Shown in pieces: positions 1 to 54,196 of a DNA stretch of 54,196 nt. The stretch lies in IMG/VR virus record IMGVR_UViG_3300034407_002255, positions 1 to 54,196 of that record. The stretch is one strand, 5' to 3'. The stretch is from a virus. Taxonomy: Duplodnaviria > Caudoviricetes. Made by a program: the position numbers and the translations under genes. Position 1 is the stretch's first letter, and the number at the start of each line of letters is the position of its first letter. The notes beneath the pieces were generated by a model, which worked only from the letters and a program-made list of their open reading frames with translations, had not been told where the DNA came from and did no database searches.

Positions 1-2
1 TG

Positions 3-464
3 GGGCGAGCGAAAATTCCGATGGTGGTCACAAATCACACATACGATGTGGTTGGTAGTATGTTTCCCCAAAAAGAGATGGGTGGTGGAAGTGGTCTGAA
101 GTATGCAGCTTCTAGTATTGTCTACTTGAGTAAGAAGAAAGAGAAGGACGGTACAGAAGTTATTGGTAATATTGTTCACTGTAAGAATCATAAGAGTCGT
201 TTGACAAAAGAGAACAAGATGGTTGATGTACGATTGACTTATGATGGTGGATTGGACAAGTATTATGGATTATTGGACTTGGCACTGAAGTATGGCATCT
301 TCAAGAGTGTTTCCACTCGTATTGAGCTGCCAGATGGTACGAAAACGTTTGGTAAGACGATCAATAACAATCCAGAGAAGTTCTTTACGGATGATATTAT
401 GAATCAGTTGGATGAAGCAGCGAGAAAAGAGTTCTCGTATGGGGTGTCTGCCGATGAAGAATGA
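3..464 (+). CDS. uvsX: UvsX RecA-like recombinase, C-terminal part (5' truncated by window edge)
   Basis: Frame is open from position 3 ([14 protein letters not shown]...[27 protein letters not shown]...KSRLTKEN), matching the RecA/UvsX C-terminal half in T4-like phages. Confidence 0.95.
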
Positions 465-1044
465 GGAATGGTGGGTTCCTGGCTACGGAACTGAAAAAGT
501 AGGTCCATTTTTGGAAAGTCTAGTAGGTCTTGCAAGGCCACAGCGTATTCTAGAACTTGGTATGGGTTACACCACACCGTTTCTTTTGAATGGGCTCAAG
601 GAAAATACTGAAGGGTTACTGTGGGATGGTAACTGCGATAAAGACTATCTGGATAAACCGTACAGCCCTAAGTTTGTTGTGGTTGATAACTTGAGTATGG
701 AAGATGATCAAGCGGAAAAACGCATGAGCATTCTGGAAGGTGAGCCTCTGGTAGAATTCATACAGGGTGATATGAAAGATGGTGAGGTAATTAGTCAAAT
801 AGATACTCATGGACCCTATGATCTTGTGTGGGTTGACTGTGGTGGTTGGGAAGAATATAAATTCTTTGCAGAAAACTATTGGCATATGGTAAAGGAGTAC
901 GTTCTGTTTCATTTCACTTACTTTAAAGGTGAACCAAACAAGAATTTAGAAGTTGTTAGTCAGTTACCCGCAGCATTTCGCATGGATATTATTGAGCCAC
1001 ACAAATTTAGGCAGGGTAGTATCACGATGTTACGGAAAGTATGA
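454..1044 (+). CDS. Class I SAM-dependent methyltransferase
   Basis: [10 protein letters not shown] (motif I) and YDLVWVDCG; ATG at 454 overlapping the uvsX end preferred over 412. Confidence 0.75.
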
Positions 1045-1613
1045 CGATGAGTGATTTCATACGTCAATATGCGAATGCTCTACCTGATGATCTGTGTGAA
1101 ACACTGATTGTGTGGTTTGATTCTGTGGAAGATGTTAAGACTGTCAAGGCTGATCGAATAACTCGTAAGGACGAACAAAAATGGCTGACCTTTGAACAAC
1201 ATAGCGACCTGTATACCAGAGTTCAGAAGCACAAGTATGACATGATGCACAGATACAAGGAAGAGTTTCCGTTTTGCTATCGTGGCGCAAAGAAACTGGT
1301 ATCACCTGATATCAAGGTTCAATGCACACCGCCCTTTGGTGGGGGATTTCATAACTGGCATTCAGAGGTAAGTCACTATGAAAACATGGATCGTTGTTTG
1401 GTGTGGTCGTTCTACTTGAATGATGTGGATATTGATGAAGGAGAGACAGAATTTTTGTATGAGAAACTAAGAGTTCGTCCAAGAAAAGGTTTAGGAGTAA
1501 TGTTTCCTGCCGGTTGGACGTTTCAGCATCGTGGAAACCCTGTACACACTGCTGATAAGTATATGCTTACGGGGTGGTGGCACTATCCAACAGAGAAAGG
1601 ATACTACAAGTGA
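1041..1613 (+). CDS. 2OG-Fe(II) oxygenase
   Basis: GGFHNWHSE...YLNDV..GETEF...FPAGWTFQHRGNP...KY; Hx(D/E)...H triad typical of marine myophage oxygenases. Confidence 0.9.
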   Translation: MTMSDFIRQYANALPDDLCETLIVWFDSVEDVKTVKADRITRKDEQKWLTFEQHSDLYTRVQKHKYDMMHRYKEEFPFCYRGAKKLVSPDIKVQCTPPFGGGFHNWHSEVSHYENMDRCLVWSFYLNDVDIDEGETEFLYEKLRVRPRKGLGVMFPAGWTFQHRGNPVHTADKYMLTGWWHYPTEKGYYK

Positions 1614-1867
1614 TTGGTGAGACAGTTAGTTATCTGAATGAATATGAAGAGAAAGTTACCGGCAAGGTAACAGATATCAGTTCGGATAGATTTGATGATG
1701 TGAAGTGGTTGGTTATGGGAGATGGTGAAATAGCCAGACCTCATTACTGGTCCAAGAAGAAAAAGTCCTACGAGCCCGTAAAGGACAAGGACATGGACTC
1801 TATTTACCTTGAGGTGAAAGGTAGGAGAAGTTACGAGTTCATTTATTTGAATGAGGTATTACTATGA
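1610..1867 (+). CDS. Hypothetical protein
   Basis: GTG start overlapping upstream stop (GTGA); coupled to the next gene by ATGA overlap. Confidence 0.65.
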   Translation: MIGETVSYLNEYEEKVTGKVTDISSDRFDDVKWLVMGDGEIARPHYWSKKKKSYEPVKDKDMDSIYLEVKGRRSYEFIYLNEVLL

Positions 1868-2241
1868 AAACAAAGATGATGACAGAGGAAGATCAGAAAG
1901 CTGTTGCGAAGATGATCGAAAATGGATATGTGTTGACAGATGAAGTAGATACAGAACTTCCAACTGCAATTGATAATCCCGATACGAAAGCTGAGATGGC
2001 AATTCCATACGGAACACCAGATAAAGAAATTAAACTGCACAAGCGATCTCTAAAACAGCTGTTGGCGGAAAGAGCAAGCTGGGAAAAGAAGTTTACAGTT
2101 CGTAATGGTGGTATGCGAGGCCTTCCCCAGAGTGTTCGTAAGAGAATTGAACGTTTGGAGAAAGTTATCAACTATAAATCAGAAATTTTGAAAAGGGCAA
2201 TCGAAGAAAATGAGTCTGGCAGCGTTAGCAAAGAGTCTTAA
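1864..2241 (+). CDS. Hypothetical protein
   Basis: 125 aa ORF with GAGG SD, tightly packed in operon. Confidence 0.7.
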   Translation: MKTKMMTEEDQKAVAKMIENGYVLTDEVDTELPTAIDNPDTKAEMAIPYGTPDKEIKLHKRSLKQLLAERASWEKKFTVRNGGMRGLPQSVRKRIERLEKVINYKSEILKRAIEENESGSVSKES

Positions 2242-2905
2242 GCCTTCAACACAGTTTGATAGGCATCCCCTGTCAAAACAATTTTCAGAGAAGTTTCCAA
2301 TCATAACTCTTGATTTGGAAGAAATGGCTGATAGAAAAGTTCATGAAGACCAAGATATGTCGTTAAACGAAAATCTTGAACGTCAAATTCGAGAACATGG
2401 CGATAGACAACAAAAGAGAACGAATGTCAAGGCATCTATGACCGATTGGTATATGCAAGATACCAGTAAGGGGTTTCAGTGGGTGTGTAATCATGCAATG
2501 ATGTTAGCATCAGAGAACAATCCTCAAAATTTAGACATGATACCGTATGATTGTTGGGGAGCAATCTATCGTGAGGGTGATTATACGGTTATGCACAACC
2601 ACTGGCCCCACCTCTGGAGTTTTGTTTACTATGTCAACTGTCCAGATGGATCAGCACCGCTGTTATTTGATAGATGCCTTCATCCCGGCAAAGGTATTGA
2701 ACGTGTGGTTCCAAAAAGAGGACTTATGGTTTTATTTCCTGGCTGGGTGCATCATTCTGTACCAAAACATATAGGTGAAGACCGAATTGTGGTTGCTGGT
2801 AACCTCTCTATGAACCCATTTTCGCATTTAAAGACGTTAGAGGACCGTGGATTGGGTCAATGGCGGTCTGTTTATGGGTCTAGAGGAAATACTCAAAGAT
2901 TATAA
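2210..2905 (+). CDS. Putative 2OG-Fe(II) oxygenase (HxH type, TIGR02466-like)
   Basis: WGAIY..GDYTVMHNHWPH.WSFVYYV...LFPGWVHHSVP...RIVVAGN. Confidence 0.85.
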   Translation: MSLAALAKSLKPSTQFDRHPLSKQFSEKFPIITLDLEEMADRKVHEDQDMSLNENLERQIREHGDRQQKRTNVKASMTDWYMQDTSKGFQWVCNHAMMLASENNPQNLDMIPYDCWGAIYREGDYTVMHNHWPHLWSFVYYVNCPDGSAPLLFDRCLHPGKGIERVVPKRGLMVLFPGWVHHSVPKHIGEDRIVVAGNLSMNPFSHLKTLEDRGLGQWRSVYGSRGNTQRL

Positions 2906-2907
2906 TT

Positions 2908-2915
2908 ACTAAATA
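2908..2915 (+). promoter_or_regulatory. Late promoter variant ACTAAATA
   Basis: Intergenic, just upstream of ORF 2925; same variant precedes gp17 and gp20. Confidence 0.55.
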
Positions 2916-2924
2916 AAATCTACC

Positions 2925-3107
2925 ATGTCAGTAAAATACAAAATTATCCGTAGGGATATAGTATGTGATAATATGGATGGAAATGTAGCGCAAGAAACTT
3001 TAGCTCAATTGCGTGATTGTAACCCCGATATTGAATATGAAGTCATTAAATATGACTTTATACCACCTGAAGCCAAACGAATGGGGCGTGATCCAGACTT
3101 ACATTAA
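2925..3107 (+). CDS. Small hypothetical protein
   Basis: 60 aa ORF filling the gap between two late-promoter motifs; ends in GRDPDLH. Confidence 0.65.
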   Translation: MSVKYKIIRRDIVCDNMDGNVAQETLAQLRDCNPDIEYEVIKYDFIPPEAKRMGRDPDLH

Positions 3108-3111
3108 TCGT

Positions 3112-3119
3112 TATAAATA
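3112..3119 (+). promoter_or_regulatory. T4-type late promoter TATAAATA
   Basis: Exact gp55 consensus, intergenic, upstream of gp5. Confidence 0.85.
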
Positions 3120-3139
3120 ATTCTGAAAAGGATTATTTT

Positions 3140-4606
3140 ATGACAGACACAATTAATTTTATGGGCCTGGATGGGTTTGCCTGGTTTGTTGGTGTAGTAG
3201 AGGATAGAAATGATCCCGAGCAACTTGGTCGTGTTCGGGTTCGTTGTCTTGGGTGGCATACTGAAGATTTGAGTGCATTACCTACAGCAGAGTTGCCGTG
3301 GGCCCATGTCATGCATCCTGTAACTGACCCATCTATGCACGGTATGGGAACAACGCCCTCATTTCTTTTAGAGGGTGGATGGGTAGTTGGATTCTTTCGA
3401 GATACAGAGTATCAACAACCAGTTATTATTGGAACGCTACCTGGCGTGCCTCTCAACCCTGCTGATCATAAAAGAGGATTTAATGACCCTCGACATATGG
3501 ACTCGACTCAAATAAACTTTGCTGGTAAAAAACAATACGCAAAGGAAGATAAGGGCGGGAAAGTATATAATCCCGGCGAGGATGGCGGAACCATTGAGGA
3601 TTACAATCCAGCATACTCTCAACAATCATATGGCCCATATCCACTAGGCGGCGATGATGGTAAGGGCGGTAAGTTTAGTAGGTCATCTGGACATACCATT
3701 AAAGAATCAGACACAAACAGACTCGCCAGGAACGGTGGTCATGCTGTATTGAGTTCTAAAGATATAGATTATGATCCCGAAACTGCTCCTCAAGGTAGGA
3801 CCAAAGATGTTTTTGTTGCTTTATATGAGCCAGATGCTGAAAATGGTAATGATATTATTGGCAATAAGGTAGGTAACAAACAACATACTGTGGATGCATC
3901 AAGAACAGTTGACTCTATCAATACAGATGTAAATGAGAATAAATGGGTAGAGCCAAGTACCACATCCCCATCCTCAAATGGTAATCCCAGATATGACACA
4001 AAATATCCGTACAATCATGTATTTGAAACAGAGAGCGGTCATATCAAAGAGTATGACGATACTCCAAACGCAGAGCGTATCCATGAGTATCACAAGTCAG
4101 GAACATTTTACGAGATAGACACAGATGGCAACAAACAAACCCGTATAGTAGGAAACAATTATGAGGTAATTGCGGGAACTAATTTCGTCAACGTCAAGGG
4201 AGATGTAAATCTAACCATCGACTCAAATTGTAAAACGTATATTAAAGGTGATTGGGATATACAAGTTGACGGCAACAAAACTGAGCTCATAAAAGGTAGT
4301 CACTCGAAAACTGTCAATCAAAATCATACTGAAGTGGTATCTGGCACACAAACATCAACCATTGCTGGAGCGGTAACAGAGTCTTACAGTTCATCACTCA
4401 ACACAACCATTGTTGGCACAACTGGAATATTACATCAAGACGTTGCCACATATCACTATGTTGATGATTTCAAAGAAAAGATCGACAAAGATCATTATAT
4501 TGACAAAGAGGGCGGAAAGGTTGATCATACTCATCCGGTTAGCCCACCAAGAACATCTGGTGAGGAACCAGTAGAGGGTCTATTAGAAATAGATGATGTG
4601 TTATGA
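3140..4606 (+). CDS. gp5: Baseplate hub / central spike gp5, no lysozyme domain
   Basis: WFVGVVEDRNDPEQLGRVRVRC..LPWA OB-fold; YPYNHVFETESGH..EYDDTP..ERIHEYH; VxGD/GN beta-helix repeats. Confidence 0.95.
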   Translation: MTDTINFMGLDGFAWFVGVVEDRNDPEQLGRVRVRCLGWHTEDLSALPTAELPWAHVMHPVTDPSMHGMGTTPSFLLEGGWVVGFFRDTEYQQPVIIGTLPGVPLNPADHKRGFNDPRHMDSTQINFAGKKQYAKEDKGGKVYNPGEDGGTIEDYNPAYSQQSYGPYPLGGDDGKGGKFSRSSGHTIKESDTNRLARNGGHAVLSSKDIDYDPETAPQGRTKDVFVALYEPDAENGNDIIGNKVGNKQHTVDASRTVDSINTDVNENKWVEPSTTSPSSNGNPRYDTKYPYNHVFETESGHIKEYDDTPNAERIHEYHKSGTFYEIDTDGNKQTRIVGNNYEVIAGTNFVNVKGDVNLTIDSNCKTYIKGDWDIQVDGNKTELIKGSHSKTVNQNHTEVVSGTQTSTIAGAVTESYSSSLNTTIVGTTGILHQDVATYHYVDDFKEKIDKDHYIDKEGGKVDHTHPVSPPRTSGEEPVEGLLEIDDVL

Positions 4607-4842
4607 TAATAAGAAAAAAAAGTTTAGTTACGGTTGACATACTGTACTGGATGCCTGATTATGAAAACATATTGCAGCAGTTCATTTGGCAAACTAAGGA
4701 TGTTGTGCCAGACATACCAAGGGTGCATAAATTCTTAAATTATTGGCATGACAATATTGATGCGGTCATATCAGAGGTAAAGGTTGCTGATACTACAGAT
4801 CATAGTTATCTACCAGTGAAGGATGTGTATACTTTACGGTAA
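4603..4842 (+). CDS. usg: Usg-family protein
   Basis: LVTVDILYWMPDYENILQQFIWQTKDVVPDIPRVHKFLNYW...VKV matches the recalled alphaproteobacterial Usg pattern (TxxILYxxPDxxxxLQxxxWQxxDxxPxxPxxxxFLxxW). Confidence 0.8.
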   Translation: MIIRKKSLVTVDILYWMPDYENILQQFIWQTKDVVPDIPRVHKFLNYWHDNIDAVISEVKVADTTDHSYLPVKDVYTLR

Positions 4843-4846
4843 ACCT

Positions 4847-4854
4847 TATAAATA
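4847..4854 (+). promoter_or_regulatory. T4-type late promoter TATAAATA
   Basis: Exact consensus upstream of gp25. Confidence 0.85.
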
Positions 4855-4878
4855 AACAAAACCCCTTTTGGAGTGGTG

Positions 4879-5346
4879 ATGGCTACCATAACTAAAACAC
4901 AAAGTTTCAAAGATTTAACTGGATTGAGAGATGCAGAAGGAACTAACGATTCAAATCTCAACGGTAGACAGTATAGAGATTTAGATTTGTTTTTTACAAA
5001 ACGATCAAGAGATAAAGATGTTAATGTTCTTTCAAATGTGACTGCGATTAAACGATCTGTTAGAAACCTTGTGTTGACTAATTTTTATGAAAAACCTTTT
5101 CACCCAGAGATAGGCTCTGGTGTGAGAGAGTTGTTGTTTGAAAATGCAAACCCGTTAACATCTATAGCAATAAGTCAATCAATAACCGATGTTATAAACA
5201 ATTATGAACCACGAGCAAGACTTAATAGTGTTACAGTTTTTGACAACATTGATGCGAATGAGTATGAAGTTACCGTAAATTTCACTGTTGTAAATGGACC
5301 TCCAGAAAATGTTGAATTATCACTGACAATGGAGTTACTACGATAA
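4879..5346 (+). CDS. gp25: Baseplate wedge subunit gp25
   Basis: YRDLDLFF...AIKRSVRNLVLTNFYEKPFHPEIGS..LLFE...YEPRA; alternative GTG start at 4873. Confidence 0.95.
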   Translation: MATITKTQSFKDLTGLRDAEGTNDSNLNGRQYRDLDLFFTKRSRDKDVNVLSNVTAIKRSVRNLVLTNFYEKPFHPEIGSGVRELLFENANPLTSIAISQSITDVINNYEPRARLNSVTVFDNIDANEYEVTVNFTVVNGPPENVELSLTMELLR

Positions 5347-7259
5347 TGGCAAACAATCAAAAATTAGAGATCACAGGCCTTGATTTTGACACGATTAAAG
5401 ACAATCTCAAGACTTACATGAAAAATCAACAACAATTTCTTGATTATGATTTTGAGGGATCAGGCATCAATGCTCTTCTTGATGTATTAGCCTATAATAC
5501 ACATTATCTAGGGTTCCATGCGAATATGTTGGCAAATGAGATGTTCATTGATACGGCGCAGTTGCGATCAAGTGTCGTCTCTCATGCAAAAACACTGGGA
5601 TACGTTCCTCGTTCTGTGAGAGCTCCAAAGGCGAACGTTAATGTCACGTTAAATGATCGTGCCCTTGCAACTGCAACGATGAATGCTGGACAAGTCTTTA
5701 CCACCACCATAGACAACGTTGAATATCAGTTTGTTACAGTTGCAGATTTTAGCGCAACTCAAACTGGAACGAACCTAGTATTCTCTGACATTCCAATTTA
5801 CGAGGGCACATATGTAACGACTCGATACACAGTGGACACATCTGATGTTAATCAAAGATTTTTGATAACTTCAAATCAAGCGGACACAACAACCTTATCT
5901 GTTCAAGTTCAAAACTCAAGTTCAGATTCAACTACGGAAACCTACAATTTAGCAACTGATATCACCCAACTTACTGGTAGTAGTGTTGTTTATTTTTTGC
6001 AAGAGGTAGAGGATGGTTTGTTTGAGGTTTATTTTGGAGACGGTGTGGTTAGTAAAGCGGTAAGTGACGGGAACATAGTTATTCTCAAATATGTCGTCAC
6101 AAATATCGCAGAGGCAAATGGCGCATTTTCATTTACTAACTCTGGTGCGATAGACACGGTAACTGACGTTACAACAACAACTATGGCAGCTGCATCGGGC
6201 GGTGCTGCAGCAGAAAGCACACAGTCTATCAAATTGTCTGCTCCTCTTGATTACGCATCACAAGGTAGGTGTGTCACCACGAATGATTATAAAGTGTATG
6301 TTCAAAAGTTTTATCCTCAAGCAACTGCCGTTCAAATTTTTGGTGGAGAAAATGGATCGTTCGATTCAAGTCTTGGGGTTGTGTCAACACCAGACTATGG
6401 TAAGGTTTTTATTTCAGTCAGAAATAATTTAGGCACTAATTTAACAACAGATGAGAAGGCAACTTTAGTATCAGATTTGAGTCCATACACAGTGGCCTCT
6501 ATAACACCAGTTGTCGTTGACCCAGATTTTATTTATTTATTTTTAACAGTTTCTTTCAAATTTAATTCTCTTGCAACGACAAAGACAAAAGATACTTTGG
6601 TGACAGAGGTTACGAAAGCATTAACCACATATAATACAAATGAGTTAACAAAATTTGATGTTATTTTTAGACACTCACAATTATTAAGACAAATTGGTGA
6701 TGTTGATGGCTCGATTACGAGCATAACTGTCTCACCTCTTGTGGTTAAGTATTTTACTCCAACAATATCTACAACTGAAGCAAAATCTTACAACCTGTAT
6801 TTTAACAATGAGTTGTTCAATCCTCACAGCGGTCACAATGCGGGTGCTGGTGGAATATTGTCTTCAACAGGGTTTAAGGTTAGTGGTGAAACTAATGAAC
6901 AATTTTTTGATGACGATGGTGAAGGGAATGTAAGATTATATTATTTGACAGGTGGGACTCGAAACTACACAAATTCTACGGCTGGTACAATAAACTATAA
7001 AACAGGTGAGGTGAATATTAGTTCTCTAATCATTACTGCAATATCCGATATCAATAGTGTGGCGCAAACTCAAATTCGTATCACTGTAGTGCCAAACTCA
7101 AATGATATTGTTGCATTGAGAAACCAAGTTTTAGAACTCGATGTTACAAATTCAACAGTAACAGGAGCTGTTGATAATGTCGCAGTTGGAGATGAAGGAG
7201 GTGCGGCAACGTATAGTGCTTCCGGCGCAACCGTAAGTACATCAGGGACGAGTTATTAA
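5346..7259 (+). CDS. gp6: Baseplate wedge subunit gp6
   Basis: LDFDTIK..L..Y...FLDYDFEGSG...LDVLAYNTHY...NEMFIDTAQLRSSVVSHAK.LGY.P; RCVTTNDY. Confidence 0.95.
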   Translation: MANNQKLEITGLDFDTIKDNLKTYMKNQQQFLDYDFEGSGINALLDVLAYNTHYLGFHANMLANEMFIDTAQLRSSVVSHAKTLGYVPRSVRAPKANVNVTLNDRALATATMNAGQVFTTTIDNVEYQFVTVADFSATQTGTNLVFSDIPIYEGTYVTTRYTVDTSDVNQRFLITSNQADTTTLSVQVQNSSSDSTTETYNLATDITQLTGSSVVYFLQEVEDGLFEVYFGDGVVSKAVSDGNIVILKYVVTNIAEANGAFSFTNSGAIDTVTDVTTTTMAAASGGAAAESTQSIKLSAPLDYASQGRCVTTNDYKVYVQKFYPQATAVQIFGGENGSFDSSLGVVSTPDYGKVFISVRNNLGTNLTTDEKATLVSDLSPYTVASITPVVVDPDFIYLFLTVSFKFNSLATTKTKDTLVTEVTKALTTYNTNELTKFDVIFRHSQLLRQIGDVDGSITSITVSPLVVKYFTPTISTTEAKSYNLYFNNELFNPHSGHNAGAGGILSSTGFKVSGETNEQFFDDDGEGNVRLYYLTGGTRNYTNSTAGTINYKTGEVNISSLIITAISDINSVAQTQIRITVVPNSNDIVALRNQVLELDVTNSTVTGAVDNVAVGDEGGAATYSASGATVSTSGTSY

Positions 7260-7261
7260 CA

Positions 7262-10200
7262 ATGGCACCTTTTGATTCTGGATTACCAACAAAAATATCT
7301 CCATTAATAGATGGTCAAGTGCCTGATTTTATTCAGGCAGATCATCCTGTTTTTGTAGAGTTTCTTAAACAATATTATAAGTTCTTAGAATCTGCTGAGA
7401 TTACTATCGACGGCACAGTTGATGATTTGTTATTGGAGACATTTACAACAAGTTATGTGTCCTTGGATGGTACAAATGAGTCAGGATTGGACGGTGGAGA
7501 TAGAGTTGTTTTAGAGACAGGTTCTGGCACCACAGGAAAATTTGAAATTGGTGAAACCATCACTGGATCGACAAGTAAAGCAACCGCAACAGTTCTTGTT
7601 GACGCAGAGGGTAAAGCAGCTTCATGGACTGCTAGACTTTTCATTTCTGCGAACCAAAAGTTTATTGAAGGTGAAACAATAACTGGCGGAACATCTGGTG
7701 CGACCTCAACTATATTAACATATAGGGCAAACCCTGTACAGAATATTCAACAACTTTTAGAATATCAAAATACAGATAATACAGTTGATCATTTTTTAAC
7801 AGCGTTTAGAGATTCGTTTTTGGACTCCATCCCTCTTGCTCTTGCAGATGGAGTATCAAAAAGAAAATTAATCAAATCAATTCGTGACTTGTACGCAGCA
7901 AAAGGAACTTCAGAGGGTCACAAGTTATTCTTTAGAATTTTATTGGGTCAGGAAGCAGAGATAGACTATCCATCGAAGTACATGATGAGAATAAGTGATG
8001 GTAACTGGTCCACTCCGACGATAATTAGATGCACATCTGATTCCACTGGTGCCATACCGTCAGAGATGGCAGGCCAAACTGTAACTGGAGCATCATCTGG
8101 AACTAAAGCTCAAATTATAGGTGTGACCACCTTCAATCAAGGTACAGATTCCGTTGTTGAATTTTCGTTACGAGAGGATAGTATTGAGGGTTCTGGTTTT
8201 TCTATTTCAGAAACATTTACCGGACAAACAACATCAACCGATATAATTCAACAGTTCACAGTGCAAGGTATTGTAACAGATGTAACCGTAAACGACGGCG
8301 GTATTCTTTACAGTGTCGGAGATGCAATAACCTTTGACACTCAAAAGGGTAATGGTCGGGCTGAGGCAAAAGTTAGTGAAATCAGTAGTGGTTCAATATC
8401 GGGAGTGCATATTGAGGAACGTGGTGAGAATTATGCTATTGGAGACTCTTTAAAATTCACACCAGCATCAACTGATGTTTCTGTAGATGATGCGAGAGCA
8501 TTTGTTTCTGTCGTTGGTGGTCGGTTATCATTAGAGGATTCAACAGCAATCACCCCAACTTTTTTCAATGTAGAAAATGAAACAAACTCACAGTTTGTCA
8601 ATACAAAAATATTACTAAATGGAACGTCCATAGCTGACGCTGCTGTTGAACCGTATGCTGTTCAAGGGACTGATAGAAGATATAGTGATAGCAGACTTTA
8701 TTACTATCCACTGTATGTCACTAAGGCAAGAGCAGAGGCAGCAAACACCTCAACTGGACTTGCTCACGCACACGTTTTTGAACAATATCCTGACATAGTT
8801 TTTTATATGCCCAGTGATGATCAGAATCATGCGAAGTCAACCTTCGACTCATCAAAGTATGATTTATTTGTGACAAGACAAAAAACAGTTGATGATGGGG
8901 ATGAAATAGTTTTAGAGGATGATTTTAAACTTCTTCAAGAGGAAGAGTTATTATCTCTAGATTCTTATGGCACAGATACAGATGGTATCATTTTGGAGTC
9001 AGGGACTTTCACGGTTGCTGAATCAACAGAGATTAATAGACTGTTTTTTGTTGATGGCGGCGGTGGTTACAAAAAATTACCAACGGTCACGGTGACTTCC
9101 TCCGCTGGTTCCGGTGCAGAAATGGTTGCAAATACAACCACCATTGGTGCTATCAAAGAGATTGAAGTTGTTGATAACGGATTCAAATATAACGCAGATG
9201 TTCCAGAGGCATCTGTTAACACAAACTTGATATTGAAAGATGTTGATGCTACATTTAACTTTGGTAGTCGATTGACATCTCATACAGGAAATGTTGTTTC
9301 ATACGACAATTCAGTTCATAAGTTAGTTACTAGTTCAACACCTACCAATAGATTGACAATGGAACAATCTGGTACTTTCAATGAAGCTATTAGATTAGAA
9401 AATACTGCGTTTGCAGGAATCGGTGAAGAACAGCATGGACCAGTTAATCAGAACTATAGTGTGCAAGATGAATCAGATGATGGTGTATTAATTGATAATC
9501 ATAGTGAAAAAGATACAAGGATTACCTTAGAGAATGAGCCAGGTTCTATAGTAATTGATGCTTTTGAAATTGGAAATTATGAACAAATTAGTTTAGAGCA
9601 AGACTTAGATTCTCCCGTAGATGTAGGAATTGAACTTGAGGACAGTTTAGTTGTAAAGGCAGATGTATCTGGTAAGATTTTATTGAATTCTCATAGAAGA
9701 ATAAAATTTGCACGGACTGAACAACTAAATGAAAGAGTGGATTTAGAGGATGCCACTGTAGGTAACAATGTTTTTGGCGAACAACAATCAGGTGGGCTTC
9801 TGTATAACTCTAGCATGGATGATGTTGGTGACCGTTTCGACCTTGAGGCTGATACTCCCGGCAGAGAGGGGAGAGGGTTTATTCAGTTTGAAACTGCCAC
9901 TGAAAGTAGTTCGGGGTTAGGAAGAGAACCTAGACCAATTTTTGATGGAACTGGTTTTAGTGAAGGCGATAGAGTAACATATGAAATTGATACTAGTATA
10001 GAATTTGGGAATAATACAGATTCCATCCTTTTGGAAACTTCTGAAAATCCGTTATTTAACTCGGGCAGTTTTCTCATACAAGAGGACACAGGTAACTCTA
10101 TAGTATTAAATACTAGTGGCGGTATTGATAATGAACTAGATGTTGGAGATAAACTTTTACAACCTGTTTTAGATCGTTCCGAAGCCTCTAATCCTGGCCA

Positions 10201-12682
10201 ATCAATAAAACATGTTAATACTCCAAACTCCAGATTAATCGGTGAGGGATTAGATACTTTTGTAACAGAAATTTCCGATCTTGATAATTTAGGACCTGCT
10301 GAATCTGGTAAAAACTTTATCGTTTACGATGAAGTCATCTTTTCTGGTGATGAAGATGGATATGGTTATATAAGTTTAGATGGAACTAATAACCTTAGCG
10401 CAGATGCGGGAGACAGAGTATTAAGCGAGCAAGCTGGATTTAATATTCTTCTAGATGGAAATCCATCCGATCCAAGTTTTGAATCTGGTGACATACTTCT
10501 TACTGAAGATGACACAGGTGGTGAACAGATAATTTTAAATGCCACTGATAATCGTGCTAGAGATGATGGTGATGAAATTGTTATGGAAGATGCCTTTAAT
10601 GTTGTAGGTGATTCCATATCAGATGCGGCCGGTGGTATTGCAACAGTTCTTAATCAGGGTACAGCATCAGTAACGGCAAATATTGGAACGACAGCACCCA
10701 GACTTGGTAATTATATAAACACCGATAGTCTTGTCAGCGAGGACATCATAAGAATTCAAGATTCATATTTTTATCAAGCATTCTCTTATGAAGTTAAAGT
10801 TGGTTCTATTCTATCTGATTATATCAATGAGTTGAAAGCATCAGTTCATCCTGCTGGATTTATTCCTTTTGGTAAATTATCACTGTCATCACAGATATCT
10901 GTAAAGATAGGCACAACCGGAGAAAGCACTATTGACTTTACCGGAGACACAGATACGTTTAGTCCAGAATTTGCATCTCTCTTTGGTCTTGTATTTGGTG
11001 AGACTTTGCGTATGCATCATGGCGAGGTAAGAGAAGGTGTTCTTTCTCCAGATGGTAGTAGCAGTTTATTTAACTCATTAGTACAAGAGAACGGAACTGC
11101 CATAGGTGACAAGCTTTTAGAAGAGACTGACGGCGATGCATTGTTGTTTGAAAGTGGTTTTGAGATTGCGGTGGAGAACTCACCACAACACAGTGACGGT
11201 GCTATCCTTTTGGATGCTGGTGTTGGTGGTTCGTTATTATTAGAAACAGCTTTAGGAGAAAATCTAAATCAAGATAGGTCTGTTTCTCATATCACCAAAT
11301 TGTCAGTTAGGCCAGAGATCACTGCACCTAAAACTGCATATGGTGCCCCGATTGCTTCTGGTGTACCAGCTGGTTCTTTATTCATAGCTCCCGGCGGCAT
11401 ACAACTGGAGGATGGATTGTCCGATGGACTTCCGGCCATCGAAAAAGATAATTTGGTGTTAGATGGTGTTGATAACAATAGCACTGGTGGTGGTGATAAA
11501 ATACTTTTTGAAGAAGACTTCAATACGGTATCTGGTGTAAAAATCTCTGACTTGGATGGTTTGTCTATAAGTGACTTAGTTGAATTAGACACTGTAGGAT
11601 TTGTTGAAAATGCTGGTTTAGACTCTGATGGTGATAACATAGCACTTGATGGCACAGATAGCTCTGCATCTAACGCAGATGACAGCCTCTTATTGGACGG
11701 CGGTATCGGCGGCGCTGGTGCTGGTTCCAAGTTACTTCTTGATGGTGCTGGGTTTAGAAATTTCAGTGATCCACCAGAGGGTGGAATAATATTTGAACAG
11801 AGCTCTGCATCTGAAGAATTAGTATTAGAGGATTTCTTGCAACTTCTCATGGAAGATGGTGCTAACATAGATTTAGAGACGGGAACAGATACGGGTCTTT
11901 TAATTGGTGAAGCGATTGGTGTTGGAGACAATAGTGTTAATATAGTCATTGAACATGGTTTGATTGCTGGTGAGAAACTTATCACAGAAGGAAGTAAAAT
12001 TGAACTTGAGGATGACACATTTGGTGGAACTATTCCACCAGAGAACTTTGGTAATAAAGGTATAACACAGTTTACAAGACAAGCAGTTATAACCACTAGA
12101 GACAAAACTAATAGACTCGCACTACAAGATGAATTTGAAATTAATTTAGGGATTGCATTAGAGGACAGTAGCGGAAGTATCAGATTAGATGGAACATCAG
12201 CTGTTCTTGACATTGAGGGGCAGATATTACTGGATGGCACAGACTCTGCTAAAAGTGATGAGGGGTCTCTGTTATTATTAGACAGGACAGATGGTGGTGG
12301 ATCAGATGCGGGAGATAATGTTCTTCTTGACAGCACAGGTGGACGTGATCTTGGTGACAAGTTGATTATGTTTGATACAGTTCGTAATTTTGTTGTTGGT
12401 AATGAGGGTGGTTTCTTTTTATTGGATGGGACAGATGGAACTGGCTCTAACGCTGGTGATGAGTTATTGTTAGAAACAAGTGATGATTTTGGGATAGGTG
12501 GAACACTTGAATTTATTAATCAAAATACGATTAATTTGGCGAATGGTTTAGATGCAGAAAGTGGTGGTTTAGTATTGCCAGGGTCAGAAGCAGATACTGG
12601 TGAGGGTGAAGTTTTGGTAACAACCTTTGATAGCGCTATTGGTACGTTTGATTCAACACAAACAACCTTCGATGCTGCATAA
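7262..12682 (+). CDS. gp7: Baseplate wedge initiator gp7-like, greatly expanded with acidic repeats
   Basis: Between gp6 and gp8; N-terminal Q.PDFI...P.FVEFLKQYY, LY.AKGT..G.KLFFRIL, later IQDSYFYQAFSYEVK..VHPAG. Confidence 0.8.
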   Translation: MAPFDSGLPTKISPLIDGQVPDFIQADHPVFVEFLKQYYKFLESAEITIDGTVDDLLLETFTTSYVSLDGTNESGLDGGDRVVLETGSGTTGKFEIGETITGSTSKATATVLVDAEGKAASWTARLFISANQKFIEGETITGGTSGATSTILTYRANPVQNIQQLLEYQNTDNTVDHFLTAFRDSFLDSIPLALADGVSKRKLIKSIRDLYAAKGTSEGHKLFFRILLGQEAEIDYPSKYMMRISDGNWSTPTIIRCTSDSTGAIPSEMAGQTVTGASSGTKAQIIGVTTFNQGTDSVVEFSLREDSIEGSGFSISETFTGQTTSTDIIQQFTVQGIVTDVTVNDGGILYSVGDAITFDTQKGNGRAEAKVSEISSGSISGVHIEERGENYAIGDSLKFTPASTDVSVDDARAFVSVVGGRLSLEDSTAITPTFFNVENETNSQFVNTKILLNGTSIADAAVEPYAVQGTDRRYSDSRLYYYPLYVTKARAEAANTSTGLAHAHVFEQYPDIVFYMPSDDQNHAKSTFDSSKYDLFVTRQKTVDDGDEIVLEDDFKLLQEEELLSLDSYGTDTDGIILESGTFTVAESTEINRLFFVDGGGGYKKLPTVTVTSSAGSGAEMVANTTTIGAIKEIEVVDNGFKYNADVPEASVNTNLILKDVDATFNFGSRLTSHTGNVVSYDNSVHKLVTSSTPTNRLTMEQSGTFNEAIRLENTAFAGIGEEQHGPVNQNYSVQDESDDGVLIDNHSEKDTRITLENEPGSIVIDAFEIGNYEQISLEQDLDSPVDVGIELEDSLVVKADVSGKILLNSHRRIKFARTEQLNERVDLEDATVGNNVFGEQQSGGLLYNSSMDDVGDRFDLEADTPGREGRGFIQFETATESSSGLGREPRPIFDGTGFSEGDRVTYEIDTSIEFGNNTDSILLETSENPLFNSGSFLIQEDTGNSIVLNTSGGIDNELDVGDKLLQPVLDRSEASNPGQSIKHVNTPNSRLIGEGLDTFVTEISDLDNLGPAESGKNFIVYDEVIFSGDEDGYGYISLDGTNNLSADAGDRVLSEQAGFNILLDGNPSDPSFESGDILLTEDDTGGEQIILNATDNRARDDGDEIVMEDAFNVVGDSISDAAGGIATVLNQGTASVTANIGTTAPRLGNYINTDSLVSEDIIRIQDSYFYQAFSYEVKVGSILSDYINELKASVHPAGFIPFGKLSLSSQISVKIGTTGESTIDFTGDTDTFSPEFASLFGLVFGETLRMHHGEVREGVLSPDGSSSLFNSLVQENGTAIGDKLLEETDGDALLFESGFEIAVENSPQHSDGAILLDAGVGGSLLLETALGENLNQDRSVSHITKLSVRPEITAPKTAYGAPIASGVPAGSLFIAPGGIQLEDGLSDGLPAIEKDNLVLDGVDNNSTGGGDKILFEEDFNTVSGVKISDLDGLSISDLVELDTVGFVENAGLDSDGDNIALDGTDSSASNADDSLLLDGGIGGAGAGSKLLLDGAGFRNFSDPPEGGIIFEQSSASEELVLEDFLQLLMEDGANIDLETGTDTGLLIGEAIGVGDNSVNIVIEHGLIAGEKLITEGSKIELEDDTFGGTIPPENFGNKGITQFTRQAVITTRDKTNRLALQDEFEINLGIALEDSSGSIRLDGTSAVLDIEGQILLDGTDSAKSDEGSLLLLDRTDGGGSDAGDNVLLDSTGGRDLGDKLIMFDTVRNFVVGNEGGFFLLDGTDGTGSNAGDELLLETSDDFGIGGTLEFINQNTINLANGLDAESGGLVLPGSEADTGEGEVLVTTFDSAIGTFDSTQTTFDAA

Positions 12683-12686
12683 GAGT

Positions 12687-12694
12687 TATAAATA
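12687..12694 (+). promoter_or_regulatory. T4-type late promoter TATAAATA
   Basis: Exact consensus, intergenic. Confidence 0.85.
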
Positions 12695-12716
12695 ACATAT
12701 GAGAGGGATGTAGAAG

Positions 12717-13367
12717 ATGGCAGTACAATCAATAGGAGTAGGCACTAACGCTAACGATGGCAGTGGTGATACTCTGCGTGATGCAGGCGCAAAAATTAAT
12801 GACAACTTCACTGAACTTTATACAAAGTTCGGTGATGCTAGTAGTTTGAGTAGTGGTATTAGTGCGACTGCAACTGTGGTTACTTTAACAGCTCCAGAAA
12901 TTAATGGTGTTGTTGCAGGGACACAAACTTCTGCGACCATTACTACTTTGGCGACCACCACAGTAAACGGGACAACATTAAATGCTGGCACTCTTGCTCT
13001 TGCGGCGGGTTCAATAACGGATAGCTCTGGTGACATTGATTTTGGAAATGAAAACCTTGTAACTACAGGAACGTTTGGTGCGGGTGTTACCACTGTGGGC
13101 AACTTAACATGTGGTTCGATAACTTCCACAGGATCATCTATCGTGTTTGAGGGGGCAACATCAGATGACTTTGAAACAACTGTTACAGTGGTTGATCCGA
13201 CGGCAGATAGAACAATAACCATCCCAAATGAAACAGGGACAATGTTGACTACAGGTGCAACCGATGTGGTTAGTGGTAACATGATGAAAAGTTCCTCAAC
13301 ATTACTAATTGTTAATTCGTCAGGATCAACTGTAAAAACAGTTATAGGTTCTGGGGTTGCATCATAA
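12717..13367 (+). CDS. Virion fibre/connector protein with gp9/gp10-type N-terminus
   Basis: IGVGTNANDGSGDTLRDAGAKINDNFTELY is the gp9/gp10-like N-terminal motif; Thr/Gly-rich body. Confidence 0.75.
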   Translation: MAVQSIGVGTNANDGSGDTLRDAGAKINDNFTELYTKFGDASSLSSGISATATVVTLTAPEINGVVAGTQTSATITTLATTTVNGTTLNAGTLALAAGSITDSSGDIDFGNENLVTTGTFGAGVTTVGNLTCGSITSTGSSIVFEGATSDDFETTVTVVDPTADRTITIPNETGTMLTTGATDVVSGNMMKSSSTLLIVNSSGSTVKTVIGSGVAS

Positions 13368-13370
13368 ATA
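13363..13370 (+). promoter_or_regulatory. Late promoter variant CATAAATA
   Basis: One mismatch to consensus, upstream of gp8. Confidence 0.55.
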
Positions 13371-13388
13371 AGTAAATAGGAAAAACAA

Positions 13389-14885
13389 ATGGCTGCTATT
13401 ATCACAGAGAAGTTTAGACTTCACAACACTGATCAGTTTGAGGAATCCTTTACGGAGTCTGCTAACAATACTTACTACTTTTTCATTGGAAAGTCCATGC
13501 CCTTTACGTCAGGGACAAGTGGTGGATCAGACGCATCTCCTCCGACTCCTCTAGATGGTCCTACTGAAGAATTTTATGCTTGGGATGCAATGACCGCTGC
13601 AAAGAAGATTTCGTCAACTAACGTGCAACGTGTTATTCCCAGAAGGAATTGGGCAAACGGTTCCACGTTTGATATGTATAGACCAGATTATAGTTCTTCA
13701 AATACTGCAACGTCTGGAGCATCAAATCTGTATGACTCAACATTTTATTTTATGACTGCTGACAATAGGGTATATAAGGTATTAGATAATAATGCTGGAG
13801 CAGCGTTTAGTGGAACAGAGCCAACAAGCACCACCACCTCTCCATTTGCGTCGGGCGGATATGTATTACAATACATGTATACTTTATCTAGCAGTGAAAT
13901 CAATAATTTTCTAACATCAGATTTTCTTCCTGTGACAACAGACTCAACTGTTAGCGCTGCTGCCACAGATGGGGCCATTGACTCCCTAATTGTAACTGCT
14001 GGTTCTGGATACACGAATGGGACATATTACGCAGCTGTTTATGGAGATGGAACTTCTCAAGGAACATCTTCCGGTGCGATTGTGAGGATCACTGTTGCGT
14101 CTGGAGCAATTCAATCGTTTGGAATGACAGCGGGTACAGATACCACAGTTCATTCTGCTGGTGAAGGTTATACTTTTGGGACTGTTAATCTTTCGTCAGG
14201 TTTTACCTTTTCAGATGCATCACTGGCAACTGCTTCAGCAATGGGTGGTTCTGGTGGTTCTATTGAAGTCGTTATTGGACCGAAGGGTGGACATGGTTCA
14301 AATGCGGTAGAGGAACTTGGTGGTCATTTTCTCATGATGGCAACGTCACTCAATGCAGCTGAGGGTGATGACGTAACGACAGCGAATGATTTCCGTAATA
14401 TTGGTATTGTAAAAGACCCAACATCTTTTGGAACAACGTCAGTTGCAACGGATGCCACGGTAAGACTAACATATGCACTTAAACTGTCGGGTGTGTCCGG
14501 CACGTTTGATGGAGACGAAAAAATAAGTCAAGCATCCACAGGAGCTATTGGTAGAGTTGTTGAGTGGGACAGTTCTAATTCCATACTTTATTACCAACAA
14601 GAGAGATTTGGTGATTATGGAACAAATGGCACGAACGGTGGATATGTTGCTTTTAGTGGGGAAAATTTGGTTACAGGTGCAACCTCTGGTGCAACAGGAA
14701 CCCCAGACGCCGCAGCAGATACAGCAGTGACCCTTGCTGGTGGTAACACCATTACATTCACTAATGGTTACGCAAATCCAGAGATGGCTGCAGATAGTGG
14801 AGATATCATTTATATAGAAAATAGAAAACCGATCAGTAGATCATCTGACCAGATTGAAGATATCAAGGTAATTGTGGAGTTTTAA
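13389..14885 (+). CDS. gp8: Baseplate wedge subunit gp8
   Basis: MAAIIT.KFR, VIPRRNW..G..FDMY, VYKVLDN, GGHG.NAVEELG, NDFR.IGIVKDP, SGDIIYIENR.PI.R..DQ.EDIKVIVEF. Confidence 0.92.
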   Translation: MAAIITEKFRLHNTDQFEESFTESANNTYYFFIGKSMPFTSGTSGGSDASPPTPLDGPTEEFYAWDAMTAAKKISSTNVQRVIPRRNWANGSTFDMYRPDYSSSNTATSGASNLYDSTFYFMTADNRVYKVLDNNAGAAFSGTEPTSTTTSPFASGGYVLQYMYTLSSSEINNFLTSDFLPVTTDSTVSAAATDGAIDSLIVTAGSGYTNGTYYAAVYGDGTSQGTSSGAIVRITVASGAIQSFGMTAGTDTTVHSAGEGYTFGTVNLSSGFTFSDASLATASAMGGSGGSIEVVIGPKGGHGSNAVEELGGHFLMMATSLNAAEGDDVTTANDFRNIGIVKDPTSFGTTSVATDATVRLTYALKLSGVSGTFDGDEKISQASTGAIGRVVEWDSSNSILYYQQERFGDYGTNGTNGGYVAFSGENLVTGATSGATGTPDAAADTAVTLAGGNTITFTNGYANPEMAADSGDIIYIENRKPISRSSDQIEDIKVIVEF

Positions 14886-14888
14886 TAA

Positions 14889-17800
14889 ATGCCCCAAAAA
14901 ACAAATTTAAATGTTGCCCCGTACTATGACGATTTTAATGAATCTGATAATTTTGTGCGAACACTGTTTCGGCCAGGGTTTGCCATACAGGCGAGAGAGT
15001 TAACACAGCTCCAATCGGTTTTACAAAATCAATTGGAGCAGGGATTTAGTCATATCTTCACAGATGGGACTATGATCATTCCTGGCCAAGTAACATATTC
15101 TGGAGGTAAAGACGCATTAAGATATGTTAAATTAGCATCAACAATTAGTGGAGAAACTATTGAGTTAGATCAGTTTGTTGACGCTGACAATCCTGTTATT
15201 GTCACAGGTAAAACTTCTGGTGTGCAGTTCATGGTGATCGACGTTGCAGCTGCAACATCAACTGACCCAGCAACTTTATTTGGTCATTATATTACAGGTA
15301 ACCTTCAAGGTACAAGAGATTATAATCAAAATACAGACAGAGATACCCTCCGTGGTGAAGTTCAACAACTTGATGCAGCAGGGTTCGATAGATTTGTTGT
15401 TGATGAGGAATTAACTGCAAACGTAGCAATTCAACACGGAAGCACTGCTTTTGCAATTGGGGATGTGTGTCTTAAAACAGAAGCGACAGAGGACACAAGT
15501 GTTACAGATGGAAGAGTAACCGGACTTTCAACTCTTGCAAAAATTTCTGAAGGTATATATTTTACCAGAGGACATTTTGTAAAAGTAGATGATCAAATTA
15601 TTGTTGTAGAAAAGTATAACTCAAAAAACATAAGCGTAAGAATTGGTTTACAGGTTAACGAAGAAGTTGTAACACCAGAGACAGATACCACTTTGTTAGA
15701 TAATGCACAGGGGTCATCTAACTTTGCTGCGAAGGGTGCCCATAGGTTAAAAATATCTTTAACTCTTGTATCAAAAGCACTTGGTTCTACAGATGATGCT
15801 AACTTCTATGAAATCGTTAGAATTAAAGATGGTAAAGCTGAGAAGTTTGCAAGAACCACAGATTATTCAATTATTGAAGAGACACTTGCTCGTAGAACCT
15901 TTGATGAATCTGGAAACTACACTGTAAGACCATTTACCTTCCAAATAAAAGAATCGGTAGACGTTAGTGTGGGTGCAGAGAATTTTGAAGGTGCATACAC
16001 GGTTGGCCAAACTACGGACAAAGGTAATGTTGCATCCGACGACTTACTAGCACTTCAAATATCTACAGGTAAAGCATATGTTAAAGGTTTTGAAATTGAA
16101 AAGATTGCTCCAACTGTTCTTGATATTACTAAGGCAAGAAGTTTCAATACTGTAAATGCTGGTGTCACTGCATTTGAGATTGGTAACTATGTAGCAATTA
16201 CTAATCTACACAGCACCCCAGATATTACATTTATTAGTGGTGAGTCAACAGCATTTAAAGAAATACAATTGTATGACACAGCAATCGCAACTAGAGGAAG
16301 TGCATCTGGCACAAAGATAGGTGTTGCTCGTGCAAGAACATATCAGCATCAGTCGGGAGTTGCAGGACAAACAGATGCAGTTTATCGTTTGTATCTTTTC
16401 GACATTAGACCATTCACTAGAATTACTTTATCCGATACTCCTAGTCCATCAATCACTTCAGTTGCTACTAATGGAGGTTCAAGAATAACTGGTAACACAA
16501 GTGGTGCAACAGGATTTGTGTTTGGTTCTGGAACCACTGGAACAACTCTTATTCTAACTAACGTTGCCGGAACTTTTCAGGCGGGAGAAAAACTTAAACT
16601 GTCAAACTCAGCTGAGACAGATCAGTTAATAGAAAATTCAAGTAACGCAGATTTAACTGTTGATAGATTAGTAACGTTTACGTTTGATCAAGTCCGGTCT
16701 GTTTTCATGGAGGACCCAGACTCGGGTCAAGACTTTACTGCTGACATAGCACTCACCTCAGTTCAGACCACGGCATCTTTTATTGTTCTTGATGGAACAG
16801 ATGCTAATGCTTCAGACTCAGAGGATAACATTGTTACGGAACAGGAGGGTATTCCTGTTTCTCTAAACCCTGCAGCATCTGGTGGAACGGGATCAACTGT
16901 TAAACAGGCAAAACTAGAAGAGGCTGAGAAAAACTTATCTTTGTTTAAGTTAGCAAAACGTCCAGTTAAGACCTTGTTGACTGCAACTAATAACGGAGTT
17001 AGTGATACCCAATTTACTATTCGTAAACAGTTTGTTGCAACCACAAACTCCTCTGGAGCTGTCACTGTTTCTGCTGGTGCAAATGAGACTTTTGTATCCC
17101 ACTCTGAAACGGACTATACTATATCCATTCTTACTGGTGGTACGGGCTCAGGAAAACAAGGTGACATAGTAAGTGCTTCAACAGGATTTTCTGGCGCTGG
17201 CTCTGCAACTCTGACAATCACCAACAATGCTGTTTTTGGAACTGGTGCTAAACTAAAAATAATGGCGACCCTACTGAAAACATCAGTTGTGCAAAAAACA
17301 AAGACCACAAAATTGATGAAACAGTTGAAGGTTGTTGCGGGAACAACAGATGCATTTGGAACTCGGCCTTCAGATAAAGTTATATCTCTGGGTAGGGCAG
17401 ATGCGTTTCGACTTATGGCTGTTTTTGAAGGTGTCGATTCAAGCACTGATGCTGCCGCACCAACTATAAGTTTAACTGATGTTAATGGTACTTTTATTCG
17501 TGGTGAAAAAATTGAGGGCGGAACTTCTCAAGCAACTGCAAGAATTGTTAACACCAATACACCGTTAAGTTTGGTTTATACGAGTGGAAATAAAACTTTC
17601 GTTGTAGGAGAAGAAATTACTGCTGAAAGCTCTGGTGCAACTGGAACGATATCTGCTGTTACCATTGGTGACAAAAATATCACACCTAACTTCCTATTTG
17701 ACTCTGGTCAACGAGATAACTTCTATGACATTTCTAGAATACATCGGCGGCCGGGTATCCCTGCCCCCGTTGGAAGACTTTTAGTCATCTATGATTATCT

Positions 17801-20800
17801 TGAGCATAGTTCGGGTGATGTTATAACCGTAGACTCTTATTCAGACGTTGCTAATCAAATGGACTATGTTGATATTCCAACATACACTGCTACTAAAGTT
17901 GATCCAGATGCTCCAGCACCAACTGGTGAGTTTCCGTTGTATAACGTGTTCGACTTTAGACCGACTGTTGAAGATGCAGCAGGAACATCCACTGATGTTT
18001 CTTTGGTTGATGAAATTACAGGACACTCTTTAGATTTCTTCCATCGTCAATATGATGGAACAGGTGCGTCTCCTAATAATTTCTTGAAACCAGGCTCTCT
18101 TGTTCAAGCAGATTATGAATATTATTTACCTAAGAGAGCAGTTCTTGATCTTGACAAAGAGGGATTTTTTAATCTAACTGAAGGTGAACCATCTGAAGCG
18201 CCCGCTCTCCCAGAGATGACAGACGGAGCGATGAAACTTGCTGAGTTATTCATACCGGCATATACTTTCAAGCCAACTGATGTTGTTCTTCGCAGAGAGA
18301 AGAACCAAAGATTTACCATGAAAGACATTGGTAAACTCGCAGACCGTATTGGTAATTTAGAATATTACACACACCTTTCTCTTCTGGAAAGAGATGCAGA
18401 GAGTTTTGAGATTACCGATGCAAACGGATTGAACAGATTTAAATCTGGATTTATTGTTGATGCTTTCCAAGGCCATCGTCTTGGTGATGTGCAACACCCA
18501 GATTATAATTGCTCAATTGACCAAGAAAATAATGAGTTACGTCCTAAAACTAAAAATAAAAATGTTACTCTCATTGAAAAGTTCTCTACAGATTCAGAAA
18601 GAGCAAACTCTGGATATCAAAAGACAGGAGACTTGGTAACCCTGCCTTATACAGAGGTTGTTGCTTCAGAACAAGTATACGCTACGAGACTTGAAAGAGT
18701 TACACCCGTGCTTCTTTCTCACTGGAATGGTAAAATTGAGTTAAGCCCTTCCGGCGATAACTGGTTTGAGGTAGAGATAGCACCAGACCTTATCATAAAT
18801 CAAGAGGGTAACTTTGATACCGTCCTTGCAGCAAATAGAGATGCGATAGGAACAATTTGGAACGCATGGCAAACACAATGGTCAGGTGTTGTTCAATCAT
18901 CATCCTCGCAATGGTGGGAAGGCAATTCATTAGTTGAAAGAACTACACAAACAGTTAGATCAGATCAACAACGAACTGGTGTTCAAACGGATGTGGTAGA
19001 AAAAATTGATTTAGAATCTATGGGAACAAGAGTTATATCCAGAGCGATGCTTCCTTTCTGTCGTGAGAACACGATTGAATTTACTGGAACAGACTTTTTA
19101 CCTAACACACAACTTTATCCGTTCTTTGATCGTAAAGACGTTGCACAGTTTACAAAACCAGCCGAGGGATTTTCTACAAGTGATGCGAGTTTAATTTTTG
19201 GAGATGCACTAATCTCTAGTCCCTCTGGTAAAATTTCTGGGACGTTCCAAATCCCTGATCCTAAAGTTGCGGGAAATCCTCGATTTAGAACTGGAGAGGT
19301 AAGCTTCCGTCTTACATCGAGTCCGACTAATATTACATCAAAGGACCCCCAGACGGCAGCGGAGGCAATTTACCATGCTGTTGGTGTTCTTGAAACTGAA
19401 CAAGAAACTATTCTTGCAACAAGAAACGCTGAAGTCGTTAGAAAAGACGTTGTTGAAAATACGGTTGTTTTCTCTAACGTGATTGACCAAAGGCAGATTG
19501 GAACAAGACAACCGCCTGTACCACCCTCATCTGATGGAGATGGAGATGGTGATGGCGACGGTGGTGACGGTGATCCACTTGCACAAACTTTCATGGTTGA
19601 TGATGTTGGAGGAATGTTTGTTACGAGTTGTGATATTTTCTTCCAAGCAAGAGATGATATTTTACCAGTGACTTTGGAACTTAGGAATGTCATCAATGGA
19701 TATCCTGGCCCAAAGATTATGCCTTTTGGACGGGTCGTTAAGGAACCATCAGAAATAACTTTGACAGAGGATGCAAAAACAGCCACTACGTTTACATTTA
19801 AATCTCCAGTTTATCTCCAACAAGGATTTGAATATTGTATCTGTCTTTTATCAAACTCGCCTGTATATAAGGTGTGGATTGCTCGCATGGGTGAGACTGA
19901 ACTTCAGTCAACTTTGACAGCAACACAAACGGGTGGAACGGCGACGGCTGCAAGTAATCAGTTATTTGCTGAGAGAACTGTATCTGAACAACCCGCTCTT
20001 GGTGTTTTGTTCAAATCTCATAATAATAGGACTTGGGCTCCATCTTTGATGGAGGATTTAAAGTATACTTTGAACAGAGCTTCTTTCAATGCTTCCACTG
20101 GAAACTTCCCTGTGGTAAACCAAGTAAACCCTGTTAAACTACTTGAGAAAAATCCTCTTATTTTCCAAGACGGGAGTAATGTTGTTCAAGTTAAACACAG
20201 AGACCACCAGATGTATTCAACATCCAATAACGTTACACTTGCAAACGTTAAGTCTGGTGCGTCAACAACTCTTGCGTCAGCGATAACAAATGATGCAACG
20301 TCCATCACGTTATCCGATGGAACTGACTTTGATAACACGAGTGGTAAATTCTCTAGAGATTCTAGTAACACATATTTCATAAAAATTGGTGATGAGATTA
20401 TTACTTATCAAACAATCTCTGGTGCAGCGATTACTAGTGCAACAAGAGGGACGAATGGAACCACCGCAGCTGCACATGCAGCAGGGGCAACAGTTGAATT
20501 ATTCATGTTGCACAAAATTCCATTTACGGAACTTAATACGACACACACCTCTCTTGGTAATATTGGAATTGATGATTACACTATTACAATAACCACCTCT
20601 GCTGTGATTGATGGGACTGGTGTCACAAGAGCACAAAATGGTGAAACAGAAGTAACAGCAACGGAAAATATTTTGTTTGATCTTGCACAATACTCAATTT
20701 CAAATATGACAGTTAGTGGGACGAATGTCGTGGCCACCAAACAAAATACCACTGGAACAAGTCCTAGTGGCTCTCAAACTTCATTTGTTAAAACGGCTGC

Positions 20801-21470
20801 CGCAAATGCACAAGTGATACCTTTGAATGAAAATGTGTATTATGAAAAACCATTTATTGCTGCATCAGCAATTAATGAAACAAATGAAATGGCTGGTGAA
20901 AAATCAATGGAGATAAATTTAGAATTGAAGACAGATTTTGAAAATGTATCTCCAGTTATTGATACAGAGAGAATGACGGTATATGCTATTGCGAACAGAG
21001 TCAATAAAATTGATTCTTCTTCTGATGTGTTCCCGTCTTCGGAGTATATTCCATCAACAGAACCAGATGGTGATAACAATGAAGCGATATACTGCACCAA
21101 GAAAGCAACTCTCGCACAAGCAGCAACTTCACTGAAGGTATTCTTTGCTGCGAATAGGGATAATGACGCAGAGATTAAAGTATTGTATAAAATACTAAGG
21201 TCCGATGATGCGAGTGACTTTGATGAATTGGGATGGAGATTCTTTAATGATGGTGAAGCAATACCTGGCCTACCAGACCAAGCAACTAATCCATCACTTG
21301 GTAGAGATGATTTCCAAGAGTATTTGTTTACTGCTGGTGTGACTGATGATGGTATCGGTGACCCTCTTGATCCATTCATTGCGTTTGCGATTAAGATAGT
21401 TATGCAATCATCCAACTCTGCCGAACCACCAAGAATTAAAGACTTTAGAGCAATGGCATTGGCGACATAA
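14889..21470 (+). CDS. Large virion structural protein, VrlC/DUF4815-like
   Basis: MPQKTNLNVAPYYDDF..LFRPG..IQARELTQLQS, LARRTFDESGNY, RFTMKDIGKL..RI.NLEYYT.LSLLE, RFKSGFIVD.F, DPLAQTF, PRIKDFRAMALA. Confidence 0.88.
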   Translation: MPQKTNLNVAPYYDDFNESDNFVRTLFRPGFAIQARELTQLQSVLQNQLEQGFSHIFTDGTMIIPGQVTYSGGKDALRYVKLASTISGETIELDQFVDADNPVIVTGKTSGVQFMVIDVAAATSTDPATLFGHYITGNLQGTRDYNQNTDRDTLRGEVQQLDAAGFDRFVVDEELTANVAIQHGSTAFAIGDVCLKTEATEDTSVTDGRVTGLSTLAKISEGIYFTRGHFVKVDDQIIVVEKYNSKNISVRIGLQVNEEVVTPETDTTLLDNAQGSSNFAAKGAHRLKISLTLVSKALGSTDDANFYEIVRIKDGKAEKFARTTDYSIIEETLARRTFDESGNYTVRPFTFQIKESVDVSVGAENFEGAYTVGQTTDKGNVASDDLLALQISTGKAYVKGFEIEKIAPTVLDITKARSFNTVNAGVTAFEIGNYVAITNLHSTPDITFISGESTAFKEIQLYDTAIATRGSASGTKIGVARARTYQHQSGVAGQTDAVYRLYLFDIRPFTRITLSDTPSPSITSVATNGGSRITGNTSGATGFVFGSGTTGTTLILTNVAGTFQAGEKLKLSNSAETDQLIENSSNADLTVDRLVTFTFDQVRSVFMEDPDSGQDFTADIALTSVQTTASFIVLDGTDANASDSEDNIVTEQEGIPVSLNPAASGGTGSTVKQAKLEEAEKNLSLFKLAKRPVKTLLTATNNGVSDTQFTIRKQFVATTNSSGAVTVSAGANETFVSHSETDYTISILTGGTGSGKQGDIVSASTGFSGAGSATLTITNNAVFGTGAKLKIMATLLKTSVVQKTKTTKLMKQLKVVAGTTDAFGTRPSDKVISLGRADAFRLMAVFEGVDSSTDAAAPTISLTDVNGTFIRGEKIEGGTSQATARIVNTNTPLSLVYTSGNKTFVVGEEITAESSGATGTISAVTIGDKNITPNFLFDSGQRDNFYDISRIHRRPGIPAPVGRLLVIYDYLEHSSGDVITVDSYSDVANQMDYVDIPTYTATKVDPDAPAPTGEFPLYNVFDFRPTVEDAAGTSTDVSLVDEITGHSLDFFHRQYDGTGASPNNFLKPGSLVQADYEYYLPKRAVLDLDKEGFFNLTEGEPSEAPALPEMTDGAMKLAELFIPAYTFKPTDVVLRREKNQRFTMKDIGKLADRIGNLEYYTHLSLLERDAESFEITDANGLNRFKSGFIVDAFQGHRLGDVQHPDYNCSIDQENNELRPKTKNKNVTLIEKFSTDSERANSGYQKTGDLVTLPYTEVVASEQVYATRLERVTPVLLSHWNGKIELSPSGDNWFEVEIAPDLIINQEGNFDTVLAANRDAIGTIWNAWQTQWSGVVQSSSSQWWEGNSLVERTTQTVRSDQQRTGVQTDVVEKIDLESMGTRVISRAMLPFCRENTIEFTGTDFLPNTQLYPFFDRKDVAQFTKPAEGFSTSDASLIFGDALISSPSGKISGTFQIPDPKVAGNPRFRTGEVSFRLTSSPTNITSKDPQTAAEAIYHAVGVLETEQETILATRNAEVVRKDVVENTVVFSNVIDQRQIGTRQPPVPPSSDGDGDGDGDGGDGDPLAQTFMVDDVGGMFVTSCDIFFQARDDILPVTLELRNVINGYPGPKIMPFGRVVKEPSEITLTEDAKTATTFTFKSPVYLQQGFEYCICLLSNSPVYKVWIARMGETELQSTLTATQTGGTATAASNQLFAERTVSEQPALGVLFKSHNNRTWAPSLMEDLKYTLNRASFNASTGNFPVVNQVNPVKLLEKNPLIFQDGSNVVQVKHRDHQMYSTSNNVTLANVKSGASTTLASAITNDATSITLSDGTDFDNTSGKFSRDSSNTYFIKIGDEIITYQTISGAAITSATRGTNGTTAAAHAAGATVELFMLHKIPFTELNTTHTSLGNIGIDDYTITITTSAVIDGTGVTRAQNGETEVTATENILFDLAQYSISNMTVSGTNVVATKQNTTGTSPSGSQTSFVKTAAANAQVIPLNENVYYEKPFIAASAINETNEMAGEKSMEINLELKTDFENVSPVIDTERMTVYAIANRVNKIDSSSDVFPSSEYIPSTEPDGDNNEAIYCTKKATLAQAATSLKVFFAANRDNDAEIKVLYKILRSDDASDFDELGWRFFNDGEAIPGLPDQATNPSLGRDDFQEYLFTAGVTDDGIGDPLDPFIAFAIKIVMQSSNSAEPPRIKDFRAMALAT

Positions 21471-21471
21471 A

Positions 21472-21699
21472 ATGGATGATTTCGTAAAGGTTAAAGACTC
21501 ACCTCATTTATCTCGGGATGAGCATTCTCAAGCAATTGTTAATACGGACACAACTGCTTATGAGAGGGCGATTAAAAGAGCAAAGGCAGCTCAAGCACAG
21601 AGAGATGAGTTAAGGGAGGCGTCGAGGGAGATAAATACTTTGAAGTGTGAGATGCACGAAATCAAAAGTCTGTTACAACAACTAGTGAGTAAAGAATAA
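21472..21699 (+). CDS. Small coiled-coil hypothetical protein following the VrlC-like gene
   Basis: VKVK..PHL.RD..S.AIVNTD, C-terminal EINTLK.EMHEIKSLLQQL. Confidence 0.8.
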   Translation: MDDFVKVKDSPHLSRDEHSQAIVNTDTTAYERAIKRAKAAQAQRDELREASREINTLKCEMHEIKSLLQQLVSKE

Positions 21700-23273
21700 T
21701 GCCAACAGTTACAGCATCAGTAGTAGGGACAGGAGACTCTTTAGAGACTTTTCGTCAACAGTTTAATAATCTTAGAACGGATGTTTCTGGATTATCATTT
21801 AGTTCCACTCTTATTTTTGAGGGATCAGTGGCAGATGATTTTGAGACAACTCTATCCGTGACAAACCCGACTGCTGATCGTACTATCACAATTCCTGATA
21901 AATCTGATACGATTGCACTGCTCGGTGATTTGGGAGATGTTGTTCTTCTAAATGGAACGGATAGTTCTGGTACAGATGCCGGTGATAATCTTGTTCTTGA
22001 TGGTCCGGCAGTTGATGTGGGTGATCAAATTTTATTTGAGGATGCTACGGGTGATCACTTAGAAAATCCAGCGGTTCGCAATGAGGTAGACATTCTTTTG
22101 GAAACTTCTACTTTTGCGAAAAAAGATTTTCTTTTAGATGAACGTGATAGCGACAGAATAGAATTTGAGAGTGCAACACAAGACCCTCTTATTGGTGGTC
22201 TTTTTGTTCCACCAGCTGGAGGTGGTCCACAGTTTACGATGCCGACTTCTGATGGTCTAGCAAACCAAATTCTAGGAACAGATGGTTCTGGTAACCTTTC
22301 TTTCATTAACCAATCTTCGGGACTGTCACTTGCCAATGATGGAAACAATAGGGTCATCACTGCAACAGGGGCTAACTCTGGTAACGGTGAGGCTAACCTT
22401 TTATTTGATGGGTCAACTCTTACAGTCACAGGAAATATCACCGTGCCTGATGATGGCGACATTGGTTCAGTCAGCGCAACAAATGCGATACAGATTTCTT
22501 CCGGTGGTATTGTAACCTTTGTAGATGATATTAAGATTAAGGATGGCGGTACAATTGGCGTTGCGTCAGCTGCCGATGCTATGACCATTTCGTCTGCTGG
22601 TATTGTTACCTTTAAGGATGATATCCTTATTAAGGATGCCGGGACAATTGGTTCTGCCTCTGACCCAGATGCGATTTCTATTGGTTCGGATGGTGATGTA
22701 ACACTGACTCAAGATTTAGAGCTGCAACATGATGGTGCAACAGTTGCCTTTGGCAGTAATGATGAAATTACAATAACGCATGTTCATAACTCTGGATTAA
22801 CTATAACCAATACTGTAAACGGTACAGATGACAGTCCTGTTGTACTACAATTGAAATCAGAAGAAGATGCAATTGTTGCCGATGATGTTATTGCTTCTAT
22901 TGAAATGGCCGCGGGTGATTCTGATGGGACAGATGGTGCGACTGTTGCTGCTGGTATTCATGCAATTGCAGAGGGTACATTTTCTGCTAGTGCAAACGCA
23001 ACAAAACTAGTATTTACAACTGGTGTCTCTGAGACTGCTGCCGCCTCTGCTACTGCTAAGATGACATTAAGTTCAGCAGGGCTATTGACAATTGCTGATG
23101 ATTTACTTATTAAGAATAGTGGGACTATTGGCACCGCTGCTGATAGTGATCTTTTAACTTTAGGAAATGGTAATTTGACTGTCGCTGGTACAGTTACCGC
23201 TACAGCGGGTTCTACTTTGTTAATTAAGGACTCGGGTGGAAGTACTGTGAAGACTGTGAAGGGAATAAGTTAA
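21699..23273 (+). CDS. Putative fibre protein with ~30 aa internal repeats
   Basis: D.LETFRQQFN N-terminus, PTADRTITIP module, MPTSDG.ANQILGTDGSGNLSF, repeated DDxxIKDxGTIG. Confidence 0.75.
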   Translation: MPTVTASVVGTGDSLETFRQQFNNLRTDVSGLSFSSTLIFEGSVADDFETTLSVTNPTADRTITIPDKSDTIALLGDLGDVVLLNGTDSSGTDAGDNLVLDGPAVDVGDQILFEDATGDHLENPAVRNEVDILLETSTFAKKDFLLDERDSDRIEFESATQDPLIGGLFVPPAGGGPQFTMPTSDGLANQILGTDGSGNLSFINQSSGLSLANDGNNRVITATGANSGNGEANLLFDGSTLTVTGNITVPDDGDIGSVSATNAIQISSGGIVTFVDDIKIKDGGTIGVASAADAMTISSAGIVTFKDDILIKDAGTIGSASDPDAISIGSDGDVTLTQDLELQHDGATVAFGSNDEITITHVHNSGLTITNTVNGTDDSPVVLQLKSEEDAIVADDVIASIEMAAGDSDGTDGATVAAGIHAIAEGTFSASANATKLVFTTGVSETAAASATAKMTLSSAGLLTIADDLLIKNSGTIGTAADSDLLTLGNGNLTVAGTVTATAGSTLLIKDSGGSTVKTVKGIS

Positions 23274-24235
23274 TGGCGTCTGTTCGTCCTTTATATCAAA
23301 GTTCTGGTAATTTATTTGAAATGACTGACGGTGAAATTACCCAGTGGAGGACCATTGCTCAGTTTGGTTATGCTGCAAGTCCAACTGCTGTTTTAACAGT
23401 TGTGTCAAACAGTGGTGCGTTAATTGATGGTATGAGCGATACAAGATTACAAGCTGGTTCTGCATCACAAGCAGCTGCTTCATTCGTTGCAGAGGGTAGT
23501 ACTGCTGAACCAAGTACAGTTACCGTTGCATTTGATAAAATTAATCTCGCATATACTGCAAGTGGAAGTATAAGTAAAACTGCTGATTCTGGCACCAGTT
23601 ATCCAGTATATTATGACAGCTCAGCAGGAGCAGTTCGAGCGATGAGCCTAACTGATTTGTTGGACACATTTATTCATCCTCAAGTTGATAATATGATTGC
23701 TGCAACTGAGTCCGATGCGACAGCAGGAACATATACGATAAACACAGCAACCTCGGTAGGAGGATACACAGAGGTTTCTGGAGCAAACACAGCAGTTTTT
23801 ATTGATACGAGAGCCAATACGGGTGCATATTCTGCTGCTGGTATTCCAGAAACTTTAGATCAACCCACAACTGTTCAAAACTACTATCTCCATAGAAGAA
23901 ATCTTTCTGATCCCGGCGATGCTGATAGAACTCCGTTGTTTATTAATGGTGACAATGACTTACAAGAATTTGTTCAGGCGGATATGGATTCGTTACTAGC
24001 AGGGTGGTTAAGATTTACAGCGGCACATTCTACTGATGGTTATAAAATAACTTATTCTGTGGGAACATCTGGAAGTGGTAATGTTCGTGGGTCAACAATG
24101 ACAGATACGAAGTTAGATGGCTCTGGAAATTATCAAACACTTCAAGCCGGAGTTGACGATTATAGATCACAAGAATTTCCCAATGGTTCTGCTGCAACTA
24201 TCAACTCGTATAATCTAAGAATAAATAAGTCATAA
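23273..24235 (+). CDS. Putative virion structural protein
   Basis: Ala/Ser/Thr/Gly-rich, coupled to fibre gene (TAATG), three-fold internal repeat. Confidence 0.7.
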   Translation: MASVRPLYQSSGNLFEMTDGEITQWRTIAQFGYAASPTAVLTVVSNSGALIDGMSDTRLQAGSASQAAASFVAEGSTAEPSTVTVAFDKINLAYTASGSISKTADSGTSYPVYYDSSAGAVRAMSLTDLLDTFIHPQVDNMIAATESDATAGTYTINTATSVGGYTEVSGANTAVFIDTRANTGAYSAAGIPETLDQPTTVQNYYLHRRNLSDPGDADRTPLFINGDNDLQEFVQADMDSLLAGWLRFTAAHSTDGYKITYSVGTSGSGNVRGSTMTDTKLDGSGNYQTLQAGVDDYRSQEFPNGSAATINSYNLRINKS

Positions 24236-24238
24236 ATA
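24231..24238 (+). promoter_or_regulatory. Late promoter variant CATAAATA at head of enzyme cluster
   Basis: One mismatch to TATAAATA, followed by AGGAG SD and ATG 24258. Confidence 0.6.
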
Positions 24239-24257
24239 GGTGTAGGAGAAATGAATT

Positions 24258-24851
24258 ATGGCATATGAAGGTAAAGAGACTGACGCATATTTTGAGAATG
24301 GTGAACCCAAGTTCCCATTTGTTGGTCAAATTGTGGAAGCGTACTACACTGATCCAGAGTTGAAACACATTTGTATTGTTTACAACTATAAAGTTCCAGA
24401 AGATGGTGTTCACACAGATCGTGATGGAAACCCTAATGGTGGACAAATTGATACCACAGTTTATAATATTATGATTGAAGATAAAGAAGACGAGCGTCTT
24501 CTTGCTTTGTTGGAAGAGTTTAGTTGGGAAGCCATTGACGAATGCACAAGGACTCGTCACGAAAACCATAGACAAGAATTTAGAGATGCATTTCATCGTT
24601 ACGCCACCGAAAACAATATGTACGGTCATGGACTAGATGCGGGCTTTAAAGATGAAACACAAGGGAGTTTAGAAATATTATTTAATTATGATCCCGATAA
24701 CTCTGAACATAAAGAAGCGTTGTTCAAATTAAAATTGAGAATGTTTGAGGTGCCGGAAGTGAAAGAGAGTAGGAAGAAAAAAGCAAAAGCTGAAATCCGT
24801 AAGTCAGATACTCCAGTTCAGGCTGTAAAGGCATTCGCATCATTCTTTTAA
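24258..24851 (+). CDS. Hypothetical protein
   Basis: 197 aa, AGGAG SD; helical basic C-terminus LFKLKLRMFE.PEVKES. Confidence 0.8.
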   Translation: MAYEGKETDAYFENGEPKFPFVGQIVEAYYTDPELKHICIVYNYKVPEDGVHTDRDGNPNGGQIDTTVYNIMIEDKEDERLLALLEEFSWEAIDECTRTRHENHRQEFRDAFHRYATENNMYGHGLDAGFKDETQGSLEILFNYDPDNSEHKEALFKLKLRMFEVPEVKESRKKKAKAEIRKSDTPVQAVKAFASFF

Positions 24852-24857
24852 TAACAT

Positions 24858-25445
24858 ATGAACAAACCAATCTTTATAGATTTTGGTTGTGGTCCAAATA
24901 CAAAACACTTAATCAGATATAGAAAAAAAGGTTATTATGTAATTTCAGTTGACAGGTCTGAACAAGATTTATATGAAAACTCAGACATAAAAGATATTAG
25001 TTATTACGAACTTGTGTCTGACGAAATATCTTTCTTTGACATAACAGACCTTTCAAAGAAAACAAATTATCCAGCTGATGTGTGGAATTGTGGCGCTGTT
25101 ATGGAACACATTGAACCAAACCAAATAGACCCGTTTCTATATGGCATCAAAAATAATTGCAAAAAAGGATCACGGGGAGTCATATATATAGATTTAACAG
25201 ATCATTTTGGTGGGTTTGATCATCGTGTTAACCCAGAAAAATATAATCATTTTATTAAAAATGCGTATGAAGAAATAGAGTGGTTCGATATTATAGGAAG
25301 ACATTTTGAAATAGAAGAGTGGTGGCGGCGTTTTAAATCAAATATTTCTTCAGAGGGTTTTGTTACAATTAGAGGCCCAAAGAATAAATTTCAAATTTCA
25401 AACTCTGGTAACTGTATAGCACTCTCATTTTATGTTTTTGTGTGA
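24858..25445 (+). CDS. Class I SAM-dependent methyltransferase
   Basis: FIDFGCG motif I, VISVD, AVMEHI. Confidence 0.8.
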   Translation: MNKPIFIDFGCGPNTKHLIRYRKKGYYVISVDRSEQDLYENSDIKDISYYELVSDEISFFDITDLSKKTNYPADVWNCGAVMEHIEPNQIDPFLYGIKNNCKKGSRGVIYIDLTDHFGGFDHRVNPEKYNHFIKNAYEEIEWFDIIGRHFEIEEWWRRFKSNISSEGFVTIRGPKNKFQISNSGNCIALSFYVFV

Positions 25446-25453
25446 GGAATTAT

Positions 25454-26245
25454 ATGACTGAAAATACAATATTATGTGTTAATTGGGGAGACAAGTACGG
25501 TAAAGAATATGTTGAAAAATTGAAACAACAATGCGAAGAAAACTGTTCAATTCCTTTTAATTTTTATTGTCTCACTGATAATCCAGTTAATGATTATGAC
25601 CTTCTTCTCCCTACTGATTGGGACGATTATGAGGGTAAACATAGTCGTTATAGAAATGAACAAGCTCCATCAAACATGTGGGCGTATAGAAAACTCTACA
25701 TTTTTAAGATAGGAAAAAGAACAGAGGGCCGTGGTGGATATACACAGTCCATGATCGACTTTAAAAAGATTGAGGGTGACAAGTTTTTATATCTTGATCT
25801 AGATGTTATCATTCACCAAGACTTAAAATATTTCTTTGACCTTGATATGGAAAGACCTTGGATAGTTCGGGGTTGGTGGAATGACACAAATGAGTGCCGT
25901 AAAAATTATGCTGCGATGAAATCAACACCTATCAATTCATCTGTAATAAGATGGGACAGAGAACAACTCAATAAAATATATTATCACATAGCTAATAATT
26001 TAGATGTTTTGTTTTTCACATATCCAACCATTGATAACTATCTAAATCATTTTTGGTATGACATGTTGGATGATGATAAATCATTCTTTTCTGTTTTTCC
26101 TCAAGGTGATGTGTATTCATATTATCGTGGTAATATATGGCCTGATGATTTAGAGGAGAAAAAAATAAGATTGGATCACAAAATATGTTTATTTAATAAC
26201 AGTGCAGAGACAAATGATATTGAGGAGTTGAAGTCGTTATGGTAA
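25454..26245 (+). CDS. GT-A fold glycosyltransferase-like protein
   Basis: ILCVNWGDKYG.EYV, F.FYCLTD, LYLDLDVII (DxD), INSSVIRW; ATG 25454 has GAGG SD. Confidence 0.8.
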   Translation: MTENTILCVNWGDKYGKEYVEKLKQQCEENCSIPFNFYCLTDNPVNDYDLLLPTDWDDYEGKHSRYRNEQAPSNMWAYRKLYIFKIGKRTEGRGGYTQSMIDFKKIEGDKFLYLDLDVIIHQDLKYFFDLDMERPWIVRGWWNDTNECRKNYAAMKSTPINSSVIRWDREQLNKIYYHIANNLDVLFFTYPTIDNYLNHFWYDMLDDDKSFFSVFPQGDVYSYYRGNIWPDDLEEKKIRLDHKICLFNNSAETNDIEELKSLW

Positions 26246-26943
26246 TTTTAGGAGAGGATGGTTATAACTTGCATTTACAATTTACACCAGAACTAGCAAA
26301 CGATTGGAAGAACGCCATGTTGGCTTCTGTTGAAGTTCCTTATTTACTTCAAAGGGTAATGACTTCAATGAATGCCTCACAGTTAGAGAGTAAGATTTGG
26401 TTGGTTCAAACTCTAAAGGTGTTGGATAATAAACTTGGATTTAATCCTAGAAGGGTTGCATTACTCGCTGGTTGGTTTGGTCAATACATTGTTCCTCTTA
26501 TGTTCGATACGTTTGATAATTGCAAATGGATTGAAAACTTTGAGATTGATAATGATGTTTCTCCTATAAGCTACAAGTTCAATAAAAGATATAAAGATGA
26601 AAACAAATATAAAATGAACATTAGAAATATTATGACAAAACCAATGAGGATAAAAAGTAATCCTAATATTGCTGTTCCCCCAGAGGATATTTTTGATATC
26701 GTTATTAATTGTTCGTGTGAACACATGTTCCCGATGTGGAAATTTAGAGAGATGAACGAGAGATTTCATGGGCGACCTTTATATGTTTTGCAGTCATCAA
26801 ATGCAACACAGCATGAGGACCATATCAATTGTGTCGAGTCTGTGGATGAGTTGATTGAGCAAGCACAAATAAAGGACGTATTATTTTCTGGATCAAAGGT
26901 ATTGCCGAATGATAGCACAAGGTTTATGGTAATTGGAAAATGA
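26239..26943 (+). CDS. Methyltransferase-like (Rossmann fold) protein
   Basis: QLESKIWL, VALLAGWFG, FEID, DIVINCSCEHM, LQSSN, HINC, RFMVIG. Confidence 0.65.
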   Translation: MVILGEDGYNLHLQFTPELANDWKNAMLASVEVPYLLQRVMTSMNASQLESKIWLVQTLKVLDNKLGFNPRRVALLAGWFGQYIVPLMFDTFDNCKWIENFEIDNDVSPISYKFNKRYKDENKYKMNIRNIMTKPMRIKSNPNIAVPPEDIFDIVINCSCEHMFPMWKFREMNERFHGRPLYVLQSSNATQHEDHINCVESVDELIEQAQIKDVLFSGSKVLPNDSTRFMVIGK

Positions 26944-27635
26944 ACCCTGTAGAGTGGTGCAGAAAAAATGATGTGTGGTATTTGAAAATAGATTTAGACA
27001 TTCCAGAGATCATTATTAAAGAAGCTCAAGCAGTCTACGATGAGGGTTTTTTTGTTCCACACCGACTACAAGATGGTGATGAGTGGTGGTCTTCTTCTCT
27101 TCATGGATTTGTCCCAGAAACCGATAATGATACTTCAATGGGATGGCATTACACTAAGAATCCGTCTGGTCATGGACTCACTGAAGATACAGTAAAGTGG
27201 GGATGGACTGAAGTTGCCGAGGTCGCACCAGAGATGAAGAGGTGGTTAGAAGATTTTCCACACAAACACTACAGGCGTTGTAGGTTTATGTTGATAAAAC
27301 CAGGCGGTAGTATCACTGCACATCATGACGCTGGAGACGCTAGAATAAATGAGGGCCGGCAGAGAAACATTTCAGCGGCAATCAATCTTGCAATCTATCA
27401 ACCAGAAAATTGTTACTTGAGAAGAGTCGACACAAAAGAGGAACTACCATTTGAAAATTGCACTGGTTTCTGGTTTGACAATGGGGTCACCCATGAGGCA
27501 CTAAACAGTTCAGATGAAAATCGTTTTCACTTTATTATTCATGGGGGATCGAATAAAGAGAGAATTGAATTGATGAAACGATCTATGGTGAAACAGTTTG
27601 GCAAGAGTGTGTTGAAAGAGATAGCCCATGACTAA
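26940..27635 (+). CDS. Aspartyl/asparaginyl beta-hydroxylase-like 2OG-Fe(II) oxygenase
   Basis: RCRFMLIKPGGSITAHHD...WFDNGVTHEALNSSDENRFHFIIHG. Confidence 0.85.
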   Translation: MNPVEWCRKNDVWYLKIDLDIPEIIIKEAQAVYDEGFFVPHRLQDGDEWWSSSLHGFVPETDNDTSMGWHYTKNPSGHGLTEDTVKWGWTEVAEVAPEMKRWLEDFPHKHYRRCRFMLIKPGGSITAHHDAGDARINEGRQRNISAAINLAIYQPENCYLRRVDTKEELPFENCTGFWFDNGVTHEALNSSDENRFHFIIHGGSNKERIELMKRSMVKQFGKSVLKEIAHD

Positions 27636-28929
27636 GTTGAAAGATTTAAAATGGTTCTGTCCTCAACCATTCACTAATTATGTTTTGTATAGAGACTTAG
27701 CGCCACTATCTTGTTGTGTATTAAAAGAGTGGCCACGAAATAAAATAAAACGAAAATACAAAACAAATGATCCTAGAAAATTACACAATGAAGCTGAATA
27801 TGCAGATTTTAGAAAAGAGTTTTTAAACGGTGGTGGACCACTAACAAATAAACATTGTCAAGTATGCATCGAGCAAGAAAAGCATTCAGGCGAAAGTCAC
27901 CGAAAAGTTTATCTTGAAAAGTTCATAGAGGAGCATGGTGAGTATAATCAGTATCTAGAAGATTTAGAGAACTACATTGACACAGACATGACAGAACCCC
28001 ATATCTTAACTATGGAGTATGTTGCACCAAGTAATTTTTGTAATCTAAGGTGTAATATGTGTGGGCCTGCAAACTCTTCATCCTTGGCAAAGGAAAATAT
28101 AGATATTGGATTAACTAATCTGTTTCAGATGGAAAAATACAAAGATAATCCTTTGCAAAAAATAAAAGACAACGTAGAAAAATATGATGATATTCTTGTT
28201 AACTTGGCTGAATTAAAATTAGTAGGTGGAGAAACGTTAGCAATAAAAGATAATTACGACATGATACAACGAACCATAGATTTGGGCGTAAGTAAAAACA
28301 TGGTGTTGAAGATTACTACAAACGGCACTCTGACTCCCAAGTTTGATGGTAAAGATATATTTCATTACATCCCATATTTTAGAGGATGCACTATGACAGT
28401 ATCCATAGAATTTTGGGGCAAGAGAAACAATTATCTAAGGTTTCCATCAAAATGGGATGTGATAATAAACAATGCTAAAAGATTTGCTGAATGTCCAAAT
28501 ACGAACGTAATGTTTGCAACCACAGTGAATGCATTGAACATAGGATACATGCCTGAAATTTCATGTGGAGTTAAGGAGTTGATGAGTAAGTGTGATGAGC
28601 CATCAGTAAATTTTAAAGAAACTTTTTCAATTCCTAAATGGTCATGGGCTTCTGGAAGTTTAGTGTGGGGTGAGGGAAATGAATACGCAGTGACAGCTTT
28701 ACCGTTGGACATTCGTGAGCAATACATGGAAAAATATTTTGATTTCGGACCAAAGATAAAAGGAGATTATAGTCATTTTCAAAAGTTGTATGCGTATATG
28801 GAAGAGATGCCCTTTGATGAAAAATTACACAAAGAGATGATGACAAACGTTCAATTGAGAGATAAGCACAGAGGAACTTGTTTGGTTGATGTGTTTCCAG
28901 AGTGGGAGCCATACTATGAAAAACTTTGA
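27628..28929 (+). CDS. Radical SAM protein with N-terminal Cys-rich (twitch-like) region
   Basis: CNLRCNMC, GGET, ITTNGT; N-terminal FCPQPF..SCC..HCQVC. Confidence 0.9.
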   Translation: MTKLKDLKWFCPQPFTNYVLYRDLAPLSCCVLKEWPRNKIKRKYKTNDPRKLHNEAEYADFRKEFLNGGGPLTNKHCQVCIEQEKHSGESHRKVYLEKFIEEHGEYNQYLEDLENYIDTDMTEPHILTMEYVAPSNFCNLRCNMCGPANSSSLAKENIDIGLTNLFQMEKYKDNPLQKIKDNVEKYDDILVNLAELKLVGGETLAIKDNYDMIQRTIDLGVSKNMVLKITTNGTLTPKFDGKDIFHYIPYFRGCTMTVSIEFWGKRNNYLRFPSKWDVIINNAKRFAECPNTNVMFATTVNALNIGYMPEISCGVKELMSKCDEPSVNFKETFSIPKWSWASGSLVWGEGNEYAVTALPLDIREQYMEKYFDFGPKIKGDYSHFQKLYAYMEEMPFDEKLHKEMMTNVQLRDKHRGTCLVDVFPEWEPYYEKL

Positions 28930-30247
28930 AGAATTTAAATTGTTGTGGGAAACACAAAAATCGAATCGTGTGAGTGATGAACTTGATCATTTAATTTTTG
29001 TTGTCGCATACCCAGATAATTTAGAATGGAGTTTCATAATTGAAAAGCAAACTCAAACAACTTGCTTGCAAACCTCTGGTGGTTCCACTGGTGCGGGAAC
29101 AGGACATAGACACGTTCTGTGTTATCAAAGTGAAGTTAACGATGTTCTAAGAGAGTGTGAGCAGACACACGCAATGATTACTTGTGTCGGGATGACATTT
29201 AATATGATTGTGCCGCAAACGTCTATAACTAGATTTTGTAACTGGGCTGAGACTGATGAATACTGTAGGGCACACATTATATCAAGGCCTAATAAAAAAG
29301 CATATCTACATCATCAACACATAGAGTTGAATCTTGTCAAATGGAAAGAGCATGGCGCTCCAGATATATTTGAAAGATGGGAGAATTATGAAAGGTCACC
29401 AGAAAATTTTCATGATGATTATACCCCGCCATGGATTAAGGTTGACGAATTACCTTTGATTAAAAATTTTACTGAACAAGAAAGAAACATAAAAGGGTTC
29501 GCCTATCATATGGAGAATAGAACAGAAATTCAAGATCAGAACTGGAGAAAGATGGCCCATAAATCTTTTGGGTGGAGAGATCGTATCGACCAAAGTGATA
29601 GATATTTTGAGTTGCTTATGAATAGGATGACTGAAAAATTCTACGCAGAAAATACGGAGAACTTGGGTAAAATACCAGACGGAAAGTTTGACTTAATCTT
29701 TACTCCTACTGCTGGTTATAGTGGAGAGGTTTTTGCAGATAGATTAGATTTTGATGGTGACGTTGTATTTTATGATTACTGTGAGGAGAACATAGAAATA
29801 AAACAAAATATCGTTGAGATGAATATGAGTTTTGAAGAGCTTGAAATATATTCTAGATTTAGTGATCATGATATTGTGTTTACATCCAATATACCAAGAC
29901 ACTATGTTGTATCTGAAAAATTAAAAAAAAGAGTGGAGACATTTGGTAGCTTTGAGGAATGCAGAAAACTACAAAAAAATATGGTAGAAAATTATAATAT
30001 AGAATATTGGATCATGGATATAATTAATCCAGACTATGGAAAGATAATTAATAAAATCAAAGGTAAAAGAGTTTTCTTTGATCTAAGTAATATTTTTAGC
30101 TATCACACTAGTCATGTTTGTTATACCTTAACAGAGTTGGTTGAGAGTTTAGATTGTCTGATTGAAACATTAAGTAACAACACAGAATATTTTTTCATTA
30201 GAGGTAAAAAACCCACTAAACAGAGTATGCCGAATGAGAAAAAGTGA
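28916..30247 (+). CDS. Hypothetical protein, possibly a modification enzyme
   Basis: ATG 28916 after GGGAG; C-terminal VVFYDY and FFDLSNIFSY suggest a Rossmann-like domain (weak). Confidence 0.7.
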   Translation: MKNFEEFKLLWETQKSNRVSDELDHLIFVVAYPDNLEWSFIIEKQTQTTCLQTSGGSTGAGTGHRHVLCYQSEVNDVLRECEQTHAMITCVGMTFNMIVPQTSITRFCNWAETDEYCRAHIISRPNKKAYLHHQHIELNLVKWKEHGAPDIFERWENYERSPENFHDDYTPPWIKVDELPLIKNFTEQERNIKGFAYHMENRTEIQDQNWRKMAHKSFGWRDRIDQSDRYFELLMNRMTEKFYAENTENLGKIPDGKFDLIFTPTAGYSGEVFADRLDFDGDVVFYDYCEENIEIKQNIVEMNMSFEELEIYSRFSDHDIVFTSNIPRHYVVSEKLKKRVETFGSFEECRKLQKNMVENYNIEYWIMDIINPDYGKIINKIKGKRVFFDLSNIFSYHTSHVCYTLTELVESLDCLIETLSNNTEYFFIRGKKPTKQSMPNEKK

Positions 30248-31058
30248 TTGTACATTTACAAGACTAAATGAAGAATATAATGCTTTTGATTTTTATGAAG
30301 AGAAGTTAGAGGATAACTTTTTGGAATTTACGTTGGAAGAACTTGGTATGCCTTCAGCTGAGGAGTTATATGATAAAACACTAAAGATTACAGATGAGAT
30401 TGGTGGAATAAGAGGTTGGAGAAAGGTTGATCTTGAGTCAGAAAAATATAGAGGGTTTAGTATTTGTATAAATGAAAAGGGGGATGACTATCTACAAAGT
30501 CCGTATGCCAGTCTTGGCCATCCAGAATTAAATTGGACATATTCAAGAATGAATAATCCTAATCCGCCTTGGGAAACAGACAAAGATACTTACTATGATA
30601 CATACGGTTTGTCTACGGTTCACCCGATAGTTAAAAAACATTATGATACATTTTTAGAGTGTGTTGACCTACCGCCCACGAGGTCAAGAGTGATGTGGGA
30701 GTATCCTAGACACGAGCAGGGGTGGCATGTAGATGAAGTGTTGTGGTGTGCCATAAGATTTAATATACCATTAGTTACTGAGCCTTCATATGTTTTAGAG
30801 ATTGATGGTACAGACGAATATGATAATTCTTTAACATTAACTAAACATCTAGAGGTTGGTAAGGTTTACATGTGGAATACAAGAATAAAACATAGAGTTA
30901 GAGATATGGGTGGAGCAAAGAAACCAAGAGTTCACATTGTGGCGGCGTTCATACCTTGGTTTGAGAAAGATAACAATGATTGGAAACCAAATAAATATTT
31001 TGGTATACAACCTTTAGATATGATAAAATCAAAAATGATTTTTCCTTATGCGCCATGA
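30234..31058 (+). CDS. Asp/Asn beta-hydroxylase-like 2OG-Fe(II) oxygenase
   Basis: RSRV...WHVD...IRFNIPLVT...HLEVGKVYMWNTRIKHRV...RVHIV. Confidence 0.75.
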   Translation: MRKSDCTFTRLNEEYNAFDFYEEKLEDNFLEFTLEELGMPSAEELYDKTLKITDEIGGIRGWRKVDLESEKYRGFSICINEKGDDYLQSPYASLGHPELNWTYSRMNNPNPPWETDKDTYYDTYGLSTVHPIVKKHYDTFLECVDLPPTRSRVMWEYPRHEQGWHVDEVLWCAIRFNIPLVTEPSYVLEIDGTDEYDNSLTLTKHLEVGKVYMWNTRIKHRVRDMGGAKKPRVHIVAAFIPWFEKDNNDWKPNKYFGIQPLDMIKSKMIFPYAP

Positions 31059-31756
31059 AAATATTTGCAGTCAGAATAGGAGAGAAGTACGGTCCAGAAT
31101 ACGAAACGTATTTAGAGAAAAAACTTTCTAAATATGAGATTGTGTGGATAAGAGAGCCATATGACTCTAGGGTTGAATTGCAATGGAATAAGATGTGGGC
31201 AATGCAACAAGACATTGATGAACCTATTTGTGTGATGGATATTGATGTTTTATTAGTTAACGATTATGAAAAGATATTTGAATATCCTGTTGAACGTGGA
31301 CAATTTGTTGCAATGCCTGGATGGTGGAGAGATACAAAAAAAGAAGGATACAAGATTAACGGTGGATTTTTTAAATATTATCCAAAAGATTGTAAATATA
31401 TCTATGAAAAATTTATGTCTGATGTTCATGGGTGGCAAAGATATTATATCGACAACGGGACAACAAATGGTCCAGTAAACGGTGAACAATATTTTGTTGA
31501 AGATTCTGTGAACGAAAGACTTGAGCTAATAACGTTACCTGATGCGTGGTTTACTCGTTGGGTCACTGGAACTGACATAAATTATGGAAAGAGCATGTTT
31601 AGATGGAATGTTCAATTGACAAGAAAATATAGAAACCTTACTGGTAATGAATATGTTTGTTTGGGTGATGAGTTTCATCCAGATATAAAATTCGTTCATT
31701 TTACTCATAGAATGAATAAACCTCATGAGTGGGAGCATTATGCAGATAACGTTTGA
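31055..31756 (+). CDS. GT-A fold glycosyltransferase-like protein
   Basis: VRIGEKYGPEYE, WNKM, MDIDVLL (DxD), INGGFF, GEQYFV, FVHF. Confidence 0.8.
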   Translation: MKIFAVRIGEKYGPEYETYLEKKLSKYEIVWIREPYDSRVELQWNKMWAMQQDIDEPICVMDIDVLLVNDYEKIFEYPVERGQFVAMPGWWRDTKKEGYKINGGFFKYYPKDCKYIYEKFMSDVHGWQRYYIDNGTTNGPVNGEQYFVEDSVNERLELITLPDAWFTRWVTGTDINYGKSMFRWNVQLTRKYRNLTGNEYVCLGDEFHPDIKFVHFTHRMNKPHEWEHYADNV

Positions 31757-32231
31757 TTTTGTAGAGGAAATAAATTTCGAGGAAATCAAAGAGGTCTGGG
31801 AAAAAGAACTGTGGCCTAATAAAAAGAATGGGGTCGCAAAGGCAAATGAGTGGACATGGCATTGGTTACAAAAAGAACTTGGTAAAGATAAACAAATGGC
31901 AAAGGATGCAGAGCCTACGTTTGTTGGTATTAGGTCTAATAAAGAATTAGTTGCCGTAAATAGTTGTTACTATAGTAACTCAAAAGGTATATTTAATTAC
32001 TGGAGATCAAGAGGATTGTGGGTTCACCCAAATTTTAGGGGTCAGAAATATTCTTCAATTATACTAAATTGGTGTTTAAAGTATGCAAAACTTAAAGGTG
32101 GCAACTGGATGTGGACTGTTCCTAGACAAAGTGCAATGCCTGCATATAAAAGTGTAGGGTTTGTTCAAGAGACAAATTGGTTTGATGATGGACAGTTTGG
32201 TCCTAACTGTATCGCATCCAAATACTTATAA
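31740..32231 (+). CDS. GNAT family N-acetyltransferase
   Basis: RSRGLWVHPNFRGQKYS (motif A), AMPAYKSVGF; ATG 31740 after GGGAG. Confidence 0.85.
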   Translation: MQITFDFVEEINFEEIKEVWEKELWPNKKNGVAKANEWTWHWLQKELGKDKQMAKDAEPTFVGIRSNKELVAVNSCYYSNSKGIFNYWRSRGLWVHPNFRGQKYSSIILNWCLKYAKLKGGNWMWTVPRQSAMPAYKSVGFVQETNWFDDGQFGPNCIASKYL

Positions 32232-32234
32232 ATA
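32227..32234 (+). promoter_or_regulatory. T4-type late promoter TATAAATA
   Basis: Exact consensus upstream of gp13. Confidence 0.85.
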
Positions 32235-32254
32235 GAGTATAAAGGAGTGATAAC

Positions 32255-33070
32255 ATGGCTGTTCCCTCAACAAAGGCAACTCTGAAGTCATATTGTCTTA
32301 GAGCATTGGGTAGTGGGGTTATCGACATAAACGTGTCAGATGACCAAATTGACGATAGACTTGACGAGGCCCTTCAATACTTTGCAGAATATCATTATGA
32401 TGGTGTGGAAAGAATGTATCTTAAACACAAGATCACATCTGATGATATCAGTAGAGCAACAACTGATGCATCAGAAGTTGCCACAGATACCGCTGATAAT
32501 TCTGTTACTGCGACTTGGTTAGAGGGCAAAGGTTTTATCCCCGTGCCTGAAGCTGTAATCTCAGTGGTGAGTGTTTTTCCTTTTACAGACAGCACAACAG
32601 CAAATATGTTTGATCTAAGGTATCAACTACGGTTGAATGACTTGTATGATTTTTCATCTACTTCTATTATGGAATACCAGATGACGCTTCAACATCTTGA
32701 CTTTTTAGAACATATTCTTGTTGGTGAGGTTCCAATTCGTTTTAGTCAACACCAACAGAGACTCTATCTGGATATGGATTGGAATAATGATATTAAAGTA
32801 GATGAATTCATAATTATTGAGTGTTATAGAAAACTTGATCCAGCAACATTCACAGATGTCTTCAACGACATGTACTTAAAAAGATATGCTACTGCACTGA
32901 TAAAAAGACAGTGGGGTGCTAACCTTTCCAAATTCAACGGTGTATCTATGTTAGGTGGTGTTACCATGAATGGAGAAACAATTTATTCGCAGGCACAAGA
33001 GGAATTAGAAAAATTAGAAGAACAAATTCAACTCGCATTTGAGTTACCAGTAAATTATATGATAGGATAA
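32255..33070 (+). CDS. gp13: Neck protein gp13
   Basis: YCLRALG..VIDINVSDDQIDDR.DEALQYF..YHYDG, LKRYATALIKRQWG.NLSKF. Confidence 0.95.
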   Translation: MAVPSTKATLKSYCLRALGSGVIDINVSDDQIDDRLDEALQYFAEYHYDGVERMYLKHKITSDDISRATTDASEVATDTADNSVTATWLEGKGFIPVPEAVISVVSVFPFTDSTTANMFDLRYQLRLNDLYDFSSTSIMEYQMTLQHLDFLEHILVGEVPIRFSQHQQRLYLDMDWNNDIKVDEFIIIECYRKLDPATFTDVFNDMYLKRYATALIKRQWGANLSKFNGVSMLGGVTMNGETIYSQAQEELEKLEEQIQLAFELPVNYMIG

Positions 33071-33074
33071 CTCT

Positions 33075-34076
33075 ATGGCCGTCAATTCAATATTTCATAC
33101 CAGCAATAGAACTGCGATTGCTACAGAACAAAACTTATATAGGGATTTGGTTGCAGAGGCTATTCAAATATATGGTCATGACGTTCATTATGTTGACAGA
33201 ACTTTGACTGCTGAAGATACAGTTTTTGGTGAAGACGCTCTTTCTAAATTTAGAAACTCTGCAAAGATAGAGATGTACGTTGAAAATGCAGAGGGTGGGT
33301 ATCAGGGCGAAAGAGAACTCATGAATAAGTTTGGGTTGCAAGACCTAAGTGAGTTAACCTTTGTTGTTGCAAAACATAGATTTCAAGAATTAACAAAACA
33401 GTTTACCATCGAAGATGGCACAGATACAACTGGCGGTTCTATTCTGTTGGAGGAGGGAACTATAGATCAGAGTGGTAATGCAATCGTGTTTGAAGGGACA
33501 GATTTTTATCTTCTCAATGAAACTGATGCGACAGATTCAGATAGGCCTTTAGAGGGGGATTTAATTTTTCATCCTGTTCTCAAAAAACTATTTGAGGTTA
33601 ATTTTGTTGACCATGATGAACCGTTCCACCAATTAGACAATAATCCAGTATTTAAATTACAATGTCGCACATTTGATTATAGTTCTGAAGCACTTGATAC
33701 TGGCATCACTGATATTGATGCGATTGAAGATGCATTGTCTGTGGACACTATGTTCTTTCAGTTTACTTTGGAACAATCAAGTGCGGTCAATGAACAAATT
33801 AGAATACATGATACAGCCACCACTAGAGGTCTACTAAAAGATGAAACGGATAATGATAATATTATTGGTGAGGACGACTCAACTTCTGTTGGTGAAAGTC
33901 TACTTCTAGAGACAGGAGAGTTCTTGATACAAGAAGACTATATAGTTGGTACAGGTGGAGCAAACACAGGTAGTCTTGATAACACAGCTCAAAATGAGTT
34001 ATTTGATGATCTTGATGATGATGTGTTAGACTTCACAGAAAGTAATCCGTTTGGTGATGCAGGGAGTAAAGGTTAA
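33075..34076 (+). CDS. gp14: Neck protein gp14 with acidic insertions
   Basis: EQNL..DLV.EAIQIYG.DV.Y, IEMYVEN, KFGL, RPLEGDLIF, LFEV.FV.H..PF.QL, LDFTESNPFG. Confidence 0.92.
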   Translation: MAVNSIFHTSNRTAIATEQNLYRDLVAEAIQIYGHDVHYVDRTLTAEDTVFGEDALSKFRNSAKIEMYVENAEGGYQGERELMNKFGLQDLSELTFVVAKHRFQELTKQFTIEDGTDTTGGSILLEEGTIDQSGNAIVFEGTDFYLLNETDATDSDRPLEGDLIFHPVLKKLFEVNFVDHDEPFHQLDNNPVFKLQCRTFDYSSEALDTGITDIDAIEDALSVDTMFFQFTLEQSSAVNEQIRIHDTATTRGLLKDETDNDNIIGEDDSTSVGESLLLETGEFLIQEDYIVGTGGANTGSLDNTAQNELFDDLDDDVLDFTESNPFGDAGSKG

Positions 34077-34849
34077 TGTTAGGTCAGCAGTTCTACCACG
34101 AAACGACTCGAAAAGTTGTCGTTGCATTTGGTACATTATTTAACAATATACAATTAGTTCGTAAAGACAACGCTGGCGTTGTTACACAATCTATGAAAGT
34201 TCCTCTGGCATATGGGCCCAGACAAAAGTTTTTAGTTCGTTTGAGAGAAGACCCTGACTTAACAAAACAGGTTGCAATCACACTACCTCGTATTGGATTT
34301 GAAATAAATGGTTTGTCTTACGATCCTACAAGAAAACTAAACAGAGTTCAACAGTTTAAGAAAACCAAGTCAGGAAATTCAAGTAAACTTGACACACAAT
34401 ATATGCCCGTTCCGTATAACTTAGGTTTTGAGTTATATATTTTGGCAAAAAGTTCTGATGATGCCTTACAGATTGTAGAACAAATTTTACCATTCTTTCA
34501 GCCCGACTACACTTTGACTATTAATGATATGCCTGATATGAGCGTGAAACGAGATGTTCCTATCGTTCTGAATAGTATATCATACGAAGATGATTATGAG
34601 GGTGATTTTGCAACAAGAAGAGCAATCATATACACTTTAGATTTCACTGCGAAGTTCTATCTTTATGGTCCGGTCACAGGTCAAAGTATTATTAAAACGG
34701 TTCAAGTTGATCAGTTTACAGACTTACCAGATAAATCACCAAAAAGAGAACAAAGACTTGTGGTTTCACCAGACCCAACTACAGCTTCAGCTGATGATGA
34801 TTTTGGATTTAACGAAACAACCTCTTTCTTCCAAGATGCTGGAGAATAA
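34076..34849 (+). CDS. gp15: Tail sheath stabilizer / terminator gp15
   Basis: FYHET.RK.VVAFGTLFNNI, VPLAYGP.QKFL, LPRIGFE, PVPYNL.FEL, QIVEQILPFFQP. Confidence 0.95.
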   Translation: MLGQQFYHETTRKVVVAFGTLFNNIQLVRKDNAGVVTQSMKVPLAYGPRQKFLVRLREDPDLTKQVAITLPRIGFEINGLSYDPTRKLNRVQQFKKTKSGNSSKLDTQYMPVPYNLGFELYILAKSSDDALQIVEQILPFFQPDYTLTINDMPDMSVKRDVPIVLNSISYEDDYEGDFATRRAIIYTLDFTAKFYLYGPVTGQSIIKTVQVDQFTDLPDKSPKREQRLVVSPDPTTASADDDFGFNETTSFFQDAGE

Positions 34850-34864
34850 TAAAAGGAATATATT

Positions 34865-35302
34865 ATGAGTAAGGAAATTGATGAATCACTTGGTGTAATT
34901 GAAAATACATCAAAACATTCGTCCACGGCAAAAGTTGGAAACCCTAAACTAAACATTACGCAAGAGGTGATGTTACAGTCTCAAGAAGATTGGGGTGATG
35001 CGAATAAACATGTGGAGAGAGATTATGAATACCAGCGACAAAACTTCTACAATTTGGTCGAAAGAGGAACGGATGCAGTGGAAGGAATACTGGAGCTCGC
35101 CAAAGAATCGGACCATCCACGAGCATACGAGGTTGCCGGAAACCTCATCAAACAGGTGGCTGAAGTCACTGAAAAACTTGGTGACCTTCAAGAGAAAATG
35201 AGAAAACTAAAAGAGGTGCCAAACAACGCACCTAAGAATGTGACAAATGCATTGTTTGTAGGGAGTACGGCGGAATTGCAGAAGATGCTAAAGGAAAAAT
35301 AA
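34865..35302 (+). CDS. gp16: Terminase small subunit gp16
   Basis: DYEYQR.N.Y.LVE.G, HPRAYEVA..LIK, NALFVGSTAELQK. Confidence 0.93.
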   Translation: MSKEIDESLGVIENTSKHSSTAKVGNPKLNITQEVMLQSQEDWGDANKHVERDYEYQRQNFYNLVERGTDAVEGILELAKESDHPRAYEVAGNLIKQVAEVTEKLGDLQEKMRKLKEVPNNAPKNVTNALFVGSTAELQKMLKEK

Positions 35303-35303
35303 C

Positions 35304-36314
35304 TTGTATGATTATGATGGGAATTTTATTCTGCATTTTGAATTGACAAATAAATGTAATGCTAGATGTATTCTCTGTAAAAGAACTGTTCTAGATAATG
35401 ACACTCCCATACAAGACCCAAATTTAAATTTGTCTGAAATAACTCTTGACAACTATAAAAAAATATTTTATAATAATAAAAATAATATTATAAAAATACT
35501 ACTGTGTGGTAATTTGGGCGATCCTATAATCGCAAAAGACATATTTGAAATCACAGAATATTCATTATCATCAGTCTTAAATAAAACACAAGGTAAATTT
35601 GATGTAAGAACAAATGGTTCTTTAAGAACAAAAGAATGGTGGAGTGAGTATGGTAAATTATGTAAAGGTGTTGAGCCTGGTGTGGTTTTTGGTATAGATG
35701 GTCTGAAAGACACAAGTCATATTTACAGGGTGAATACATCATTTGAAAAAGTGATAGAAAATGCTGCAGCATTCATAGATCAAGGTGGTGTTGCAATATG
35801 GCAGTTCATTGTGTTTAAACACAATGTTCACCAATTAGAAGATGCAAAAGAACTTGCACGAAAGATGGGATTTCATAGTTTTTTATCATTTAATAATACC
35901 AGAGAAGAAAAAATAAATTATGTCTGGAAGGGAAAAAACTACACTCTAGAAAATTTTGATACTAATTCAACTAAACCACATGGGCCGGGGAAAATTCACT
36001 GTCTTGCTCATAAAAATAATATGATTTATATTGACTCTTTTGGAAGCGTCTTTCCCTGTTGTTGGGTTCCCTCTGATTTAGATCATGATATTACGATGAA
36101 TTCTTTTATTGAAGAAAAAGCTTGGGATAAAGATTTTATAAAAATTTTACAAAATGATTGGTTCTCACAAATTTTACCTATGAGTTTTGAAAGTTTTCCT
36201 ATACCCATGTGTAAACAAGTCTGTAGTAAAAAGTCAACTGAGGGCGCTAATAAATCTAAAGAGAGGGTAGTTGAGATGGGTGGTCTTGGTAGCAGAGAAT
36301 ACATTAAATTATGA
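35304..36314 (+). CDS. Radical SAM protein with SPASM/twitch domain
   Basis: CNARCILC, CGNLGDP, TNGS, FGIDGL; C-terminal C..IYID..G.VFPCCW..CKQVC; TTG start. Confidence 0.88.
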   Translation: MYDYDGNFILHFELTNKCNARCILCKRTVLDNDTPIQDPNLNLSEITLDNYKKIFYNNKNNIIKILLCGNLGDPIIAKDIFEITEYSLSSVLNKTQGKFDVRTNGSLRTKEWWSEYGKLCKGVEPGVVFGIDGLKDTSHIYRVNTSFEKVIENAAAFIDQGGVAIWQFIVFKHNVHQLEDAKELARKMGFHSFLSFNNTREEKINYVWKGKNYTLENFDTNSTKPHGPGKIHCLAHKNNMIYIDSFGSVFPCCWVPSDLDHDITMNSFIEEKAWDKDFIKILQNDWFSQILPMSFESFPIPMCKQVCSKKSTEGANKSKERVVEMGGLGSREYIKL

Positions 36315-36326
36315 AGGAAAATTTAA

Positions 36327-37391
36327 ATGAAGGTTAAATATTATAGGCCGGATATTTTTAAAATTGATGATCTAAAAATTAATCCCCTTATTGAAGGGCC
36401 ATCCCGATTAGTTGAAGCATATATGGGGGTGGATAGAACAAATATGTTTAATCCATTTAATATGGTGTATGATCCTATCCCGTCAGCTGGAGATTTCAAT
36501 AAAAATTGGGAAGAGTGTTGTATGGATACAGCATGTGACCTATGGAGTATAGGCAAACCCATAGAGTTGTTTTGGAGTGGTGGTATTGATAGCAGTGGAG
36601 CCTTAATAGCATTACAAGAAACCAAGACTAATTCTGATATATTAAACATTCGATACACAGAAGACTCAATAAAAGAGTTTCCTTTAATGTGGGAGAAATT
36701 AGTCAAGGGAAGAAGTGATCCTTTACCTCATCGTGAGATATTGGATGAGGACTTGTTTAATAATGATGATATTATAAAAGTAACCGGAGAGTGCGGGGAT
36801 CAGTGTTTTGGTAGTGACGCTCTTCATAAAAATTTAGATAAACATGCTGACAACTGGGAGACTGTCCTAACATGGCCTGATATGAAACAACATAGTAGAG
36901 AACAGTTGGCAAAAGTTTTATTCGATCAGATTGACACTGCTCCCATAGACGTAGTAACAGTATTTGATTTGTTTTGGTGGTGTAACTTTTGTTTCAAGTG
37001 GCAGGATGTCGATAGTAGGATGATTTTTACATATACGACAACGCCAAACTGGAACTCTACATTAAGTTTTTTCAACACCGCTGACTTTCAAAGATGGTCT
37101 ATAGTCAACCATGATATCAAACATGGTGGAACTTGGGAGACATATAAACAACCAGCTAAAGAGTACATAAACAAGTATGTTAAGGATGAGACTTATAGAA
37201 AAGATAAGACGAAAGAGCCGTCTTTACTTAAAGTCCTAAAGGGATCAACCGATGAAAAGTATGATTATGCATTTAGGACAAAAAGAAGAAATAATCCACA
37301 ATCAATTAAATTGGTTTTAGATGATGGGCAATTTTGGAGAAGAAATGAGAAGGTGCCTGATGAGGTGTATGAAACTTGTTTAACTAAATAG
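36327..37391 (+). CDS. PP-loop ATP pyrophosphatase, asparagine synthetase C-domain-like
   Basis: LFWSGGIDSS and KVTGECGDQCFG (cf. SGEGADELFG); no glutaminase domain. Confidence 0.75.
   Translation: MKVKYYRPDIFKIDDLKINPLIEGPSRLVEAYMGVDRTNMFNPFNMVYDPIPSAGDFNKNWEECCMDTACDLWSIGKPIELFWSGGIDSSGALIALQETKTNSDILNIRYTEDSIKEFPLMWEKLVKGRSDPLPHREILDEDLFNNDDIIKVTGECGDQCFGSDALHKNLDKHADNWETVLTWPDMKQHSREQLAKVLFDQIDTAPIDVVTVFDLFWWCNFCFKWQDVDSRMIFTYTTTPNWNSTLSFFNTADFQRWSIVNHDIKHGGTWETYKQPAKEYINKYVKDETYRKDKTKEPSLLKVLKGSTDEKYDYAFRTKRRNNPQSIKLVLDDGQFWRRNEKVPDEVYETCLTK
37383..37390 (+). promoter_or_regulatory. Late promoter variant ACTAAATA
   Basis: Immediately upstream of gp17 start. Confidence 0.5.
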
Positions 37392-37395
37392 TATC

Positions 37396-39036
37396 ATGGA
37401 ACAGAACTATCTAGGAAATCCAAATCTCAAGAAAGCCAATGTTCAACAAGAATGGACAAAAGAGGAGCTTCAAGAATACAAGAGGTGTATGGATGACCCA
37501 CAATATTTTGTGGAAAACTATATCATGATTGTATCGCTTGATCATGGTCTAGTGCCATTCAAGCTCTATGATTTTCAGAAGGAGATGATAGGGACGTTTC
37601 ATAACAACCGTTTCACCATATGCAAACTTCCTAGGCAGTCAGGGAAGTCTACTACTATCATCGCTTATTTACTTCACTATGTTTTATTTAATCCTAGTGT
37701 GAATGTGGCAATACTTGCGAACAAAGCCGCAACTGCAAGAGACTTGCTAGGACGATTGCAACTTGCATATGAACATTTACCGAAATGGTTGCAACAGGGG
37801 GTCATGTCTTGGAACAAAGGAAGTTTGGAGTTAGAAAATGGGTCTAAAATATTGGCTTCTTCCACCAGTGCTAGTGCTGTTCGTGGGGGTTCTTATAATA
37901 TCATATTTTTGGACGAGTTTGCCTACGTCCCAGCAAACGTTGCAGAACAATTCTTCTCTTCAGTATATCCTACAATATCATCCGGTAAAACAACAAAAGT
38001 AATGATCGTATCAACACCACACGGTATGAATATGTTCTATAAGTTGTGGGTAGATGCAGAGGAACAGAGAAACGAATACGTTCCAATTGAGGTGCATTGG
38101 AGTGAAGTTCCTGGCCGAGATGAGGCATGGAAAGCACAAACAATTAAAAACACATCAGAGGCACAGTTTAATACAGAGTTTGAATGTGAGTTTTTAGGTT
38201 CTATTGATACTCTTGTGTCACCCGCAAGGCTTAAAACTCTTACCTATCGAACACCTTTAAAGAGTAATGCTGGTCTTGATGTACATGCAAATCCAGAGAA
38301 CGGTCACACATATTTCATAACCGCTGATGTTTCTAGAGGAACAGCAAATGACTATTCTGCATTTGTGGTTATTGATGTGACAGAGATACCATATAAAATT
38401 GTCGCAAAATATAGAGACAATGAAATTAAACCTTTGTTGTTTCCATCAAAAATATACGATGTTGCAAGGGCATATAATCAAGCATTTGTGATGATTGAGG
38501 TCAATGATATTGGTGAACAAGTTGCAAATACTATGCAGTTTGATCTTGAGTATGATAATCTAGTTATGGCATCCATGAGAGGAAGAGCTGGTCAAGTAAT
38601 GGGTGGTGGTTTTTCTGGTGGTCGAGCTCAGTTGGGAGTTAGGACAACAAAAGCAGTGAAGAGGATAGGTTGCTCTAATTTAAAACAATTGGTTGAAGAC
38701 AATAAAATTATAGTAGAGGATTTAGAAATAATTAACGAGTTGTCAACGTTTATCGTAAAGGGACAATCTTTTGAAGCTGATGAGGGTTGCAATGATGACT
38801 TAGTATCCTGCCTATTTCTTTTTGCTTGGGCAACGGATCAACAATATTTTAAAGAATTAGCAGACCAAGATATTCGTGCAACTATGATGAGAGAACAACA
38901 AGATGCGTTGGAACAAGACATGGCGCCCTTTGGTTTTGTTGTAAATGGTTTAGAGGACGAGAACATAGGTGAAATGGTAGATGAGTATGGAACTCGCTGG
39001 AATCCTGTGGTTAGAGATTATGGTTCAAATTGGTGA
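37396..39036 (+). CDS. gp17: Terminase large subunit gp17
   Basis: YLGNPNLK, PRQSGKST Walker A, IIFLDEFA Walker B, DVSRG..DYSAF, NDDLV. Confidence 0.97.
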   Translation: MEQNYLGNPNLKKANVQQEWTKEELQEYKRCMDDPQYFVENYIMIVSLDHGLVPFKLYDFQKEMIGTFHNNRFTICKLPRQSGKSTTIIAYLLHYVLFNPSVNVAILANKAATARDLLGRLQLAYEHLPKWLQQGVMSWNKGSLELENGSKILASSTSASAVRGGSYNIIFLDEFAYVPANVAEQFFSSVYPTISSGKTTKVMIVSTPHGMNMFYKLWVDAEEQRNEYVPIEVHWSEVPGRDEAWKAQTIKNTSEAQFNTEFECEFLGSIDTLVSPARLKTLTYRTPLKSNAGLDVHANPENGHTYFITADVSRGTANDYSAFVVIDVTEIPYKIVAKYRDNEIKPLLFPSKIYDVARAYNQAFVMIEVNDIGEQVANTMQFDLEYDNLVMASMRGRAGQVMGGGFSGGRAQLGVRTTKAVKRIGCSNLKQLVEDNKIIVEDLEIINELSTFIVKGQSFEADEGCNDDLVSCLFLFAWATDQQYFKELADQDIRATMMREQQDALEQDMAPFGFVVNGLEDENIGEMVDEYGTRWNPVVRDYGSNW

Positions 39037-39039
39037 ATT

Positions 39040-39339
39040 CTAAATAAATTCAATAAGATCGTGGTCTAATTTTATAAAACAATTTGAGCAGACAACATGA
39101 GATTGTTTGATAAGGTCATTAACTTCTTTACGACTCTTATCATTCAGTCCTTTTCGTTTTGTTAGATTGCGTATTTTATTATTGTGTGGATAGAACTTGA
39201 GACATACAGTTTCGCTCTCTCCACAGTGAACGCAAGACTTATCTGCGAGATATTCGTTTAACCATACCACACGTTGACGGTAGTTCCTACGAGCTACCTT
39301 TTTGATAGTCTCTTTATACTTTTCATAATGTGTCTCCAT
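39040..39339 (-). CDS. HNH-like Zn-binding protein, catalytic residues apparently altered
   Basis: CVHCGE...CLKFYPH...VVCSNC; own late promoter on minus strand. Confidence 0.75.
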   Translation of the reverse strand: METHYEKYKETIKKVARRNYRQRVVWLNEYLADKSCVHCGESETVCLKFYPHNNKIRNLTKRKGLNDKSRKEVNDLIKQSHVVCSNCFIKLDHDLIEFI

Positions 39340-39346
39340 GTTATTT

Positions 39347-39354
39347 TATTTATA
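39347..39354 (-). promoter_or_regulatory. T4-type late promoter on minus strand
   Basis: TATTTATA on + strand = TATAAATA, 7 nt before the ATG at 39339. Confidence 0.75.
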
Positions 39355-39395
39355 AGAATCGGAGCATATAAAAACACGTTTAGGATTTCAATTTT

Positions 39396-39403
39396 TATAA
39401 ATA
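39396..39403 (+). promoter_or_regulatory. T4-type late promoter TATAAATA
   Basis: Exact consensus upstream of gp18. Confidence 0.85.
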
Positions 39404-39450
39404 TCTGTAATAACAATAATAATGCTCTTGGAAAATAAAGGAGTACAAAA

Positions 39451-41622
39451 ATGGGTTTCTTAGTATCGCCAGGTGTACAGGTAAGAGAGATTGACCTTAC
39501 AAATATTGTTCCTGCTGTTCAAACCAACATTGGTGCGATTGCAGGGCCATTTGCAAAGGGTCCAGTGGCATCTGTAACTGCCATTAGTTCTGAAGAGGAA
39601 CTAGTTCAAGTATTTGGTAAGCCAAATGCTGATAACTTTGAATATTTTTTCACTGCTGCAAATTTCTTGCAGTATTCTAACGCACTTAGAGTTGTCAGAT
39701 GTGAGTCTGGTGTTTTAAACGCTGCGTCTAATTCAGGTCTTCTTATTAGAGATACAGATCATTACTCTGGTTCTTTTAGGGACGGCCAGGGTAGTGTTGG
39801 GCCTTTCGCCGCAAGAACTGCCGGTACACATGGTAACTCATTGAAAGTTTCTATTTGTGCAACAGCAACTGCATTTTCACAAAACATCACAGGTGCAAAC
39901 CAAGTTAACGGTGCAGCATCGAGTGGTGCAACGTCTGTTACAGTTGATGACGTTGATCTTGCAGACAATGTAATCAATGTTGGAGATATTGTTTCTTTCT
40001 TCACATCAAGTGGATTTGACACATTTGCATCAGGTCATGAGGGAATTGAGTACGAAGTTACTGCTCGTGATACAGCAAATAATACGATTACAATTCGTGA
40101 ATTGGACAACCCGAATGGAACAGGCTTGGTTAATTCCCTTGCCGATAATTCTTTCATTCGTCGTCGTTGGAAATTCTATGATTTATTCGCCGATGCGCCG
40201 GGAACATCACAGTGGTCAACTGATAACGAAAGAGGCACAAATGACGAGCTTCATATCGTTGTTTACGATAGCACTGGTGATTTATCTGGATTTGCTGAAG
40301 GTGTTGCTGGTCAAAGAACTTTGTCAGTTTTAGAAACATATGACGGTTTGTCAAAGAACAAAAACGCAAAAACTCCACAAGGTGGAACGAACTACTATCC
40401 AGATGTTCTCTATCAGCAGTCTGCTTTCATTTACTGGATGGATCATCTAGCTTCTGGTACAAACTGGGGTTTAGACCTTGAATTGTCCAACAATGTTACT
40501 CTTAACGGAACTGACGCAAATGGTTCTGATGAGGGTGATTTCATTATCTTAGATGGCACAGACGGCTCTGCAACGAATGCTGGAGACAACGTTATCTTTG
40601 ATAACACAGAGAGCGACGGTAGAGGTTCTGGAGTTTATGCCGCTGTTGACACGCCGACATACGATGCACTTACAGGTGGAACAGACGATTATGCTGTTAC
40701 TCTTGGTGAGAAGAGGTCTGCGTATGATCTGTTCAAGAACGCTGAACTTCATGATATTAACTTTGTTCTTGGTGGCCCTTCAGTTACAGTTACAGGTAGT
40801 TCTTTCGGAACCGCCGGTGACGAATTCGACACACACGGTACAATGTTAACTGATCTTGTGGAACTTCGTAAAGACTGCGTTGCATTCATCTCTCCTGCTC
40901 GTCAGGCAGTTGTTAATGTTCAAAGTGAAGTTACACAAACAACAAACGTTAAAGACTCCTTTGACACACTACCTTCATCGTCTTATGTGGTTTATGACAG
41001 TGGGTACAAATACATGTATGACAAATACAACGATGTATTCCGTTTTGTCCCTCTCAATGGTGATATTGCTGGTCTGTGTGCTAACACCGATAGAGTTGCT
41101 GACCCGTGGTTCTCGCCAGGTGGTTACAACCGTGGTAATGTTCGTGGAGCAATTAAACTTGCGTATAACCCACAGCAAGCAAACAGAGACATTCTCTATC
41201 AGGCAAGAATTAATCCAGTTGTGGATTTCCCTGGCCAGGGTGTGGTTCTGTTCGGTGATAAAACTGCTCTTACAAAACCAAGCGCCTTTGATCGTATCAA
41301 CGTGCGTAGATTGTTCTTGGTTCTGGAAAAAGCAATTGCTACCGCTGCTAAGTTCCAACTCTTTGAGTTCAACGATGAGTTTACACGGGCACAGTTCCGT
41401 AACTTGGTTGAGCCTTTCTTGAGAGATGTTCAAGGAAGAAGAGGTATCACAGACTTTGTGGTGGTTGCCGACGGCACAAACAATACTGGTGAGATTATAG
41501 ATAGAAACGAGTTTGTCGCAGATATCTATATTAAACCGGCTCGATCAATTAACTTCATTACTCTTAACTTTGTTGCGGTTCGCACAGGTGTTGAGTTCTC
41601 TGAAGTCATTGGTAGATTTTAA
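39451..41622 (+). CDS. gp18: Tail sheath protein gp18
   Basis: SPGVQVREIDLT, PWFSPGGYNRG, FGDKT...SAFDRINVRRLF, IKPARSINFITLNFVA. Confidence 0.97.
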   Translation: MGFLVSPGVQVREIDLTNIVPAVQTNIGAIAGPFAKGPVASVTAISSEEELVQVFGKPNADNFEYFFTAANFLQYSNALRVVRCESGVLNAASNSGLLIRDTDHYSGSFRDGQGSVGPFAARTAGTHGNSLKVSICATATAFSQNITGANQVNGAASSGATSVTVDDVDLADNVINVGDIVSFFTSSGFDTFASGHEGIEYEVTARDTANNTITIRELDNPNGTGLVNSLADNSFIRRRWKFYDLFADAPGTSQWSTDNERGTNDELHIVVYDSTGDLSGFAEGVAGQRTLSVLETYDGLSKNKNAKTPQGGTNYYPDVLYQQSAFIYWMDHLASGTNWGLDLELSNNVTLNGTDANGSDEGDFIILDGTDGSATNAGDNVIFDNTESDGRGSGVYAAVDTPTYDALTGGTDDYAVTLGEKRSAYDLFKNAELHDINFVLGGPSVTVTGSSFGTAGDEFDTHGTMLTDLVELRKDCVAFISPARQAVVNVQSEVTQTTNVKDSFDTLPSSSYVVYDSGYKYMYDKYNDVFRFVPLNGDIAGLCANTDRVADPWFSPGGYNRGNVRGAIKLAYNPQQANRDILYQARINPVVDFPGQGVVLFGDKTALTKPSAFDRINVRRLFLVLEKAIATAAKFQLFEFNDEFTRAQFRNLVEPFLRDVQGRRGITDFVVVADGTNNTGEIIDRNEFVADIYIKPARSINFITLNFVAVRTGVEFSEVIGRF

Positions 41623-41638
41623 GGAGGAGTAAAGAAAA

Positions 41639-42199
41639 ATGGCTGGAAATATTGATGAATTTAGAGCCAGATTAGCGGGCGGTGGTGCGAGAGCAAACCA
41701 ATTTAGGATCACTATCAATTCACCTACAGGTATTGCTATTGGACTGAACTCAAGAGATGCCTCATTCCTGTGTTCTGCAACGAACTTGCCTGCAACGACT
41801 CTTGGAGAGTTTGCTCTTAACTTTAGAGGTCGTCAGCTTTACATTGCTGGTGACAGAGAGTTTGCTGATGCTTGGACAACAACGTTTCTCAATGATACAA
41901 GTTTCTCTATTAGAAATGCATTGGAGCGGTGGTCTAACGGTATCAACGATCTTGAGTTGTCAACAGGTGTTAACGATCCTGCTGACTACATGGCTGATCT
42001 AGAAGTGTTTCAATTGGATCGTGACGACAATATTCTCAAAGCATATAAGTTTATTAACGCATGGCCGCAGTCTATTGGCACCGTTGACCTTAGTATGGAA
42101 ACTACAAATGAAATTGAGACATTTGAATGCACTTGGAGATATCAACACTTCTTAGCAAGTGAGGTTGGAGACAGTAGGTCAAGCTCTCCTGTTGAGTAA
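41639..42199 (+). CDS. gp19: Tail tube protein gp19
   Basis: GGARANQF, LP...G...FRGR...AGDR.F..W, W.NGIN, WP..I..VDL; follows gp18. Confidence 0.95.
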   Translation: MAGNIDEFRARLAGGGARANQFRITINSPTGIAIGLNSRDASFLCSATNLPATTLGEFALNFRGRQLYIAGDREFADAWTTTFLNDTSFSIRNALERWSNGINDLELSTGVNDPADYMADLEVFQLDRDDNILKAYKFINAWPQSIGTVDLSMETTNEIETFECTWRYQHFLASEVGDSRSSSPVE

Positions 42200-42208
42200 T
42201 ATAATCCT

Positions 42209-42216
42209 ACTAAATA
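42209..42216 (+). promoter_or_regulatory. Late promoter variant ACTAAATA
   Basis: Intergenic upstream of gp20. Confidence 0.6.
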
Positions 42217-42234
42217 AAGAAGTAGGGAGATATT

Positions 42235-43908
42235 ATGGCTGAACTTTTCGGATACACAATTACTCGGGCAAAGAGTAAAGGGAGCGGTGATCAATTCACC
42301 GCTCCTGAGTCCGACGATGGGACAATAGAGGTTGCCGGTGGTGGTTTCTTTTCATCCATTCTTGATACGAATGGAAGAGAGAGAACAGAACTCGACCTTA
42401 TTCGCAGATATAGAGATATTGCACAACAACCAGAGTGTGACAGTGCTATTGAGGATATCGTCAATGAGGCAATCTCATTTGATGAAGTTTCTCAATCGGT
42501 GTCTATTAGTCTTGATAGATTACCGTATCCAGATAAAATTAAAAGAGCAATCAGAAAAGAGTTTGACGAAATTTTAACATTGTTAGAGTTTGAAGAGAAA
42601 GGTTCTGATATTTTTAGAAGGTGGTATGTTGATGGTCGAATTTTTTATCACAAAGTCATAGATAAGAAAAATCCAAGACAAGGTATTATCGCACTAAAAT
42701 ATGTTGATCCAACAAAAATTAAAAAGGTTAGAGAAGTCAAAAAGGAGAAAGACCCAAAGACAGGTGTAGATGTGGTGAAGAACATCACCGAATATTATGT
42801 CTACAACGAAAAGGGTCTAGCCCATGCTGGTTATGGTGGAACTGGTCAAGGAATTAAAATTGCAAAAGATTCAGTAACATATTGCCCATCTGGTGTCATT
42901 GACCAGAATGGTGGAAAGGTTTTATCTTATCTTCATAAGGCTATTAAACCTGTAAATCAACTAAGGATGATTGAAGATGCATTGGTTATCTATCGCATTT
43001 CGAGAGCGCCCGAGCGTAGGATTTTCTACATTGATGTTGGCAATCTACCCAAGGTAAAAGCAGAGCAATATCTTAAAGATGTGATGAATCGTTATCGTAA
43101 CAAGTTGGTGTATGATGCATCTACTGGTGAGATTAGAGACGATAGAAATCATATGAGTATGTTGGAAGATTTCTGGCTACCCCGCCGTGAAGGTGGTCGA
43201 GGTACAGAAATCACAACACTGCCGGGTGGTTCAAATCTTGGTGAAATTGATGATATCGTTTATTTCCAAAGAAAACTTTATCGGTCACTCAATGTTCCTA
43301 TTTCAAGACTAGAGGCAGAGAATAATTTTAGTCTTGGTAGAACTACAGAAATCACAAGAGATGAGCTGAAGTTTACTAAGTTCATACAAAAACTTAGAAA
43401 GAAATTTGTAGTTTTATTTACAGACGTATTAAAAACTCAACTTCTACTAAAAGGTGTAATTGCCTCTGAAGATTGGGATAATATGAAAGAACACATTCAA
43501 TATGACTTCTTGAAAGATGGACACTTTGCAGAGCTGAAAGATGCAGAGTTGTTGAGAGATCGTATTGATGCTCTTGATCAAATTCAATCTTACATTGGCA
43601 CATTCTTCAGTAAGGAATATGTTCTTAAACGTGTTCTTCGCATGACTGACAGTGAAGTTCAAGAAATGCGTGATCAAATCGCAAGAGAGATTAACACCGA
43701 TCCTATGGACGGCGGTATAGATATGCCGGATGCTGGAGATGGTATTACACGTTATCCTCAAGATGGTGCTGGAGGAATGGTCCCGGCAGATGATATTGCC
43801 AAGTACGATGGAGAAGCACCACCTGGCGAAGACAAAGGTGGTGACAAAGAAAAACCAGTAGAGGATGACTTTGATAAAAGTATAACCGTGAAAGGAAAGA
43901 GAAAATGA
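42235..43908 (+). CDS. gp20: Portal protein gp20
   Basis: FRRWYVDGR, LHKAIKPVNQLRMIEDALVIYRISRAPERRIFYIDVGNLPK, EDFWLPRREGGRGTEITTLPGG. Confidence 0.97.
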   Translation: MAELFGYTITRAKSKGSGDQFTAPESDDGTIEVAGGGFFSSILDTNGRERTELDLIRRYRDIAQQPECDSAIEDIVNEAISFDEVSQSVSISLDRLPYPDKIKRAIRKEFDEILTLLEFEEKGSDIFRRWYVDGRIFYHKVIDKKNPRQGIIALKYVDPTKIKKVREVKKEKDPKTGVDVVKNITEYYVYNEKGLAHAGYGGTGQGIKIAKDSVTYCPSGVIDQNGGKVLSYLHKAIKPVNQLRMIEDALVIYRISRAPERRIFYIDVGNLPKVKAEQYLKDVMNRYRNKLVYDASTGEIRDDRNHMSMLEDFWLPRREGGRGTEITTLPGGSNLGEIDDIVYFQRKLYRSLNVPISRLEAENNFSLGRTTEITRDELKFTKFIQKLRKKFVVLFTDVLKTQLLLKGVIASEDWDNMKEHIQYDFLKDGHFAELKDAELLRDRIDALDQIQSYIGTFFSKEYVLKRVLRMTDSEVQEMRDQIAREINTDPMDGGIDMPDAGDGITRYPQDGAGGMVPADDIAKYDGEAPPGEDKGGDKEKPVEDDFDKSITVKGKRK

Positions 43909-44072
43909 GTAGAGAACTTATTGATGCAATCTCAGATGGAAATAATCTAGAAGCAGAGGATGAATTTAAAAATTTAATTGCTGGTAAAGTTGGAGACGCA
44001 TTGGAAGTAAAACGTGCAGAATTAGCAAATACTTTTGTTAACAGTGGAGCATTTTCAAGTGAAGAGGATTGA
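43905..44072 (+). CDS. Small prohead core protein (gp67-position), 55 aa, missing from ORF track
   Basis: ATGA overlap with gp20 stop; MSRELIDAISDGNNLEAEDEFKNLIAGKVGDALEVKRAELANTFVNSGAFSSEED. Confidence 0.75.
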   Translation: MSRELIDAISDGNNLEAEDEFKNLIAGKVGDALEVKRAELANTFVNSGAFSSEED

Positions 44073-44307
44073 GGAGATATATGAATCTACAGTTGTAGAG
44101 AGAGATGAACATCGTAAATCTAAGGAGTATAAAAAACTATCTCCAAGGATGAAGGATGCCGTTGATTTTATTTTTGGGAAAATGGACTCTAAACCTTCAG
44201 ATTTCCTAAATAGTTTTGAAAAAACTATAAAAGATGCGGCGAAACAGTTCAAAGTCAAAGAAAATGAACTAATGTCGTATTTTGAAAAAGAAATGCTTTC
44301 GATTTAA
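44059..44307 (+). CDS. Hypothetical prohead-region protein (gp68-position)
   Basis: GTG at 44059 after GGAG; charged and helical. Confidence 0.65.
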   Translation: MKRIEEIYESTVVERDEHRKSKEYKKLSPRMKDAVDFIFGKMDSKPSDFLNSFEKTIKDAAKQFKVKENELMSYFEKEMLSI

Positions 44308-44318
44308 GGAGTTAGAGG

Positions 44319-44741
44319 ATGGCAGTCGCAACCAGAACATTAAAAGATACGGTAGTAAATGCTGCTGGAGCTGGTGGTAAAGTTACTATTTTGGTTAATT
44401 GGGATGATGAAACAAGTTCCAACAATACGATTCTAGATGCGTCTGGTCTTGACGGTCATGCTAATGGTGCAAAATTGGATATCACTCGTATCTGGTGGCA
44501 GATAACTGGCGGTGTTGCAGACGATGACTTAAACTGGGCGTTTGTAGAATTTAAGGGCGCATCATCTGATACACTTGCAATCAATCTCGCTGGAACTGGA
44601 CACTATGACGGGACTGCTGGACCAATCACCAATAACGCAACAAATACAACTGCGACCTCTGGTGACTTGGAGTTGAGTTTGCGTGGCAGCTCTGGATCAA
44701 TGATAATCGAATTACGAAAAGACGAGAACTTTACCTCATAG
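44319..44741 (+). CDS. Hypothetical beta-rich protein in head cluster
   Basis: 140 aa with SD, between core genes and gp21. Confidence 0.75.
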   Translation: MAVATRTLKDTVVNAAGAGGKVTILVNWDDETSSNNTILDASGLDGHANGAKLDITRIWWQITGGVADDDLNWAFVEFKGASSDTLAINLAGTGHYDGTAGPITNNATNTTATSGDLELSLRGSSGSMIIELRKDENFTS

Positions 44742-44744
44742 GGG

Positions 44745-45407
44745 ATGAACATGGAAACGGTAAAACTATTTTCAGAAGCCGTAGAAGAAGTAGAATATAT
44801 CTGCGAACAAAGAGAAAACGGCGATAAGAACTATAAAATCAAAGGTATCTTTATGCAAGCAGACGTAAAGAACCGAAACGGCCGTGTTTATCCTATGGAA
44901 GTTCTCGAAAGAGAAGTTGCAAAGTACAATAAAAAGTTCGTCAACGAGAAACGTGCGTTTGGTGAACTTGGTCACCCAGAGGGACCAACCGTGAACCTCG
45001 AAAGAGTGTCACACATGATAACATCACTAAAACCAGATGGTAAAAATTTTATCGGTGAGGCGAAGATTATGTCTACACCGATGGGAGAAATCGTTAAAAA
45101 TCTAATGGACGAAGGCGCCAAGCTTGGAGTTTCCTCTAGAGGAATGGGAAGTCTAGTGCAAAAGAATGGAGCCAATTATGTGAGAGATGATTTTTACCTC
45201 GCAACTGCTGCTGACATTGTAGCAGACCCTTCCGCCCCTAATGCTTTTGTAGAAGGCATTATGGAGGGAAAAGAGTGGGTCTGGAATCATGGGTCTTTGG
45301 TAGAAGCACATGTTGCAGAGTTAAAAAAGGAATTTGATGTTAAACAACGTCAAAGAAAGGCGAAACAAGAAGCACTAGAGTTCGCCAAATTCCTCAAAAT
45401 GTTATAA
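44745..45407 (+). CDS. gp21: Prohead protease gp21
   Basis: IKGIFMQ...NRNGRVYP, GELGHP, LERVSH, LGVSSRGMGS, DIVADPSAPNAFV. Confidence 0.97.
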   Translation: MNMETVKLFSEAVEEVEYICEQRENGDKNYKIKGIFMQADVKNRNGRVYPMEVLEREVAKYNKKFVNEKRAFGELGHPEGPTVNLERVSHMITSLKPDGKNFIGEAKIMSTPMGEIVKNLMDEGAKLGVSSRGMGSLVQKNGANYVRDDFYLATAADIVADPSAPNAFVEGIMEGKEWVWNHGSLVEAHVAELKKEFDVKQRQRKAKQEALEFAKFLKML

Positions 45408-45409
45408 CT

Positions 45410-45417
45410 TATAAATA
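45410..45417 (+). promoter_or_regulatory. T4-type late promoter TATAAATA
   Basis: Exact consensus upstream of gp22. Confidence 0.85.
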
Positions 45418-45444
45418 ATATAATTACAAAAAGGAGACAATTCC

Positions 45445-46878
45445 ATGTCCGAATTAGATAAAACCATTGAGGAGCTTGAAGCAGAGGTTCTGGCGGAACT
45501 AGAAGAAGCCAGTCAACCAGATGATACTGGTGGACCCGCTGATACTCCTAAAAAAGTAAAATCTGATGGGGTAACTAAAGAAGAAGACGGTGGAAAAGCC
45601 GTTGTTGACCCAGAAGAAAAATCATCCCCCACGGATGTTGCAACAAAAAGTGCAAAAGAAGTTAGTGGAGATGCACAACAGAAGAGTGAAGGAGCCCCAG
45701 AAAAAATGGCTAAACTCAAAAAGGTAAAAGAAGAAATCGGTTACACCGATGACGAGATTAGAGAACTTTGCCATTCTGAGGACCATGACTGCGCTGTAGT
45801 TGTGGAACATCCAGTTTGGGGCAAAGGTAAACCAATTTATGCTTCTCATGCAATGCCTGACGAAAACGGTCACGTTGAGTGGTACGATGTGCAGTTCAAG
45901 CATGGTATCGAAGAAAAAGTCATGGTAGAAGACATGGAAGTCATCGAAGAATCTTCTCATATGGGAGAGGAGCCAAAGACTAAATCAGCTCTCATGGCAG
46001 CAATGCATAAAGAAATGAAGCACATGAAGAAAGAACAACTTCGTGCTGCATATGAGATGATGATGAAGCCAGAAGGTGCTCACGAATCTGTTGAAGATGC
46101 AGAGTTGAAGAAACTCAAGTCAGAGAAAGCAGAGATCGAAGAGAAGATCAAAGCAATTAGTGTTAAAGAAGACGTTGAAGCACTTGTGGAAGGTGAAGAC
46201 CTTACAGAAGAGTTCAAGGAAAAAGCTGCAACAGTGTTTGAAGCAGCAGTTAAGTCTAGAATTCGTAGTGAAATTGAGCGTATGGAAGAAGGTTACGTTG
46301 ATTCACTTGCAGAAGCTACTCACGTTATTAAAGAGGAGTTGTCAGAAAAAGTTGATGACTATCTCGGTTATGTCGTTGAGCAATGGATGCAAGAGAACGA
46401 GTTGGCAATCGAGCGTGGCTTGAAGGGTGAAATTGCCGAGGACTTCATTGTTGGTCTGAAACAATTGTTTGAAGACCATTACATTGATGTTCCTGACGAG
46501 AAATATGACGTTCTAGAGGCTCAGGCTGAGAAGATCACTGAGCTTGAAGAAAAACTCAACGAGACTATTGAAGAAAACGTTGAGAAAAAGAAAGTGGTAG
46601 AATCTCTGTCGAGAGAAAAAGCAATCGCAGAAGCTTGTTACGATCTTGCTGAGACAGAAACAGAGAAGTTTTCTTCTCTTGTCGAAGACGTAGAGTTTAC
46701 TGACGAAGAGTCTTTCGCAGAGAAACTTAGCACATTGAAAGAGAGCTACTTTCCTAAAACTGGTGGAGAAGGTTCTTTTGTAATTGATGATGATAATGGT
46801 GAAACTGCACAGGACATTGATGCGACTGATACGATTAGATCGTACATGTCGGCAATCAGTCGGTCAAAAAGTGCATAA
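45445..46878 (+). CDS. gp22: Prohead scaffold gp22 with long N-terminal extension
   Basis: L.EEFKEKAATVFEAAV, VDDYL.YVVEQW..ENELAIE.GL, LF..HYIDVP.EK.DV, LKESYF. Confidence 0.93.
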   Translation: MSELDKTIEELEAEVLAELEEASQPDDTGGPADTPKKVKSDGVTKEEDGGKAVVDPEEKSSPTDVATKSAKEVSGDAQQKSEGAPEKMAKLKKVKEEIGYTDDEIRELCHSEDHDCAVVVEHPVWGKGKPIYASHAMPDENGHVEWYDVQFKHGIEEKVMVEDMEVIEESSHMGEEPKTKSALMAAMHKEMKHMKKEQLRAAYEMMMKPEGAHESVEDAELKKLKSEKAEIEEKIKAISVKEDVEALVEGEDLTEEFKEKAATVFEAAVKSRIRSEIERMEEGYVDSLAEATHVIKEELSEKVDDYLGYVVEQWMQENELAIERGLKGEIAEDFIVGLKQLFEDHYIDVPDEKYDVLEAQAEKITELEEKLNETIEENVEKKKVVESLSREKAIAEACYDLAETETEKFSSLVEDVEFTDEESFAEKLSTLKESYFPKTGGEGSFVIDDDNGETAQDIDATDTIRSYMSAISRSKSA

Positions 46879-46880
46879 TT

Positions 46881-46888
46881 TATAAATA
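46881..46888 (+). promoter_or_regulatory. T4-type late promoter TATAAATA
   Basis: Exact consensus upstream of gp23. Confidence 0.88.
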
Positions 46889-46918
46889 ACTGTAGAGAAA
46901 TAAAAAGGAGAAACAACA

Positions 46919-48268
46919 ATGTTTCAAACAGAACATCTACAAGAAAAGTGGCAGCCAGTCCTAGAACACCCCGATCTTCCTAAGATTGAGGATTCCTATC
47001 GCCGTGCAGTCACAACTGTTATCCTTGAGAACCAAGAGAAGGCTCTCAGAGAAGATCGTGCGTTCCTTTCGGAAGCCGCTCCCACTAACAGCACTGGTGG
47101 TTCGATTGACAATTGGGACCCGATCCTGATTTCGCTCGTTCGCCGTGCAATGCCAAACCTGATTGCGTATGATATCTGTGGCGTCCAGCCGATGACTGGT
47201 CCTACAGGTCTTATCTTCGCAATGCGTGCTTCGTTCCTGTCTTCGGACGGTGCAGAAGCGTTGGTTGACGAAGCTTTGCCTGGTAAACAGGGTGCTTCTA
47301 ACCAGAACGCCGCCGGTACAACTGGTGGTGGCGATGTTGGTGCTACAGAGACAAACCCTGCCGTTCTGAACGACAGTCCTTCTGCTGGTACTTACACAAG
47401 TGCAACTGGTATGACAACTGCTCAAGGTGAAGCGCTGGGTGATACATCCACAAACGCTTTCGCTGAGATGGCGTTCTCCATCGACAAGTCAACCGTTACG
47501 GCGGTGACTCGTGCTCTGAAAGCTGAGTACACGATGGAACTTGCTCAAGACCTCAAAGCGATCCACGGTCTGGACGCTGAGACGGAACTTGCGAATATCC
47601 TGTCTTCGGAAATTCTTGCTGAAATCAACCGTGAAGTAGTTCGCCGTGTTTATGTTGCTGCTGTTAAAGGCGCACAGGTTAACACAACGACTGCCGGTAT
47701 CTTCGACTTGGACACAGACTCCAATGGTCGTTGGTCGGTTGAGAAGTTCAAGGGTCTGATGTTCGGTATTGAGCGTGATGCCAATGCGATTGGTCAACAG
47801 ACTCGCCGTGGTAAAGGTAACATGCTGATGTGTTCTGCTGACGTTGCGTCTGCTCTGCAAATGGCTGGTATCCTTGACTACACCCCGGCTCTCAACAACA
47901 ACTTGAATGTTGATGACACAACGACAACTTTCGCTGGTGTTCTTAACGGACGCTACAAAGTGTACGTTGACCCGTATGCCGCTAACGTTGCTGCTTCGCA
48001 GTACTACGTTGTTGGTTACAAGGGAACATCCCCGTATGACGCTGGTATGTTCTACTGCCCATACGTTCCTCTTCAGATGGTTCGTGCGGTTGGTGAGAAT
48101 ACCTTCCAGCCGAAGATTGGCTTCAAGACACGTTACGGAATGGCTGCGAACCCATTCGCTCAGACTGCTGGTGCGGTTGCGGCGGGTGACTCGCAGAACA
48201 CCGATGCGTCGATTGACGATGGCGTAAACGTTTACTACCGTCGAGTAAAAGTCACCAACCTTATGTAA
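46919..48268 (+). CDS. gp23: Major capsid protein gp23
   Basis: LQEKWQPVL, LISLVRRAMPNLIAYDICGVQPMTGPTGLIFAMR, ELAQDLKAIHGLDAE.EL, FQPKIGFKTRYG. Confidence 0.98.
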   Translation: MFQTEHLQEKWQPVLEHPDLPKIEDSYRRAVTTVILENQEKALREDRAFLSEAAPTNSTGGSIDNWDPILISLVRRAMPNLIAYDICGVQPMTGPTGLIFAMRASFLSSDGAEALVDEALPGKQGASNQNAAGTTGGGDVGATETNPAVLNDSPSAGTYTSATGMTTAQGEALGDTSTNAFAEMAFSIDKSTVTAVTRALKAEYTMELAQDLKAIHGLDAETELANILSSEILAEINREVVRRVYVAAVKGAQVNTTTAGIFDLDTDSNGRWSVEKFKGLMFGIERDANAIGQQTRRGKGNMLMCSADVASALQMAGILDYTPALNNNLNVDDTTTTFAGVLNGRYKVYVDPYAANVAASQYYVVGYKGTSPYDAGMFYCPYVPLQMVRAVGENTFQPKIGFKTRYGMAANPFAQTAGAVAAGDSQNTDASIDDGVNVYYRRVKVTNLM

Positions 48269-48292
48269 GAACAATAAGGTGACTTATAAACT

Positions 48293-48321
48293 GGGGGGGT
48301 CAATCGACCCCCCCTTTTTTT
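48293..48321 (+). terminator. Rho-independent terminator after gp23
   Basis: GGGGGGGTC-AATC-GACCCCCCC perfect 9 bp stem followed by a T run. Confidence 0.92.
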
Positions 48322-48323
48322 AT

Positions 48324-48331
48324 TATAAATA
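48324..48331 (+). promoter_or_regulatory. T4-type late promoter TATAAATA
   Basis: Directly after terminator, upstream of gp3. Confidence 0.85.
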
Positions 48332-48349
48332 TAGGTAAAGGAAAATGAT

Positions 48350-48931
48350 ATGGCAACGGTAGGACCACTTTCAAGACAACCAGATAAGTTAGACTATGCA
48401 AGTCCAACCCAATTTAGGTTTATAATAAATCAACTTCCAAAAGTTGAATTTTTTACTGTTGCAGCAAATGTGCCAGGAATAACTTTGGGTGAAACTCTTT
48501 TCCCCACACCTTTTAGACAAATTCCTATTGCTGGTGACGAATTGACATACGAAAGTTTCACCATATCGTTTCTTGTTGATGAATATCTTGAGAACTATAT
48601 CACTCTACATGATTGGTTGGTTGGACACGGGTTTCCTAGAGAGAGACGAGAATTTACAAATTTTAGAGACAATACAGCTGTAGAAGATACTAAAACGAGT
48701 TCTGCAAGTAGTAGAACCAGTGGACTTGCTGTGAGTGATAGAGTTATGTCCTCTGACAGCACTTTAACTATCTTGAGTAACAAAAACAATCCAATTGTTG
48801 AATTTAGATTTAGAGATATGTATCCTACATCTTTAGGATCGTTGGTATATGATCAAGGTGCCACAGACGTTGACTATATAAGAGTAGATGCCTCATTCTC
48901 GTATCAGTCATTTTCAATACACACTTTATAA
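48350..48931 (+). CDS. gp3: Tail completion / tube terminator gp3
   Basis: SPTQFRF.I..LP.VEFF...N.PGI.LG, GD.L.Y..F.I.FLVDE.LENY...DW, F.D..P.SL; position after gp23. Confidence 0.88.
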   Translation: MATVGPLSRQPDKLDYASPTQFRFIINQLPKVEFFTVAANVPGITLGETLFPTPFRQIPIAGDELTYESFTISFLVDEYLENYITLHDWLVGHGFPRERREFTNFRDNTAVEDTKTSSASSRTSGLAVSDRVMSSDSTLTILSNKNNPIVEFRFRDMYPTSLGSLVYDQGATDVDYIRVDASFSYQSFSIHTL

Positions 48932-48941
48932 TGGAGATTAA

Positions 48942-49376
48942 ATGGATAAGTTAAGTGAGTTACAGGCGGAAGCCAAAGAAGACCTTATTATAGTAGATGA
49001 TGAAGACTTACACCAACAATCTTATAAAAATCAAATCATCAAACCAAAGTGGTTAGACTATAAGTCTAAGTACCGGATGCTCATGTTTCAAACGAAAGCA
49101 CAACACAAGAGGTTGTATCGTGAGAAGTGGGAGTATTACGGTGGCAAGGCTGATGCAAAGGTCTACGCTGCAAAACCATTCGACCTCAAAGTTTTAAAAA
49201 CTGATCTTGGTGTTTATATAAACTCTGATGAAGATATTATGGAAATAGAGATGAAGATTGAATATTATGAAACGTTAGTCCAATTTATTGATGGAGTGAT
49301 TAAGTCAATTGATAATCGCAGTTGGGATATTAAACACGCACAAGATTGGAAAAAATTCTTGGCTGGGGGTTTCTGA
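48942..49376 (+). CDS. uvsY: UvsY recombination mediator
   Basis: KWEYYGGKA...Y..KPFDLKVLK.D...YI.SDED, I.NR.W.IK.A.DW.KF. Confidence 0.92.
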   Translation: MDKLSELQAEAKEDLIIVDDEDLHQQSYKNQIIKPKWLDYKSKYRMLMFQTKAQHKRLYREKWEYYGGKADAKVYAAKPFDLKVLKTDLGVYINSDEDIMEIEMKIEYYETLVQFIDGVIKSIDNRSWDIKHAQDWKKFLAGGF

Positions 49377-49948
49377 TGTTAACTACAATTGCTCAAGAAG
49401 TTATGCAAGATGTGTCACATTGGGTTGGTCATTATGAAAATATATTAGATGAGGCTGGATGCAAATCCATAATGAACTATCCTTGGTCTTGGCAACCATC
49501 TACATATTCAAACGATGCAGGTGTTGTAGAAAAAAGTGACGAAAGAGTTAGAATGGATGAGTGTTGGTGTGTTGAAAAAAACCGGCCGTATCCGTTGATG
49601 AAGAAATCTGTCATAGAGGTAATGAACATATATGCACAAGAACATGAAAGATTTAGCTGCATACATCATACCGATTTTCGTCTTAATAAGTATGGGGTCA
49701 GCGGTTTTATGTCCTCACATGTTGACAACATACACCACTCTCATGGTCAATCATATGGTTATCCACAGTGCTCGGTTCTCTTGTTTCTAAATGATGATTA
49801 TGAGGGAGGTGAGTTTATTGTCGCAGATAAAAAGTATGAAACTAAAAAAGGTTCAGCAATAATTTTTCCTTCTAACTTCATGTTTCCTCATGAAGTAAAA
49901 GAAGTTACTAAAGGTGAAAGGTGGAGTATAGTATCATGGCTGATGTAA
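49376..49948 (+). CDS. 2OG-Fe(II) oxygenase, prolyl-4-hydroxylase-like
   Basis: HVD...LNDDYEGGEF...FPSNFMFPHEV..V..GERWSIVSW; ATG overlaps uvsY stop (TGATG). Confidence 0.9.
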   Translation: MLTTIAQEVMQDVSHWVGHYENILDEAGCKSIMNYPWSWQPSTYSNDAGVVEKSDERVRMDECWCVEKNRPYPLMKKSVIEVMNIYAQEHERFSCIHHTDFRLNKYGVSGFMSSHVDNIHHSHGQSYGYPQCSVLLFLNDDYEGGEFIVADKKYETKKGSAIIFPSNFMFPHEVKEVTKGERWSIVSWLM

Positions 49949-50580
49949 TTGATGTGGTTGATGAAAATGAAAAAAATGTAGAGATATCATACGAGGAGTA
50001 TGCAGCGTTTCCCACTATGGTTTATAAATTTAAATCTAAGTTGCCTGTGGTGGATCACATACAAATGGCACAATGGATTAAAAGACAAAAAGAAGCAGAG
50101 GGTCAGGTAGTTCAGACAGAGGGCGATTTATACAAGTTGTCTTATTTTAGACCTTTAGTTGAGACGACAAAACAAGTGAGTGCTGAAATTTTACAAAAGT
50201 TAGGTTACAAGTATGACAAGCTTGAGATGACAGGTATGTGGGGAAACTATCTATCAAATGGTCAGACACACCCGCCGCACACACATTCAAATAATGTGTT
50301 ATCTGGTGTTTATTATGTGGAGTCACAAAAGGGCGCATCTCCTATACAATTTTTTGATCCTAGGCCCATAGCCCATCATCTGAAACCAGTTAACCGTCCA
50401 AACTGGGAGAATGCGGGAATGGTACAATTTGATGCTGAACAAGGGACAGGTATAATTTTTCCATCTTGGTTGCAGCATTGGGTGCCACCTACGCAAACAG
50501 ATAGAGTGAGTGTTTCTTGGAATATAATTCCTAGAGGGCACTATGGTTCGATCTCTGAATACCAGTATGCTCATATCTAA
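49936..50580 (+). CDS. Putative 2OG-Fe(II) oxygenase (TIGR02466-like)
   Basis: MWGN...HPPHTHSNNVLSGVYYV..FFDPRP...IFPSWLQHWV...RVSVSWN. Confidence 0.88.
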   Translation: MADVIDVVDENEKNVEISYEEYAAFPTMVYKFKSKLPVVDHIQMAQWIKRQKEAEGQVVQTEGDLYKLSYFRPLVETTKQVSAEILQKLGYKYDKLEMTGMWGNYLSNGQTHPPHTHSNNVLSGVYYVESQKGASPIQFFDPRPIAHHLKPVNRPNWENAGMVQFDAEQGTGIIFPSWLQHWVPPTQTDRVSVSWNIIPRGHYGSISEYQYAHI

Positions 50581-52033
50581 GAAAAATGAAGTTTACATCG
50601 TACTTAAAGATGTTGAACTTTCAACTGCTGCAGAGTTGAATGATTTTTTTACCTTTGAAGTTCCTGGCTTCAAATACATGCCTGCTTATAGAAATAAAAT
50701 GTGGGACGGTAAAATACGTCTGTATAATATTGTCACAGGTGAAATCTATATGGGACTTCTCCCATATATAGAAGAGTATCTTAAAAATAATGGTGAATAC
50801 TATGAATTGGCAGACGGAATCAGAAGTGAAAGAGACATTGCCCCAAGTGTGGTGCAAGGGTTTGTGCGAGGACTTAGACCCACTCTCAATGGACGAAGAA
50901 TTAAAGTACGAGATTATCAAATTGATGCCATTGCCCACGCTATTGCCGCAGATCGTTCTCTTCTTATTTCTCCTACTGCTTCCGGTAAGTCGTTAATAAT
51001 ATATTGTCTTGTTCGATACTATCAAATGATGGAACTGAAAACTTTGATACTAGTTCCAACAACTTCTCTTGTCGAGCAAATGTATAAAGATTTTGAAGAC
51101 TATGGTTGGAGCTCTGGAACATACTGTCAAAAAATATATCAAGGTTACGATAGAAAAGTTGAAAAGGATGTAGTCATATCAACTTGGCAATCTATACACA
51201 GAATGCCTAGACAATACTTTAGACAGTTTGGTGCAGTGTTTGGTGATGAAGCACATTTATTTAAGGCAAAATCTCTGACAGGGATTATGACAAAGTTAGA
51301 TACTTGCAAATATCGTTTTGGTTTGACAGGTACATTGGATGGAACACAAACACACAGATTAGTTTTGGAAGGATTATTCGGTAAAGCAAAATATGTAATT
51401 ACAACTAAAGAGTTGATAGATAATAAAACTCTATCTGAATTAAAAATAAATTGTATAGTTCTAAAATATCCAGATGAGGATATACAAATAGCAAAGGATT
51501 TTGATTACCATGAAGAACTGGAATACATCGTCACTAAGACTGAAAGGAATAATTTTTTATGCAAGCTTGTGGGTCATTGCAATGGGAACACTCTCGCTCT
51601 TTTCCAGTTCGTAGAAAAACATGGTGAACCATTATATAAGTTAATAAAAGATAAATATAAAGATAGAAAAGTTTTTTTTGTTTATGGAGGAGTGAACACA
51701 GATACCAGAGAACATATAAGGGAGATTGTAGAAAATGAAGAAAATTCAATCATCGTTGCAAGTTACGGTACGTTTAGCACTGGGATTAATATTCGGAATA
51801 TTGATAACATCGTGTTCGCAAGTCCCTCAAAAAGCAAAATCAGAGTGCTTCAGTCTCTTGGGCGTGGCTTGCGCCGTGGGGATAAGAGCGAAAGCCTCCG
51901 AGTCTTTGACATCTCCGATGACCTTACCAGTGAATCCTCTCGGCTCAATTTTACGTTAAGACACTTTCAACAAAGACTAAATATTTACAAGGAACAGAAT
52001 TTTAATTTCAAAATAGATAAGGTAAAACTATGA
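50567..52033 (+). CDS. uvsW: UvsW SF2 helicase
   Basis: WDGKIRL, RDYQ, SPTASGKS, GDEAH, GLTGT, STGINI, LQSLGRGLR. Confidence 0.96.
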   Translation: MLISKKNEVYIVLKDVELSTAAELNDFFTFEVPGFKYMPAYRNKMWDGKIRLYNIVTGEIYMGLLPYIEEYLKNNGEYYELADGIRSERDIAPSVVQGFVRGLRPTLNGRRIKVRDYQIDAIAHAIAADRSLLISPTASGKSLIIYCLVRYYQMMELKTLILVPTTSLVEQMYKDFEDYGWSSGTYCQKIYQGYDRKVEKDVVISTWQSIHRMPRQYFRQFGAVFGDEAHLFKAKSLTGIMTKLDTCKYRFGLTGTLDGTQTHRLVLEGLFGKAKYVITTKELIDNKTLSELKINCIVLKYPDEDIQIAKDFDYHEELEYIVTKTERNNFLCKLVGHCNGNTLALFQFVEKHGEPLYKLIKDKYKDRKVFFVYGGVNTDTREHIREIVENEENSIIVASYGTFSTGINIRNIDNIVFASPSKSKIRVLQSLGRGLRRGDKSESLRVFDISDDLTSESSRLNFTLRHFQQRLNIYKEQNFNFKIDKVKL

Positions 52034-52449
52034 CGGAATCTTTAAGAGTTTTTAAACTATCTAACGGTGAAAGTATAGTCGGGTCAACGTTGGGTGAAAA
52101 CGAAATATTTGATTTCAACAAACCTATACAAATATCTTACCCGTTAAAAATGCTTGTTGTTCCAAGAATGACAAAAGATGGTCCATCAGAAGCATTGAGT
52201 TTATCTCCGTGGATACATCCTATGACAGAAGTCGAGTATATTGATATTAATCCCGAAACCGTAGTAATGAGTGCTCCCGCATCACATGGCCTCACACAGT
52301 ATTATAGACACTGTATTGATCAATTTGATATGCATACCTCCCCATATAAGGAAGTAAGAAATCCAACTGATGAAGACCTTAGAGAAATAGAGGTTGAAGA
52401 AGCACTAGATGAATTGACTGATCCTGATAAATCTGAAACAATTCATTAA
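52030..52449 (+). CDS. Conserved hypothetical protein between uvsW and gp55
   Basis: KLSNGESIVG...P...LSPW; position typical of marine T4-like phages. Confidence 0.75.
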   Translation: MTESLRVFKLSNGESIVGSTLGENEIFDFNKPIQISYPLKMLVVPRMTKDGPSEALSLSPWIHPMTEVEYIDINPETVVMSAPASHGLTQYYRHCIDQFDMHTSPYKEVRNPTDEDLREIEVEEALDELTDPDKSETIH

Positions 52450-52506
52450 CCCAGCACATTCTTAATGTAACAGGTTTTTGCTAGTTTGTCAAGACCCCAA
52501 GGGACA

Positions 52507-52535
52507 TTGACATTTTAAGTAATATGTCATATAAT
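52507..52535 (+). promoter_or_regulatory. Perfect sigma70 promoter upstream of gp55
   Basis: TTGACA (52507-52512), 17 nt spacer, TATAAT (52530-52535). Confidence 0.9.
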
Positions 52536-52556
52536 GAATAAAATTTAGGAGTTACT

Positions 52557-53093
52557 ATGGCTAGAAAAAAGAGTGTTCATTACGTTGATAATAAAAAATT
52601 CTTGGAGGCGATGACTCAGTGGCGTGAGAAATGTCAAGATGCAGAAGAAGCTGGAGACGAATCACCGCCCTTAACAAATTACATTGGTGATTGTTTTCTA
52701 AAGATTGCAACCCACTTATCTTATAAACCAAACTTTATTAACTACTCATATAGAGATGAAATGATTTCAGACGGCATTCAAAATTGTTTGCAATACGCAC
52801 ATAACTTTAATCCAGAAAAATCTCAAAATCCTTTCGCATATTTCACACAGATAATTTATTATGCTTTTCTAAGAAGAATTCAGGCTGAGAAAAAACAAGT
52901 GCATATTAAAAATAAAACGATAGAGAAACAACATTACGAACCATATGTAACGTTGCCCGGCGATGACATGGTTTATAGTGTGGATCAAACTCTTATTAAT
53001 AATATGCTCCCAAGTGAGGATGTATATAAACCAAAGAAAAAAGAAACCACTAGTAGCAAGGGACTAGAAGTTTTTATGGAGAAAAATTCTTGA
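52557..53093 (+). CDS. gp55: Late transcription sigma factor gp55
   Basis: HYVDNK.FL, YIGDCFLKIATHLSYKPNFINY.YRDEMISDGI.NC, NPFAYFTQI.YYAFLRRI..EKKQ. Confidence 0.97.
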   Translation: MARKKSVHYVDNKKFLEAMTQWREKCQDAEEAGDESPPLTNYIGDCFLKIATHLSYKPNFINYSYRDEMISDGIQNCLQYAHNFNPEKSQNPFAYFTQIIYYAFLRRIQAEKKQVHIKNKTIEKQHYEPYVTLPGDDMVYSVDQTLINNMLPSEDVYKPKKKETTSSKGLEVFMEKNS

Positions 53094-54151
53094 AAATAGC
53101 TCTAATTACAGATACGCATTTTGGGGCAAGAAACGACAATCTAAACTTTAACGAATATTTTTACAAATTCTATGAGGAGTTGTTCTTTCCATATTTAAGA
53201 GAGAACAATATTACAACCGTCATTCATCTTGGGGATGTGATGGATCGACGGAAATATATTTCCTACAGGATTGCAAAAGATTTTCGTGAGCGGTTTCTTG
53301 ATCAGTTTGATGACATTCAATTCCACATGTTGGTTGGTAATCATGATACCTACTACAAAAATACCAATGATGTAAATTCTTTGGCTGAATTGGTAGACGG
53401 TAAGTATGATAATATAAAAGTATATCCAAAAGCCACAGAGGTAACCTTTGACGGTTGCAAGATTCTGTTTGTCCCTTGGATTAACTCCGATAATATGTCA
53501 CACACAACAAAGATGTTGAAAACATCTGATGCTCAAATTTGCATGGGACATTTAGAGTTGAATGGCTTTGCGATGCAAAAAGGTATGATCATGGATCATG
53601 GTTGGGACAAGGAAGAGTTTAACAGGTTTGATATGGTCATGAGTGGCCATTATCATCACAAGTCAGATGATGGTCAGGTATTTTATCTTGGCACACCGTA
53701 TGAAATTTATTGGAATGATTGGAATGATCCTAAAGGGTTCCATGTGTTTGATACGGAGAAAAGAGAGTTAGAGAGAATTGTTAATCCTTTCAACTTGTTT
53801 TCTAAGATTTATTATGATGATACGAGAGGATTGCATTTTGATGATCAGTATGATTTTAAACAACACAAAGATAAGTATGTCAAACTAGTCGTAGTAAACA
53901 AAAAAGATTTGTATCAGTTTGATATGTTTGTTGATAAACTGTTGCAGGCCGATTGTCATGAGGTAAAAATTGTTGAAGACTTCTCTGACTTAGATGCGAG
54001 TAATGTATCTGATGATATTGTAGAAAACACACAGGACACTATGACATTGCTTGAGTTATATATTGATGATTTACCAGTGGACCTAAGTAAAGATAGACTC
54101 AAGAATACGACAAGACAATTATATATTGAAGCACAGGATTTAGAGATTTGA
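53090..54151 (+). CDS. gp47: Recombination nuclease gp47 (Mre11/SbcD-like)
   Basis: ITDTHFG, HLGD..DRRK, VGNHD, GHLEL, SGHYH. Confidence 0.96.
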   Translation: MKIALITDTHFGARNDNLNFNEYFYKFYEELFFPYLRENNITTVIHLGDVMDRRKYISYRIAKDFRERFLDQFDDIQFHMLVGNHDTYYKNTNDVNSLAELVDGKYDNIKVYPKATEVTFDGCKILFVPWINSDNMSHTTKMLKTSDAQICMGHLELNGFAMQKGMIMDHGWDKEEFNRFDMVMSGHYHHKSDDGQVFYLGTPYEIYWNDWNDPKGFHVFDTEKRELERIVNPFNLFSKIYYDDTRGLHFDDQYDFKQHKDKYVKLVVVNKKDLYQFDMFVDKLLQADCHEVKIVEDFSDLDASNVSDDIVENTQDTMTLLELYIDDLPVDLSKDRLKNTTRQLYIEAQDLEI

Positions 54152-54196
54152 TTCATTTTAATTATGTTAGGTGGAAGAACTTTTTATCAACTGGTA
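54148..54196 (+). CDS. gp46: Recombination ATPase gp46 (Rad50/SbcC-like), 5' end only
   Basis: TTG start overlapping gp47 stop; MIHFNYVRWKNFLSTG. Confidence 0.88.
   Translation, partial: MIHFNYVRWKNFLSTG

What the first reader, a model, noticed from the sequence alone, without database searches (positions are those of the whole stretch)
7455..40605. One short acidic motif inserted into several unrelated virion proteins
Seen: a ~20 aa motif, roughly hxL[DN]GTDxxxS[DN]AGDxhh[LF][ED], recurs in non-homologous structural genes. In gp7 it occurs about ten times (e.g. VSLDGTNESGLDGGDRVVLE ~7455, ISLDGTNNLSADAGDRVLSE ~10370, IALDGTDSSASNADDSLLLD ~11640, ILLDGTDSAKSDEGSLLLLDRTDGGGSDAGDNVLLD ~12225, FLLDGTDGTGSNAGDELLLE ~12415). 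It also occurs in the VrlC-like protein (IVLDGTDANASDSEDNIVTE ~16780), the fibre (VLLNGTDSSGTDAGDNLVLD ~21940), twice in tandem in sheath gp18 (~40495-40605), and degenerately in gp14. The DNA copies differ, so it is conserved as peptide. Known: I do not recall this motif in coliphage T4 gp7, gp14 or gp18. Inference: a portable surface tag used over baseplate, sheath and neck, acting as a Ca2+/metal-binding hairpin, a docking site for a decoration fibre, or an enzyme recognition site. I know of no description of such a virion-wide tag.
Basis: partly seen in the sequence, partly recalled or inferred. Interest (0 to 1): 0.85.

Follow-up and report, generated by a model that had tools for sequence, protein, structure and literature searches.

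The report
Acidic hairpin motif across phage tail proteins
A conserved 20-residue acidic peptide recurs in otherwise unrelated tail proteins (baseplate, fibre, sheath, and the neck in relatives) of an uncultured marine T4-like phage lineage; no family or solved structure matched it here, and its likeliest role, binding calcium or magnesium on the tail surface, is untested.

Summary
The window, a 54 kb contig of a marine T4-like myovirus nearest to phages Melnitz and HTVC008M, has 12 full copies of [IL][VIL]L[ND]GTDxSx[TS][ND]AGDx[ILV][LIV][LF][ED]. Eight are in the gp7-like wedge protein, two in tandem in the sheath, one in the VrlC/DUF4815 protein and one in a fibre. They score 23-32 bits; the next best of 1053 reading frames scores 3.8 and shuffled proteomes reach 5.5. 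Codon choice shows conservation as peptide only.

The sheath pair falls in a 38-residue gap of the Melnitz and HTVC008M sheaths. It is kept in 119 of 120 metagenomic sheath homologues. Relatives also carry copies in neck gp14.

A profile search of 1.84 billion proteins found only 166 carriers. All that could be classified are gp7-like, fibre or sheath proteins. Pfam and the PDB have no match.

AlphaFold gave no confident fold: pLDDT is 41-48 in the sheath insert, between confident domains. Weakly, it drew strand-loop-strand hairpins.

Best reading (about 0.4): a self-contained hairpin with a cation-binding Asx/Thr/Ser loop that can be inserted into exposed loops.

A phage Asp/Asn beta-hydroxylase gene lies nearby, but its distribution does not track the motif. 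Function remains untested.

The parts
7262..12682 (+). gp7-like baseplate wedge protein (1806 aa), carrier of 8 full copies
   Evidence: Pfam PF23786 Baseplate_wedge E 2.5e-9. PHROG baseplate wedge families E 1e-37 to 1e-38. It lies between the gp6 and gp8 homologues.
7457..7516 (+). motif copy, gp7 aa 66-85
   Evidence: 25.7 bits. HTVC008M gp055 has a copy at aa 64-83, a similar position from the N-terminus.
10370..10429 (+). motif copy, gp7 aa 1037-1056
   Evidence: 26.0 bits. The site is shared by 5 of 11 gp7 homologues. AlphaFold draws strands at 1036-1038 and 1052-1054, with low confidence.
10529..10588 (+). motif copy, gp7 aa 1090-1109
   Evidence: 28.5 bits. The site is shared by 11 of 11 gp7 homologues compared.
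11453..11512 (+). motif copy, gp7 aa 1398-1417
Evidence: 25.9 bits.
11639..11698 (+). motif copy, gp7 aa 1460-1479
   Evidence: 23.7 bits. The site is shared by 9 of 11 homologues.
12224..12331 (+). tandem pair, gp7 aa 1655-1674 and 1671-1690 (16-residue period, shared middle strand)
   Evidence: 23.5 and 23.7 bits.
12416..12475 (+). motif copy, gp7 aa 1719-1738
   Evidence: 27.4 bits. The site is shared by 8 of 11 homologues. AlphaFold draws strands at 1719-1721 and 1735-1737, with low confidence.
14889..21470 (+). VrlC-like / DUF4815 protein (2193 aa), carrier of 1 copy
   Evidence: Pfam PF16075 E 4e-57. It is 36-38% identical to HTVC008M 'VrlC protein'.
16782..16841 (+). motif copy, VrlC aa 632-651
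   Evidence: 28.2 bits. HTVC008M VrlC has a longer, different segment at the aligned place.
21699..23273 (+). tail-fibre-like protein (524 aa), carrier of 1 copy
   Evidence: No Pfam or PHROG family. It shares modules with the Kolga 'tail fiber' and the HTVC008M fibre proteins.
21942..22001 (+). motif copy, fibre aa 82-101
   Evidence: 29.3 bits. It falls in a gap of the Kolga fibre in the tblastn alignment. Fibre homologues P0130, P0147 and P0251 carry 5, 4 and 3 copies.
39451..41622 (+). tail sheath gp18 (723 aa), carrier of a tandem pair
   Evidence: Pfam Phage_sheath_1, Phage_sheath_1C and Gp18_domIII_N. T4-type sheaths are the best PDB matches.
40495..40602 (+). tandem pair, sheath aa 349-368 and 365-384
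   Evidence: 27.7 and 32.1 bits. It lies within a 38-residue gap of the Melnitz and HTVC008M sheaths. It is kept in 119 of 120 metagenomic homologues. pLDDT is below 50 over 333-338, 340-379 and 383-397.
33507..33569 (+). degenerate motif-like site in neck protein gp14 (aa 145-165)
   Evidence: Pattern seen by eye. The model scores it -0.4 bits. gp14 is identified by Pfam T4_neck-protein.
26940..27635 (+). candidate only: Asp/Asn beta-hydroxylase-like 2OG oxygenase inside the structural module; no link to the motif is shown
   Evidence: Pfam PF05118 E 3.4e-9, 37.2 bits against a cut-off of 22.6. H128, D130 and H185 are invariant in 17 orthologues. Its distribution does not track the motif.

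Best explanation
The motif is a small self-contained module under selection. Two short hydrophobic strands (positions 1-3 and 17-19) pair with each other and hold out a loop of about 13 residues, [ND]-G-T-D-x-S-x-[TS]-[ND]-A-G-D.

Because its two ends lie side by side, the unit can be added to or lost from exposed loops and linkers of unrelated tail proteins without disturbing their folds. In tandem, neighbouring units share a strand, which gives the 16-residue period.

I infer that the loop's Asp/Asn, Thr and Ser oxygens chelate a divalent cation, Ca2+ or Mg2+, both plentiful in seawater. This would stiffen the loop and put a ring of cation sites on the outside of the baseplate, fibres, sheath and neck. 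Those sites could stabilise the tail, or give weak cation-bridged contacts to anionic cell-surface polymers or between tail parts.

Shown: the motif exists, is conserved as peptide, is confined to tail proteins, behaves as an indel, and lies outside the confident core of the sheath. Inferred: the hairpin, the metal binding and the function.
For: Reality and selection:
- 12 copies at 23-32 bits against 3.8 in other frames and 5.5 in shuffles.
- Cross-validation between proteins works.
- Codon sharing equals the codon-usage expectation.
- Key positions in 216 distinct copies: L3 94%, G5 86%, T6 95%, D7 93%, A13 81%, G14 83%. Position 4 is N 50% / D 46% and position 12 is N 54% / D 44%.
- In the sheath family the motif columns are as conserved as the folded outer domains (0.59-0.65 against 0.71). 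The 16 residues after it are hypervariable (0.35, with 34% gaps).

Module behaviour.

Restriction to tail proteins:
- The 12 copies lie in 4 of the 46 window ORFs, all tail proteins; the other 42 have none.
- Of the best 150 of 166 carriers world-wide, 52 are gp7-like, 8 fibre-like and 1 sheath.
- The other 89 have no similarity outside the motif and are mostly short fragments.
- Of the 61 of these that are at least 100 aa, every named PHROG family hit is tail fibre, tail protein or the gp7 family phrog_3465.

Hairpin (weak): AlphaFold places strands on both hydrophobic flanks of 2 of 8 gp7 copies (1036-1038/1052-1054 and 1719-1721/1735-1737), and single bridges at sheath residues 348 and 382 flank the tandem pair. 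All have pLDDT below 60.

Metal binding (inference from established chemistry):
- Asp and Asn interchange freely where a side-chain oxygen is a ligand.
- From position 4 to 15 the loop is 12 residues long, with Asx at 1 and 9 and Asp at 12, as in EF-hand-type loops.
- Each copy carries a net charge of about -4.
Against: - No confident structure: sheath insert pLDDT 41-48, gp7 C-terminal half mean pLDDT 45. Six of 8 gp7 copies were not drawn as hairpins.
- The loop lacks DxDxDG or any other defined calcium signature. Thr at loop position 3 and Ser/Gly/Ala at position 5 are weak ligands.
- No Pfam calcium-binding family matches, even at E <= 10.
- Asn-Gly and Asp-Gly are also the commonest type I' turn sequences (recalled). 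The Asx alternation can therefore be explained by turn geometry without any metal.
- Nothing here measures binding, exposure or function.
Confidence: 0.4

Rival explanations
1. A purely structural turn or spacer. On this view the unit is a stable mini-hairpin built on Asx-Gly turns and tolerated in loops. It serves only as a rigid spacer or linker, with no ligand and no partner.
For: - Asx-Gly at positions 4-5 and a small A-G before D15 fit tight turns (turn statistics recalled).
- Copies sit between folded segments of gp7 and just before the return to sheath domain III.
- Copy number varies from 1 to 2 in sheaths without other change.
Against: - T6 (95%) and D7 (93%), and the Ser/Thr-rich loop, are conserved across non-homologous hosts and down to about 50% sheath identity. 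That is more than a spacer needs.
- A neutral spacer would not be expected to recur in five different tail protein families.
Confidence: 0.2
2. A common docking site. The loops on baseplate, sheath, neck and fibre would be recognised by one partner, such as a decoration protein, or fibres folded back along the tail as T4 long fibres are held against sheath and whiskers (recalled).
For: - Carriers span neck to baseplate and include fibres.
- The motif is strongly conserved yet not confidently folded on its own. That pattern is typical of segments that order on binding (inference).
Against: - No candidate partner was identified.
- The sheath carries the motif in only part of the lineage: two 50 kb relatives have none, and Melnitz and HTVC008M sheaths lack it. 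A conserved partner would therefore have to be dispensable.
Confidence: 0.15
3. An enzyme recognition site. The Asp/Asn at position 4 or 12 would be hydroxylated by the phage's own Asp/Asn beta-hydroxylase-like oxygenase (ORF 26940-27635). Alternatively the invariant Thr, or the Asn of N-G-T, would be modified by another enzyme of the low-GC island at 24.2-32.2 kb.
For: - ORF 26940-27635 matches PF05118 at 37.2 bits (cut-off 22.6) and lies inside the structural module.
- The H-x-D...H triad is invariant in 17 orthologues.
- The D/N alternation matches the dual specificity that names the family.
- Zaragoza-Solas 2020 lists this hydroxylase as core to all pelagimyophages, with no function given in the passages I read (PMC7029224).
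- Radical SAM, GNAT and a weak glycosyltransferase hit are neighbours.
Against: - The distribution does not track the motif. Mosig has 3 PF05118 matches and no motif. P-HM1 has 2 and none. HTVC008M has 4 motif copies and only a sub-threshold match of 17.3 bits.
- Two 50 kb contigs carrying the orthologue have no copy at all.
- Only 18 of 71 orthologue loci have a copy within 10 kb.
- The eukaryotic substrate consensus (Cys-framed EGF loop, recalled) is absent.
- No solved relative of the enzyme was found by sequence.
- D replaces N in 46% of copies, so an N-x-T glycosylation site cannot be the common feature.
Confidence: 0.12
4. A chance or compositional artefact of acidic, Ser/Gly/Thr-rich proteins, or a DNA-level repeat.
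For: The carriers are very acidic: gp7 has net charge -199 and 16.9% D+E.
Against: - Shuffles keep the composition and reach only 5.5 bits.
- Other frames reach 3.8 bits.
- Cross-validation between proteins works.
- Codon sharing is at expectation.
- Self-BLAST of gp7 finds no larger repeat.
Confidence: 0.02

Closest known systems
Promiscuous accessory modules on phage structural proteins (Ig-like, FN3 and BACON-type domains; T4 Hoc) - recalled from the literature, not tested here
   Same: One sequence module is scattered over non-homologous virion proteins. It is gained and lost as an insertion and is thought to sit on the surface and give weak adhesion.
   Different: Those are folded domains of 80-100 residues with Pfam models. 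This is a 16-20 residue unit with no Pfam match. It is confined to tail and neck proteins of one marine lineage.
EF-hand-like / DxDxDG calcium-binding loops, including dockerin and thrombospondin type 3 repeats (recalled)
   Same: An acidic 12-residue loop rich in Asp, Asn, Ser, Thr and Gly. Asx sits at loop positions 1 and 9 and Asp at 12, and Asp/Asn interchange freely.
   Different: There is no D-x-D-x-D-G. The loop is flanked by strands rather than helices. Thr and Ser/Gly/Ala occupy positions 3 and 5. No Pfam hit at E <= 10.
RTX nonapeptide beta-roll (GGxGxDxUx; recalled)
   Same: A short tandem acidic Gly/Asp repeat. RTX repeats are disordered without Ca2+ and fold on binding it. That would fit a conserved segment that AlphaFold leaves unfolded.
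   Different: The period is 16, not 9. Copies are single or in pairs rather than long arrays. The consensus differs, and there is no Pfam HemolysinCabind hit.
Calcium-binding EGF domains, the substrates of Asp/Asn beta-hydroxylase (recalled)
   Same: A D/N position in a cation-binding loop, with an enzyme of that Pfam family encoded alongside.
   Different: There is no cysteine framework. The distribution of the enzyme gene does not support a link.
gp7 homologue of Pelagibacter phage HTVC008M (I899_gp055, annotated 'head closure Hc2')
   Same: It carries 4 copies of the same motif, at aa 64, 335, 664 and 933. It is the only deposited phage record found with the motif.
   Different: In HTVC008M the motif is confined to gp7. 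Its sheath and VrlC lack it.

Membership tests
EF-hand-like / DxDxDG calcium-binding loop | D-x-D-x-D-G consensus at loop positions 1-6 | tested here: not met
   The consensus from 216 copies is [ND]-G-T-D-x-S, with no DxDxDG. The family definition is recalled.
EF-hand-like / DxDxDG calcium-binding loop | 12-residue loop with oxygen ligands at positions 1, 3, 5, 9 and 12 | tested here: inconclusive
   Counting from motif position 4: position 1 is N/D, 3 is T (95%), 5 is S/G/A, 9 is N/D, 12 is D (69%). The pattern is compatible but weak at positions 3 and 5.
EF-hand-like / DxDxDG calcium-binding loop | Measured Ca2+ binding | not testable with these tools
   Needs peptide or domain biochemistry.
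RTX beta-roll | Tandem GGxGxDxUx nonapeptides | tested here: not met
   Period of 16 and a different consensus. No Pfam family at E <= 10 on four motif-bearing segments.
Asp-box / BNR repeat | S-x-D-x-G-x-T-W hairpin consensus (recalled) | tested here: not met
   The motif reads L-[ND]-G-T-D with no Trp. No Pfam hit.
Substrate of Asp/Asn beta-hydroxylase (cbEGF type) | Cys-framed consensus around the D/N (recalled) | tested here: not met
   No Cys is among the six commonest residues at any of the 20 motif positions.
Substrate of Asp/Asn beta-hydroxylase (cbEGF type) | Co-occurrence of the enzyme gene and the motif | tested here: not met
   Among the 5 isolates, only HTVC008M has both a PF05118 match (17.3 bits, below the cut-off) and the motif. 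Mosig and P-HM1 have the enzyme family without the motif. Two of 5 long contigs with the orthologue have no copy.
N-glycosylation sequon N-x-[ST] | Asn at the first position | tested here: not met
   Position 4 is N in 50% and D in 46% of 216 copies.
Pfam or PHROG domain families (any) | A profile match covering the motif | tested here: not met
   Pfam finds none at E <= 10. In PHROGs only phrog_3465, the gp7 family that itself contains the motif, matches motif stretches.
T4-type tail sheath gp18 (the carrier, not the motif) | Sheath domains III and IV and a fold like T4 gp18 | tested here: met
   Pfam PF04984, PF17482 and PF22671. phmmer against T4 gp18 gives E 5e-96. Foldseek top hits are T4-type sheaths.

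The most novel reading that the evidence does not exclude
The motif is a tail-wide tag written for an enzyme. On this reading the Asp/Asn beta-hydroxylase, listed as core to all pelagimyophages with no function given in the passages read, would hydroxylate the Asx residues of the loops. That would create high-affinity Ca2+ sites on baseplate, fibres, sheath and neck, as in calcium-binding EGF domains of animals. It would be a post-translational modification system for phage tails. It would also explain a 2OG-oxygenase gene sitting inside the structural module of these marine T4-like phages.
Probability: 0.1. Interest if true: 0.85.

Novelty: new variant of a known kind. Interest (0 to 1): 0.55.

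Why it matters
The carriers belong to an uncultured relative of the SAR11 and OM43 myophages. Three sheath homologues come from Tara Oceans data, and single 90% clusters hold up to 189 member sequences.

A short peptide kept under selection in up to five unrelated tail components points to a shared physical requirement of the tail exterior. Candidates are cation-dependent stability, adhesion or a common partner. None of these is part of the T4 paradigm as I recall it.

The motif also has practical uses:
- It is a sequence marker for tail proteins in marine viromes, where fibres and gp7-like proteins are otherwise hard to annotate.
- It is a compact, naturally insertion-tolerant loop.
- It gives a concrete substrate hypothesis for a 2OG oxygenase in these phages.

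If it proves to be only a turn-rich spacer, the finding is a modest annotation aid.

Tried and rejected
- Larger repeat: self-BLAST of gp7 gave no off-diagonal match at E <= 0.01, so the motif is not part of a bigger repeated domain.
- DNA repeat: rejected by the codon test.
- Known families: Pfam gave nothing at E <= 10 on four motif segments. The PDB profile search found only a chance hit at E 5.6. gp7 against the PDB found nothing at E <= 0.01. The two ESM Atlas part-searches gave scores of at most 0.86, or no usable hit.
- Close DNA relatives of gp7 among phage records: none by megablast. tblastn of the gp7 C-terminal 360 aa also found none.
- Structure: both AlphaFold jobs left the motif regions below pLDDT 60. 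No fold search was therefore made on the motif itself. Foldseek on the sheath model only confirmed the T4-type sheath.
- Hydroxylase link: tested by co-occurrence and not supported. The enzyme has no solved relative by sequence.
- Complex prediction of the hydroxylase (A4) with sheath residues 330-400 (A2) gave 'no answer', score 0.01 against a mark of 0.32, and the controls were not run. This is no evidence either way.
- Literature: text searches for pelagimyophage/sheath/baseplate, asparaginyl beta-hydroxylase/phage/virion, the pentapeptide strings (only unrelated acronym hits among the 20 listed of 389) and cyanophage cryo-EM/calcium turned up no description of the motif. From PMC7029224 and PMC3037559 I read only the passages returned by 'find'. 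Supplements were not seen and may list these genes.
- Limits of the counts: the sheath survey of 120 proteins was drawn by shared words with residues 250-480, so it is biased towards insert-bearing sheaths. The 89 'unclassified' carriers are mostly short fragments, and 28 of them under 100 aa were not scanned. BLAST's low-complexity filter was on.

Full report
**What the window is.** The 54,196-base window is the whole record held for this genome. It is the late-gene region of a T4-like myovirus. The gene order is:
- gp5-like spike
- gp25-like and gp6
- a gp7-like wedge protein, then a gp9/10-like protein and gp8
- a VrlC/DUF4815 protein and a fibre
- a low-GC island of enzymes
- gp13, gp14 and gp15
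- terminase, sheath, tube, portal, prohead protease, scaffold and major capsid protein
- UvsY, a helicase, gp55 and gp47

By sheath protein the nearest deposited phages are Methylophilales phage Melnitz (56% identity), Pelagibacter phage HTVC008M (53%) and Mosig (49%). No deposited phage is close at the DNA level.

**The observation.** A simple pattern found nine copies in 4 of 46 ORFs. A profile built from them found three more in gp7 at 7.4-15.9 bits. The final set is 12 full copies:
- eight in the gp7-like protein, at aa 66, 1037, 1090, 1398, 1460, 1655, 1671 and 1719
- two overlapping by a shared strand in the sheath, at aa 349 and 365
- one in the VrlC-like protein, at aa 632
- one in the fibre, at aa 82

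The controls are clean.
- Across all six frames the 12 copies score 23.5-32.1 bits, and the next best of 1053 frames scores 3.8.
- Fifty shuffled proteomes reach 5.5 bits.
- A profile made only from the gp7 copies recovers all four copies in the other proteins at 11.8-27.3 bits. The reverse profile reports seven of eight gp7 copies, of which four exceed its shuffled maximum.
- Where two copies share a residue they share the codon 41.1% of the time, against 41.6% expected from codon usage. The copies are therefore held together by selection on the peptide, not by recent DNA duplication.

- L3, T6 and D7 are above 90%.
- G5, A13 and G14 are above 80%.
- Asn and Asp are nearly equal at positions 4 and 12.
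- The flanks of different copies are unrelated, and gp7 has no larger internal repeat.
- In tandem, the last hydrophobic triplet of one unit is the first of the next, which gives a 16-residue period.

**It behaves as an insertable module.**
- Sheath: the tandem pair lies within a 38-residue gap of the Melnitz and HTVC008M sheaths. Both keep only a short remnant resembling part of the loop.
- Sheath homologues: 119 of 120 metagenomic homologues, down to about 50% identity over the searched region, have one or two copies at that place. The survey is biased towards proteins sharing words with that region.
- Fibre: the unit falls in a gap of the Kolga fibre.
- VrlC: it replaces a longer, different segment of HTVC008M VrlC.
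- gp7: among 11 homologues some sites are fixed (near aa 1090 in 11 of 11, 1460 in 9, 1719 in 8), and many occur in only one to three sequences.
- Related IMG/VR contigs: copies also appear in three gp14 neck proteins, one as a tandem pair, and in a 214-residue unknown ORF. All 36 copies found there lie on the coding strand in long ORFs.

**Distribution.** A profile search of 1.84 billion representative proteins found 166 with E <= 0.001.
- Of the best 150, after masking the motif, 52 resemble the gp7-like protein, 8 the fibre and 1 the sheath.
- The other 89 resemble nothing in the window and are mostly short fragments.
- Ten long unclassified ones have no Pfam family. Four are PHROG tail fibres.
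- Among the 61 of at least 100 residues, the named families hit are tail fibre, tail protein or the gp7 family.
- No capsid, replication or cellular family appeared.
- Among 50,697 deposited phage records, tblastn with the tandem pair found only HTVC008M. There the motif occurs four times, all in the gp7 homologue.
- Melnitz, Mosig, S-IOM18 and P-HM1 have none.

**Structure.** The sheath model is confident in the outer domains (pLDDT 80-92 over about 120-330) and in domain III (about 400-530). It drops to 41-48 over 333-397, the insert, with no regular structure apart from single bridges at 348 and 382.
- T4 gp18 aligns from window residue 406 (T4 residue 339) onwards. The insert therefore sits at the end of the protruding part, just before the chain returns to domain III. 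The T4 domain limits are recalled.
- It is not a buried part of a domain shared by all homologues.
- The gp7 C-terminal half folded poorly (mean pLDDT 45). Even so, at two copies the only strands drawn nearby are the two hydrophobic triplets flanking the loop. This is weak support for a strand-loop-strand hairpin.
- The insert is as conserved as the folded outer domains, while the following 16 residues are hypervariable. I read the combination of strong conservation with no confident fold as conditional folding on a ligand or partner. That is an inference.

**Mechanism.** I favour a cation-binding hairpin, at about 0.4.
- For it: an acidic 12-residue loop framed by paired strands, Asp/Asn interchange at two positions, invariant Thr and Asp, a marine setting rich in Ca2+ and Mg2+, and adjacent termini that explain the portability.
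- Against it: no calcium signature, no family match and no confident model. Asx-Gly turns could explain the alternation without metal.

**The enzyme idea.** ORF 26940-27635, inside the structural module, matches the Asp/Asn beta-hydroxylase family with an invariant H-x-D...H triad. Zaragoza-Solas et al. list this enzyme as core to all pelagimyophages (PMC7029224, passages read).
- The Asx alternation would suit such an enzyme.
- The test by distribution failed. The family is present without the motif in Mosig and P-HM1. It is only sub-threshold in HTVC008M, which has the motif.
- Two 50 kb contigs carrying the orthologue have no copy.
- I keep it as the boldest reading, at about 0.1.

**Comparison and novelty.** In behaviour the nearest thing is the set of promiscuous Ig-like and similar domains on phage structural proteins. 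In chemistry it is closest to EF-hand-like or RTX-type acidic loops. It meets the defining features of none of these (see the membership rows). I found no description in Pfam, the PDB or the text searches named above. I class it as a new variant of a known kind: a very small, undescribed, tail-restricted insertable repeat.

**Verdict.** The 'portable tag' reading is supported. 'Virion-wide' should be narrowed to tail and neck. The function is unresolved.

Noticed in passing
window 13140-13250 (ORF 12717-13367, about aa 143-177) and 21810-21915 (fibre aa 38-72); L003 19.7-28.0 kb; L004: A second shared module of about 35 aa (FEG..ETT..DPTADRTITIP type) occurs once in the gp9/10-like ORF and once in the fibre, just upstream of the acidic motif. 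It is repeated many times in the HTVC008M fibre proteins, which are annotated 'baseplate wedge initiator'. It also occurs in the tail fibre of the siphovirus Kolga, in Mosig and in cyanophage SS120-1.
   Followed up: partly
window 24258-32231: A low-GC island (34-36% against about 40%) sits inside the structural module. It holds an Asp/Asn hydroxylase-like ORF, a radical SAM ORF (27628-28929), a GNAT acetyltransferase (31725-32231), a weak glycosyltransferase hit (25442-26245) and several ORFs with no family. None of these matches the fetched parts of Melnitz or HTVC008M.
   Followed up: partly
window 35304-36314: A radical SAM ORF with a sub-threshold SPASM-domain match, a type often linked to peptide modification, lies between the small and large terminase subunits. 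The Pfam scores are below the curated cut-offs: 24.5 against 29.5, and 20.7 against 21.5.
   Followed up: no
window 7262-12682: A gp7-like wedge protein is present (Pfam PF23786, PHROG wedge families), between gp6 and gp8. PMC7029224 states that T4 gp7 is absent from pelagimyophages and replaced by VrlC. The HTVC008M homologue is annotated 'head closure Hc2', probably a mislabel carried by phrog_3465.
   Followed up: partly
window 40456-40470 (sheath aa 336-340): A G-T-N-W-G element just upstream of the motif pair is 82-100% conserved in the 51-sequence sheath alignment. It may belong to the same insert.
   Followed up: no
window 1041-1613, 2210-2905, 49921-50580: Three further ORFs resemble stretches of HTVC008M that are annotated as 2OG-Fe(II) oxygenase genes, at 24-33% identity. 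The contig therefore carries several oxygenase-like genes besides ORF 26940.
   Followed up: no
window ORF 12717-13367 and ORF 21699-23273, C-terminal ends: The gp9/10-like ORF and the fibre end in similar tails of about 20 residues (STLLI..S.GSTVKTV.G type). This suggests a shared attachment or chaperone-recognition element.
   Followed up: no
L066 14696-15340: A 214-residue ORF of unknown family in a related contig, about 4 kb downstream of the hydroxylase orthologue, carries two motif copies (27 and 14 bits). Outside the motif it resembles no window protein convincingly.
   Followed up: partly
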